A stretch of 35,425 nt of DNA, taken from positions 64,001-99,425 of the IMG/VR virus record IMGVR_UViG_3300001336_000003. One strand, 5' to 3'. Both the position numbers and the translations under genes were made by a program. The notes beneath the pieces are model-generated. The model had not been told where the DNA came from. It did not search any database and saw only the letters and a program-made list of their open reading frames with translations. Position 1 is the stretch's first letter. Each line of letters starts with the position of its first letter. Source of the stretch: a virus. Taxonomy: Duplodnaviria > Heunggongvirae > Uroviricota > Caudoviricetes. Shown piece by piece: positions 1 to 35,425 of this stretch.

Positions 1-359
1 TTCAGATGGTTGACATATTTTTTAGCGACTGGTTTAGGCTTTTCATCAGTCTTTTCATCTTTATGTTCTTTGGTTTTGTCAATAAATTTATCAGACACAT
101 ACTGATTATACAGTAGTGTATCAAAAGATTTGAGGAATGCTGCAAAAGAATGGCTTTCACCACAATTGTGACAAAAGTATCTAAAGGATTGATACTTATC
201 TTCAAGTAGCCAAGCTCTAGCTTTTGTTTTGGATGTTTGCGAGTCGCCACAATATACACATCTAAAGTTGATGTGGTATGGACTTTTTTTCTTTACTTTA
301 AATCGTTCGAGTCTGTTCGACAACATCATAGCATGTTGCAGATCTACATAGTCTACCAT
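1..359 (-). CDS. 61: DNA primase (T4 gp61-like), N-terminal Zn-binding part; runs off the window edge
   Basis: Translated by hand from ATG at 359: MVDYVDLQHAMMLSNRLERFKVKKKSPYHINFRCVYCGDSQTSKTKARAWLLEDKYQSFRYFCHNCGES..., open to base 1. CxxCGDS...FCHNCG is the gp61 zinc motif. Absent from the ORF track. Confidence 0.92.
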   Translation of the reverse strand, partial: MVDYVDLQHAMMLSNRLERFKVKKKSPYHINFRCVYCGDSQTSKTKARAWLLEDKYQSFRYFCHNCGESHSFAAFLKSFDTLLYNQYVSDKFIDKTKEHKDEKTDEKPKPVAKKYVNHL

Positions 360-397
360 AATATATATCTCTTATTATTTCATTGATGATAACAATG

Positions 398-426
398 ATT
401 ATACCCCTAAACGGGGTGCTTGTCAA
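398..426 (-). promoter_or_regulatory. Consensus sigma70-type (early) promoter for the primase
   Basis: Minus strand TTGACA (426-421), 17-nt spacer, TATAAT (403-398); about 40 nt upstream of the primase ATG. Confidence 0.85.
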
Positions 427-888
427 TCAAAAAAGTGCAGACCACGGAAATTTTGTTATGATAAGCATGATGACTGCAGACACGCCTAAGACATACCATC
501 TCCAGTTTTCAAGTGTGCGGATACGCTTATCTTGGTGGTCAATTTTTTTCCCTAGTGCTTCATGTGACTTGGTTATTGCATCTATGACTTCTTTATGGCG
601 TCTTTCGCGCTCTTGTTGAGCGGTAGTTTTCATATCTTCAAGTTTGGTATTCAAATCTTTACGAAACACAACCTCTTCTTCGTGATGTTTCATGAGCTTC
701 TCTTCTAAGCTAGATATTCTTCTTTCGTTATTTTCCAAGATATTTTCCTGAACTGCGACTGCTCTTAATATATCAGACATTTGCGATACTGATTGATCAA
801 CTTTCAAGAATGATCTTTCAATCAACTTAACGTCTTTTTTTATCAAGGCCACATCGGTTTTGATACTGTTAATTTCTTCCGTTGTCAT
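427..888 (-). CDS. Coiled-coil protein with C-terminal transmembrane helix (XhlA/holin-like), last gene of the lysis cluster
   Basis: Long heptad-rich region, then RIRTLENWRWYVLGVSAVIMLII; overlaps the upstream holin-like gene. Confidence 0.45.
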   Translation of the reverse strand: MTTEEINSIKTDVALIKKDVKLIERSFLKVDQSVSQMSDILRAVAVQENILENNERRISSLEEKLMKHHEEEVVFRKDLNTKLEDMKTTAQQERERRHKEVIDAITKSHEALGKKIDHQDKRIRTLENWRWYVLGVSAVIMLIITKFPWSALF

Positions 889-1168
889 TGTCGCCTTCCT
901 GATAATCCGTTTCTAGCCTTTTTAATTTTTCTTGACCTCTTGTGAAGGCACTAATACCCAAAACTGCACCCATAGCAGCATGAAAAATTCCACCCGCAAT
1001 CAATGTCAAAGGTGTCCATTGTATAGCTACACTGCCCGAACCCCAAACTTGAATAAGACTCCAAAAAATTGGTGCCACCATAAAATCAAATAATATTATC
1101 AGCATGTATACCACAGCCATCATTGGTCGCCAATAAGAATGAAGCCATTCGTCTGGTCTACTTTTCAT
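869..1168 (-). CDS. Putative holin (GTA 3TM-holin-like)
   Basis: YWRPMMAVVYMLIILFDF...FHAAMGAVLGISAFTRGQEK; two or more hydrophobic segments; directly after the spanins. Confidence 0.65.
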   Translation of the reverse strand: MKSRPDEWLHSYWRPMMAVVYMLIILFDFMVAPIFWSLIQVWGSGSVAIQWTPLTLIAGGIFHAAMGAVLGISAFTRGQEKLKRLETDYQEGDNDNGRN

Positions 1169-1182
1169 GGTTTATTTATCCT

Positions 1183-1530
1183 TTAACGAAATTGTCTTTC
1201 GTATATTGCGATTATGCGCTGTTGTTGTTCAATCAATGCTCTTACATCAGATAGATTCAACGCGATGTTTTCATAACCATCTGTAGTAACTGCGAACAAG
1301 ACTTTTTCGCCTTGGATATTTGCAAAGACTTCTTCAATGTTTTCTGGTGTTACAACAATCCAACTGACAGTCCTTAAATCCAATTGATCCACTCTAGGAA
1401 CAATTGGTGCAGGTCTAGGAACTTGAACTGTTCTGATTTCTACAGGTGTTACGGGTTGGACTGGAGGTGTGGATGCACATGCAGCAACAAAAAGTAAAGC
1501 AGGTAGTATAAAATATTTCATCATTTTCAA
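1183..1530 (-). CDS. o-spanin-like outer-membrane lipoprotein (Rz1-like)
   Basis: Signal peptide with lipobox LFVAA-C, Pro-rich linker, C-terminal helix; ATGA overlap with the upstream i-spanin. Confidence 0.72.
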   Translation of the reverse strand: MKMMKYFILPALLFVAACASTPPVQPVTPVEIRTVQVPRPAPIVPRVDQLDLRTVSWIVVTPENIEEVFANIQGEKVLFAVTTDGYENIALNLSDVRALIEQQQRIIAIYERQFR

Positions 1531-1997
1531 TCTACACTTTCAAATAGCCAAGGACATTCAGGGTTTGCTTCTCTAGAATTTCTAGCATTTATTTCCCTTT
1601 CAGTAAGTGGCGAACCAGATAAAATTTCAAAACACCTCATGGCGTTTTCAGATGCGCGATTGATTGTTCTTTCAACAAGTGTCGGTCTAGCAGCAGCCAA
1701 AGCGTCCAATTCATGTCTACCTAATCTTTCGCGCAATTCATGATTTTCCATACGAATTACTTGAAATTCGTTTTCTAGTTGTGTGTAGTTTTGTCTGTTT
1801 TCTTCATGTAGATTTTGAAGTTCGTCAATCGTTTCTAGGTTTTCAGTGTTGGCGTGTAACAATTGGCCGTTGTTCACAACCAATGTAGCATTGGCTTGCG
1901 TCAAAGCTTCAATTCGCGTTTGAGTGGTGGTGTAATAATAGTATACACCACCACTTAATAACGCTATTAGAATACCTATGAAAATCCAAGATTTCAT
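1527..1997 (-). CDS. i-spanin-like inner-membrane protein (Rz-like)
   Basis: N-terminal TM (WIFIGILIALLSGGVYYYY), long coiled coil, two C-terminal Cys; coupled to the lipoprotein gene. Confidence 0.72.
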   Translation of the reverse strand: MKSWIFIGILIALLSGGVYYYYTTTQTRIEALTQANATLVVNNGQLLHANTENLETIDELQNLHEENRQNYTQLENEFQVIRMENHELRERLGRHELDALAAARPTLVERTINRASENAMRCFEILSGSPLTEREINARNSREANPECPWLFESVD

Positions 1998-2002
1998 CTG
2001 AA

Positions 2003-2704
2003 TTAACGGTTATTTCTCTTCTTTATAGTATCCATGATTTGTTTTCTCATTTTTATTCTTTTATTAACGTCAATATCTGTCATATTATTTAGAACTTTCA
2101 TCACTGCTTGTTGCATATCACTTGCTTGGTCTTTCTTAACCATTGTGTTAGCCTTAGATATTATAGCATCATAACTTTCATCAAGATCTTCATCATCAAG
2201 ATTTTCTTTAACCGAATGACCTTTAAGAAGCGCATGAATAAGTTTTTTTCCTTTAGAGGAAGTTGGCTTACCCTTTTTATCAGCAGACGAAATAGCCTTA
2301 TCAACTGCATCTTTGTTGTAAGACGCTTCATCAAGATCGTATTGTTCTTTAAACTCACCTTTTTTATAGTTTTCAAAATCGACTGCCGCTTTCATTGCAG
2401 CATTTTGTTTGAATCCTTTCTGTTGAAGGAATTTTGCTACTGCATTGACAGATGCAACTTTACCGACTTTGAAATTTGGGAAGTCTTTGTCCAATTGCTT
2501 CATCAAGTCTGTTTTGGTAGCTTCTTCAAGCTCTTCATCTTCATCATCTTCATCATCGTCATCATCATCGTCGTAATCGTCTTCTTCTTTCATTTTTGCT
2601 TCAAGAGCAAGTGCAACGCGATTGCGAAGTTCTTCTTCCAAAGCTTCTTTCAAACCTAGTGGGTTTTTTTCCACGGATTCTTTGATAATTTTTTGTAGTG
2701 ACAT
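2003..2704 (-). CDS. Head/prohead-core-like protein with gp67-like N-terminus and acidic tract
   Basis: Helical N-terminus followed by EEDDYDDDDDDDEDDEDEE, as in T4 gp67; repeated L(D/E)E(A/S) linkers; N-terminus paralogous to 4188-5150. Confidence 0.45.
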   Translation of the reverse strand: MSLQKIIKESVEKNPLGLKEALEEELRNRVALALEAKMKEEDDYDDDDDDDEDDEDEELEEATKTDLMKQLDKDFPNFKVGKVASVNAVAKFLQQKGFKQNAAMKAAVDFENYKKGEFKEQYDLDEASYNKDAVDKAISSADKKGKPTSSKGKKLIHALLKGHSVKENLDDEDLDESYDAIISKANTMVKKDQASDMQQAVMKVLNNMTDIDVNKRIKMRKQIMDTIKKRNNR

Positions 2705-2705
2705 A

Positions 2706-3590
2706 TTAGTTTCTCCTTAATAGTCTATCGATTTGTTGTTGGTTAAGAATACCATTTGCTGCAAATCTATTTATTCTTTGCCAAGACTTGACTGCAGCAT
2801 CGGTCACGTTTCCGAATATACCATCTGCGCCAATTTTCAAAGCAGCTTGAACTTGTCTTACCAAATCGCCCCTAGAACCTTTTTGTAACACAATGTCGGA
2901 AGGGGCTTTTTGTGTCACTGAATCGGTGATTTGTTCGTTAACGCTTGTTTTATTTCCCAACACCGATTTAGCAGCAACATATCTTTTTCTTCTATCTTCG
3001 ATACCAATGTCACCGCCATTGACTCTTTTAGACATACCATCAATATCATCGCGATCTGCAAAGCTTGCCAAATTGTTTTTCTGCCAAAACCAACATGCAG
3101 ATTCAAATGCACCTTCTTTTGTTCTTACATAATCAGCGGCTTTTTCTGGTGTCATGTCAATAGATTTGCCGAAACTGGTGAAATTGTTTCTGCCCGTCAA
3201 CTGCTTTATACCACCGCCACGAAATCTCCATCCATCACCTTCACGAACATTTCCTAATGCGCCAGACTTTGAACGAAATTCATCCATGTAAACATAGTTG
3301 GCTATTTTTTGTGGATTTCTGGCATATTCGGCTGCATTTCTTTTTGGTGGGGGGCCAAAGTATCTACCAAAAACGCGATTCAAAGCATCTGCACTATAGT
3401 TCAAATTTTCTTCAAGTGTGCGAAAATCGCCAGATTCATGTGAACATTGCGCCATAAATCCTGCTATTCGATTTGTTGTGTTTATTTGATATTTTTCAAA
3501 AAAACGAATCGCTATTGGATACCATACTTCTGGTTCTTTGTTGGTAGGTATCATTCTTCTGAATTGTTCTAGTGTTGTCATATCGTTCAC
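2706..3590 (-). CDS. Endolysin: glycoside hydrolase family 19 domain plus C-terminal peptidoglycan-binding domain
   Basis: IAGFMAQCSHESGDFRTLEENLNYS, GDGWRFRGGGIKQLTGRNN (GH19) and LQKGSRGDLVRQVQAALKIGADGIFG (PG_binding_1). Confidence 0.9.
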   Translation of the reverse strand: MNDMTTLEQFRRMIPTNKEPEVWYPIAIRFFEKYQINTTNRIAGFMAQCSHESGDFRTLEENLNYSADALNRVFGRYFGPPPKRNAAEYARNPQKIANYVYMDEFRSKSGALGNVREGDGWRFRGGGIKQLTGRNNFTSFGKSIDMTPEKAADYVRTKEGAFESACWFWQKNNLASFADRDDIDGMSKRVNGGDIGIEDRRKRYVAAKSVLGNKTSVNEQITDSVTQKAPSDIVLQKGSRGDLVRQVQAALKIGADGIFGNVTDAAVKSWQRINRFAANGILNQQQIDRLLRRN

Positions 3591-4147
3591 CCTTTAATGT
3601 TTGCGGAACCTATTATGTCTCTAAGTCTTTTCTTGCCGTCTTTTGTTCTTGACTTGTGACGTCTCATTTGTGTTCGATTTAGACCTAGTTCCCCTTGTGG
3701 GCCTACACCTAATCCTGCGATGTTTCCAGAACCTACATTCATTGTAGGAACTTCTTCATTTTTTACCTTGACAACACTTTCATCTAGTGTATAATCGAGG
3801 TATCTCGAAAAAGATTCTATAGATTCATATATAGAATCGTCCGATACATTTTCTGTGAGCATTGTGTCATTTGAAAAATGATTCCATTCGCGAATGAGAT
3901 ATAGTGCGGCCATGTAAGACGCGAGTCTTGTCTGGCCACCAGGGACTTTTTCAATCAACTTTTTTATGTTCAATATCATCAAGTCATAGATACCAAAAGC
4001 ATTTTTTTCTTCTCTAGTCGCCAAAGACTTTCTCTTTTTTAATACGTTACCGCGTTCATCAATTATGCCTAGCTTGAACGCCTCCCAATCTTTGAAAGGC
4101 GTAGCTAGTCTTCTAACGAACTGGTATACGAGATACAAATCTAGCAT
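3587..4147 (-). CDS. Conserved T4-superfamily hypothetical protein
   Basis: DLYLVYQFVRRLATPFKDWEAFKLGIIDERG and EEVPTMNVGSGNIAGLG resemble motifs recurrent in marine T4-like phage proteins; good SD (AAGGA). Confidence 0.7.
   Translation of the reverse strand: MLDLYLVYQFVRRLATPFKDWEAFKLGIIDERGNVLKKRKSLATREEKNAFGIYDLMILNIKKLIEKVPGGQTRLASYMAALYLIREWNHFSNDTMLTENVSDDSIYESIESFSRYLDYTLDESVVKVKNEEVPTMNVGSGNIAGLGVGPQGELGLNRTQMRRHKSRTKDGKKRLRDIIGSANIKG
3768..3795 (+). promoter_or_regulatory. Candidate antisense sigma70-type promoter inside a late gene
   Basis: Plus strand TTGACA (3768-3773), 16-nt spacer, TATAAT (3790-3795). No sense gene lies downstream on this strand. Confidence 0.35.
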
Positions 4148-4187
4148 TTACGTTTCCTTATTTAAGGTTGACACTGAAATAAATTTA

Positions 4188-5150
4188 TTATGTCTCACTT
4201 AAATCTTTTAACACGTCTTCAAGATTGTGATACGGGCCTTTATGCGAGTTTTTTGTTTTTATATGAAAATAACCACTTTTATCTTTGACGACCTTTGTAC
4301 CATCTGCTTTTTTAGTAAGTATTTGTATTATTTTATTCAAAGTGGATTCATTCAAAGACTCATTAACTTCTTTAGTGTAGTAAATTTCTACACTGTCGTC
4401 TTTGTATGAACTGCTATCAGACTTCCATTTTGCATAAAATTGGGTTGGTTGGTTCAACTTAACCCAATCTTTTACTGCTGCAAGTGTGGACTTACCTTTA
4501 GCGCCCGCGTAACCTTTTTTAGCTTTTCCCATGAATTCTTTGACTTTTTTCATAGAATCCAACTGTCTTCCAAAAGGTTGATTTAGGAATTCATTATCGA
4601 TTCCATCAACATTCACGGCATAGCTGAAACCACCTGAACTACCAAAAGCTGGTTTGTCTTTCTTGGCTTCAAGCAAATCAACTGACTCTTTTGCCAATTG
4701 GAATCCAGCATTTTTCATGATGTTTTGCAATCCACCAACTTGTGCTGGTGTGAATGACTTGTTCTTTGCATAGAAGTCAACAAGACCCTTACCAAATTCT
4801 TTTGTCTTTGCATCTTTTGCATTGCTTGCCAACTTCTTTGCAGCAGCGAGAACTTCCGCATCTGACATTTTGGCTTCATCAAGCTTAACTGACTCTTTCT
4901 TCATAGCTTTAGCAATAGCTTGGCGGCGCTTGTGTAGATATTCGTCGGATGAATCAACATCGCCGTCATTGTCGATATCTTTATCTTCACGATCTTCAAA
5001 GTCGCCTTTCAAAGCGTCTGGATTAACTTTGTCAAGCTTTTTCGCTTCCAAAGCAAGAGCAATTCTTTCCATTATTACTTCTTCAAAGACTTGCTTTAAG
5101 CCCAATGGGTTCTTTTCGATGGATTCGTTTATAATTTGTTTGATAGTCAT
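4188..5150 (-). CDS. Modular head/internal protein, N-terminus paralogous to 2003-2704
   Basis: MTIKQIINESIEKNPLGLKQVFEEVIMERIALALEAK; contains the DKDIDNDGDVDSSDEYLHKRRQAI motif; modules separated by LDEA, LLEA and LNES. Confidence 0.6.
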   Translation of the reverse strand: MTIKQIINESIEKNPLGLKQVFEEVIMERIALALEAKKLDKVNPDALKGDFEDREDKDIDNDGDVDSSDEYLHKRRQAIAKAMKKESVKLDEAKMSDAEVLAAAKKLASNAKDAKTKEFGKGLVDFYAKNKSFTPAQVGGLQNIMKNAGFQLAKESVDLLEAKKDKPAFGSSGGFSYAVNVDGIDNEFLNQPFGRQLDSMKKVKEFMGKAKKGYAGAKGKSTLAAVKDWVKLNQPTQFYAKWKSDSSSYKDDSVEIYYTKEVNESLNESTLNKIIQILTKKADGTKVVKDKSGYFHIKTKNSHKGPYHNLEDVLKDLSET

Positions 5151-5151
5151 T

Positions 5152-5526
5152 TCATATCTCCTTGAGTTTTGATACTATTTTTTCGTTGGACTCTATATCA
5201 TTAGTATGTATAACAATTCCCTCATATTCCACTTTTTCTGGCAGGTAGTTTAAAAAATCTATGAATGGTTTGAGGCATTCGTGATAATCTTTCATCTTAA
5301 AAAATAGCATATCTGTTGCGCTTTTGCCGAAAGTGTTATAGATAATAATGATATGATTGAGAATCAACCTCTCTTTCAAATCATCATCTGAAGAATATCT
5401 ATTAAAAAGCTTTCGTATGTATTGAAATCTTTTCAGATCTTCTTCAAATTCTGATATATCATGACAGTGTGGATTGTCATAATGTTTCATAGCATACTGT
5501 AGAAAGGTTGATTCATCTAATCTCAT
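5152..5526 (-). CDS. Conserved T4-superfamily hypothetical protein
   Basis: FLQYAMKHYDNPHC...EFEEDLKRFQYIRKLF...LKERLILNHIII, a family recognisable from cyanophage-like T4s. Confidence 0.75.
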   Translation of the reverse strand: MRLDESTFLQYAMKHYDNPHCHDISEFEEDLKRFQYIRKLFNRYSSDDDLKERLILNHIIIIYNTFGKSATDMLFFKMKDYHECLKPFIDFLNYLPEKVEYEGIVIHTNDIESNEKIVSKLKEI

Positions 5527-5527
5527 A

Positions 5528-5962
5528 TCAGGTCTTCATAGCAACCAATGTTTCGACTTTACGTCTTGTGTTGCCATTTTGATCAATGTAGGTTTTCGAT
5601 GTTGTCCAACCTGGTGAACGAATTCCAAGTGCTCTTGCCGAAGAATTTTGTGCTTCTGCTGTTGAAATCAATGCGGTGTCAGCAGTGGCGGTTTCAAGCG
5701 GAAGATACTTAGGAACTTGGCTATATGTAACATCTTCGGCTGTATAATCTGTTACAGCAACTGGTTGAATTTCCATTTCTGTGTTGGAAACAATTGCAAC
5801 AACGCGATAACGATCTTCTGTCAAAACGTCAAACGCAACAACATCACCTACAGAAAGTTCTTCTGTGAAAAGTGTATTGGTCCCTGTTACAGTTGACGCA
5901 TCTTCTGATACGGTAACTGTGCCTGTTAGTTCTTCTTCGTATAGTTTACCCCATAGTGGCAT
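5528..5962 (-). CDS. Putative virion (head decoration-like) structural protein
   Basis: MPLWG N-terminus and PGW...YIDQNGNTRRKVETLVAM C-terminus, with a Thr/Val-rich beta insert; typical of T4-like virion proteins. Confidence 0.55.
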   Translation of the reverse strand: MPLWGKLYEEELTGTVTVSEDASTVTGTNTLFTEELSVGDVVAFDVLTEDRYRVVAIVSNTEMEIQPVAVTDYTAEDVTYSQVPKYLPLETATADTALISTAEAQNSSARALGIRSPGWTTSKTYIDQNGNTRRKVETLVAMKT

Positions 5963-5994
5963 TTTTGTTCTCCTTGTATTATGGGTTGTGGTAT

Positions 5995-6002
5995 TATTTA
6001 TT
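5995..6002 (-). promoter_or_regulatory. Possible T4-type late promoter variant (AATAAATA)
   Basis: 7/8 match to TATAAATA, 33 nt upstream of the ATG at 5962. Confidence 0.4.
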
Positions 6003-6894
6003 GTATATACATGTTCAATTCGTAACGACCTTCGTCGTAATATACTTGCATGTTAAGCTTCTGTTTCACGTCTTTGCCGTTCTTCATCAAATTTATAGAA
6101 TACATGTTGGTCTTACCACTACTAGGTTTTCTTGGACCCATAGCTACTTTTCTATCCCAATCATCATCGTCAACTTGGAAGCCTCTTTTTTCTGCTACAT
6201 CTATTGCGTGTTGGACAGCAGATGAAAACGTCTTGTGGTTTATTGTGTATCCACTAGCTTCATCCAAATCGAAATCTTCTTTCACAGAAATCTTTTCAAC
6301 CGACATGAAATCTGGTAGATCATCAAGCATAATAGCATAACCACCACCTAGTGAACCATCTGCTTTTACCATATGGGCTTTGCGCCCATCTTTAGTTTTC
6401 GTAATCTTACGAATCATCATAGTTTGCGACTCTGCTGAGAGTCTACCCAATCTACCTCCAAGAGTAATGCCGTTTTTACCCCCTACCACGTCTTGTCTCG
6501 CGGATTTAGTTATTTTCACAACATCACCTGTTTTAAGACTACTATCAGCTTTTTTACTTTCAATTATTTCCAAAGATTCCATCTTCAAACCACGGCTAAT
6601 AACACGATTTCTTGCTAATGCACTAACAAAAGGAACATCTGATTTTGCAAGTGTCTTGAGTTGATTGTCTGGAAGTCCATTTAGCATAGTAATCAATTTT
6701 TTATAAGCTTCACTATCTGGATCGATTTTTTTGATTCCACCATACGCCTTTTTCAACGCTTCAATATGCGCCTTTGAAAATGATGCTTCTGATAGAATGA
6801 ATTGCGTTTCTTCTATCAGTTCCTTGTGTTCATACACTGGTTCACTTTCTTTAGCCTGTCTTTCCAAGTATTCCATTAGAATTTTCTTGAACAT
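5998..6894 (-). CDS. Modular hypothetical (probable internal/ejected) protein
   Basis: Three apparent modules starting after ILSEA, EIIES and DLDEA. Confidence 0.6.
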   Translation of the reverse strand: MFKKILMEYLERQAKESEPVYEHKELIEETQFILSEASFSKAHIEALKKAYGGIKKIDPDSEAYKKLITMLNGLPDNQLKTLAKSDVPFVSALARNRVISRGLKMESLEIIESKKADSSLKTGDVVKITKSARQDVVGGKNGITLGGRLGRLSAESQTMMIRKITKTKDGRKAHMVKADGSLGGGYAIMLDDLPDFMSVEKISVKEDFDLDEASGYTINHKTFSSAVQHAIDVAEKRGFQVDDDDWDRKVAMGPRKPSSGKTNMYSINLMKNGKDVKQKLNMQVYYDEGRYELNMYIQ

Positions 6895-6896
6895 TT

Positions 6897-7178
6897 CTAC
6901 CCCACTTCGGTTATCTTAATTGTTAATTTTTCGTCACTAGGAATTATTCTATGATAAATCATCTTTTGGATGTGTAATACGTCACCCTTATTTATAAGAA
7001 AAGGCAACTGATCGTCAAATTGGAACTTCCAATTACAACCTTCTAAGACTTCTACTATTCTATCTTCGTAATCCCTGTGCCAGACATATTCATCGTTTTC
7101 CGCAACTTGTGGGTCAAATGTTCTTATCCAAGAACAATCGTCTATTTTTGTATCGATGTAAGGTTTTCTATTTTCCAT
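6897..7178 (-). CDS. Small cupin-like protein
   Basis: VWHRDYEDRIVEVLEG...WKFQFDD...KGDVLHIQKMIYHRII matches the two cupin motifs. Confidence 0.5.
   Translation of the reverse strand: MENRKPYIDTKIDDCSWIRTFDPQVAENDEYVWHRDYEDRIVEVLEGCNWKFQFDDQLPFLINKGDVLHIQKMIYHRIIPSDEKLTIKITEVG
6989..6996 (-). promoter_or_regulatory. T4-type late promoter TATAAATA
   Basis: Exact consensus, about 95 nt upstream of the ATG at 6894. Confidence 0.55.
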
Positions 7179-7185
7179 TTCACCA

Positions 7186-7713
7186 TCACCAAAAGAATTT
7201 TCCGCCCCCGCTAAGACCTACCTTAGAAGAAAAATGCGGTAAGCGACACGCCCAATAACCAGGCTTTGTCTTGTCTGTTTTATTTGCACAATCATGTCTT
7301 GCAGCAAAAGACTTCCTTGCTTCGGGGTCATTTATTTTTGCAGTAAGTCCAGTAGTATCGCCAAATTCGACTTTTATCACATTGCCCTTGTCATTCTTTA
7401 CATAGACGTAATATTTTTTGTTGCCACCCCTTTTAGGGCTATTAAGTTCGACATCTTTTTCTTCTTCTAACGGAAAATCCAACGGAACTTTTTCACCTTC
7501 GTAGTAATCTGATTCCCCTATATCCGATTCCATAATATCTTGTTCAAACCAGTCATGACAATGATATTCGCCACTTTCATATAGACTTCTTGCATGACGA
7601 AACAACGCATAATTCATGTCAGAATGTGGTCTGAACACATTTTCGTATAGTGGTGTATCAGATTCGATATGTTGTTGCATAGCGCGATATAATGTGTATT
7701 GGGAAAACTTCAT
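7186..7713 (-). CDS. Conserved phage hypothetical protein
   Basis: C-terminal KKYYVYVKNDKGNVIKVEFGD...ARKSFAARHDC...KTKPGYWAC motif, seen in large phages; CTS-like start MKFSQY. Confidence 0.65.
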   Translation of the reverse strand: MKFSQYTLYRAMQQHIESDTPLYENVFRPHSDMNYALFRHARSLYESGEYHCHDWFEQDIMESDIGESDYYEGEKVPLDFPLEEEKDVELNSPKRGGNKKYYVYVKNDKGNVIKVEFGDTTGLTAKINDPEARKSFAARHDCANKTDKTKPGYWACRLPHFSSKVGLSGGGKFFW

Positions 7714-8432
7714 GATGCAAACCTTTTAGCGCCGCCTCTTAAATTGGAAACAAGTTTTCTAACGTTGAATGTCTTTGCAAGCCCGTATATCAATGATACG
7801 ATGAACAATGCAGTTTGTGGGCCAGGCCATGGGAAACTTAGGAAAGAACCAGTAATGAACAATGTTAGTAGTTTTACACCATCTGGTCCTGTGAATATGT
7901 CTGTTAATGAAAAGTTACCTAGAAGTGCGGAAATCAATGTTGATTGGTCAAAATCGTAATCGAAGTCGCCAGTGAAGCTCATATTTAACCATATGTAAAG
8001 AAGAATCGCGCCAACTGCTATGCCAACCAATCTTTTTGTCTTAGGATGCCTTTTCAAGAATTCATCCAAGTCTTTGATTTTTTCTGTTGTCCACTTTACA
8101 ACTTTTGTTTCGGCTATGTATTCTGCAATAGTTGTTTGAAGATCGCGGTAGTATTTAAACCCCTTGCGAACAAGATCAAAAAGTCTTTTGACGGAAAACC
8201 CTATTTTCTTGAAGAATTCGAACACGCCTTTATTCTTCAGAAGTTCGGCAATGTCTTTGATTCCTATCTTGGCTTTTTCTGCCAAGTCTTTGATGAAATC
8301 GTAGTATTTTTTAAGCTTTCCAGTTATACCAGACAAGAATTCGTATAGCGAATCGTCTTCATGTAAACGAATCGCTTCCATGTATAATTCATAGTCTCTA
8401 TCTTGCATATAACCAGAAAAGTTCTTCATCAA
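7710..8432 (-). CDS. Hypothetical protein with C-terminal membrane segments
   Basis: Amphipathic Lys-rich helices followed by LVGIAVGAILLYIWL and two further hydrophobic stretches; ATGA-coupled to both neighbours. Confidence 0.6.
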   Translation of the reverse strand: MMKNFSGYMQDRDYELYMEAIRLHEDDSLYEFLSGITGKLKKYYDFIKDLAEKAKIGIKDIAELLKNKGVFEFFKKIGFSVKRLFDLVRKGFKYYRDLQTTIAEYIAETKVVKWTTEKIKDLDEFLKRHPKTKRLVGIAVGAILLYIWLNMSFTGDFDYDFDQSTLISALLGNFSLTDIFTGPDGVKLLTLFITGSFLSFPWPGPQTALFIVSLIYGLAKTFNVRKLVSNLRGGAKRFAS

Positions 8433-8719
8433 TAGTTTCCGTCAAACCGATTGAATGGTGAATCGTAATCTGGTTCATCATCATATTCTGACTCATCATC
8501 CATATTCGATTGCATGAACGTGTATACAGATGTAAGATAATCGGCTGCAAGTGTTATTTTGCTAAGATTCCATCTTTCCAATTCTGCGCCATTTTCTAGC
8601 ATTTCAAGAATTTTACCAGAAGTGTAACACGCAATCTTCAATTCGCGAATTGACATGTCGTCGTGTTCTTCTTCATAACCTTCTTTAAGGCCATTCTTAA
8701 ATTCTTTATAGGACTTCAT
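8429..8719 (-). CDS. Conserved T4-superfamily hypothetical protein
   Basis: CTS-like start MKSYKEF; ELERWNLSKITLAADYL motif. Confidence 0.65.
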   Translation of the reverse strand: MKSYKEFKNGLKEGYEEEHDDMSIRELKIACYTSGKILEMLENGAELERWNLSKITLAADYLTSVYTFMQSNMDDESEYDDEPDYDSPFNRFDGNY

Positions 8720-8733
8720 TTTCTTTTCCTTTA

Positions 8734-10293
8734 TTACATATTTGGTAGGAAGTCTTTCCAGTTTTCCAAACCAGAACGATACAAATCTTCTGCCGCCACA
8801 TAAGTTCTCATGCTTGGCTCTTTTAGTAATCCCTTGATATTTTGACCTCTAAGAAACTCGAATATTTCTTCCTTGATGTTCAAAGGCACATTTTTATTCC
8901 CTATGTCGGGTAGAATGCTCTTTAATCTTTGGAAAATCTGATCGTCTGTCATTGTCATATCAATCTTAGCTGATCTGTTTAGAACCGCAGAATCGAACTT
9001 GTCAACTGTCAAGTTAGAAATGAATATGATACGACCTTCAAAGTTAAATTCAGAAGGCAACTTTATTTTTGTGTCTTCTGGATTTTCATCCATCTTTGCA
9101 TCAATAGAATCGTTATATTCTTCTTTGGCGTCATCAGTCATTTTGGACACGTTAACCGTTCTAGGCGAAACCCAAGAAATCGTTCTTTCGTCATAGGAAT
9201 CCAGCGCCGCTTTAAGTAGGTTGGCTGCTTCTGCATCGCCCCAAACAGAATCGGTATCATCAAATACAAGCAAACCACCTTTTCTGTGCATGAATAGTGT
9301 TTGATATAGGGCAGAGGTTGTAATCTTACCTTTGATTATATACCAATCTTTATTCTTAACCAAACCTTCACCTTTTATGGTTTCGGTGACGACATATGTT
9401 TTGCCAATACCAGGCCCGCCATAAATGATAAGTGAATTTCTTGCGCCACGTGACACAATTTGAACAAGACCCTTCATCAAACCGAATTTGGTATCGGGAT
9501 TTTCCATTTCTTTCTTCACGTCTGGATTTTCTATTGCTTTTGCAACAGTCTTGAGCATTTCTTCTGCTTTTTTATCACCCTTGACACTCAAAAACTGTTT
9601 TGTTTCGGGGTCTTGTGAAGTGATCTTCAAGTAATAGATAGGCTCCACACTTTTAGCGGGCTTTGTCGTGTCGCCCGACACGTCGCCAGATAGAAGCTTT
9701 GACAAATCAAATTTCGTGTTAGTGCCTTTTGTACCAGAAACTTTTGTGCCTGTTCTTACGATTGTTGGGATCTGAAAATCATTTGCTAATGCAATATCAG
9801 ACAATACGTTCCAAGTCACAGAATTCAATTGTACACCCATAGGAAGATTTTTCGATACCAATTCAGCAAAATCTGCTGGTGATATTCTTTTTGCTTCTGT
9901 CAAGAACGCGCTTTCTGTCAACTCTGGATATAGCTCTACAGTTCCCGCAGATGGTGCTTTGAAAATGTCTATAAGCTTTTTACCAGCTTGCATAAGACCA
10001 AGGCCAATCAAATCAATTGTGAAGTCACCTTTTTTACCAAGCTTAAAGTCTTTCCAAAAAGTTATAGATTCGATAGCCCCGCCAATATAATTCAAGCGAA
10101 TGGCTTTCTTTCTGTCATAGAAATAAAGGATGCCTAGTCCACTTTTTATCTCGCTGTAACCTCTAGGGCCACCAAAACGAAAAAGCTTTGTGCTAAGATT
10201 TTTTTCAGCTATTCTTTTGAATATGTCAGCAACTTTATCAAGATTGCTTCTTGAAACTTTTGCTTCAGTTAAATACTGATTGAAGCCTATCAT
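8734..10293 (-). CDS. P-loop (AAA+-like) ATPase with N-terminal accessory domains
   Basis: Walker A IIYGGPGIGKT, Walker B LLVFDD, sensor-1-like IIFISN, Arg-finger-like AVLNRS. Confidence 0.8.
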   Translation of the reverse strand: MIGFNQYLTEAKVSRSNLDKVADIFKRIAEKNLSTKLFRFGGPRGYSEIKSGLGILYFYDRKKAIRLNYIGGAIESITFWKDFKLGKKGDFTIDLIGLGLMQAGKKLIDIFKAPSAGTVELYPELTESAFLTEAKRISPADFAELVSKNLPMGVQLNSVTWNVLSDIALANDFQIPTIVRTGTKVSGTKGTNTKFDLSKLLSGDVSGDTTKPAKSVEPIYYLKITSQDPETKQFLSVKGDKKAEEMLKTVAKAIENPDVKKEMENPDTKFGLMKGLVQIVSRGARNSLIIYGGPGIGKTYVVTETIKGEGLVKNKDWYIIKGKITTSALYQTLFMHRKGGLLVFDDTDSVWGDAEAANLLKAALDSYDERTISWVSPRTVNVSKMTDDAKEEYNDSIDAKMDENPEDTKIKLPSEFNFEGRIIFISNLTVDKFDSAVLNRSAKIDMTMTDDQIFQRLKSILPDIGNKNVPLNIKEEIFEFLRGQNIKGLLKEPSMRTYVAAEDLYRSGLENWKDFLPNM

Positions 10294-10295
10294 TT

Positions 10296-12785
10296 TTATA
10301 CCCTCACTATTGGATTTGGTGTTTTAAAATCTTTTTTACGCATTATAGTTTTTGCAACAACGCGAAGTTCGTCATTTCTTCTGTCATATTCTACTGCAAT
10401 TGGCATGTTCAAGTTAGACTGAAGGTCTTTAATAACAGCTTCCGTGTCAGTGAATTTGGATAGCGTTTTACCATCTGCTTTGTTTTTGTTGTATATTTTC
10501 TGAATCATCTGAGCAAGTTCGCGCAAGTTGATGCAAGGCTTATTTCTTTCGTCAGACATTCTTTCTCTGAAATGCTTAGTAAAGTCAAAATTGACACCAA
10601 ACTTTTCAAATAGCTTATCAACTAAAGTTTCGAATTGGCGCATTTGTCCCATAGTTATTATAGGGCATGTTTCGTCATTTTCGGATATCACATCAAATGT
10701 TTCGTATAGATACGACTCTTTTATGCCTACGTTTTTCACTTTTGGATATTTATTGATCAATTCGATTAGCTGTTTTGCTTTCATTGTGGCGCGAAGAACA
10801 GGCATTTTAATGCCAAGATTCATTGCCGCCAACCAACGATGGTGCCCATCAATGACATAATCATCAGCACTTATGATGATTGCCTTTGGCTGTTCTTTAG
10901 ATTTTGACATTAGTTCTATTTGCGTTTCAATCTTGTCTTTGCTAAATTCGCCTTGTGACGCCTTCAAGCTTTTTGGATCAACAGTTATTTTTTGTATGTT
11001 GACGTTGTTATCTTTCAGATATTTTCTGAAATCGTCCATGTCTTTAGATGACACTTGAGGCATATCTTCTCTTTTGATGCCCAATGTGTCTTTTTTCTTT
11101 GGAATATTAACCATGAATTCACGCAAAGATTTTGGTTGATTCTGGCCACCAAACGCTTTAGAAAATGACTCGTTAACCCCACCAATTTTAGAAACGTCTT
11201 GGTGTTTCACGATATGAAGTTTCCCATCATCTTCGCGTATTCTCATACGACCTGTTGCTTCGTCTGTTCCGACAAAAGTCCCTTCAATATCTTCTTGTGG
11301 GTCTGTAACGGTAATTCTTGTGAATTTAACTCTATCGCCACGTCTAACATCGGCGTTTAATGCGACTTCTTGAAGTGGCGTATCTTTCTTGTATATTTTT
11401 ACAAGACTATCCGTTCCCTGTTCGCGGTTGCTAGGATCTTCTTTACCTTCCGAAAACCCATATTTTTTCTTCAATGCGGAAACACGCGCATCTGATAGTT
11501 TGGGTTTTTCAGTTTTGCCGAAACGTTCTGCATATTTCTTCATCAGTTCTCTGGAAGACATGTTGACGCCTGCAGCACCACTAATTTCCCATGCGATATC
11601 GCCTATATCAACGCCTTTGGTAACATGCTTGTGCATCGCATTCAAAACTTTATCTATTAGCGTTTCTTCATCAAGTTGCCCAAAATCAATTTCTTCACCG
11701 AAAAGATGAAAAGATTCACTCTTACCACTATGTTTTGCCCATAGGTCAGCATCGGCAGTTGTTCTTGTTTTTCCGCCTGTAGCAAAGCTATTGACCCTTG
11801 CCATACCCCATTGTTCTGGTGTTGTCCTAGGTCTGTGTCCCGTTCTCCATGCCGCCATGCCACGGTCATAAACCTTCTTCAAAATACCATAAGAAATGCC
11901 TGTTTCTTCTGCTTTGTTTTTTAACGCCTTATCAGAATTTTCAAAAAGAGACTCGACACTTTCCATCAATGCGTATGAATCTTCGATGAAGTCTTCCGCG
12001 CTTTCGTTCAACTTTTTGTCTTTGAAACGCTTGAATCTTCTATCAATCTTCACCTTGTTTTCCTTGGTGAACATTTGATGGTAACGCTTTGTATAATTAG
12101 AAGGCTTTGTTTTGGCTTCGGCATCACCAGGTGCTGGTTTATATGCACTTGCGTCATCATCATCTTTTGCTGCACCTTTCTTAAAATGTGCATCGCGCTT
12201 TTCTTTGGTCGATTTGGTAAGACCTGAAAAATACTTTTTTGGCTGTGAGCCTTCTCTATCAGAAATATCAGAATCTTGTGGTGCGCTTCTTTCGAAGAAC
12301 ATTTCAAAGCGTTCATTTATACTTTCGGTCTTAGGTTTTCCTGCGCTCGAAAGCCTTTTCAATTCTGCTTGTCTGATTTGTGGAAGTTGCCTTGTTGCAA
12401 TTCTATCTATAGCTACAGGTGATATTTTTGCAACTCTTTTATCAAGAGCAATTTTTTCGGCTGGCGTCATTTCCGAATAGGACTTGTTTTTCATCAATCT
12501 TTGACGAATGATGTTTCTAGCTTTTTTCCTAGCTCGCATCTTCAACTTTTCTGGTGACGCTTTTCTTTTCTTTGCGCGCTTTCTTGCTGCCGCTATCTTA
12601 GTTTTGAAACGGCGCATGACCATTCCACGTTTGCGTCTTTGTGCAATCGTTAAAGGTTGTCTCACTTCATCCAGTTCTTCAATGTCGTCTGATTCTTCAT
12701 TCATATTCGGTTCCAATTCTATATACTTTGAACTGTCGTGAACTTTTGTTTTGCCACGCTTGGTTTTTTTAGTCTTTTCTTCCAT
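10296..12785 (-). CDS. Large multidomain late protein: gp68-like basic region, DUF5824-like modules, ParB-like domain, C-terminal HFRER module
   Basis: LTIAQRRKRGMVMRRFKTKIAAARKRA; LKKVYDRGMAAWRTGHRP...WGMARVNSF; LKASQGEFS...YVIDGHHRW; FDFTKHFRERMSDERN. Confidence 0.65.
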   Translation of the reverse strand: MEEKTKKTKRGKTKVHDSSKYIELEPNMNEESDDIEELDEVRQPLTIAQRRKRGMVMRRFKTKIAAARKRAKKRKASPEKLKMRARKKARNIIRQRLMKNKSYSEMTPAEKIALDKRVAKISPVAIDRIATRQLPQIRQAELKRLSSAGKPKTESINERFEMFFERSAPQDSDISDREGSQPKKYFSGLTKSTKEKRDAHFKKGAAKDDDDASAYKPAPGDAEAKTKPSNYTKRYHQMFTKENKVKIDRRFKRFKDKKLNESAEDFIEDSYALMESVESLFENSDKALKNKAEETGISYGILKKVYDRGMAAWRTGHRPRTTPEQWGMARVNSFATGGKTRTTADADLWAKHSGKSESFHLFGEEIDFGQLDEETLIDKVLNAMHKHVTKGVDIGDIAWEISGAAGVNMSSRELMKKYAERFGKTEKPKLSDARVSALKKKYGFSEGKEDPSNREQGTDSLVKIYKKDTPLQEVALNADVRRGDRVKFTRITVTDPQEDIEGTFVGTDEATGRMRIREDDGKLHIVKHQDVSKIGGVNESFSKAFGGQNQPKSLREFMVNIPKKKDTLGIKREDMPQVSSKDMDDFRKYLKDNNVNIQKITVDPKSLKASQGEFSKDKIETQIELMSKSKEQPKAIIISADDYVIDGHHRWLAAMNLGIKMPVLRATMKAKQLIELINKYPKVKNVGIKESYLYETFDVISENDETCPIITMGQMRQFETLVDKLFEKFGVNFDFTKHFRERMSDERNKPCINLRELAQMIQKIYNKNKADGKTLSKFTDTEAVIKDLQSNLNMPIAVEYDRRNDELRVVAKTIMRKKDFKTPNPIVRV

Positions 12786-12817
12786 TACATCGAATCCTAT
12801 TGAGTATGTTTTGCTAT

Positions 12818-12825
12818 TATTTATG
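12818..12825 (-). promoter_or_regulatory. T4-type late promoter variant CATAAATA
   Basis: 7/8 match in the intergenic gap, 33 nt upstream of the ATG at 12785. Confidence 0.6.
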
Positions 12826-12836
12826 TTTTTTTCGCA

Positions 12837-13391
12837 TTAGCTTCTTAGAATAAAATTGTCCTTAGAAAAGAAGTTATAGAAACAATATTTCTTTTCAGTT
12901 GGGAAATCGTGCGGACATTGTTTTTCTTTTTTTCTTTCGGGATCTGTGAATGTCGGTGTTTCTTTCCAATCGAACCCATATACGGTCACGCTTTCAGGAT
13001 CGCATTTGCTTATATAATCTAAAGCCATCAAACCAGTTGTTGGGTTGTTGTGTTTTCCAGCTAGTTTTTTGAGTGGCGCGTAGTATTCGTCTGGATATAC
13101 AAAATCTACTAAAGCCTTATTGATTGCATTTCTACCTTGGTGCCCCATGTGCATAAGCTTTGCATTTGTTTTTCTGAAATGATTTTTATACTCAACGGTG
13201 TTCCAGAACATCCAAATGTCTGTTCTTTTGCCATGCGATTTCGCTGCATTTGTTTCTGTAAACAACATAGCCGCTTTATTCAGTCTAACAACAACGTCAT
13301 GGGAATCTATTTCTTCACCGTATTCTCTTTCAAATAAGTAAGTCGCGTTTCCTACTACCGCGACTGTTTTACCTTCAAACCAATGTTTCAT
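12837..13391 (-). CDS. GT29 (sialyltransferase-like) glycosyltransferase
   Basis: Sialylmotif L (VAVVGN..YLF....GEEIDSHDVVVRLN), S-like (PTTGLMALDYISKCDPESVTVYGFD) and VS-like (HDFPTE). Confidence 0.8.
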   Translation of the reverse strand: MKHWFEGKTVAVVGNATYLFEREYGEEIDSHDVVVRLNKAAMLFTETNAAKSHGKRTDIWMFWNTVEYKNHFRKTNAKLMHMGHQGRNAINKALVDFVYPDEYYAPLKKLAGKHNNPTTGLMALDYISKCDPESVTVYGFDWKETPTFTDPERKKEKQCPHDFPTEKKYCFYNFFSKDNFILRS

Positions 13392-13395
13392 ATCG

Positions 13396-14172
13396 TTAAT
13401 CTCTTAATGTAAAATTATTCTTATTGAGCAATGCTTTTCTTGCATACGCTTCTTCTAACGCAAAATTGTGCATACATCTTACGTCAAAACGGCACTTAAT
13501 ATCCTTATCAAATAAATTCAATTCTGAAAAGGTTGGTGTCTTTTTGAAGTCCATGCCATATATATCAACACTAGATGGTTCGCATTGTGACAACCATTCA
13601 AGAACAGTAATGCCTATACTTGGTCTTATGACTCTTCTTTCTTTTGTTTCTTTGATAATTTTGAAACCTCTTCTTGTATAGCGGGTTTCGTATGCTTCAA
13701 ATAAGCTTTGATTTCTCAAAAAAAGGTGTTGACTTCTTTTTTCATTGCTTTCTTGATATTTAGAAGCAGATGCCACTTTAACATTCAACGCTTCAAATTT
13801 GCTATTGTTGTATGTGAAATCGCAATGATCTAATGACGTTTTTCTATGGCCATTTATGACAGCTTGTATTTTGTAAATCCCATCATCATTGAAGAATGCT
13901 TCGCGCATTTTTTCATATTCTGGTTCATTAAGCGTTCTTTTAACAAATGCACCTATAGCCCAAAAAGCCCACACGTCCATTTTTTTGCCATGAGTCAAAG
14001 TGACGTTATTTTCGCAATATAACGGCGCGGGTTTATTAAATCTGATAACTATGTCATGACTGTCTATTTCCATACCATAGAGTTTGTCAAAAAGTGACAG
14101 TGAATTCCCGACCACCGCCACTGACTTGTTTTGAACTAATTTTTCAAAACTTACTTCTTTATGTGATACCAT
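13396..14172 (-). CDS. GT29 (sialyltransferase-like) glycosyltransferase, paralog of the adjacent gene
   Basis: VAVVGNSLSLF...GMEIDSHDIVIRFNKPAP; PSIGITVLEWLSQCEPSSVDIYGMD; HNFALE. Confidence 0.78.
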   Translation of the reverse strand: MVSHKEVSFEKLVQNKSVAVVGNSLSLFDKLYGMEIDSHDIVIRFNKPAPLYCENNVTLTHGKKMDVWAFWAIGAFVKRTLNEPEYEKMREAFFNDDGIYKIQAVINGHRKTSLDHCDFTYNNSKFEALNVKVASASKYQESNEKRSQHLFLRNQSLFEAYETRYTRRGFKIIKETKERRVIRPSIGITVLEWLSQCEPSSVDIYGMDFKKTPTFSELNLFDKDIKCRFDVRCMHNFALEEAYARKALLNKNNFTLRD

Positions 14173-14681
14173 ACCTTGTCTTCTTCCTGCGCGTAATCGT
14201 CACCAAAATTTTCTTTGATAGCCTTATCTACACCTTCCCAAAAAATGTCATGACCCATAATATATCCGCCAACTTTCACTTTCGGCCCCCATTTTTTAAT
14301 ATCTTCATTGCACCCTTCATACGAATGGTCTGCATCTATGAAAACAAAATCCAAGCTTTCGTCTTCTACCAAATCTGCGGCCTCGCTAGTTTTCATACGA
14401 AGTAGGGTTCCTCTTCCATCCACCTTCTTACAAAAATCTGTTATATCTTGGTAATAAGTTTCGTGATCCCATTCGTGTCCATTTTCACCGGGTGTCCATT
14501 TTTCGGGACCGTCATTATCATGTTGTGGTGCATAAAGATCAACGCCTATCAATTTTAGTTCAGGGACGTTTGTAAGAACATATTTGAATGTCCTTCCCCT
14601 CCAAACACCAAGTTCTGCACCCAATGTCCATCCATTTTCTTTAGCAAATTTTGTTATTACTTTTTTGCGCTCTTCAGCCAT
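14151..14681 (-). CDS. Class I SAM-dependent methyltransferase (Methyltransf_24-like)
   Basis: GAELGVWRG, LIGVDLY, LDFVFIDADHSYE, GGYIMGHD. Start moved to the ATG at 14681 (SD GGAG). Confidence 0.85.
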   Translation of the reverse strand: MAEERKKVITKFAKENGWTLGAELGVWRGRTFKYVLTNVPELKLIGVDLYAPQHDNDGPEKWTPGENGHEWDHETYYQDITDFCKKVDGRGTLLRMKTSEAADLVEDESLDFVFIDADHSYEGCNEDIKKWGPKVKVGGYIMGHDIFWEGVDKAIKENFGDDYAQEEDKVWYHIKK

Positions 14682-14682
14682 A

Positions 14683-15363
14683 TTATCTCCAATGCTTTTT
14701 GCACCACATGTTGTCGATTTGATGTGGATTTGGCTCCCCATGAAAAGCCGCTATTGATGTTTCTTTTTCGTGTAGCGGTTCTATATTTATCTGAAACCTA
14801 TTGCCTACTTTTTTAATATGTTTTTTGTCTACCATATCCAGCTTATAGCTCATTATCCAATTATTCGGCCAAAAAGAATAATCTTTTACTGTTTCTTGCA
14901 TCCAATCTTGATCGCCATCTAATCTTTTCATTATGCTTTCTGAGTTGTTAATGAATTCGTCATATTCGCGATTCATTGTATTGGTATCAAACCTAAAACA
15001 ACTACTGTTCATCCCGTCTTTGTTATTTTTACTAAATCCCCGCGATATGCAGAATTTGCTTGGTTCATATTCAAAAAACTTGTCGATATTGTTGAATATG
15101 ATAACATCCAAATCAATAAAAAGAACAGTCCCATCAAGACCCAAGTTGGGCGAAAAGAATGTTGGTTTATACCACCATCCACTCAAACCTTTAGTTTCTA
15201 GACCTATGACTTTGATGTGCGGGTTTAGCCCTTGTGCATTTTCAGTCATACAAATGAATTCGTGTTCCAAAGTTGTATGCCTTTGGGTCATACTGTAAAG
15301 TGTATTCACATAATCGGCAGAGTATTTGTCGCCATATTTTAAACAAGCTATGTAACGATTCAT
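14683..15363 (-). CDS. GT-A fold glycosyltransferase (DxD)
   Basis: CLKYGDKYSADYVNTL, GWWYK, VLFIDLDVII, GDQDW, FHGEPNPH: a common phage GT8-like family. Start probably at 15363. Confidence 0.75.
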   Translation of the reverse strand: MNRYIACLKYGDKYSADYVNTLYSMTQRHTTLEHEFICMTENAQGLNPHIKVIGLETKGLSGWWYKPTFFSPNLGLDGTVLFIDLDVIIFNNIDKFFEYEPSKFCISRGFSKNNKDGMNSSCFRFDTNTMNREYDEFINNSESIMKRLDGDQDWMQETVKDYSFWPNNWIMSYKLDMVDKKHIKKVGNRFQINIEPLHEKETSIAAFHGEPNPHQIDNMWCKKHWR

Positions 15364-16130
15364 TTTACCTTGCAAACCACTTCATGCTTTGCAAGCCCAT
15401 CTGCAAATTTTAAGTTCATTTCTCTAAATTGCTGCAAAGGATTTTGCTTGACCTCAATGAAGTTGCTTTTGTGCATTTCAATCATTCGCGAAACTGCCGT
15501 TCTGTTTCTTACATCGTATAAGTTTTCTTTGGGGAATTGAATGCCGAACAAACTAGTGACGCTAGTGAACTTGGAAGAATACCCAAACGGAATTACCTTC
15601 CTTCCACTTAACAACGACCAATAAATTCCATGATAAGAATTAGTGATAATTTTGTCACACATTTCCCATTTTCGAAGAAAGCTATCTTTTGATTCATCAT
15701 TCTTGGCCAATATGTATTTGTCTGCTAATTTTTCGTTTATGCTAGAACTGACCACTTGATTGGCGTTTGTGAAAATCAGTATCTTATCACCTTTCGGTTC
15801 AGATATAATTTCTTCGTTTAGACAACTTACGCATGGAAGAAACTTTTTCTTGTCTTCCAACAAATCCATATCGCGGCTTGTCCATTCAAGGAATGTGTTT
15901 TGTGTTTTTACTGGTATTTTTTTGCCCAAGTCTTTATCAGACTTTCCAGCCGCCCACACGATCATTTTATTGGCATTTGGCTTTCTAGCATGGTCTGGAA
16001 TATTCCATACGCCACCACCAATTATCGTGCGTTCTTTTTCTGATGATATGTCAAAATACACATCTGGTGTGCATAAAGCATCACCTATGTTGTATAACTT
16101 GGTGAGATCTTTCTTGATATAGTTTATCAT
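15360..16130 (-). CDS. Polysaccharide pyruvyl transferase-like protein
   Basis: NIGD at the N-terminus, IIGGGV, IVWAAG and IITNSYHGIYWS motifs. Confidence 0.55.
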   Translation of the reverse strand: MINYIKKDLTKLYNIGDALCTPDVYFDISSEKERTIIGGGVWNIPDHARKPNANKMIVWAAGKSDKDLGKKIPVKTQNTFLEWTSRDMDLLEDKKKFLPCVSCLNEEIISEPKGDKILIFTNANQVVSSSINEKLADKYILAKNDESKDSFLRKWEMCDKIITNSYHGIYWSLLSGRKVIPFGYSSKFTSVTSLFGIQFPKENLYDVRNRTAVSRMIEMHKSNFIEVKQNPLQQFREMNLKFADGLAKHEVVCKVK

Positions 16131-16170
16131 TACTACCACTTATATTGGGAATTCTGTTTAAGTATCCCTT

Positions 16171-16178
16171 TATTTATA
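16171..16178 (-). promoter_or_regulatory. T4-type late promoter TATAAATA driving the glycosylation cluster
   Basis: Exact consensus immediately after a terminator, about 40 nt upstream of the ATG at 16130. Confidence 0.8.
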
Positions 16179-16206
16179 AAAAAAGGGGGCTTCGGCCCCC
16201 TTTTTT
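16178..16206. terminator. Rho-independent terminator (symmetrical, potentially bidirectional)
   Basis: A7-GGGGGC-TTCG-GCCCCC-T6. Confidence 0.9.
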
Positions 16207-16221
16207 AGCTTTTACTTAATT

Positions 16222-17373
16222 TCAGTTCATCTTGGCCCGCGTAAGGACAGTCTGCTTAACACCGTTGTAAACTTTGTGTTCTTTAACCGAGGCGTCAATC
16301 TTGATATTGCTACCTTCATCAACTTCCATTTTGTTTCCAGTGATCCAGCTAAAGACGTTACCAGTTTCATCTTTCATCAAGTGAAGGTAGGTAGAACCGA
16401 AAGCACCATATCCAAGGAAGATGATTTTTTCCAGAACAAGCTCAAGACCCTTAATCCGTTCCTTGATCTGTCCAACAAAGTCGCTTTGTGCAGCATTGTC
16501 TTTATTGGCTTTTTCTTTGGCAAATTCACGCTGGACTACTGAAACCGCACTGACAACAAAGGCAACGTGATCATTTTTCACAATATCTTGCTTCATTATC
16601 ACCCGAACATTGTCCATATATTCGTTACCGAAAAACGATTTGGCGCGGAAAAATTCAGCAGTCTTATCTGCCCAAATAGCATCTTCATCTTCGATAACAA
16701 CCGAAACTTTGGGGTCATCCATCATTTGAAGTTTTGTCGCATCCGCAGTCGAAAGAACACCTTGTTCAAGCGAGACTGCTTTAGACCGAAACCCATTTTT
16801 CCGAATTTGGGCTGCTGCAACGGTCAAGATGCTCTTCAAAGTGAAGTATCTGTGCGAACCGAACGAAAACTCTTCTTCGTCATCAAAGGTTTTTTTCATA
16901 TCTTCAAAGAATTGTGCCCGCGCAACAATCATTTTAGGGTCATCAATTCCCATGAAATCACGGAGGCATGACCGCCCTACTGCGATCTGCTTTTCTTCAT
17001 TAGCGAAAACGTAAACATCATTCCGCCGCCGCAAAGTTTTGCAGTGTTCACACTCGTTACCGTGCGACCGAAACCGTGCATCAATTTCGTGTTCTTTGCT
17101 AGGAACAACATGGATAAGATTTTCATCGCCCATAAGTTCAATACGGGCAAGAAGCTCCCAACCAGCAATTTTTGGTGCGTCACCAGAAACAGTGAAAGAT
17201 ACATATTCAACGTCAATTTTTTCGCCGTCGCTGTTTTTCACAGTGTTCATGTAAGGAACACCGACAGAATATGAAATGTCGGTGTTACCGTATTTGTTAG
17301 CTTTTTTAACAAGCTTGTTCAACCGTTCTTTCAGGCTTTCAGCGCGAAAAGAAGGGACTTCGAAAGTGGGCAT
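16222..17373 (-). CDS. Hypothetical protein with Cys motifs and a C-terminal OB-fold-like domain
   Basis: CEHCKTLRRR...VGRSCL; C-terminal YLHLMKDETGNVFSW...IDASVKEHKVYNGVKQTVLTR. Confidence 0.6.
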   Translation of the reverse strand: MPTFEVPSFRAESLKERLNKLVKKANKYGNTDISYSVGVPYMNTVKNSDGEKIDVEYVSFTVSGDAPKIAGWELLARIELMGDENLIHVVPSKEHEIDARFRSHGNECEHCKTLRRRNDVYVFANEEKQIAVGRSCLRDFMGIDDPKMIVARAQFFEDMKKTFDDEEEFSFGSHRYFTLKSILTVAAAQIRKNGFRSKAVSLEQGVLSTADATKLQMMDDPKVSVVIEDEDAIWADKTAEFFRAKSFFGNEYMDNVRVIMKQDIVKNDHVAFVVSAVSVVQREFAKEKANKDNAAQSDFVGQIKERIKGLELVLEKIIFLGYGAFGSTYLHLMKDETGNVFSWITGNKMEVDEGSNIKIDASVKEHKVYNGVKQTVLTRAKMN

Positions 17374-17404
17374 GTCTATCTACCTCTGTATCAGCTACAA
17401 GATT

Positions 17405-17433
17405 AAGATAGACAATGCTCGTTCAGTTGTCAA
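17405..17433 (-). promoter_or_regulatory. sigma70-type early promoter
   Basis: TTGACA (17433-17428), 17-nt spacer, TATCTT (17410-17405); 32 nt upstream of the ATG at 17373. Confidence 0.75.
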
Positions 17434-19039
17434 CATCTTTTTTGAAAAAAGTTGTACATTTTCCATTGATGCTGTTCACCAGTTGTCTTTGCCCATTTTC
17501 GTATACAAGACAAGAAGTATGTGTCCAAGATGAAGGACCGCGATTGTAGCCCATATCAAGAACAGAAGTTGTTCCAACTCTGAAAACGCCCCTTTGGATA
17601 GCCGCCGTGTGTGCATGTCCCACAACACAATCACCATAGACTTTTTCTATGCTGTTGATAGAAGGTTTGGCACCATTCAATCCCAAATCACCATGTGACC
17701 CACATTCAACATCACCAATTTTTGACGATTGATCGCGATTCAAAAAATCCCATTTTTGCGGTATTTTGTTTCCAATAATTGAAAATCCACGTTTCAACAC
17801 ATCTTCGTTTTCAAACAATGCTGTTGCTATTTTCAGTGATAGATAGTGATTTCTCGGATCTTCGATGTATCTACCACTTGCCAAATATCTAGTCAAAAAT
17901 TCGTCATGGTTTGACTTTACTATTTTTACGCCAGTAGGCTTCAGTTCGTCGTCAATCTTTTTAACCAGATCGTATGTCAATTGCAATTCTTGCTGCAAAT
18001 CTTCTTCGCCGTTTATAGACCGCAAGCTTTTTTCAGCAATATCTTTGACGTGATGGCTAATGCTATACCCATCAAAAACATCGTGAAGGTATACGTTTTT
18101 GACTTTCATTTGTGAAAATAAACCGATGAAGGAATCCAATGCTTCTTCATCTACACTTGTCCCGTGCAAATCGCCCAAAACCACATTCACAGGGACTTCT
18201 TTCACTTGTCCATTTGGCAAGTATTTTACCCCTAGATCGATGAAGGAACCGCTTTCATCGCCTTGTATTTGTCTAAAATGGAATATCTTGTCATCTTCAA
18301 TCTCAACTATGATAGCACCAATAACATGGTCAAAGCCTGCAATGTATGACAATCTTTTGGATACAAAAGTGTCGGTATAATATTGTGGAAGTGTGCAAGA
18401 ACCAGTTGTCATAATCGAATAGTTTTTTCCCCTGCTGTTTCCAGAAGGAACATACTCCAAAAACTGCTTTGGGCTTGCGAAAACATACGAGCCTTCCCTG
18501 TTACCCAATCTAGAAAGACCAGTTATGGGCTTTATCTGTTTTGCGGAAACTTGGATACTACACAAAGATATGTTGTCGTTTAATGGGGTGTCTTCTTGAA
18601 CGAAGAGATAAGCGGGGTCATTAAAAACCGTATCAAATATTGCAGTTTTGTTTTCGAAACTATTTGTCACGCTTTCGCATGGCATGATGATTGTTTGGGC
18701 ATCATTGCGATTGCAGAAATTTTTAATAGCATCTAGAAACCCTTGGTGTGCCTTACTATCGGCAACAGCAGTTGTTATGACAAAAATTTTCTTGTCACTG
18801 TTCAATGCGTTTCTGTGTGTCGAAAATATACCATCGACTGAAAAGAAATGTTCATCCAGAAATTCTTCATGGTTGTCTTTAAAGTATTCGTGTAGATTTT
18901 CTATCCCACCAAATCTACCGCGTAGAATGTCTCGTGTTATACCATGTTCTAGAAAATCCTTGTATACGGGCAAAGATTTCTTTTCCACTAGAATTTCTTT
19001 ATATAGGTCTATAATTTGTTGATTCTTATCTTCTTCCAT
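17423..19039 (-). CDS. T5 A1-like protein (calcineurin-like metallophosphoesterase, putative DNase)
   Basis: GDLH, HDVFDGYSISHH, SNHD, HGD and GHAHT metal motifs; C-terminus VLDMGYNRGPSSWTHTSCLVYENGQRQLV closely parallels T5 A1 as I recall it. Confidence 0.75.
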   Translation of the reverse strand: MEEDKNQQIIDLYKEILVEKKSLPVYKDFLEHGITRDILRGRFGGIENLHEYFKDNHEEFLDEHFFSVDGIFSTHRNALNSDKKIFVITTAVADSKAHQGFLDAIKNFCNRNDAQTIIMPCESVTNSFENKTAIFDTVFNDPAYLFVQEDTPLNDNISLCSIQVSAKQIKPITGLSRLGNREGSYVFASPKQFLEYVPSGNSRGKNYSIMTTGSCTLPQYYTDTFVSKRLSYIAGFDHVIGAIIVEIEDDKIFHFRQIQGDESGSFIDLGVKYLPNGQVKEVPVNVVLGDLHGTSVDEEALDSFIGLFSQMKVKNVYLHDVFDGYSISHHVKDIAEKSLRSINGEEDLQQELQLTYDLVKKIDDELKPTGVKIVKSNHDEFLTRYLASGRYIEDPRNHYLSLKIATALFENEDVLKRGFSIIGNKIPQKWDFLNRDQSSKIGDVECGSHGDLGLNGAKPSINSIEKVYGDCVVGHAHTAAIQRGVFRVGTTSVLDMGYNRGPSSWTHTSCLVYENGQRQLVNSINGKCTTFFKKDVDN

Positions 19040-19054
19040 GTTGTAATGCCTTCC

Positions 19055-19585
19055 TTAGTTTATCTTGGAAGTGACGGTCAGCTTTTCAATGGATTCCATT
19101 GAATATGTCCTTACTATCACTTTGTTAGCAATACCACCTTGTGAATCTTCATTGACCTTCTTATCTTCAAGACCTTCTATTTCGTCTTTATTGATTTCTT
19201 CATCATCCAAGAAGTACATCGTTTTTCCCGATTCAATATGGTATAACTCTATATAGTAGTTTCCTTTGTGTTCTACAAAGGGGGTGTTTTCTATGCGTGT
19301 TCCCCATGCCCTTGGTTTCAATTCGAAAGATTCGGGATCTTTACCTTCTGTTTCCATTCTAGACTTGACCATTTTTTCATAGGCGTCATTACCCACATTA
19401 GAAAACAACATCATCTTGGCACCAACAGTTTTCTTGGTGACGCGATCTTGCATAGGATTTGATTTGCCGCCTTTCAGCTTTACTTTTGTGGAAGTGTCTA
19501 TTTCGACTTGATAGCATCCCTCAAGTTTGTCGATTTCTTCTTTCAGCCCAACAATGGGCCATGTTGAATTTTGTATCACATTCAT
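19055..19585 (-). CDS. Conserved phage hypothetical protein
   Basis: Coupled ORF; KLKGGKSNP and FELKPRAWG motifs; no function recognised. Confidence 0.65.
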   Translation of the reverse strand: MNVIQNSTWPIVGLKEEIDKLEGCYQVEIDTSTKVKLKGGKSNPMQDRVTKKTVGAKMMLFSNVGNDAYEKMVKSRMETEGKDPESFELKPRAWGTRIENTPFVEHKGNYYIELYHIESGKTMYFLDDEEINKDEIEGLEDKKVNEDSQGGIANKVIVRTYSMESIEKLTVTSKIN

Positions 19586-19770
19586 ATTGTTATTACTCCT
19601 TTATTATGTGCAAAAAAGTGTGGTGTGAAACCATGGAACCCCGAACCTAAGTTGAGCTTTCTGCAAATATCACGTGCTTCTTTTTCCGACCTTTCCAAAA
19701 CAATTTCAGTTTCGCTTTCCTTTTCGAAAACATTGAAACCCTTGTCTTTTTTAACTACCGAATAACTCAT
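19582..19770 (-). CDS. Small conserved phage hypothetical protein
   Basis: ATGA overlaps at both ends; LNLGSGFHGFTPHFF motif. Confidence 0.7.
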   Translation of the reverse strand: MSYSVVKKDKGFNVFEKESETEIVLERSEKEARDICRKLNLGSGFHGFTPHFFAHNKGVITI

Positions 19771-20348
19771 TGGAATCCTCCTACATTAAAAAGCTTGTTC
19801 TTTCCATCTTTTTTATTCAATACGGGATTGAATTCGCCATCACCAAATACAGATTTTTGTTCATCTGTATTTTGATTTTCGTTAGTCACATTTTTCTGTG
19901 CTTTCTTTTCTGCATTATACAACCGCATTCTTGCTTTATCCATGCCAACTACAAATTTTCGATATGTGTTCAAATCACCCCAACGATTTTTCAACTGCTT
20001 TATCATTATTTGACCAATAGCTTCTAAATCTTCGGAAGTAATCAATGCAAAAATTGCATCGGCTGTGTGGGTAATACCCATGCTGTTTTTTGTGAGTATC
20101 CCATTACAGTAAAAAAGTTGATCGCCAGTGACAGAAATATCTACAGTTTCCAAAACGCCCACATCTTCTATTAATATGATTTCATCATTAAAATCGATAC
20201 TCGCAGCATCGCTCTTTAATTGTTTTTCTTCCTTTTCTTTTTCAATACTTATAAGTAGGTCAGTAAGATCAAATAAATCCATGTCTTTTGCTAAACCATT
20301 ACTTATCATGTGTTGGGCTTTCAAAAAACAAAAATCTTCTACATTCAT
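19767..20348 (-). CDS. 41: Split-intein C-fragment (aa 1-88; 20348-20085) fused to the gp41 helicase C-extein (from Ser at 20084)
   Basis: Intein blocks F and G (VLETVDISVTGDQLFYCNGILTKN/S), followed by SMGITHTADAIFAL...MIKQLKNRWGD (gp41 C-terminal motifs). SD GGAG; ATGA overlap with the endonuclease stop. Confidence 0.92.
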   Translation of the reverse strand: MNVEDFCFLKAQHMISNGLAKDMDLFDLTDLLISIEKEKEEKQLKSDAASIDFNDEIILIEDVGVLETVDISVTGDQLFYCNGILTKNSMGITHTADAIFALITSEDLEAIGQIMIKQLKNRWGDLNTYRKFVVGMDKARMRLYNAEKKAQKNVTNENQNTDEQKSVFGDGEFNPVLNKKDGKNKLFNVGGFQ

Positions 20349-21412
20349 AACATATCTCCAACTTCTTTTAATATTTGTTTTCTAACTAAAGAAAAATCGT
20401 CTGTATCCCACACTGTCTTATAACGAAATCCTTTTTTAATGGCAACATTTTTCTTTTTGTAATCTTTTGCTATGATAATATCTTCTGATAAGAAACCTTT
20501 ATAATCACCTAAAGGGTTCGAATGCCAAAATGAGCCATTATATTCTATGATATATTTAATACTTTTTATTGTGAAATCGTATGCAAACGTATCACCTTCA
20601 TCACCAATAAAAAATTCACGCGAACCCGCGATACCCCATTGTATATCTTCTTTTTGCAGCCCCAATCGTCTGATGTTTTTATAAAGCGGTATAAAAAATT
20701 TCAAAGATTCTTTAGATGTTCTTGGCAACATTGGTGTGTTTCTACCGTATTTTTCAAACCACGTGAGCTTACGGTTTTTGATATATTCGCTATACTTTTC
20801 TATTGCAATGTCTTCATCGCCATAACGCATAAAAAACCCATCAATCGAATTTCTAGTTTTTTCTAAATGTAATCTTAGTAACTCATTTGCCTCTTTCTCG
20901 TCACTTCCGCGTTTTATGTAATATTCTATGCACATCGGATTATTTTCTCTATATGAATATCCAGATTTTTTCAATTTTTGGTGCATATTCTTACTTTCTA
21001 TGCTTTTTTTCTTTTTCCTATTTTTTACTACTTTTTCTGCTTCCTCTAAAGATATGGACTTTATATTAGAAATGTATTCAGCAGAATATTTGTTTTGTTT
21101 AGAGCGATCTATTTTTGGTCTACTTAAAAGTTTTTCTTTGTATTCGTCCGCTCTTGTTTTTCCGTATCTTATTTCCAATGCTTCATATGAAGAGTTGTGC
21201 AAGCTACAATATTTTTCGTATTTTTCAAAGAAAAAATTGTCGTTATTAACCAATATGTCTTTAAACCATTGCAATCTTTTTAAAGCTACATTAAAAGGTA
21301 ATGAAAAAAGGTCATACTTTATCATCGCAGCAAAAAAGTATGACCTTTTATCTATGCTTATCATTTCTAACAAATTTTTAACTGGTTTTCTTTCGGTTAA
21401 ATTCTTTGTCAT
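20345..21412 (-). mobile_element. Free-standing Vsr-like/DUF559-type homing endonuclease between the split-intein halves
   Basis: C-terminal YDF...IIEYNGSFWH...DYKK...KGFRYKTVWD; repeated YG helical DNA-binding segments. Best start is the ATG at 21412 (SD AGGAG). Confidence 0.8.
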
Positions 21413-22826
21413 TTGTATCTCCTGTGTGTGTATTACATTCACCGTTGATACCATTTATATAAAAGCCTTTTTCTAAGCCACCCGATACAGAAATTCTTTT
21501 CACCTCACCCGTTGGCGATTTAGCGGGAAATACGTGATTTTTACTTACAATGATTTCTTTCCCTGATTTAGTCGTAATTTTTACACATTCTTTAGATTTT
21601 GGATGATGGACCATTGTGACAATTTTTGTTCCATCATTAGATTTTATTATATCCCCTGGTGAAAGGTCAGCAATTCTCATAACACCTTTGGTTTTTTCAG
21701 TAACTTTTTCGTCAACGAAAATACATTCGGATGTGTTAGTCAAATCAACGTCACTGTTATTATATCCATCGCGGTTTAACTGCGAACTGGAAACGATAGG
21801 AACGTTAAATTCTACTGCCAAACCCCTTACTTCTTCTGCGATTGACTTTACCAAAGTGTAAGAATTGGCAGCAGAATTGCCTTTTAGTCTTGATGAAGCG
21901 CAGATGTTCAAATAGTCCAGATATATAACGTCTGGTTTGAAGTTCTTCTTCATTCTAAGTTCATTAAGAAGGTGCCTAAAATGTCCCACATGTGCAGAGC
22001 TTGTAGGATATTCTTTGATGATTAGCTTGCCTGGTGTTTTGTCCTTTAGTCTGGACATTCTTTTTTCGTATGTGCTTAAAGGCAAATCTGCAACTTCGTC
22101 TATCGTTATTTCCATCATGTTAGCATCAATGCGGCGTCCAACTTCTTCTTCACTCAATTCTGCGGTGATATAAAGAACGTTTTTGCCGAATAGAAGATGT
22201 GCAGCAGCCATATGACACTTGACAATACTTTTACCAGAACCAGTTGCACCCAAAAACAATGTTAAAGACTTTTTAGGCAAGCCGCCCTTTGTAATCATAT
22301 TCATTATGTCAATATCAAATGGTATGCGTTCTTCTTTTCTATGGTAGTATTCATATCTGGAATTGAAATCTTCCAAGAAGTCATGACCAATATGTGTATC
22401 AAAACTAATCGCCAAAGACTTAGAAAGAAGTTCAGGTATAGCGCCTTTATCATATTCTTTGTCTTGTCCATCATAGATCATAATCGATTTTCTGATGGAA
22501 TTGTATAGGTCTTTGTCTTGACAAAACTTTTCAGTTTGATCTAACAACCATTCGGGGTCTGTTTTGGAATCCGTTTTCAGTTCGCCAATTTTTTCAACGA
22601 CTTCTTTGAATGTGTTTTCGTTGAGATCTTTTCTATCTTCTAAGGTTATTTTCAGGGCCTCAATGGAAGGGAGGCCCTGATATTCGCTTACATATTCTGA
22701 AAAAGAGTTGAATATCTTTTTGATTGCATTGTCGTCAAAATATTCTTCTTTGATGTATGGGAAAACCTTTCTGTAGTATTCTTCATTATGTATCAAATTC
22801 GCAAGTATGGTGTTTTCCATTGACAT
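21378..22826 (-). CDS. 41: gp41 replicative helicase N-extein (aa 1-367) fused to a split-intein N-fragment (Cys368 at 21725, 115 aa)
   Basis: Walker A GATGSGKS, IIKEYPT, YLDYLNI, SSQLNR; then CIFVDEKV (block A) and IIVSKNHVF (block B). Confidence 0.95.
   Translation of the reverse strand: MSMENTILANLIHNEEYYRKVFPYIKEEYFDDNAIKKIFNSFSEYVSEYQGLPSIEALKITLEDRKDLNENTFKEVVEKIGELKTDSKTDPEWLLDQTEKFCQDKDLYNSIRKSIMIYDGQDKEYDKGAIPELLSKSLAISFDTHIGHDFLEDFNSRYEYYHRKEERIPFDIDIMNMITKGGLPKKSLTLFLGATGSGKSIVKCHMAAAHLLFGKNVLYITAELSEEEVGRRIDANMMEITIDEVADLPLSTYEKRMSRLKDKTPGKLIIKEYPTSSAHVGHFRHLLNELRMKKNFKPDVIYLDYLNICASSRLKGNSAANSYTLVKSIAEEVRGLAVEFNVPIVSSSQLNRDGYNNSDVDLTNTSECIFVDEKVTEKTKGVMRIADLSPGDIIKSNDGTKIVTMVHHPKSKECVKITTKSGKEIIVSKNHVFPAKSPTGEVKRISVSGGLEKGFYINGINGECNTHTGDTNDKEFNRKKTS
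21452..21459 (-). promoter_or_regulatory. Possible late promoter (TATAAATG) for the homing endonuclease, embedded in the IntN coding sequence
   Basis: 7/8 match to TATAAATA, 40 nt upstream of the ATG at 21412. Confidence 0.4.
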
Positions 22827-22830
22827 CTAA

Positions 22831-23901
22831 TTAATCCTCTTCTTCGTAGTCCTCCTCTACATAGGCGCTAGCACTAACTGCACCCATTGCACCGAGTTTG
22901 AACTTCTTTTCCACAAAATTTTTGAATATATCATCTTTAATAAGATTGACAAAGAATTCATCATCGTTTTCTATGTCTTTTGCGCGTCTTTTACCATCGG
23001 CTATTTCGCCAGTTGTCATATCGACTGTGCTATACCAACCTTGGTTCACTTTGATAATGTGACCAGATTCCACAGCCAAATCAAATAGTGATGACCACTT
23101 TTGAATACCACTGTCATAAAGAACCGTGAAAGGTAGCTTTGCCTTTTCTTTGACAAATCTTGACTTTTCAATGTTGATGGTAAATTTATACCCCGAAAGT
23201 TCTGTCCCTTCTTTTTCTTGTGCTTTACCAATCACAAAAATTTGGTTTGCTGCATATGTTACAGCAGTGCCACCAGGGATTATAGTTTTCGGGAACATGC
23301 CTATTTCTTGATATACATGATTGATTACTATACACGGCAAATCCTTCATTGTCAAGTGCGGAGTTATGATTCTAAGCAAAGAACGGATAGCTTTTGCTCT
23401 TGACATGTCAGCAACAGATTTTTCATTTTCTGCATCTTCAACTTCTTTTTTCGAAGCAAGATTACCCAAGGAATCTAGCATGATGAAAACCTTATCACCA
23501 CGTTTGACTTCATCAAGTCTTTTGACAATATCAAATTTCAATTGTTCTACATGTTCAACTGGTATGTGCAATACACGTTCTGGATCAATACCATTGCTTT
23601 CCAAGTAATCTGGTGTTATACCAAATTCTGAATCGTAGAGTAGTGCTATTGCATCTGGATATTTGTTGAAGTAAGCTTTCATACAATATAGACCTAGTAA
23701 TGTCTTGAAGCTTTTGCTAAGGCCAGCGAATATTGTTAAACCAGGTATCAGACCGCCATCAAGACTACCACTAAACGCGATATTCAAAATGGGAAGATCT
23801 GTAGGGATTACATCTTTGGCGTTGAAAAAAGAAGATTCGCTAAGAACCGCCGCTCCTTTGATGGAGCCAGATTTCTGCATACGTTCTAGTAACGTGCTCA
23901 T
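22831..23901 (-). CDS. uvsX: UvsX RecA-like recombinase
   Basis: NIAFSGSLDGG, AGLSKSFKT, YDSEFG, DSLGNLASKKE, INHVYQE, KSRFVKEK; directly upstream of gene 41, as in T4. Confidence 0.95.
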   Translation of the reverse strand: MSTLLERMQKSGSIKGAAVLSESSFFNAKDVIPTDLPILNIAFSGSLDGGLIPGLTIFAGLSKSFKTLLGLYCMKAYFNKYPDAIALLYDSEFGITPDYLESNGIDPERVLHIPVEHVEQLKFDIVKRLDEVKRGDKVFIMLDSLGNLASKKEVEDAENEKSVADMSRAKAIRSLLRIITPHLTMKDLPCIVINHVYQEIGMFPKTIIPGGTAVTYAANQIFVIGKAQEKEGTELSGYKFTINIEKSRFVKEKAKLPFTVLYDSGIQKWSSLFDLAVESGHIIKVNQGWYSTVDMTTGEIADGKRRAKDIENDDEFFVNLIKDDIFKNFVEKKFKLGAMGAVSASAYVEEDYEEED

Positions 23902-23942
23902 TTAATGTCCTTTCTAAGTGTTGATTGTTTTAGAGTGGGTGA

Positions 23943-24227
23943 CTAACCCACTAGTATTTGTTTTAGCCTTTGTTGAAATTGGCCAATTTTTTCTGTCCTA
24001 TTAGGCCAGTAGATAGTAGTTTTTTCGGGATTTTTCTTTAGATTTTCTAAGAAGGGGTCTATGGAATCGTGCATAGCTTTCAATCTTCTTTCCAAATCTT
24101 CAATTGTGTCTTTGTCGGTTTTGGTTGCCGTTTCAAGCTTGGAAACTTGTGACTTGACTTCTTCAAAATCTTCATCAACAAAACTGAAACCAAAATCTTC
24201 ATCGAATGGCTGTATGTATTCCTTCAT
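23943..24227 (-). CDS. Conserved T4-superfamily hypothetical protein
   Basis: FDEDFGFSFVDE, a coiled coil, and IYWPNR. Confidence 0.7.
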   Translation of the reverse strand: MKEYIQPFDEDFGFSFVDEDFEEVKSQVSKLETATKTDKDTIEDLERRLKAMHDSIDPFLENLKKNPEKTTIYWPNRTEKIGQFQQRLKQILVG

Positions 24228-24250
24228 TATGTATCTCCCTATATTTGGAA

Positions 24251-24273
24251 GAAGGGGGGTATTAACCCCCTTC
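24251..24273 (-). terminator. Hairpin, probable terminator or processing site after gene 32
   Basis: GAAGGGGG / CCCCCTTC 8-bp stem, 2 nt past the gp32 stop; weak U-tail. Confidence 0.5.
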
Positions 24274-24275
24274 TG

Positions 24276-25229
24276 TTAGCCTTTTTTAGCAAGAGACTTG
24301 AAGTATTCCATATCGTCGTCATCTTCATCGCTTTCGAATGAAGAAATTGCTATCTTTTCTTCTTTAGGCGTCTGTTCTTTAGCAGAAGCGGCAAACTTGG
24401 AAATGTCAATTTCTTCATCTTCATCGTGTAGCGCATTTTGTTTTGCGCCATTTCTAGAACCCATATCTGTTAGGCCAAGAACGCGATGGAACCTTTCCTT
24501 CAAAGCATCATATGATTTGAAGTTTTTAGGATCGATGATTTCTTGCAACGAATAGATGTTGGATAGCTTTTCTGCATATTCATCATCATTTTCGAACAAT
24601 GGCGCTGGTTCTGCAAAATCAGACTTGTCGTAGTTTGGATATCCTTCGACTTTTCTGATTTTCAGACGGAAGTTTGCGCCGTTATCCCAAAGATCAAATG
24701 GGTCAATCGCAGTTTCGCCTTCGAATTCAGGATTTGGTGCATCTTTCAGCTTGTCGAAAATTTTCTTGCCATATCTAAACAAGAACACCTTACCTTCATT
24801 TTCAGGATTAGAAGGGTCAGAAACCACATAAACGTTTGAAATAAAGTTCAGCTTACGCTTTTGAATTCTAGCCTGTGTGCGTTCTGGCGACTTGTCATCT
24901 TCTGTAGAATTCCACAACTTGTTGTTAAATTCATTAACAGGGTCGTCTTGCTTTATTGTAGAAAGGCAGTTTTCAATATACCATTGTCCAGTAGGGCCTT
25001 TAAATCCGTGTGTGTAAAGACGGACAAAAGGAACATCTTCACCATCTGGTGCGGGTAGGAATCTGATAACAGCATATCCGTTACCCGCGCTATCAAGCGT
25101 AGGCTTCCAGTATTTATTTTCATCGGGATTGGAATAGCCTTTCGATGAAACTTCTTCTAGTTGCTTGTTAAGTTTCTCGAAAGAATTAGAACGATTTTTC
25201 TTCAGTTCTTTAAAATTAAATGTAGCCAT
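24276..25229 (-). CDS. 32: gp32 single-stranded DNA-binding protein
   Basis: YWKPTLDSAGNGYAVIRFLPA, HGFKGPTGQWYIENC, EGKVFLFRYGKKIFDK, YPNYDKSDF; acidic tail. Confidence 0.97.
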   Translation of the reverse strand: MATFNFKELKKNRSNSFEKLNKQLEEVSSKGYSNPDENKYWKPTLDSAGNGYAVIRFLPAPDGEDVPFVRLYTHGFKGPTGQWYIENCLSTIKQDDPVNEFNNKLWNSTEDDKSPERTQARIQKRKLNFISNVYVVSDPSNPENEGKVFLFRYGKKIFDKLKDAPNPEFEGETAIDPFDLWDNGANFRLKIRKVEGYPNYDKSDFAEPAPLFENDDEYAEKLSNIYSLQEIIDPKNFKSYDALKERFHRVLGLTDMGSRNGAKQNALHDEDEEIDISKFAASAKEQTPKEEKIAISSFESDEDDDDMEYFKSLAKKG

Positions 25230-25250
25230 CGTATGTCTCCTTATATTGCG

Positions 25251-25290
25251 ATGTATTTTGATGTATTTTGATGTATTTTGATGTATTTTG
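25251..25290 (-). repeat. Four perfect tandem copies of a 10-mer (CAAAATACAT on the mRNA) in the gene 32 leader; putative autoregulatory operator
   Basis: (ATGTATTTTG)x4 on the plus strand, ending 22 nt upstream of the gp32 ATG. Confidence 0.85.
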
Positions 25291-25324
25291 TATGATATTG
25301 TTCCTTGCTTTCACAAGACAACAC

Positions 25325-25332
25325 TATTTATA
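25325..25332 (-). promoter_or_regulatory. T4-type late promoter TATAAATA upstream of gene 32
   Basis: Exact consensus overlapping the gp59 stop codon. Confidence 0.7.
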
Positions 25333-25933
25333 CAAGGAAGAAGCGGTCTTTTATCATCTCTTTGAATTTTTTTCTGTCATATTGCAGAAAAGGATGATAT
25401 TTTTTAGAAGTGGTTAATATGCCACTATATACTATATTGTCGAATCCATTTTCTTCCCAATAATCGAAGGATTTGGTCATGTGTGACAATATAGTAAAGG
25501 TTTCCATGGATATGTCTTTTGCCATGGTCAGCGAAACTACATGGGGTGCAGTTCCACCTTTGAAAGAAAAATTGTCTTGGAAATCGTCTTTCAAATTTTT
25601 CAGATCCATTTTGAAAAAGTAGGAAAGCGAATCGTTGCGTTTTTTCCATTCAAAATAGACTTCTTCTGATTCTTGATCCAAAAGTCCACCAACCCAAACC
25701 TTTGGATTGTGTAAGATATTGGCAAGAATCAAATTTTGGTAGTCTTTTTTCTTAGACAAGACTTGAAACATTGGCGCGTCATGTCTTGTCTTGAAAGTAT
25801 CATATGGTGAATTTACTTTTCCGCCATACTTAAAAAAATCGTAAGACTTGCTAGTAAAATGCCGTTTCAGAGCCATATAATGAACATAGGCTTTATGTCC
25901 GTTAAAATAATCTACCTGTTGCATTGCTGTCAT
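25328..25933 (-). CDS. 59: gp59 helicase loader
   Basis: YMALKRHFTSKSYDFFKYGGK...ISMETF...KKYHPFL; in the 33-59-32 order of T4. Confidence 0.88.
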   Translation of the reverse strand: MTAMQQVDYFNGHKAYVHYMALKRHFTSKSYDFFKYGGKVNSPYDTFKTRHDAPMFQVLSKKKDYQNLILANILHNPKVWVGGLLDQESEEVYFEWKKRNDSLSYFFKMDLKNLKDDFQDNFSFKGGTAPHVVSLTMAKDISMETFTILSHMTKSFDYWEENGFDNIVYSGILTTSKKYHPFLQYDRKKFKEMIKDRFFLV

Positions 25934-26135
25934 CTTTCACCATTCTCAAACGAACGCCTTCTTCGCGTATCTTTTCGCGCATTATCTCAGATTTTTTGAC
26001 TATTGCTGCCAAAGTTTCTATTTCCATGTTTTCTTTCTTGGAATAATCAACAAGTGCATCGATATATGACACGCCATTTGAAAGCATCTTAGATATTTCA
26101 TGATGTATCTTATCGGGTGTTTTTGCTGCTATCAT
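25902..26135 (-). CDS. 33: gp33 late-transcription coactivator
   Basis: SYIDALVDYSKKENMEIE...IMREKIREEG; synteny with 59 and 32. Confidence 0.85.
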   Translation of the reverse strand: MIAAKTPDKIHHEISKMLSNGVSYIDALVDYSKKENMEIETLAAIVKKSEIMREKIREEGVRLRMVKDDSNATGRLF

Positions 26136-26332
26136 CCGTTTAACACCGAAACATTGTTAACCCAATTTTCAACAATGGTTTTGACAGTTTTAATGTCTGC
26201 TTGATGCGTTGCAGTTTTCATCAGACTACCATTAGAACCATAATATTCGACTGTATAACCATCCGAAGTTTCGTGTATTTCTGCTCTTGCCCCTGTGCCA
26301 GAAGCTTCCTTAAAATATGTCGTAAGTAGCAT
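26132..26332 (-). CDS. Small hypothetical protein
   Basis: SD AGGAG; ATGA overlap with gene 33. Confidence 0.7.
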   Translation of the reverse strand: MLLTTYFKEASGTGARAEIHETSDGYTVEYYGSNGSLMKTATHQADIKTVKTIVENWVNNVSVLNG

Positions 26333-26342
26333 TTGTTTCTCC

Positions 26343-26543
26343 TTAAATAAGTTCCCGTTTACCCATTGCCCAATCCACGGCAGCTTGTTCGACTACCTGA
26401 ATAGGCAATTCTACATACTCTTCTGTGAAAAATTTATGTCCATTAGAATCTGTAAATACAATTTTGTGAATACCTTCTGTCGAAAAATACACAGAAGCTT
26501 GTGCACCATTATTATCTTCAGCAACAAAAAATGCGTTACCCAT
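26343..26543 (-). CDS. Small hypothetical protein
   Basis: SD GGAGG; beta-beta-beta-alpha pattern similar to the neighbouring small ORF. Confidence 0.7.
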   Translation of the reverse strand: MGNAFFVAEDNNGAQASVYFSTEGIHKIVFTDSNGHKFFTEEYVELPIQVVEQAAVDWAMGKRELI

Positions 26544-26557
26544 ATCAAACCTCCATT

Positions 26558-27187
26558 TTAATGATTTTTTGCAGCAAACCCGATTCTTGGAATTTCCAAG
26601 AATCCATCTCCATCGTCATGCTGATAAAGGATAATATATCCTTCTTTTGTGTAAAAGTCAAGACCTTTTTCATCATCAGCCCAAATTGGTATCAATTCAT
26701 CATAGTCAGGATCAGGCGTATCTCTCAAATGAACTTCAATTATCTTCCCGTCAACAAATTCGACATTCATCAAACCTATATCGGCAAGCACATTGAGTGA
26801 CATTGGCAACACATATGAAAAGTGACCCAATCGAACCCATTTAGTGAATCTACTAAGATTTTCAGCATTTTTAAACCCTTCCCATCCAGAGCAAAATTCC
26901 CATCCATTATTATAGACAAAACTTGCCGATATGTGTCTACCTTCAAACCATTCGCACCAAAAATAACCAGGTGGGACTTTTGTCTTGTCGCCACCATCAA
27001 TCCATATTTTCTTTGCGCCAATCGACATACCAGAAAGGTTGTATATCGGCCTTACTATGTAGTAACCGTCTTTTTTCGGCGCAATCCCACAAGGCCCACA
27101 ATCATAACCTAAATTTTCGGAAAGAAAAAGTTTGTTAAACCATATCCTGTGTTCTGGATATCGAACATAAGCTTCGCTATCTTCCAT
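26558..27187 (-). CDS. Conserved T4-superfamily protein with ATP-grasp-like motif spacing
   Basis: YIVRPIYNLSGM, FWCEWFEGRHIS, NVEFVDGKIIEVHLR. Confidence 0.5.
   Translation of the reverse strand: MEDSEAYVRYPEHRIWFNKLFLSENLGYDCGPCGIAPKKDGYYIVRPIYNLSGMSIGAKKIWIDGGDKTKVPPGYFWCEWFEGRHISASFVYNNGWEFCSGWEGFKNAENLSRFTKWVRLGHFSYVLPMSLNVLADIGLMNVEFVDGKIIEVHLRDTPDPDYDELIPIWADDEKGLDFYTKEGYIILYQHDDGDGFLEIPRIGFAAKNH
26633..26661 (-). promoter_or_regulatory. sigma70-type promoter for the small ORFs, 33 and 59
   Basis: TTGACT (26661-26656), 17-nt spacer, TATATT (26638-26633). Confidence 0.6.
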
Positions 27188-27850
27188 TCAAATTTCCACA
27201 AACAAAACCTTGTTAACGTAACGATCTTTATCTTCTTTGCTTATCCCCATGGAAATTATAGAATTGTGCAGATGTGGGTTTAATTTTTGATTGTAGCAAT
27301 ATTTGTTATGTATGTCAACGTAATTTTTGTCACTTCGTTGTTCATTTTCCAAATTGTTGACATAATATTCTATAAGCCCATAAGTCGTGTTGCACAATTT
27401 TTCAATTTCAGAATCGCGAACATTGCCAGCCGCAATCATGGAATCTGAAAATATTTCTTTCGCCCATTCTGGTAGTTCTCTAGGCTTATTCCAATCAACT
27501 TCTGAAACAACATCGCGAAACGTAGTCATGTATGGATGATGATTACTGATAGGTGAAAAATCAAAAAAGCTCCCTGTTATCTTGTTTTGGCCAGATACAA
27601 CATCAAATCCCAATATAGGGGTATCCATATCAACATGGGGGAAAATGTTTATGTGAAGCAACCACGTTTTTCTACTTTCGCGATTGTCTATCGTTTTCAA
27701 GTGGCATTTTCGTATTTTATCGGAACGCCAATAGGTGTCATTCCACCCATCGAAATCCACTTTTTCATCAAGTGGAAATCTTTCAAATTTGGAATCGAAT
27801 AGGTTTGTTATCCTATCGGTAAGTTCAATCAGTGGTTCCCATATGGCCAA
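27188..27850 (-). CDS. pcyX: Ferredoxin-dependent bilin reductase, PcyX-like
   Basis: WLLHINIFP...PILGFDVVSGQNKITGSFFDFSP, RELPEWAKEIFS, YCYNQKLNPH. The His/Asp pair is of the PcyA/PcyX type. Likely TTG start at 27850 after GGAGGA. Confidence 0.82.
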   Translation of the reverse strand: MAIWEPLIELTDRITNLFDSKFERFPLDEKVDFDGWNDTYWRSDKIRKCHLKTIDNRESRKTWLLHINIFPHVDMDTPILGFDVVSGQNKITGSFFDFSPISNHHPYMTTFRDVVSEVDWNKPRELPEWAKEIFSDSMIAAGNVRDSEIEKLCNTTYGLIEYYVNNLENEQRSDKNYVDIHNKYCYNQKLNPHLHNSIISMGISKEDKDRYVNKVLFVEI

Positions 27851-28391
27851 CAGATTCCTCCAATTCTTCCAAAAATTCAGTAACCATATCAAAACAAGTC
27901 TTAGCTTCATCGGCCAAACCATCATGTAGTTTTTCGCGCATTTTACTTTTTAGAACTTCAATGTCGCCATCAAATTCGTATCGCGTTGCCGAACCAAACA
28001 CGAATCTTTTTAAAATCTGCCCGCCAGACAAATCACCCATGTGATGAACATATATGTGTGCTAAAAGCTTATCTTTATCATCTTCAAGACGCATAACATA
28101 ATCATAGTAATGCATAGCAGATTTCAAAGGTTTTGGCGTTTTGAAATTGTGCATTTTTTCAAGTTCTTGAAGATCCTTCATCATGTTAACCGAACGCTTG
28201 ATGCCTTCAATTCCTTCTAGGACACCAGCTTTTTCAGACCATTCTTCTAGAATAGAATACATCAAAAACATGTTGGATAAGTATATGTAATACTGTATAG
28301 GCGTCATGTTTTTCTTCAACATCCTATTGACAAAAGCAGTCTTTTCTGCTCGCGTGTGATGATGCTTAGTCAATTCTTTCAAATTGCTCAT
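27825..28391 (-). CDS. Heme oxygenase (HemO/Ho1-like)
   Basis: LKELTKHHHTRAE (proximal His), LLAHIYVHHMGDLSGGQIL, LADEAKTCF. Confidence 0.93.
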   Translation of the reverse strand: MSNLKELTKHHHTRAEKTAFVNRMLKKNMTPIQYYIYLSNMFLMYSILEEWSEKAGVLEGIEGIKRSVNMMKDLQELEKMHNFKTPKPLKSAMHYYDYVMRLEDDKDKLLAHIYVHHMGDLSGGQILKRFVFGSATRYEFDGDIEVLKSKMREKLHDGLADEAKTCFDMVTEFLEELEESVGHMGTTD

Positions 28392-28597
28392 GGCTTACAA
28401 ATATTCCCAACTTTCTGATTTTCCATCAAAATTTTTGTAAAATCGGTCGCGTTCTTGGTTATGATTTTACAAAGTAGGGTTTGGGTATCGACAAATTCAT
28501 CCAACCCTTGTTTGATTCTATCGTCTGTTACCGTAGCGGCAACGAACTGTTTCTTTGACGATTGAATAAAATCAATCATGAAGTTTACGTTATACAT
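28388..28597 (-). CDS. Small helical hypothetical protein (phasin-like pattern), coupled to heme oxygenase
   Basis: SD AAGGAG; ATGA overlap with the heme oxygenase gene. Confidence 0.65.
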   Translation of the reverse strand: MYNVNFMIDFIQSSKKQFVAATVTDDRIKQGLDEFVDTQTLLCKIITKNATDFTKILMENQKVGNICKP

Positions 28598-28613
28598 ATC
28601 TTACTCCTTGTAG

Positions 28614-28636
28614 AAAAGGGGGGTTATCCCCCCTTT
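28614..28636 (-). terminator. Rho-independent terminator
   Basis: AAAGGGGGG-ATAA-CCCCCC-TTTT, directly after the stop at 28639. Confidence 0.7.
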
Positions 28637-28638
28637 CC

Positions 28639-28890
28639 TTATTTAGACTTATCCGAAACGAAGTTATACAATGCAGATGATCTTGTTACTACATCTTCTG
28701 CAGTGTAGGGTTTCGGTGCGTTCTGTTCTATATGACTCATGATATCATTTGCAGGAACTTGTTGCGAAGAACGCATTGTTTCCACTTCTTCACGAAATTT
28801 AAGTTCTTTTGTTCTATGCTCGGTTTCAAGCATTTCTTGTGCCATTTTCAGAACGTCAAGACGAACTTCAAAGGGATTCTTATTTGTCAT
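28639..28890 (-). CDS. Conserved small T4-superfamily hypothetical protein
   Basis: KNPFEVRLDVLKMAQEMLE...YTAEDVVTRSSALYNFVS. Confidence 0.75.
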   Translation of the reverse strand: MTNKNPFEVRLDVLKMAQEMLETEHRTKELKFREEVETMRSSQQVPANDIMSHIEQNAPKPYTAEDVVTRSSALYNFVSDKSK

Positions 28891-29671
28891 CTTGTTTTAC
28901 CGCACTCATTCTTTCTTCATCTGTGAATGTGGAAGAAGCATATGCAAGTGTAGAATCCATGCCAGAAGCATAAGCGGTTCTCATGCGTGAAGTCATAGCA
29001 GATGCGGAACGCATGGTGCTTCCCATAGAAGCGGTGTCATACTGCATTGTATTTTGCTGCCCAAACCCAAGGCTTGCACCTGCGGCAAATGCGTCAATGT
29101 TAGCACCAAGGAACATGAATCCCCAATTTTTACCTTCCGCTTTCTCGACCATTTGCTTGACGTTTGTATTGTCAAAAGTTTTGGAAGCGTTTTCATGACC
29201 GTCTGTCAAGATAGTGATGATAATAGAATCATTTGTTGTGCCTTGTGGATTGTAGGTTTTTTCGTCAATGCTACTGACTTCTTCAATCGAAACGCGATTG
29301 AACACACAATTCACCGAATGTCCATCGAATTTGTAAAGCGAAACAAAAGTAGGGATACTAGTGTTTTTAGCATCTTCGCGTTGCATTTGTAGATATTCGT
29401 TATATCCAGAAATAGTAGCTTCCCTACATGATTGCATGGAACCAGAATCGTCTAGAACGAAAATGATATGTGAAGTTTTTTTTCCAGCACGTTTAGGCTT
29501 GAATGCTTCTGCTAGATTTGGTTTTTGTAATGTATTGTTTACAGAATAAACTGGTGGGACTGGTGTAATTGGACTTGGGAATGAACTTGGCGACATGTTG
29601 ACATATCCGCCTGACTGAATTCCGATACCATTTGTTACTACTTGAGCTTGTGAATTAATACGTCTTATCAT
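28880..29671 (-). CDS. von Willebrand factor type A (vWA) domain protein, apparently with an internal in-frame deletion
   Basis: FVLDDSGSM (DxSxS), GTT, ILTDGHENAS, WGFMFLGAN. Confidence 0.85.
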   Translation of the reverse strand: MIRRINSQAQVVTNGIGIQSGGYVNMSPSSFPSPITPVPPVYSVNNTLQKPNLAEAFKPKRAGKKTSHIIFVLDDSGSMQSCREATISGYNEYLQMQREDAKNTSIPTFVSLYKFDGHSVNCVFNRVSIEEVSSIDEKTYNPQGTTNDSIIITILTDGHENASKTFDNTNVKQMVEKAEGKNWGFMFLGANIDAFAAGASLGFGQQNTMQYDTASMGSTMRSASAMTSRMRTAYASGMDSTLAYASSTFTDEERMSAVKQDDK

Positions 29672-29702
29672 TTATAGACCTTTCTATGTTGTGTGATGTG
29701 TA

Positions 29703-30007
29703 AGTGGGTCCGTTATTTTATACGGTGGAACCCATACCGCAAGAGATTAAGCCGCTAGGCGAACCTCTGGTTTTGCATTTGTGTTTGCATTTCTTAGTTT
29801 CGTCGCGTTAACCCAGCTTAGATCGGGGTAGCTCCATCCTGCCTATTCCGCCTGTCGATCCCATTTCACCCCCAGCAAAGATACACTTACCGCCTCGCCT
29901 AATCCCGCAGTCCGAAACAAGTTGTCCTGCTACTTAAAGTGTATCTGTGGTGGAGGTGTCGGCTTCGAAGCCGAGTCCAGAACGTTTTCAGTGAACTTCA
30001 TCACTAC
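29703..30007 (-). ncRNA. ssrA: Circularly permuted (two-piece) tmRNA; tag peptide (A)ANTNAKPEVRLAA at 29788-29747
   Basis: T-arm and acceptor end (CTCGGCTTCGAAGCCGACACCTCCACCA, ending at 29948) come first. A 74-nt intervening segment follows, then the 5' end GGGGGTG at 29873, which pairs 7/7 with CACCTCC including the G3-U70 Ala identity pair. The tag ORF ends LAA-stop and is followed by a pseudoknot-like region. Outer ends are approximate. Confidence 0.92.
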
Positions 30008-30012
30008 AATCT

Positions 30013-30020
30013 TATTTATA
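30013..30020 (-). promoter_or_regulatory. T4-type late promoter TATAAATA driving the tmRNA
   Basis: Exact consensus between a terminator hairpin and the tmRNA acceptor piece. Confidence 0.8.
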
Positions 30021-30021
30021 T

Positions 30022-30050
30022 AGAAATGGGAGGCTAACCTTGGCCTCCCA
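30022..30050 (-). terminator. Terminator after the OMP gene
   Basis: TGGGAGGC / GCCTCCCA 8-bp stem followed by TTTCT on the minus strand. Confidence 0.65.
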
Positions 30051-30081
30051 CGGGTTTTTTAAGGAACCACCCTATTCTTGA

Positions 30082-30678
30082 TTAGAACTTCAAGCCAACC
30101 GAAAGATTGAAGTTGGTTTCGTCAGAACCAGTATCAAACCCACGAACTAGGCTAGGCGTAACAGTTACATTGTCAACAACGGTGAATGGAACACCGACTT
30201 CAACATAACCACCAGCGCGTGACCAGTCATCGCTTGCATTCCAAGTGTAACCTACTTCACCGAAAACGGAAACACCATCAGCGAACGCATAGGATACACC
30301 AACGGATGGGTCAAAGAAGAAATCGCCATCTTTAAGGTCGGTATTTACAGTTGCATATTCAACTGCTGCGGTTCCATAAACAGTTGTGTTTGTTGCAGCA
30401 GCCCAATTAACATTGTATTCGCCGCGAACACCGATAGTATCGGTATCAAGGTTATAGCTAAGCGCACCACGAACATTTGCATCAACTGCACCAACGGTAT
30501 AAGCAAGACCAGTTGCACCAACTTCAAAATCAGTTAGCCCATCTTCATTTGCATCAAGCGCGAAATCAAGCGCACCAGAAGTAACAGTAACGCCATATGT
30601 GTTATTGTCGAAATCTGCGGCCATAGCAGAAGTTGCCATTGTGGTGATAAGCGCCAAAGTTGCTAGAATAGTTTTCAT
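30082..30678 (-). CDS. Beta-barrel outer membrane protein
   Basis: Sec signal peptide (MKTILATLALITTMATSAMA), alternating-pattern beta strands, C-terminal LSVGLKF with terminal Phe (Bam signal); SD AAGGAG. Confidence 0.85.
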   Translation of the reverse strand: MKTILATLALITTMATSAMAADFDNNTYGVTVTSGALDFALDANEDGLTDFEVGATGLAYTVGAVDANVRGALSYNLDTDTIGVRGEYNVNWAAATNTTVYGTAAVEYATVNTDLKDGDFFFDPSVGVSYAFADGVSVFGEVGYTWNASDDWSRAGGYVEVGVPFTVVDNVTVTPSLVRGFDTGSDETNFNLSVGLKF

Positions 30679-30805
30679 TATAGTCTCCTTCATATATGAT
30701 ATTTAACACCCCTTTGAGGGTGTTGGTTGAATTAACGATGTTATTGGATTGTCTTTATAGAACAAAGGTTCTATTGTCGCAAATCACATCAATTAAGTAG
30801 TGTTA

Positions 30806-30834
30806 TATTTAGTTCATCTGGTTGCTTTTGTCAA
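30806..30834 (-). promoter_or_regulatory. Candidate promoter for the OMP gene
   Basis: TTGACA (30834-30829), 17-nt spacer, then TAAATA(TAAC). The -10 element is non-canonical and could also be read as a late-type element. Confidence 0.4.
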
Positions 30835-30881
30835 GCACATAAAAATGTCCCAAATGAAGTGTGTTATATAAGTCACACTAA

Positions 30882-31028
30882 TTATAGCTTGAACTCTACC
30901 TTCTTTTTTTCAAAGGTGTCGTTCAAGTTATTCATTTCTTCACGCGAAATCATTTCATCATCCCAAACCGTTTCTTTTTTGGTATTGGGTTTTTTTGTCT
31001 TGTCGGGTTCTAAATTTTTCATAACCAT
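30882..31028 (-). CDS. 48-aa mini-protein homologous to the C-terminal tail of the upstream Alt-like protein
   Basis: ETVWDDEMISREEMNNLND aligns with Alt ESVWDEELLSLDDMKDLED; SD AAGGAAGG before the ATG at 31028. Confidence 0.7.
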   Translation of the reverse strand: MVMKNLEPDKTKKPNTKKETVWDDEMISREEMNNLNDTFEKKKVEFKL

Positions 31029-31047
31029 ACCTTCCTTTAACTGTCTA

Positions 31048-31076
31048 TGTATAACAGTTATGGAATGAATTGTCAA
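31048..31076 (-). promoter_or_regulatory. Candidate sigma70-type promoter for the Alt-tail mini-gene
   Basis: TTGACA (31076-31071, overlapping the alt stop), 17-nt spacer ending in TGt, then TATACA (31053-31048). Confidence 0.55.
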
Positions 31077-33208
31077 TAGGTAATTTTGATTTTACCCTTA
31101 GCGATTTTATCTTCCAAATCTTTCATATCATCAAGCGACAACAATTCTTCATCCCAAACAGATTCAGATTTCTTAGTTTTCTTGTCGTCTTGCTTCTTAT
31201 TTTCGAAAAGCATTTTAAGATCGTCTGCACCTTTTTTGTATGCCTCATAGAAGCTTTCAGCGCCGTTGCCTGTATATACACCCACGACATATGGCTTTTT
31301 TAACGTCCCTTGCGTTGTGTGATATACTTCGGTGAATCTTATTCTACTAAAAGGTGGTAGCATGATTTCTTTTTCCCCAGGGACGCCAGAAAAATTCAAA
31401 ACTGGAATGCATCTTGTTCCTTTTGGGAGGAATATCTTCATTCTCATAGAATCGGGCTTTTCACCCATAGATACCTGTGTGCTCAAAGAAGTGGATAGCC
31501 AAGCAGGATCTACAAAAACATCACCAGGTTCAAATTTACCTTGGCCTGGGACTTTGGCATTTCGATAAACCCATACATCATCTTCCATCTCCACAGCATA
31601 TTTACTATAGAATTTGAACATGGCGTCTGAATTGCTATCTAAGTAAAAATCGCCCGTTTTTATAGAAGATAGTGATTTTCTAAGATTTGGGTTTATTATT
31701 TTATATCCAGTACCAGTGTATGATCTAAATGAACGAACCGCTTTTAATTCTTCACGTTCTTCTTCACTTAGACTTGAAGAATCATCTATGCTTTTTCCTG
31801 CCCATTTTTCGAATATGGTAGCAAATTGATTATAGCTTTTATAGCTTTTCACAACATTTATTTTTTCGGTGATATTTTCTTGGGTGTTTCCAAATCCTAG
31901 ACCGTTATCCCATTTTGTAGCGTTATCACCAGAAAAAGCTTCTTTTTTTGCTTGGACTGCAAACGGCAATTCCAAAACTTTGGCGGAATCTAGTGTAGTT
32001 TTATACATATCAGAAGCTTTTGCGGTGTCTATGTTTTTGACTGCTATGAAAGCAGCACGTGCGCTTTTAGCATCTTCTGGTGTCATGTCTATAACATCAT
32101 TAAGAACCTGTTCCCACATTTTCTTATTTTTCACGCCAATCTTCATCAAGCCGTTATCATTTGTAAGGCCCATATTCACCATGATCTTTCTCATAGTTAT
32201 TGATGAATCGTATTTGTATATGGACTTGAAAACACTTTTAAGACTACTGACCAAATACTTATCATCCATCTTATTACCTTCTTTGCCCAACTTATTCAAT
32301 GCGCTATTAAGACTCCAAGACATTCTTGATTTAATCAAACCAGCAAGCGGTATGTTGTCACTATGAATATCGTCACCTTGTTTGTAAGTCAAAGAAATTT
32401 TCGCCAAAGGTGGCTCTTCTACTTTGTCTCCAACAACTTCATCGCTTTTCAGAAGATCCACTACGTTTGAACCGCCTTTACTTTTCACAGCTTTGTTCGA
32501 TATGTCGTCAATGAGTTTCACGTCTTGACTATCAATTTCGTTACCCAAATCTAACTTCTTGAAAGCATAACGCTTGCTTGGAGTCGTGCTCACAATTTCT
32601 TTTTGCTTTCTATACGGCACAGTGATTTTTTCGATGTTTTCACTTGTTATGATATCTTCGATTTCCATGTTTGTTGGGTCAAACTCGAAGTGCTTTTTGA
32701 ACACCGCAGTCTTGAATATCATTTCAGGGCTTACGCTTTTCTTCGTGACAAAAATGTAGTTTCGAGCACCATCTGATATTTTTTTGACAGGGACGACACG
32801 GAATGTCTGTATGTAGGTCTTTTTCAAGATTCTGGTCAAAAGACTTTGATATCTTTCCGAACCAGTTTTGCCAGGAATATCTATGATTATTCCGTTCATC
32901 CTATTGCGAATGAACGGATACGAAGCTTCCATGAATTTTAGGAATGTTGACAGGACAGGGCGAATGTCAGAAGGCGTCTTGAAAGACCACGTTCTTTTTT
33001 TGACACTTACAATACGGTATAGTTCTATCATGTAAACTTTATCGTAAGTCGTTTCCACTAAAGACATGCCATAGTCAGAACCATTGATTTTTGCAGTTGC
33101 ATAAATTTGTTTAGGAAGAATGGTATCTTCCGTCATTTCAAATTCTACAGCCGTATCTAAAGATTCAAAAAAATAGTCTTGCTCTCTATAATCAACGAAA
33201 GACTTCAT
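31073..33208 (-). CDS. alt: Alt-like ADP-ribosyltransferase (C-terminal VIP2-type domain)
   Basis: R-S-E catalytic motifs VYRN, LSTSL and GEKEIML; YTGTGYKIINPNLR; CTS-like start MKSFVDY; 711 aa. Confidence 0.8.
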   Translation of the reverse strand: MKSFVDYREQDYFFESLDTAVEFEMTEDTILPKQIYATAKINGSDYGMSLVETTYDKVYMIELYRIVSVKKRTWSFKTPSDIRPVLSTFLKFMEASYPFIRNRMNGIIIDIPGKTGSERYQSLLTRILKKTYIQTFRVVPVKKISDGARNYIFVTKKSVSPEMIFKTAVFKKHFEFDPTNMEIEDIITSENIEKITVPYRKQKEIVSTTPSKRYAFKKLDLGNEIDSQDVKLIDDISNKAVKSKGGSNVVDLLKSDEVVGDKVEEPPLAKISLTYKQGDDIHSDNIPLAGLIKSRMSWSLNSALNKLGKEGNKMDDKYLVSSLKSVFKSIYKYDSSITMRKIMVNMGLTNDNGLMKIGVKNKKMWEQVLNDVIDMTPEDAKSARAAFIAVKNIDTAKASDMYKTTLDSAKVLELPFAVQAKKEAFSGDNATKWDNGLGFGNTQENITEKINVVKSYKSYNQFATIFEKWAGKSIDDSSSLSEEEREELKAVRSFRSYTGTGYKIINPNLRKSLSSIKTGDFYLDSNSDAMFKFYSKYAVEMEDDVWVYRNAKVPGQGKFEPGDVFVDPAWLSTSLSTQVSMGEKPDSMRMKIFLPKGTRCIPVLNFSGVPGEKEIMLPPFSRIRFTEVYHTTQGTLKKPYVVGVYTGNGAESFYEAYKKGADDLKMLFENKKQDDKKTKKSESVWDEELLSLDDMKDLEDKIAKGKIKITY

Positions 33209-33233
33209 GTAATTCCCCTGTGACGTATATCCA

Positions 33234-33926
33234 TCACTTATTTATCTGGTTCCACATTTCCAAATCTTCTGGCGTATTAATTTCAATACCATCGAAGTCT
33301 ACCTCAACAACTGATATGGAAACGCCATTCTGTATCCATCTAAGTTGTTCAAGTTTTTCAATCTGTTCTTCTGGATACACCTTCAATTTCCCATAATTTT
33401 TCAAAGCACCTTTTGTGTATCCATATATACCCAAATGATGTGAACCGTATGCCAAAGAAGAACGGCAGAACCAATGCGCTAAAGAATCTGTGTGTATCAT
33501 TTTTACAGCATTTTGGTCTTGTTGTTTTTCAGGCGTCATTTTAGTATATGCGGTCACGATTCCACCACTAACATAATCATAGCCATATCTATCAAGCCAT
33601 GACGCTATTTTTTCTATAATTTCTGGTGTGATATCTGGCATGTCACCTTGGACATTTATGAACTTGGTATAGTTAAATTTGTCGATAACTTCACCACATC
33701 GGCTAGTGCCATTTTCATGATTTTCGCTTGTTATTATAGAATTGGGAACCGCACTTGCTATTCTATCATCATCAGTTAAAACGTATGTGTCTAATCCAGT
33801 TGACGCGCAAATATCATAAACGCGGCGTATAAGTGGTTTGCCGCCAACGTCTGATAGCATTTTTGCGGGGAAACGTGTGCTAGCGTATCTTGCTGGAATC
33901 AGAATGGCTATGTCTTTTGTATTCAT
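33234..33926 (-). CDS. kdsB: CMP-Kdo synthetase (3-deoxy-manno-octulosonate cytidylyltransferase)
   Basis: IPARYASTRFPAK, NVQGDMP, HLGIYGY, EKLEQLRW, EINTPED. Start moved to 33926. Confidence 0.93.
   Translation of the reverse strand: MNTKDIAILIPARYASTRFPAKMLSDVGGKPLIRRVYDICASTGLDTYVLTDDDRIASAVPNSIITSENHENGTSRCGEVIDKFNYTKFINVQGDMPDITPEIIEKIASWLDRYGYDYVSGGIVTAYTKMTPEKQQDQNAVKMIHTDSLAHWFCRSSLAYGSHHLGIYGYTKGALKNYGKLKVYPEEQIEKLEQLRWIQNGVSISVVEVDFDGIEINTPEDLEMWNQINK
33239..33246 (-). promoter_or_regulatory. Late promoter variant GATAAATA upstream of alt
   Basis: 7/8 match, 31 nt upstream of the alt ATG. Confidence 0.5.
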
Positions 33927-34686
33927 AATTATACTCCACAATATTTTCAATCGCTAATTCGAAATCGTATAGTTTTAGCATGTTTGGCCCATCACTTGGT
34001 GCATTATCTGGATCAGGATGAACTTCTAAGAAAAAATTCGATACACCTAATGCAGAAGCTGCACGACATAAAGGAATAACATCAGCGCGATTGCCGCCAC
34101 TACTATCACCTTTTCCACCTGGTTTTTGAACAGAATGTGTAACATCAAATATAATAGGATCATCATAATTAGCCAACATATAATTAAGGCCAGTAAAGTC
34201 AACAACGAGTGTATTGTAACCAAAGCTAGTCCCCCGTTCTGTTATCCAAACTTCTTTAGCATCCATAGTCTTTGACAAAATACCTTTCACATCCCATGGT
34301 GCCAAAAATTGACCCTTTTTGATATTTACTATTCTGCCAGTCTTACATGCAGCAACAATCAAATCAGTCTGGCGGCATAGAAAGGCGGGTATCTGCAAAA
34401 CATCCACACAACCAGAATAGTTTACCAGTTCGACTTGTTCAACGTCATGAACATCTGTCAAGATTCTAACGCCCAATTTATCTTTCAACACATGGAAATC
34501 GCCCATTGTAGGAATGACGCCCATTCCACGTTTACCTGTAATGCTTGTTCTATTGGCTTTGTCGTAACTTGCTTTAAAATAATAGTCCACGCCATATTTG
34601 GCGCAGACTGCTTTACAATGGCTTGCTATTTCTAAACTTTGTTCCAAACTTTCGTGTTGGCAAGGCCCTGCTATGATTCTTATCAT
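33880..34686 (-). CDS. kdsA: KDO-8-phosphate synthase
   Basis: IAGPCQHES, FKASYDKANRTS, QIPAFLCRQTDL, NIKKGQFLAPW, TERGTSFGY, DVTHSVQ, EVHPDPDNAPSDG. Start moved to 34686. Confidence 0.97.
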   Translation of the reverse strand: MIRIIAGPCQHESLEQSLEIASHCKAVCAKYGVDYYFKASYDKANRTSITGKRGMGVIPTMGDFHVLKDKLGVRILTDVHDVEQVELVNYSGCVDVLQIPAFLCRQTDLIVAACKTGRIVNIKKGQFLAPWDVKGILSKTMDAKEVWITERGTSFGYNTLVVDFTGLNYMLANYDDPIIFDVTHSVQKPGGKGDSSGGNRADVIPLCRAASALGVSNFFLEVHPDPDNAPSDGPNMLKLYDFELAIENIVEYNYEYKRHSHSDSSKIR

Positions 34687-34775
34687 TCCAACACCTTCAC
34701 TATCCATCTTGGTTTTAGTTGTCCAAAGTATCTGGCATATACGACTTTGCCAACCCTTTCATATATTAGCTTCAT
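34683..34775 (-). CDS. 30-aa protein MKLIYERVGKVVYARYFGQLKPRWIVKVLE (below the ORF-track cutoff)
   Basis: ATGA overlap with the cupin stop and with the kdsA start; fills the gap exactly. Confidence 0.7.
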   Translation of the reverse strand: MKLIYERVGKVVYARYFGQLKPRWIVKVLE

Positions 34776-35131
34776 GTCTTGGAACCTATCGTTCTTCTCA
34801 CGATATCATCACCATCTAACTGTGGTGCCCAATATAATTCAAATGCCACCCCATCTTCAAGCCCTTCGAATTGGTGGATCTTCCCTGGCTTGACTTGGGT
34901 GAATTGGCCAGCTTCCAAAATAGTTTCATCAACCAATCCTTTTTGATCTTCATCTTGCCACACGCGAATCAACATTTTTCCTGATTCTACAAAAAATCCG
35001 TTAAATTTGAAACGGTGTTCATGCTCGGAACATTTATAGCCTGCTTTATATTCAATTCTATGAAATTCCAGAACGCCATTTGCATGTATCAATTCTGTCG
35101 AACCCCATATCTTCCCTGCCCGTATCCCCAT
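34772..35131 (-). CDS. Cupin-fold protein (sugar isomerase-like)
   Basis: KIWG, CSEHEHRFKFNGFFVESG, VKPGKIHQF; start at 35131 with SD GGAG. Confidence 0.75.
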   Translation of the reverse strand: MGIRAGKIWGSTELIHANGVLEFHRIEYKAGYKCSEHEHRFKFNGFFVESGKMLIRVWQDEDQKGLVDETILEAGQFTQVKPGKIHQFEGLEDGVAFELYWAPQLDGDDIVRRTIGSKT

Positions 35132-35132
35132 T

Positions 35133-35425
35133 TTATTCTCCGTTATTATATTTTTCTTCATATTCGTCTCTGGTTATACCAAAAATGTATTGATCTACCA
35201 TTTCATCATTTTCAGTTAGAAATGATTTGGATAGAACGCCTTCTTGGACCCAACCAATTTTACCAATCATCCTAACAAATTTTTTGTGTGGCGTGATACC
35301 ATATATTTTCTTCAAAGTCTTCACATTATCAAACATATAACTTGTCAGATACCTTGCCGATTTTATGGCTTGTGTGGCAGTTTTCGTGTTAGAAAAAACA
35401 TGCAATTTTGCCAACCAAGGCGTTT
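35133..35425 (-). CDS. RimJ/RimL-type GNAT acetyltransferase, 5'-truncated by the window edge
   Basis: LKKIYGITP...KIGWVQEGVL...DQYIFGITRDE; the frame is open to the window end. Confidence 0.65.
   Translation of the reverse strand, partial: TPWLAKLHVFSNTKTATQAIKSARYLTSYMFDNVKTLKKIYGITPHKKFVRMIGKIGWVQEGVLSKSFLTENDEMVDQYIFGITRDEYEEKYNNGE

Follow-up and report, generated by a model that had tools for sequence, protein, structure and literature searches.

A putative late glycan-building cassette with paired GT29-like transferases, and a separate Kdo locus, in an uncultured marine T4-like phage

The window, by which we mean the whole 35,425-nucleotide stretch analysed here, is part of a 99-kb contig from an uncultured marine T4-like phage. 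A five-gene unit occupies positions 12837-16139 on the minus strand, about 17 kb from the Kdo genes. The unit and its flanks are laid out as follows.

16179..16206, no strand: G+C-rich symmetrical hairpin with a flanking A-run and T-run, bidirectional and intrinsic-terminator-like, closing the upstream unit
16171..16178, minus strand: TATAAATA, T4-type late-promoter motif, 32 nt 5' of the first cassette gene
15360..16130, minus strand: pyruvyltransferase-like protein, 256 aa from ATG (GTG at 16139 in the ORF list)
14683..15363, minus strand: GT-A type glycosyltransferase with DxD motif FIDLDVIIF, 226 aa from ATG
14151..14741, minus strand: SAM-dependent methyltransferase (Methyltransf_24); an internal ATG is a possible start, giving 176 aa
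13396..14172, minus strand: GT29a, compact soluble GT29-like transferase, 258 aa
12837..13391, minus strand: GT29b, second, smaller GT29-like transferase and paralogue of GT29a, 184 aa
12818..12825, minus strand: CATAAATA, late-promoter-like motif, 33 nt 5' of the 829-aa gene
10296..12785, minus strand: multi-domain protein, 829 aa; basic N-terminus, DUF5824, ParB-like DGHHR motif

The preliminary description had read the five genes as a pyruvyltransferase-like protein, a DxD glycosyltransferase, a methyltransferase and two GT29 enzymes, and profile searches agree. For the pyruvyltransferase-like protein, the family match stood but the Pfam cut-off was narrowly missed (PS_pyruv_trans, 4.1e-5; 24.1 bits, cut-off 25.3); PF04230 is found in many of its homologues. 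Its model (pLDDT 93.8) has a GT-B-like fold, and in structural comparison (VIA) it matched many GT-B enzymes, among them 6x1l (Z 10.2) and the yeast pyruvyltransferase Pvg1p (Z 8.6). The GT-A protein matched PHROG 1962, glycosyltransferase (1.2e-25), with a Pfam Nucleotid_trans match below the cut-off (0.003), and its relatives include a glycosyltransferase of Pelagibacter phage Mosig (34% identity), P1 PmgQ and P7 HdmD. The methyltransferase matched Pfam Methyltransf_24 (3e-16; 60.6 bits, cut-off 26.3), and its orthologues (53-87% identity) adjoin GT29 genes in many viral contigs. No transmembrane or hydrophobic segment was found in any of the five proteins, all of which are predicted to be soluble and entirely cytoplasmic.

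Both GT29 assignments proved sound, with the motifs retained in each protein and, for GT29a, the fold present in a model as well. GT29a matched the Pfam GT29 profile over positions 55-263 (1.5e-10), and its sialylmotif L, S and VS residues are invariant across 29 homologues. GT29b matched in the motif L region (1.3e-13), its alignment contains motifs L, S and VS (H161, E166), and it is the best-conserved cassette member, at 60-69% identity among relatives. Neither paralogue family shows variation in the three motifs, including the VS His/Glu. The GT29a model (pLDDT 90.8) had ST6GalNAc2, ST3Gal1 and ST8Sia3 as its best Foldseek matches (probability 1.0, TM ~0.5).

Motifs L, S and VS are common to the phage pair and the eukaryotic GT29 sialyltransferases (ST3Gal-I 2wnb, ST6GalNAc2 6apl, ST8SiaIII 5bo8), whose GT-A variant fold is the top structural match of the GT29a model. 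However, the phage proteins are short (184-258 aa) and soluble, have no transmembrane stem and no L/S-motif cysteines, and share only ~15% identity with the eukaryotic enzymes; unlike theirs, the phage donor is probably not sialic acid. Plant GT29s are also among the structural matches of GT29a. Because one of these, from Arabidopsis, is annotated as a galactosyltransferase, GT29 membership is no strict proof of a CMP-sugar donor. Arabidopsis RCKT1, a GT29 protein genetically required for Kdo on rhamnogalacturonan II (RG-II), is the putative CMP-beta-Kdo transferase of that polymer in a plant that makes CMP-Kdo and no sialic acid (PMC11288761). RCKT1 differs in residing in the Golgi membrane, in using a pectin acceptor and in having an activity known from genetics only, whereas the phage enzymes are far smaller and putative. 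The marine alpha- and gammaproteobacterial GT29-like proteins (Petit et al. 2018, PMC5811610) are prokaryotic and sialylmotif-bearing like the phage pair but are longer, at ~350 aa, and that report does not mention phages. The alignment of one of them, Rhizobium wenxiniae P0064, spans the whole domain, and the P0064 gene adjoins a PS_pyruv_trans gene.

A terminator and a late promoter had been described at the cassette start, and both readings were upheld. The hairpin has 12 pairs, 6 of them GC, by sequence reading and a terminator scan, and relatives have hairpins at the same place. While TATAAATA occurs in the window at about the chance count (4 observed, 2.35 expected), ATAAATA is five-fold enriched in the intergenic DNA of the whole contig (18 observed, 3.3 expected), and four diverged relatives (L003, L004, L006 and L174) keep an NATAAATA motif and a hairpin 5' of the cassette. 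The cassette is therefore putatively late-transcribed.

The statement that the cassette leads directly into head-protein genes did not hold. The next gene encodes a ParB/DUF5824 "polyvalent"-type protein and not a recognisable head protein, and no gene downstream of the cassette matched a canonical head family. Orthologues of this 829-aa protein begin with a CTP_transf_like domain (28.9 bits; cut-off 21) and also contain DUF5824; annotations of its relatives read hypothetical, "cytidyltransferase" or DarB-like. In all relatives, the gene lies directly after the GT29 pair.

The Kdo locus lies at the far end of the window.

34772..35131, minus strand: cupin, 119 aa, first gene of a cupin-KdsA-KdsB triad, candidate sugar(-phosphate) isomerase
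33880..34707, minus strand: KdsA, Kdo-8-phosphate synthase (Pfam DAHP_synth_1, 1e-54)
33234..33950, minus strand: KdsB-like CMP-Kdo synthetase, 230-238 aa by start choice (CTP_transf_3, 4e-26)

KdsA was confirmed by two NCBIfam equivalog models, NF003543 (334.7 bits; cut-off 242) and TIGR01362 (319.8 bits; cut-off 314). Its closest cellular relatives are at most 56% identical, whereas relatives occur in at least 588 viral contigs, the 80 best being 67-74% identical. The second enzyme is sound as KdsB-like: the NCBIfam families that it matches best are KdsB families without exception, though each match falls under the family cut-off, and its gene is the sole CTP_transf_3 gene on the contig. The cupin gene just 5' of KdsA was overlooked in the first reading, and its triad with KdsA and KdsB is conserved. 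Of 76 viral loci, 58 have this cupin no more than 2 kb from KdsA (58-89% identity). It is also 47% identical to the cupin of the L056 Kdo island and falls in virus-only Atlas clusters, some members of which match MannoseP_isomer or Lyx_isomer.

The reported absence of CMP-Neu5Ac synthesis genes extends to the whole 99-kb contig, which has no NeuB and no second CTP_transf_3 or other CMP-sugar synthetase gene; therefore, CMP-Kdo is the only CMP-sugar that the contig can make. There is likewise no WaaA or KpsC/S-type gene on it, leaving the GT29-like proteins as the only contig-encoded candidate consumers of CMP-Kdo. WaaA (GT30), KpsC/KpsS (GT107) and WbbB (GT99) use the CMP-beta-Kdo donor proposed here for the GT29-like proteins, but their folds and families differ from GT29 and none was found on the contig. 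WaaA is inverting, and KpsC/S and WbbB are retaining (PMC9587256). GT29, being inverting like WaaA, would be expected to produce alpha-Kdo linkages, in contrast to the retaining enzymes.

Large, lytic marine T4-like cyanophages with kdsA/kdsB (P-SSM2, S-SCSM1 and S-SCSM2R; PMC12801897) resemble this phage in carrying Kdo-pathway and glycosyltransferase genes, and their cell wall and LPS gene sets have been interpreted as serving host-surface modification; KdsA has also been reported in environmental viral genomes (PMC5332604). These two reports describe no GT29-type transferases, cupin partner or late-promoter cassette. KdsA of S-SCSM2R is 42% identical to that of the contig. We found no paper on a phage cassette of this theme.

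Related T4-like phages from metagenomes share the cassette in synteny, with gene content that differs between them. The cassette lies downstream of gp32-UvsX-gp41 in L003/L175, L004/L176, L006, L087, L174 and G027, and the upstream position of cupin-KdsA is common to the window, L175, L174, G027 and G031. Cupin-KdsA is present in 5 of 6 cassette-bearing syntenic relatives; a 275-kb cassette-bearing contig has no cupin-KdsA-KdsB at the syntenic site. In the other direction, KdsA-bearing viral contigs (at least 588) outnumber those with GT29-like genes (~130), and only 3 of 26 KdsA-positive contigs of at least 37 kb carry GT29-like genes, with none in KdsA-positive genomes of 357 kb (100% complete) and 330 kb (93%). 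A crude 2x2 table from this biased sampling gave a nonsignificant odds ratio of 4.4 (one-sided p 0.22). Thus, the suggested co-occurrence is asymmetric: most cassette phages have KdsA, most KdsA phages lack GT29, and the link between the loci is plausible but not obligatory.

Elsewhere, distant phage GT29-like genes do occur with genes for CMP-ulosonic acids. In viral contig G006, one is embedded in a KdsA/KdsB/cupin island, flanked by two KdsA genes, two CTP_transf_3 genes and a cupin that shares 47% identity with the one in the window; five others (G003, G004, G015, G016 and G069) have GT29-like genes in the vicinity of NeuB, with a CMP-synthetase gene also near in all but G069. In a tree, the clade that holds the window pair includes 11 of the 12 rows with KdsA context and none with NeuB context; the uniting branch is weakly supported (85/77), and the clustering may reflect only the shared ancestry of syntenic phages. 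GT8 is an LPS-core-type family. GT8-GT29 fusions exist, one of them in a complete temperate phage, and the cassette variant of G027 includes GT8 and amino-sugar genes. The likely host clade is alphaproteobacterial, from the permuted tmRNA, the nearest cellular KdsA and the nearest phage relatives.

Taken together, these results favor, at a probability of roughly 0.45, the building of a Kdo-type glycan from CMP-Kdo by a cassette that acts late and in the cytoplasm. The five genes would form a glycan-building and glycan-tailoring cassette in which GT29a and GT29b act as inverting transferases, with a CMP-activated 2-keto-3-deoxy acid sugar as donor; that this sugar is Kdo in this phage lineage is close to an even bet. 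The host would make the CMP-Kdo pool and the phage triad would boost it, the DxD GT-A enzyme would add a neutral sugar, and the methyltransferase and pyruvyltransferase-like enzyme may then cap the glycan, in an order that we infer. Of the Kdo-glycan proposal as first made, the GT29 and Kds calls, the late motif and CMP-Kdo as the only encoded CMP-sugar stand, the head neighborhood does not, and the co-occurrence proved non-obligatory. Two absences count against the reading: KdsD and KdsC are missing from the contig, itself only 47% complete, and the cassette lacks any flippase, ligase, lipid-carrier enzyme or oligosaccharyltransferase by which to tie it to an envelope pathway.

The same cassette and donor could instead serve late-made phage proteins, such as capsid, tail, fiber or the neighboring packaged polyvalent protein, giving the virion a glycan shield or surface mimic, as the preliminary description preferred. 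The motif is of the type found at structural genes in T4-type phages, the soluble enzymes come with no lipid-carrier or export function, the GT29 pair precedes the polyvalent-type gene in every relative, and the differing island content is what an exposed glycan would be expected to show. The GT-A protein is also homologous to P1 PmgQ, a named putative morphogenetic protein, but that name is based on promoter type only. Virion glycosylation by phage glycosyltransferases is accepted for mycobacteriophages, having reportedly been demonstrated by Freeman et al. in 2023, although we know of no glycosylated T4-like virion. Capsid glycosylation has also been inferred from two phage glycosyltransferase genes (PMC11256854). 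Because homology does not support the head-protein neighborhood, the virion is weakened as a target; no canonical head or tail gene adjoins the cassette, and the GT8 fusions and neighbors, with their temperate-phage member, favor LPS-type acceptors and make host envelope glycans at least as likely. We therefore consider virion or injected phage proteins a rather unlikely acceptor, second to the host envelope.

Somewhat less probable still is that the two loci are independent, with the triad, as an auxiliary metabolic module of general use, sustaining host LPS and outer-membrane synthesis and the GT29-like enzymes using a host-supplied CMP-nonulosonic acid (Neu5Ac, legionaminic or pseudaminic). 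The triad's KdsA mostly occurs without GT29, one cassette phage lacks it at the syntenic site, other phage GT29-like genes adjoin NeuB, and bacterial GT29-like proteins are mostly alphaproteobacterial (PMC5811610), as is the likely host clade. However, neither the contig nor the neighborhood of any member of the window GT29 clade with known context has a NeuB or NeuA-type gene, and both the cupin-KdsA of most syntenic cassette phages and the G006 island speak for a link between GT29 and Kdo. Hypermodification of phage DNA, analogous to T4 glucosyl-hmC and involving no protein or envelope glycan, is very improbable. The cassette does adjoin replication genes (gp32, UvsX, gp41 and gp59), the 829-aa protein has its ParB-like motif and basic N-terminus, the methyltransferase partly matches a PHROG named DNA methyltransferase, and in G014 a fragment of a C5 DNA methylase gene and an HD-domain gene precede a GT8-GT29 fusion. 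Yet the ThyA homologue scores as a true thymidylate synthase (308 bits; cut-off 108) beside DHFR, which indicates ordinary dTMP synthesis with no sign of a hydroxymethylase, and pyruvyl and methyl tailoring typically target polysaccharides. Late-promoter control is unlike that of the early T4 glucosyltransferases, and we know of no GT29-fold enzyme that acts on DNA.

For the Kdo-type glycan that we favor, the acceptor that we consider likeliest, at somewhat below even odds, is an intermediate of a host envelope glycoconjugate (for example LPS core, O-chain or capsule) on the inner side of the membrane, because of the GT8-GT29 fusions, the GT8 and amino-sugar genes of G027 and the Rhizobium GT29 gene beside PS_pyruv_trans. 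If the host envelope is the acceptor, the remodeled surface and the lysis debris would no longer bind progeny or competitor phages.

The cassette of this phage encodes two GT29-like proteins, and about 17 kb upstream of it lies a triad of cupin, KdsA, and KdsB-like genes. The contig is 99.4 kb long and 47% complete (CheckV); the window is its final 35.4 kb, and its substantial genes are all on the minus strand. From the homology of the gp32, UvsX, gp41, gp59, Alt-like, endolysin, and spanin genes, we assign the phage to the T4 type.

Features of the window (gp59, endolysin, and spanin genes, also assigned by homology, lie within it)
34772-35131, minus strand, cupin (119 aa)
33880-34707, minus strand, KdsA
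33234-33950, minus strand, KdsB-like protein
31073-33208, minus strand, Alt-like ADP-ribosyltransferase (by homology)
29747-30008, minus strand, permuted tmRNA
27188-27925, minus strand, bilin-reductase-like protein
24276-25229, minus strand, gp32 (by homology)
22831-23901, minus strand, UvsX (by homology)
19767-22826, minus strand, gp41 helicase, split by an endonuclease and an intein (by homology)
16179-16206, hairpin
16171-16178, minus strand, TATAAATA
12837-16139, minus strand, five-gene cassette, with GT29a at 13396-14172 and GT29b at 12837-13391
10296-12785, minus strand, 829-aa protein

GT29 is the sialyltransferase family of animals. Both phage proteins exceeded the Pfam cut-off for this family (PF00777; 51.4 bits for GT29b and 41.4 bits for GT29a against 23), and a scan of the phage's own genome returned the same two places. 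In an alignment of 29 GT29a-type sequences, the invariant columns matched sialylmotifs L (VAVVGN...G.EID.HD.V.R.N), S (PS/T.G...YG.D), and VS (H....E), and the same columns were invariant in 17 mixed GT29a/b sequences; we take them to be these motifs from the characteristics of the family and from an HMM alignment to ST3Gal-I. The Pfam match of GT29b was limited to motif L, and an alignment of its orthologs showed that motif S and the His and Glu of motif VS are kept too. For the GT29a model (pLDDT 90.8), the first 29 PDB matches were all GT29 enzymes (E values down to 5e-6, probability 1.0, TM 0.45 to 0.54), with the bacterial GT42 sialyltransferases Cst-I and CstII appearing from rank 30. 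GT29a is thus modeled with the GT-A variant fold of the solved sialyltransferases. Unlike eukaryotic sialyltransferases, GT29a and GT29b are without a type II membrane anchor (maximum KD19, 0.44 and 0.89) and the disulfide between motifs L and S is absent, the position of the motif L cysteine being K or S in the GT29a type.

GT29-like genes were present on about 130 viral contigs. Among GenBank phages, tblastn found nothing with GT29a and three weak matches with GT29b, one of them in LR756500, a phage of 462 kb whose KdsA is 7 kb away from the match. A GT8-GT29 fusion (positions 9245-10450) ends the 33-kb contig IMGVR_UViG_3300033463_000600 (L058), a complete temperate phage with direct terminal repeats and a CI-like S24 repressor. 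A C5 DNA methylase fragment and an HD-domain gene precede the fusion gene, which looks like a glycosyltransferase of the lysogenic-conversion type. A 2018 paper described GT29-like proteins of bacteria, for the most part alphaproteobacteria, and made no mention of phages (PMC5811610). Plant members of the family, proposed to be Kdo or Dha transferases, have resisted biochemical assay, and the tie of RCKT1 to Kdo on RG-II is a genetic one (PMC11288761). In the literature searched, no publication dealt with GT29 enzymes of phages or with a link between these and Kdo.

Of the other cassette proteins, the DxD GT-A protein matched a PHROG glycosyltransferase (1e-25), carries the motif FIDLDVIIF, and has a homologue of 34% identity in Pelagibacter phage Mosig, and the methyltransferase scored 60.6 bits with Pfam Methyltransf_24 (cut-off, 26.3). 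The pyruvyltransferase-like protein scored 24.1 bits with PF04230 against a cut-off of 25.3, and PF04230 is precomputed on many of its homologues. Its model (pLDDT 93.8) is GT-B-like; a wide VIA search gave a Z score of 8.6 to yeast Pvg1p, and Foldseek gave no match at an E value of 0.001 or below. Because many glycosyltransferases had Z scores similar to that of Pvg1p, "pyruvyltransferase-like" is as far as these data go. None of the five cassette proteins has a hydrophobic segment. The same pairing of families was seen in Rhizobium wenxiniae (JBCEBP010000013.1, positions 9034-11056 of locus L332), where a GT29-family gene is divergent from an adjoining PS_pyruv_trans gene; BLASTP detected no similarity between that PS_pyruv_trans protein and the phage protein.

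The terminator-like hairpin and the late-promoter motif that the preliminary description placed ahead of the cassette are both there. A perfect hairpin with flanking A and T runs abuts TATAAATA, and the first of the five tightly packed genes starts 32 nt past this motif. The motif lies at about -10, at a suitable distance from the start codon, and is kept in relatives; in four diverged relatives, GAATAAATA, CTATAAATA, or GATAAATA stands beside a hairpin upstream of the cassette, with the order of motif and hairpin differing. The frequency of TATAAATA in the window is not above chance. Across the whole contig, ATAAATA occurs 18 times in intergenic sequence against 3.3 expected, and it also precedes the Alt-like and 829-aa genes. 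Because of this intergenic enrichment and the retention of motif and hairpin in relatives, late transcription of the cassette is a well-founded inference. A copy of GATAAATA lies in the 3' end of KdsB (33239-33246, minus strand), 31 nt upstream of the Alt-like gene, a position consistent with an Alt-type protein that is made late and packaged.

Upstream, the kdsA gene of the preliminary description was borne out. KdsA exceeded the cut-offs of two NCBIfam equivalogs (NF003543, 334.7 bits against 242; TIGR01362, 319.8 against 314), and DAHP synthase models scored far lower on it than Kdo-8-phosphate synthase models. The overlapping gene, kdsB in that description, is KdsB-like: its five best NCBIfam matches were all KdsB, the best just below its cut-off (184 bits against 193), and the PseF model gave only 17.5 bits. 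Phage kdsA and kdsB genes were already noted in 2017 and 2025 (PMC5332604, PMC12801897). At least 588 viral contigs carry KdsA relatives, the best 80 of which are 67 to 74% identical, usually with cupin and KdsB, and this places the triad among the more widespread phage auxiliary modules. Its uncharacterized cupin is virus-specific and more conserved than KdsA (identity up to 89%). Of 76 viral loci, 58 have this cupin no more than 2 kb from KdsA; some family members match models of mannose-6-phosphate isomerase or lyxose isomerase. No KdsD- or KdsC-type gene was found, there being no SIS or Hydrolase_3 match across the 99-kb contig, which is 47% complete. The conserved cupin might stand in for one step of the CMP-Kdo pathway and is a candidate for a missing enzyme, e.g., arabinose-5-phosphate isomerase.

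The preliminary description linked the kdsA and kdsB genes to the GT29 genes through Kdo. No NeuB, second CMP-sugar synthetase, WaaA, or KpsC/S gene was found on the 99-kb contig, and therefore CMP-Kdo is the only CMP-sugar that the genes on it can make; the GT29-like proteins are the only phage-encoded candidate users of it on the contig. Six cassette contigs cover the upstream site of the triad, and five of them (the window and the related contigs L174, L175, G027, and G031) have cupin-KdsA(-KdsB) there. In an unrelated viral contig, G006, a GT29-like gene lies amid two KdsA genes, two CTP_transf_3 genes, methyltransferases, and a cupin 47% identical to that of the window. Distant GT29-like genes lie near NeuB in five other contigs, with a CMP-synthetase gene there in four. 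In view of this KdsA island and these NeuB neighbors, phage GT29-like genes generally travel with CMP-ulosonic acid genes. In a maximum-likelihood tree, the window's GT29a and GT29b grouped with 11 of 12 KdsA-context and none of the NeuB-context sequences, on a weak uniting branch (85/77) and among sequences from related phages. Among the methyltransferases of the G006 island (IMGVR_UViG_3300005805_009709; L056, positions 3253-14415) is FkbM. The island also has a class III aminotransferase and a radical SAM/SPASM protein, and one of its CTP_transf_3 genes has an in-frame TGA; it may make a modified, e.g., aminated, Kdo-type sugar.

The co-occurrence of kdsA/B and GT29 genes was asymmetric: the cassette is mostly in KdsA-positive phages, but KdsA is mostly without the cassette. 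A cassette that profits from a boosted CMP-Kdo pool would fit this pattern, and so, just as well, would two modules that are independent of each other in a clade rich in KdsA. The far greater number of viral contigs with KdsA than with GT29-like genes speaks for independence, as does the presence of GT29-like genes in only 3 of 26 KdsA-positive contigs of at least 37 kb; near-complete KdsA-positive genomes of 357 kb and 330 kb have none, and in a cassette contig of 275 kb the syntenic site is without the triad. No contig was common to the GT29 lists and the list of nearest KdsA homologues, which suggested a KdsA clade far larger than the cassette, as the KdsA count bore out. The closest gp32 relatives have neither KdsA module nor cassette. 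The gp32-anchored sample (72 loci, about 8 with enough flank) gave double-negative contigs only, so that a two-by-two table of KdsA and GT29 drawing on it is descriptive only. No KdsA was found on 40 short GT29-positive contigs, which are 3 to 49% complete and thus uninformative. What the preliminary description observed is real, save for its head genes, and its Kdo interpretation of the cassette is reasonable but unproven, and co-occurrence does not compel it.

Those head genes were said to follow the cassette directly. Downstream PHROG, Pfam, and tblastn matches were instead DUF5824, ParB-like, DarB-like, or unknown, and the sole "head protein" PHROG match was weak and covered just the C-terminal 54 residues of a 144-aa protein that lies 7 kb off. 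The 829-aa protein has a Lys/Arg-rich N terminus, DUF5824, and a ParB-like DGHHR motif; its relatives include hypothetical proteins of phiM12-type phages, a "cytidyltransferase" of HTVC008M, and a DarB-like region of Erwinia phage PEp14. We rejected it as a head protein on these matches. Orthologues (L004:11252-13852 and L257:2225-4894, on other contigs) start with a CTP_transf_like nucleotidyltransferase domain; here a Lys/Arg-rich segment replaces it, and we also rejected a functional cytidylyltransferase. The C-terminal 120 aa form a gene of their own in relatives. Proteins of this kind look "polyvalent" in type and, conjecturally, may be packaged and injected.

JGI metagenome contigs with lengths from 15 to 275 kb carry the cassette at one site, after gp32-UvsX-gp41 and before the 829-aa-type gene, with protein identities of 40 to 87%; neither the cassette nor the kdsA region had a nucleotide match in GenBank phages, a set that may leave out close relatives. 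In L174, two different genes stand upstream and Methyltransf_24 is absent. G027 has three GT29-like genes with GT8, a DegT aminotransferase, a GFO/IDH/MocA oxidoreductase, and a hexapeptide acetyltransferase, and a larger group of contigs has a single GT29 and a methyltransferase. The constant core is GT29b and its paralogue followed by the polyvalent-type gene, which in relatives always comes directly after the pair. Such a fixed position with changing sugar chemistry is the picture known from exposed-glycan loci, and the cassette is a variant of the known phage glycan/LPS auxiliary islands.

Which molecule receives the sugar was weighed among three acceptors. Modification of phage DNA is unlikely: the ThyA homologue is a genuine thymidylate synthase, and DHFR is its neighbor. 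GT8 is an LPS-core-type family, and methyl and pyruvyl groups are typical decorations of polysaccharides. A host envelope glycan, to which we give a probability of about 0.4, is favored by these decorations, by GT8-GT29 fusions in several metagenomic proteins and the complete temperate phage, by GT8 with amino-sugar genes in G027, and by the Rhizobium GT29 gene adjoining PS_pyruv_trans. Predicted late control, the solubility of all cassette enzymes, the lack of a lipid-carrier or export gene, and the invariant polyvalent-type neighbor point instead to virion or injected phage proteins, an acceptor that we consider possible but doubtful. A further proposal is improbable: that the GT29 pair are non-canonical, miniature soluble Kdo transferases and the cupin a new type of arabinose-5-phosphate isomerase or another Kdo-pathway enzyme, with which a lytic phage would cap its virion or injected proteins with methylated or pyruvylated Kdo.

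The host was approached through several genes. The phage's own permuted (two-piece) tmRNA (Rfam tmRNA_permuted, 95 bits; gathering score, 47) is a host clue, since tmRNAs of this form typify alphaproteobacteria and cyanobacteria. ARAGORN places it at 29656-30039 with tag peptide ANTNAKPEVRLAA; a copy of TATAAATA at 30013-30020 falls within this call. The nearest cellular KdsA proteins are from Rickettsiales, Caulobacteraceae, and Rhodobacterales MAGs (at most 56% identity), and relatives were found in Pelagibacter and Methylophilales phages. Because of these three lines, we infer a marine alphaproteobacterial host. Among cultured phages, UvsX was nearest to phiM12-group Sinorhizobium phages and Synechococcus phage BUCT-ZZ01 (54% identity). 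It is also split in the relative L176, with a Hint-domain match; in the window, an endonuclease-like ORF (20345-21454) separates two gp41 helicase genes. Auxiliary genes like the bilin-reductase-like one (PHROG "ferredoxin oxidoreductase") are already known from marine phages, and two relatives have a heme oxygenase and Fe_bilin_red pair between the KdsA triad and gp59 (L174:6343-7471 and L175:6040-7243).

Taken together, the cassette is a conserved, content-variable glycan island, predicted to be under late control, in an abundant group of T4-like marine phages with probable alphaproteobacterial hosts. It is of value mainly because it offers a tractable system in which to test whether a GT29 fold can transfer Kdo. 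If they are Kdo transferases, the phage proteins would be prokaryote-expressible members of the family that holds the plant RG-II Kdo transferase, itself unassayable; they are compact and soluble, and with CMP-Kdo as the sole CMP-sugar pathway of the genome they would be convenient for probing the use of CMP-Kdo by this fold. Whether the target is the surface of the dying cell or the coat of the virion bears on receptor masking, superinfection, and particle recognition.

Follow-up and report, generated by a model that had tools for sequence, protein, structure and literature searches.

Alt of phage T4 is the model for an ADP-ribosyltransferase (ART) that is synthesized late, packaged, cleaved at both ends and injected (PMC5694885, PMC9026906, PMC9697503). 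Its gene is a late gene (PMC9697503), and a 63-residue C-terminal propeptide is lost at LTE-619, a trimming precedent that the original prediction for the present locus had correctly invoked; whether the T4 Alt propeptides act in targeting, tethering or control has been posed as an open question (PMC5694885). In the Rpn system, a long toxic enzyme is blocked by its own C-terminal part, which is translated separately from a start inside the gene; rpnA has an internal promoter as well (PMC10400941). The literature searched offered no explanation of how an ART that is toxic and promiscuous can be produced by a phage without damage to the producing cell, or how the injected enzyme is stopped, and our searches returned no description of an ART with a free copy of its tail. 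Here we describe such a module, which is real, conserved and apparently undescribed, in a window of 35,425 nt (positions 64,001 to 99,425 of the record IMGVR_UViG_3300001336_000003), the right part of a 99-kb contig from a marine T4-like phage (Table 1).

Table 1. Features of the ART locus (window positions).
Feature	Position	Strand	Remarks
Mini-gene	30882..31022	-	46 aa (48 from ATG at 31028); free tail copy, predicted trans-inhibitor
Shine-Dalgarno (SD) of the mini-gene, AAGGAAGGT	31029..31037	-	-9.1 kcal/mol for ATG at 31022
Sigma70-type promoter, TTGACA-17-TATACA	31048..31076	-	Overlaps ART stop codon
Alt-like R-S-E ART gene	31073..33208	-	711 aa; family of >100 clusters at 50% identity
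C-terminal tail, residues 670-711	31076..31201	-	Disordered Lys-rich linker followed by the conserved motif and a helix (core at about 31109-31165)
LFE 667-669, predicted prohead-protease site	31202..31210	-	gp21-type protease on same contig
ART domain, residues 468-629	31322..31807	-	PF03496, E 1e-11; R549, S572-T-S574, E612-x-E614 intact
N-terminal 15-residue putative propeptide ending FFE	33164..33208	-	Appears to resemble the T4 capsid-targeting sequence
Late-type promoter element, GATAAATA	33239..33246	-	38 nt before ART start; one mismatch from TATAAATA; presumed function

The large gene of the module had been predicted to encode an Alt-like ART behind a late-type element. Its place among the R-S-E ARTs of the Alt/VIP2 type was borne out by fold and by the R, STS and ExE motifs, with PF03496 above cut-off and Foldseek matches to C3 and VIP2, and R549, S572, E612 and E614 were invariant across 89 ART homologues. 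The relationship to T4 Alt itself extended less far: a PHROG search of the ART gave no match, hhalign aligned the ART domain alone with T4 Alt (probability 94%, E 1e-7), and the best matches in a structural search of BFVD included full-length Alts with E 1e-13 but a TM of about 0.2. Judged by sequence, the enzyme is Alt-like in its catalytic domain, short of demonstrated orthology to T4 Alt. The late-type element is present as well, with the one mismatch given in Table 1; the exact form precedes the ART gene in six relatives (L001, L018, L019, L033, L060, L078) and each of the genes for gp21, gp22 and gp23, which lie on the contig outside the window. Together with the gp21-type protease encoded on the same contig (PF03420, E 4e-37), these elements agree with the setting of T4 Alt, a late gene in a T4-like phage with a gp21 protease. 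Genes for gp32, UvsX, a helicase and a loader are also found on the contig. No relative was found in bacterial genomes. The cultured Vibrio phages pv27 and SRILMA (L006, L007) carry a family member annotated as hypothetical protein, and in the database protein P0122 (189 aa) the N-terminal domain of the family is joined straight to a tail-like end, without the ART domain. Genes following the ART gene in L056 (after 2914) and L062 (after 3121) have N-termini that resemble the putative capsid-targeting propeptide of the ART, which suggests clusters of head-packaged proteins at these two loci.

Both ends of the ART carry predicted protease sites. At the N-terminus, E15 is almost invariant in the 89 homologues, the position two before this Glu is occupied by L, I, F or V in each of the 84 cases scored, and the gp21 and gp23 proteins of the contig bear LITE and LLME close to their own N-termini. 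The C-terminal tail, found in 85 of the 89 homologues with a consensus of roughly YDPxxKFGG, followed by a helix and then IKxGKLK, begins right after LFE as predicted; hydrophobic-x-E, a motif that is common in general, occurs in 84 of 85 linkers. In the AF2 model, pLDDT is mostly 76-90 in the ART domain and below 50 for residues 665-686 (disordered linker), and the tail helix spans residues 692-703.

The gene that follows was claimed to duplicate this tail, and the comparison confirmed it; the mini ORF (30882-31028, minus strand) reads as stated in the original prediction. The mini-protein, for which no Pfam or PHROG match was found, aligned with the last 45 residues of the ART with a BLOSUM62 local score of 79, compared with 28.5 ± 5.5 (maximum 60) for 5000 shuffles of the tail, and the motif common to both was confined to these two ORFs in the 99-kb contig. 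As stated in the original prediction, the underlying DNA has diverged, namely at silent sites (pS 0.80, pN 0.32), and the mini-gene has its own SD and promoter. Because the second ATG (31022) has a better SD than the first (-9.1 versus -4.8 kcal/mol), the product probably comprises 46 and not 48 aa. The promoter matches in class and spacing about 35 minus-strand promoters of the contig that precede non-structural genes, many of them about 50-60 nt ahead; a stock promoter scan, which gave no excess over shuffles, missed it because a T was demanded at the last -10 position. The sole RNA run contained 6% of the words, covering 198 nt within the ART gene and outside the mini-gene.

Several neighbouring genes were recorded. 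Directly 3' of the mini-gene lies a gene for an outer-membrane beta-barrel protein with signal peptide (30082-30693, minus strand), found at the same place in L001-L005, followed by a phage-encoded permuted (two-piece) tmRNA (29656-30039, minus strand) with the tag ANTNAKPEVRLAA; we take the permuted tmRNA to suggest an alphaproteobacterial host. Judged by eye, DNA resembling a tmRNA seems to lie behind the ART gene in L015 and L061 as well. A vWA-like gene (28880-29671, minus strand) has a 24-codon in-frame deletion relative to its orthologue in L008 and may be damaged. Further genes form a pair of heme oxygenase and ferredoxin-dependent bilin reductase (27188-28391, minus strand; orthologues with PF01126 and PF05996), and KdsA- and KdsB-like genes of KDO synthesis, recognized by eye from the translations, lie upstream of the ART gene (33234-34707, minus strand).

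A gene of 42-51 aa also follows the ART gene in L001-L005 (66-69% ART identity), L008 (87%) and L009 (51%), as well as in L080, L010, L014, L036, L037 and L045 (about 33%); the mini-gene is kept in 10 distinct loci over 87-33% ART identity in a locus scan that left out the A3 clade as too diverse. A profile of the mini-proteins gave 39 database matches, and TTGACA-17-TATnnn precedes 9 of the 10 mini-genes. The mini-proteins resemble the tails of their own clade, with VWD(D/E)E in the group of the window, NIGQDVLISY in L009 and KWGAPTSSY in the L010 group; cognate mini-tail pairs had a mean score of 76.6 versus 46.2 when permuted (p 5e-5, kinship not corrected), and as loci with a mini-gene fall into only two clades, this p-value and that of the Fisher test below overstate independence. 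At residues identical between tail and mini-protein, the codon differs in 83 of 150 cases. Orthologous mini-genes showed dN/dS values of 0.19-0.39 where unsaturated, and comparison of each tail with its own mini-gene across loci led to pS of 0.43-0.88 and pN of 0.19-0.40 with silent sites near saturation, indicating that selection acts on the peptide and that the gene is neither a decayed nor a freshly converted copy. Recent duplication or gene conversion was ruled out by the near-saturated silent sites. The checks of conservation and dN/dS proposed with the original prediction thus came out in its favour, and the decayed duplicate named there as its refutation was not found: the mini-gene is conserved beside the ART homologues, is under purifying selection (0.2-0.4) and tracks the tail of its own genome. 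In L038, an IS605 OrfB/TnpB-like gene (3321-4509, by eye) directly follows the ART gene, and a database mini-protein, P0194, matches the tail of the L038 ART and may be the product of a displaced L038 mini-gene.

From the sequences of related phages, the same free tail appears to be made in three ways: by a nested start, a duplicated gene or a split gene. Among loci without mini-gene, 10 of 13 have a nested SD and in-frame ATG before the tail, compared with none of the 10 loci with mini-gene (p 4e-4) and with 17 of 249 control windows of equal size from other parts of these genes; nested starts were scored with an SD of at most -5 kcal/mol and an ATG 35-62 codons from the end (observed 41-57), the -5 kcal/mol cut and a 45-70 nt window having been picked after looking. 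The nested SDs occur in differing amino-acid contexts, and recoding with the codon usage of each gene gave a combined p of 0.012. An internal sigma70 match (10-11/12) lies 57-65 nt before the nested ATG at 4 of 11 loci (expected 0.9% per locus), which is the spacing of the mini-gene promoters, and at 6 of 11 no good promoter was found within 200 nt. Linkers from outside the mini clades are enriched in Met (53 of 67 carry one; 3.8% versus 2.6%, p 8e-4), those from inside are not; M666 of the window ART has no properly spaced SD, and in phage L006 a nested GAGG-ATG lies ahead of the tail. Among cultured phages, the nested type is represented by the Vibrio phages pv27, phiKT1024 and SRILMA. In L019, L033 and L079, the ART ends right after the catalytic domain and is followed by a gene encoding the tail alone (HMM 12.5, 13.4 and 42.5 bits; best true decoy 5.9 among 330), and an early-type promoter is present at the free tail genes of L019 and L033. 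Five loci could not be assigned to any of these states from the DNA examined: L038 and L051 have neither nested start nor mini-gene in the available DNA, the ORF after L030 scored no better than the best decoy, and L078 and L081, sister ARTs with intact catalytic residues and no tail, have no adjacent tail gene and are exceptions to the model. In a midpoint-rooted tree, the nested state extends across deep branches, mini-genes are confined to two clades, and split genes occur on three branches apart from each other. The ancestral state was likely a gene within a gene, its promoter, SD and ATG all lying inside the ART gene ahead of the tail, from which separate genes would have emerged later by duplication or fission.

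Co-folding, a check suggested with the original prediction, was performed with residues 16-669 of the ART and the mini-protein and led to an ipSAE of 0.79, compared with 0.00 for the best of three controls; as structures of ART-immunity complexes have been solved (8ZA7, 6DRH/6DRE), this value may to some degree reflect a memory effect, and the partners in these complexes are unrelated to the mini peptide. Of 80 solved complexes, 58 attain the mark applied, as do 2 of 110 mismatched pairs. The runs share at least 59% of contacts, with a partner pLDDT of only 54-56. In the modelled interface, mini-protein residues 20-39, the motif common with the tail, lie on ART residues 497-513, 549-572 and 581-587, and the contacted residues include Y497, N506, R510, R549 and S572, of which Y497, N506, R549 and S572 are invariant and belong to the NAD cleft. 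The model supports binding of the mini-protein in the NAD cleft of the ART. The tail had been proposed to be either autoinhibitory or targeting; the inhibitory alternative gained from this model and from the nested and split tails of relatives, the targeting alternative had no positive support. The interpretation of tail and free copy as ART inhibitor is therefore one that sequence comparison and modelling support computationally.

In the explanation we consider probable, the prohead protease removes the tail as an autoinhibitory propeptide, and an early-made free copy of the tail silences the injected enzyme. The ART would be made late with its tail in the NAD-binding cleft, sparing the producing cell. 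It would then be packed into the prohead by way of its N-terminal propeptide, where, by analogy with T4 Alt, the gp21-type protease would cut after FFE15 and LFE669 and thereby arm it. After injection, the ART would ADP-ribosylate arginine targets of the host. Host RNA polymerase would transcribe the mini-gene early, as its promoter, SD and conservation suggest, and the free peptide, according to the model, would occupy the cleft and shut off the tail-less enzyme, resulting in a pulse of activity; it might also protect against further ART copies from co-infecting kin.

The main rival, which we regard as unlikely overall, retains the inhibitor but gives it another purpose: as an antitoxin late in infection, it would guard the producing cell against ART that is leaky or cleaved too soon, and would not act as an early off-switch. 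This rival is compatible with the explanation above. It is favoured in the lineages of L014 and L079, where neither the mini-gene nor the tail gene has its own promoter and the translation of each is coupled to that of the ART gene, so that late co-expression fits better than an early timer. The nested starts that lack a good promoter, the ARTs of L019, L033 and L079, which have their tail only as a free gene and need inhibition in trans during synthesis, and the Rpn precedent (PMC10400941) point the same way. Against it stand the early-type promoters of nearly all mini-genes and of the L019 and L033 tail genes, and the covalent tail, which already protects one-to-one in cis. There is a small chance that the binding partner of the motif is some host or phage protein and not the ART, for docking or substrate recruitment, with the free copy as an independent early effector or competitor. 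The matching of tail and mini-protein could equally track a host-specific partner, and the peptide amounts to a short, charged helix whose pLDDT in the model is modest; however, the co-fold with its own ART passes while all controls are at 0.00, the contacts are made with NAD-binding residues, and injection would come only after the protease had removed a tail placed behind its site, which leaves no possibility of substrate recruitment. It is very improbable that the tail directs the enzyme to the prohead core, as a signal for packaging or tethering, with the free copy tuning or competing for packaging: targeting and tethering are among the options listed as open for the T4 Alt propeptides (PMC5694885), but the N-terminus of the ART already resembles a capsid-targeting propeptide, four homologues have no tail, and the mini-gene promoter is of a non-late class. 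We likewise give hardly any weight to a neutral origin, in which the 3' end was repeatedly duplicated or converted beside the promoter of downstream genes, nested SDs are by-products of Glu and Gly codons, or the mini frame prolongs the ART by readthrough or frameshifting; the window mini frame indeed has no stop as far back as a TTG that overlaps the stop codon of the ART gene, and Glu/Gly codons yield SD-like words unaided, which recoded linkers frequently keep, but pN is far below pS for orthologous mini-genes and for tail versus mini-gene, mini-frame stops between ART and mini-gene in L001, L008, L009, L010 and L080 rule out a readthrough or frameshift fusion in five relatives, and the linkers of the mini clades are Glu-rich as well, yet a nested SD is found in 0 of 10.

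With the inhibitory propeptide and its early free copy as the preferred reading, the ART family suggests an answer to the T4 Alt propeptide question, which becomes testable with short peptides and cultured phages, the cognate 45-residue peptides being supplied as natural reagents. The family also presents an intragenic antitoxin that is apparently turning into separate genes, by duplication in two clades or by fission on three branches, and flags unannotated genes within genes in cultured Vibrio phages and possibly in T4. A tentative extension, which we would doubt more readily than accept, is that virion ARTs of the Alt type, with T4 Alt among them, are generally zymogens which the prohead protease arms and which their own propeptide later switches off, once it is produced again in free form in the infected cell from a nested, duplicated or split gene. 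If true, Alt-type ARTs would be self-limiting injected effectors.

Compared with T4 Alt (gpAlt, P12726; capsid-packaged and Arg-specific), the window ART has an R-S-E domain, a similar length, a late element and hydrophobic-x-E sites at both ends in common, whereas homology covers the ART domain only, the tails are unrelated in sequence, and T4 has no tail mini-gene. None of the T4 genes alt.-3, alt.-2, alt.-1 and alt.1 resembles a tail copy. The two strongest internal SD and ATG sites of T4 alt (L047; M629 and M637) lie inside the gp21-cleaved tail, and in Alts of Straboviridae (including L082-L095) such sites occur in the tail in 12 of 15 cases versus 22 of 302 control windows, a signal that stems from one conserved motif (DGDxLM) whose Gly-Asp codons form the SD themselves and that is thus a lead only. 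In the MTX/pierisin toxins, a peptide C-terminal to the R-S-E ART domain inhibits it until proteolysis (PMC8120803), as proposed here for the tail, and the free tail copy is modelled in the ART cleft in the present case; in contrast, these toxins have no separately encoded free copy and are activated by gut proteases instead of a prohead protease. An adjacent downstream gene neutralises an R-S-E ART in effector-immunity pairs (Tre1-Tri1, 6DRH/6DRE; the Lmo0066 pair, 8ZA7) and in phage toxin-antitoxin pairs (PMC9503650), although the partners there are folded hydrolases or unrelated antitoxins and not an own-tail copy of about 45 aa without Pfam match. The nested state of the ART relatives matches the layout of the Rpn intragenic antitoxins (RpnL/RpnS), which differ in belonging to bacterial anti-phage DNases and not to a phage ART with a tail that a protease is predicted to remove, and the free tail of the ARTs also arises as a duplicated or split gene. 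As the short protein of the window has its own gene, the locus is not a member of the Rpn type, though it would work like one.
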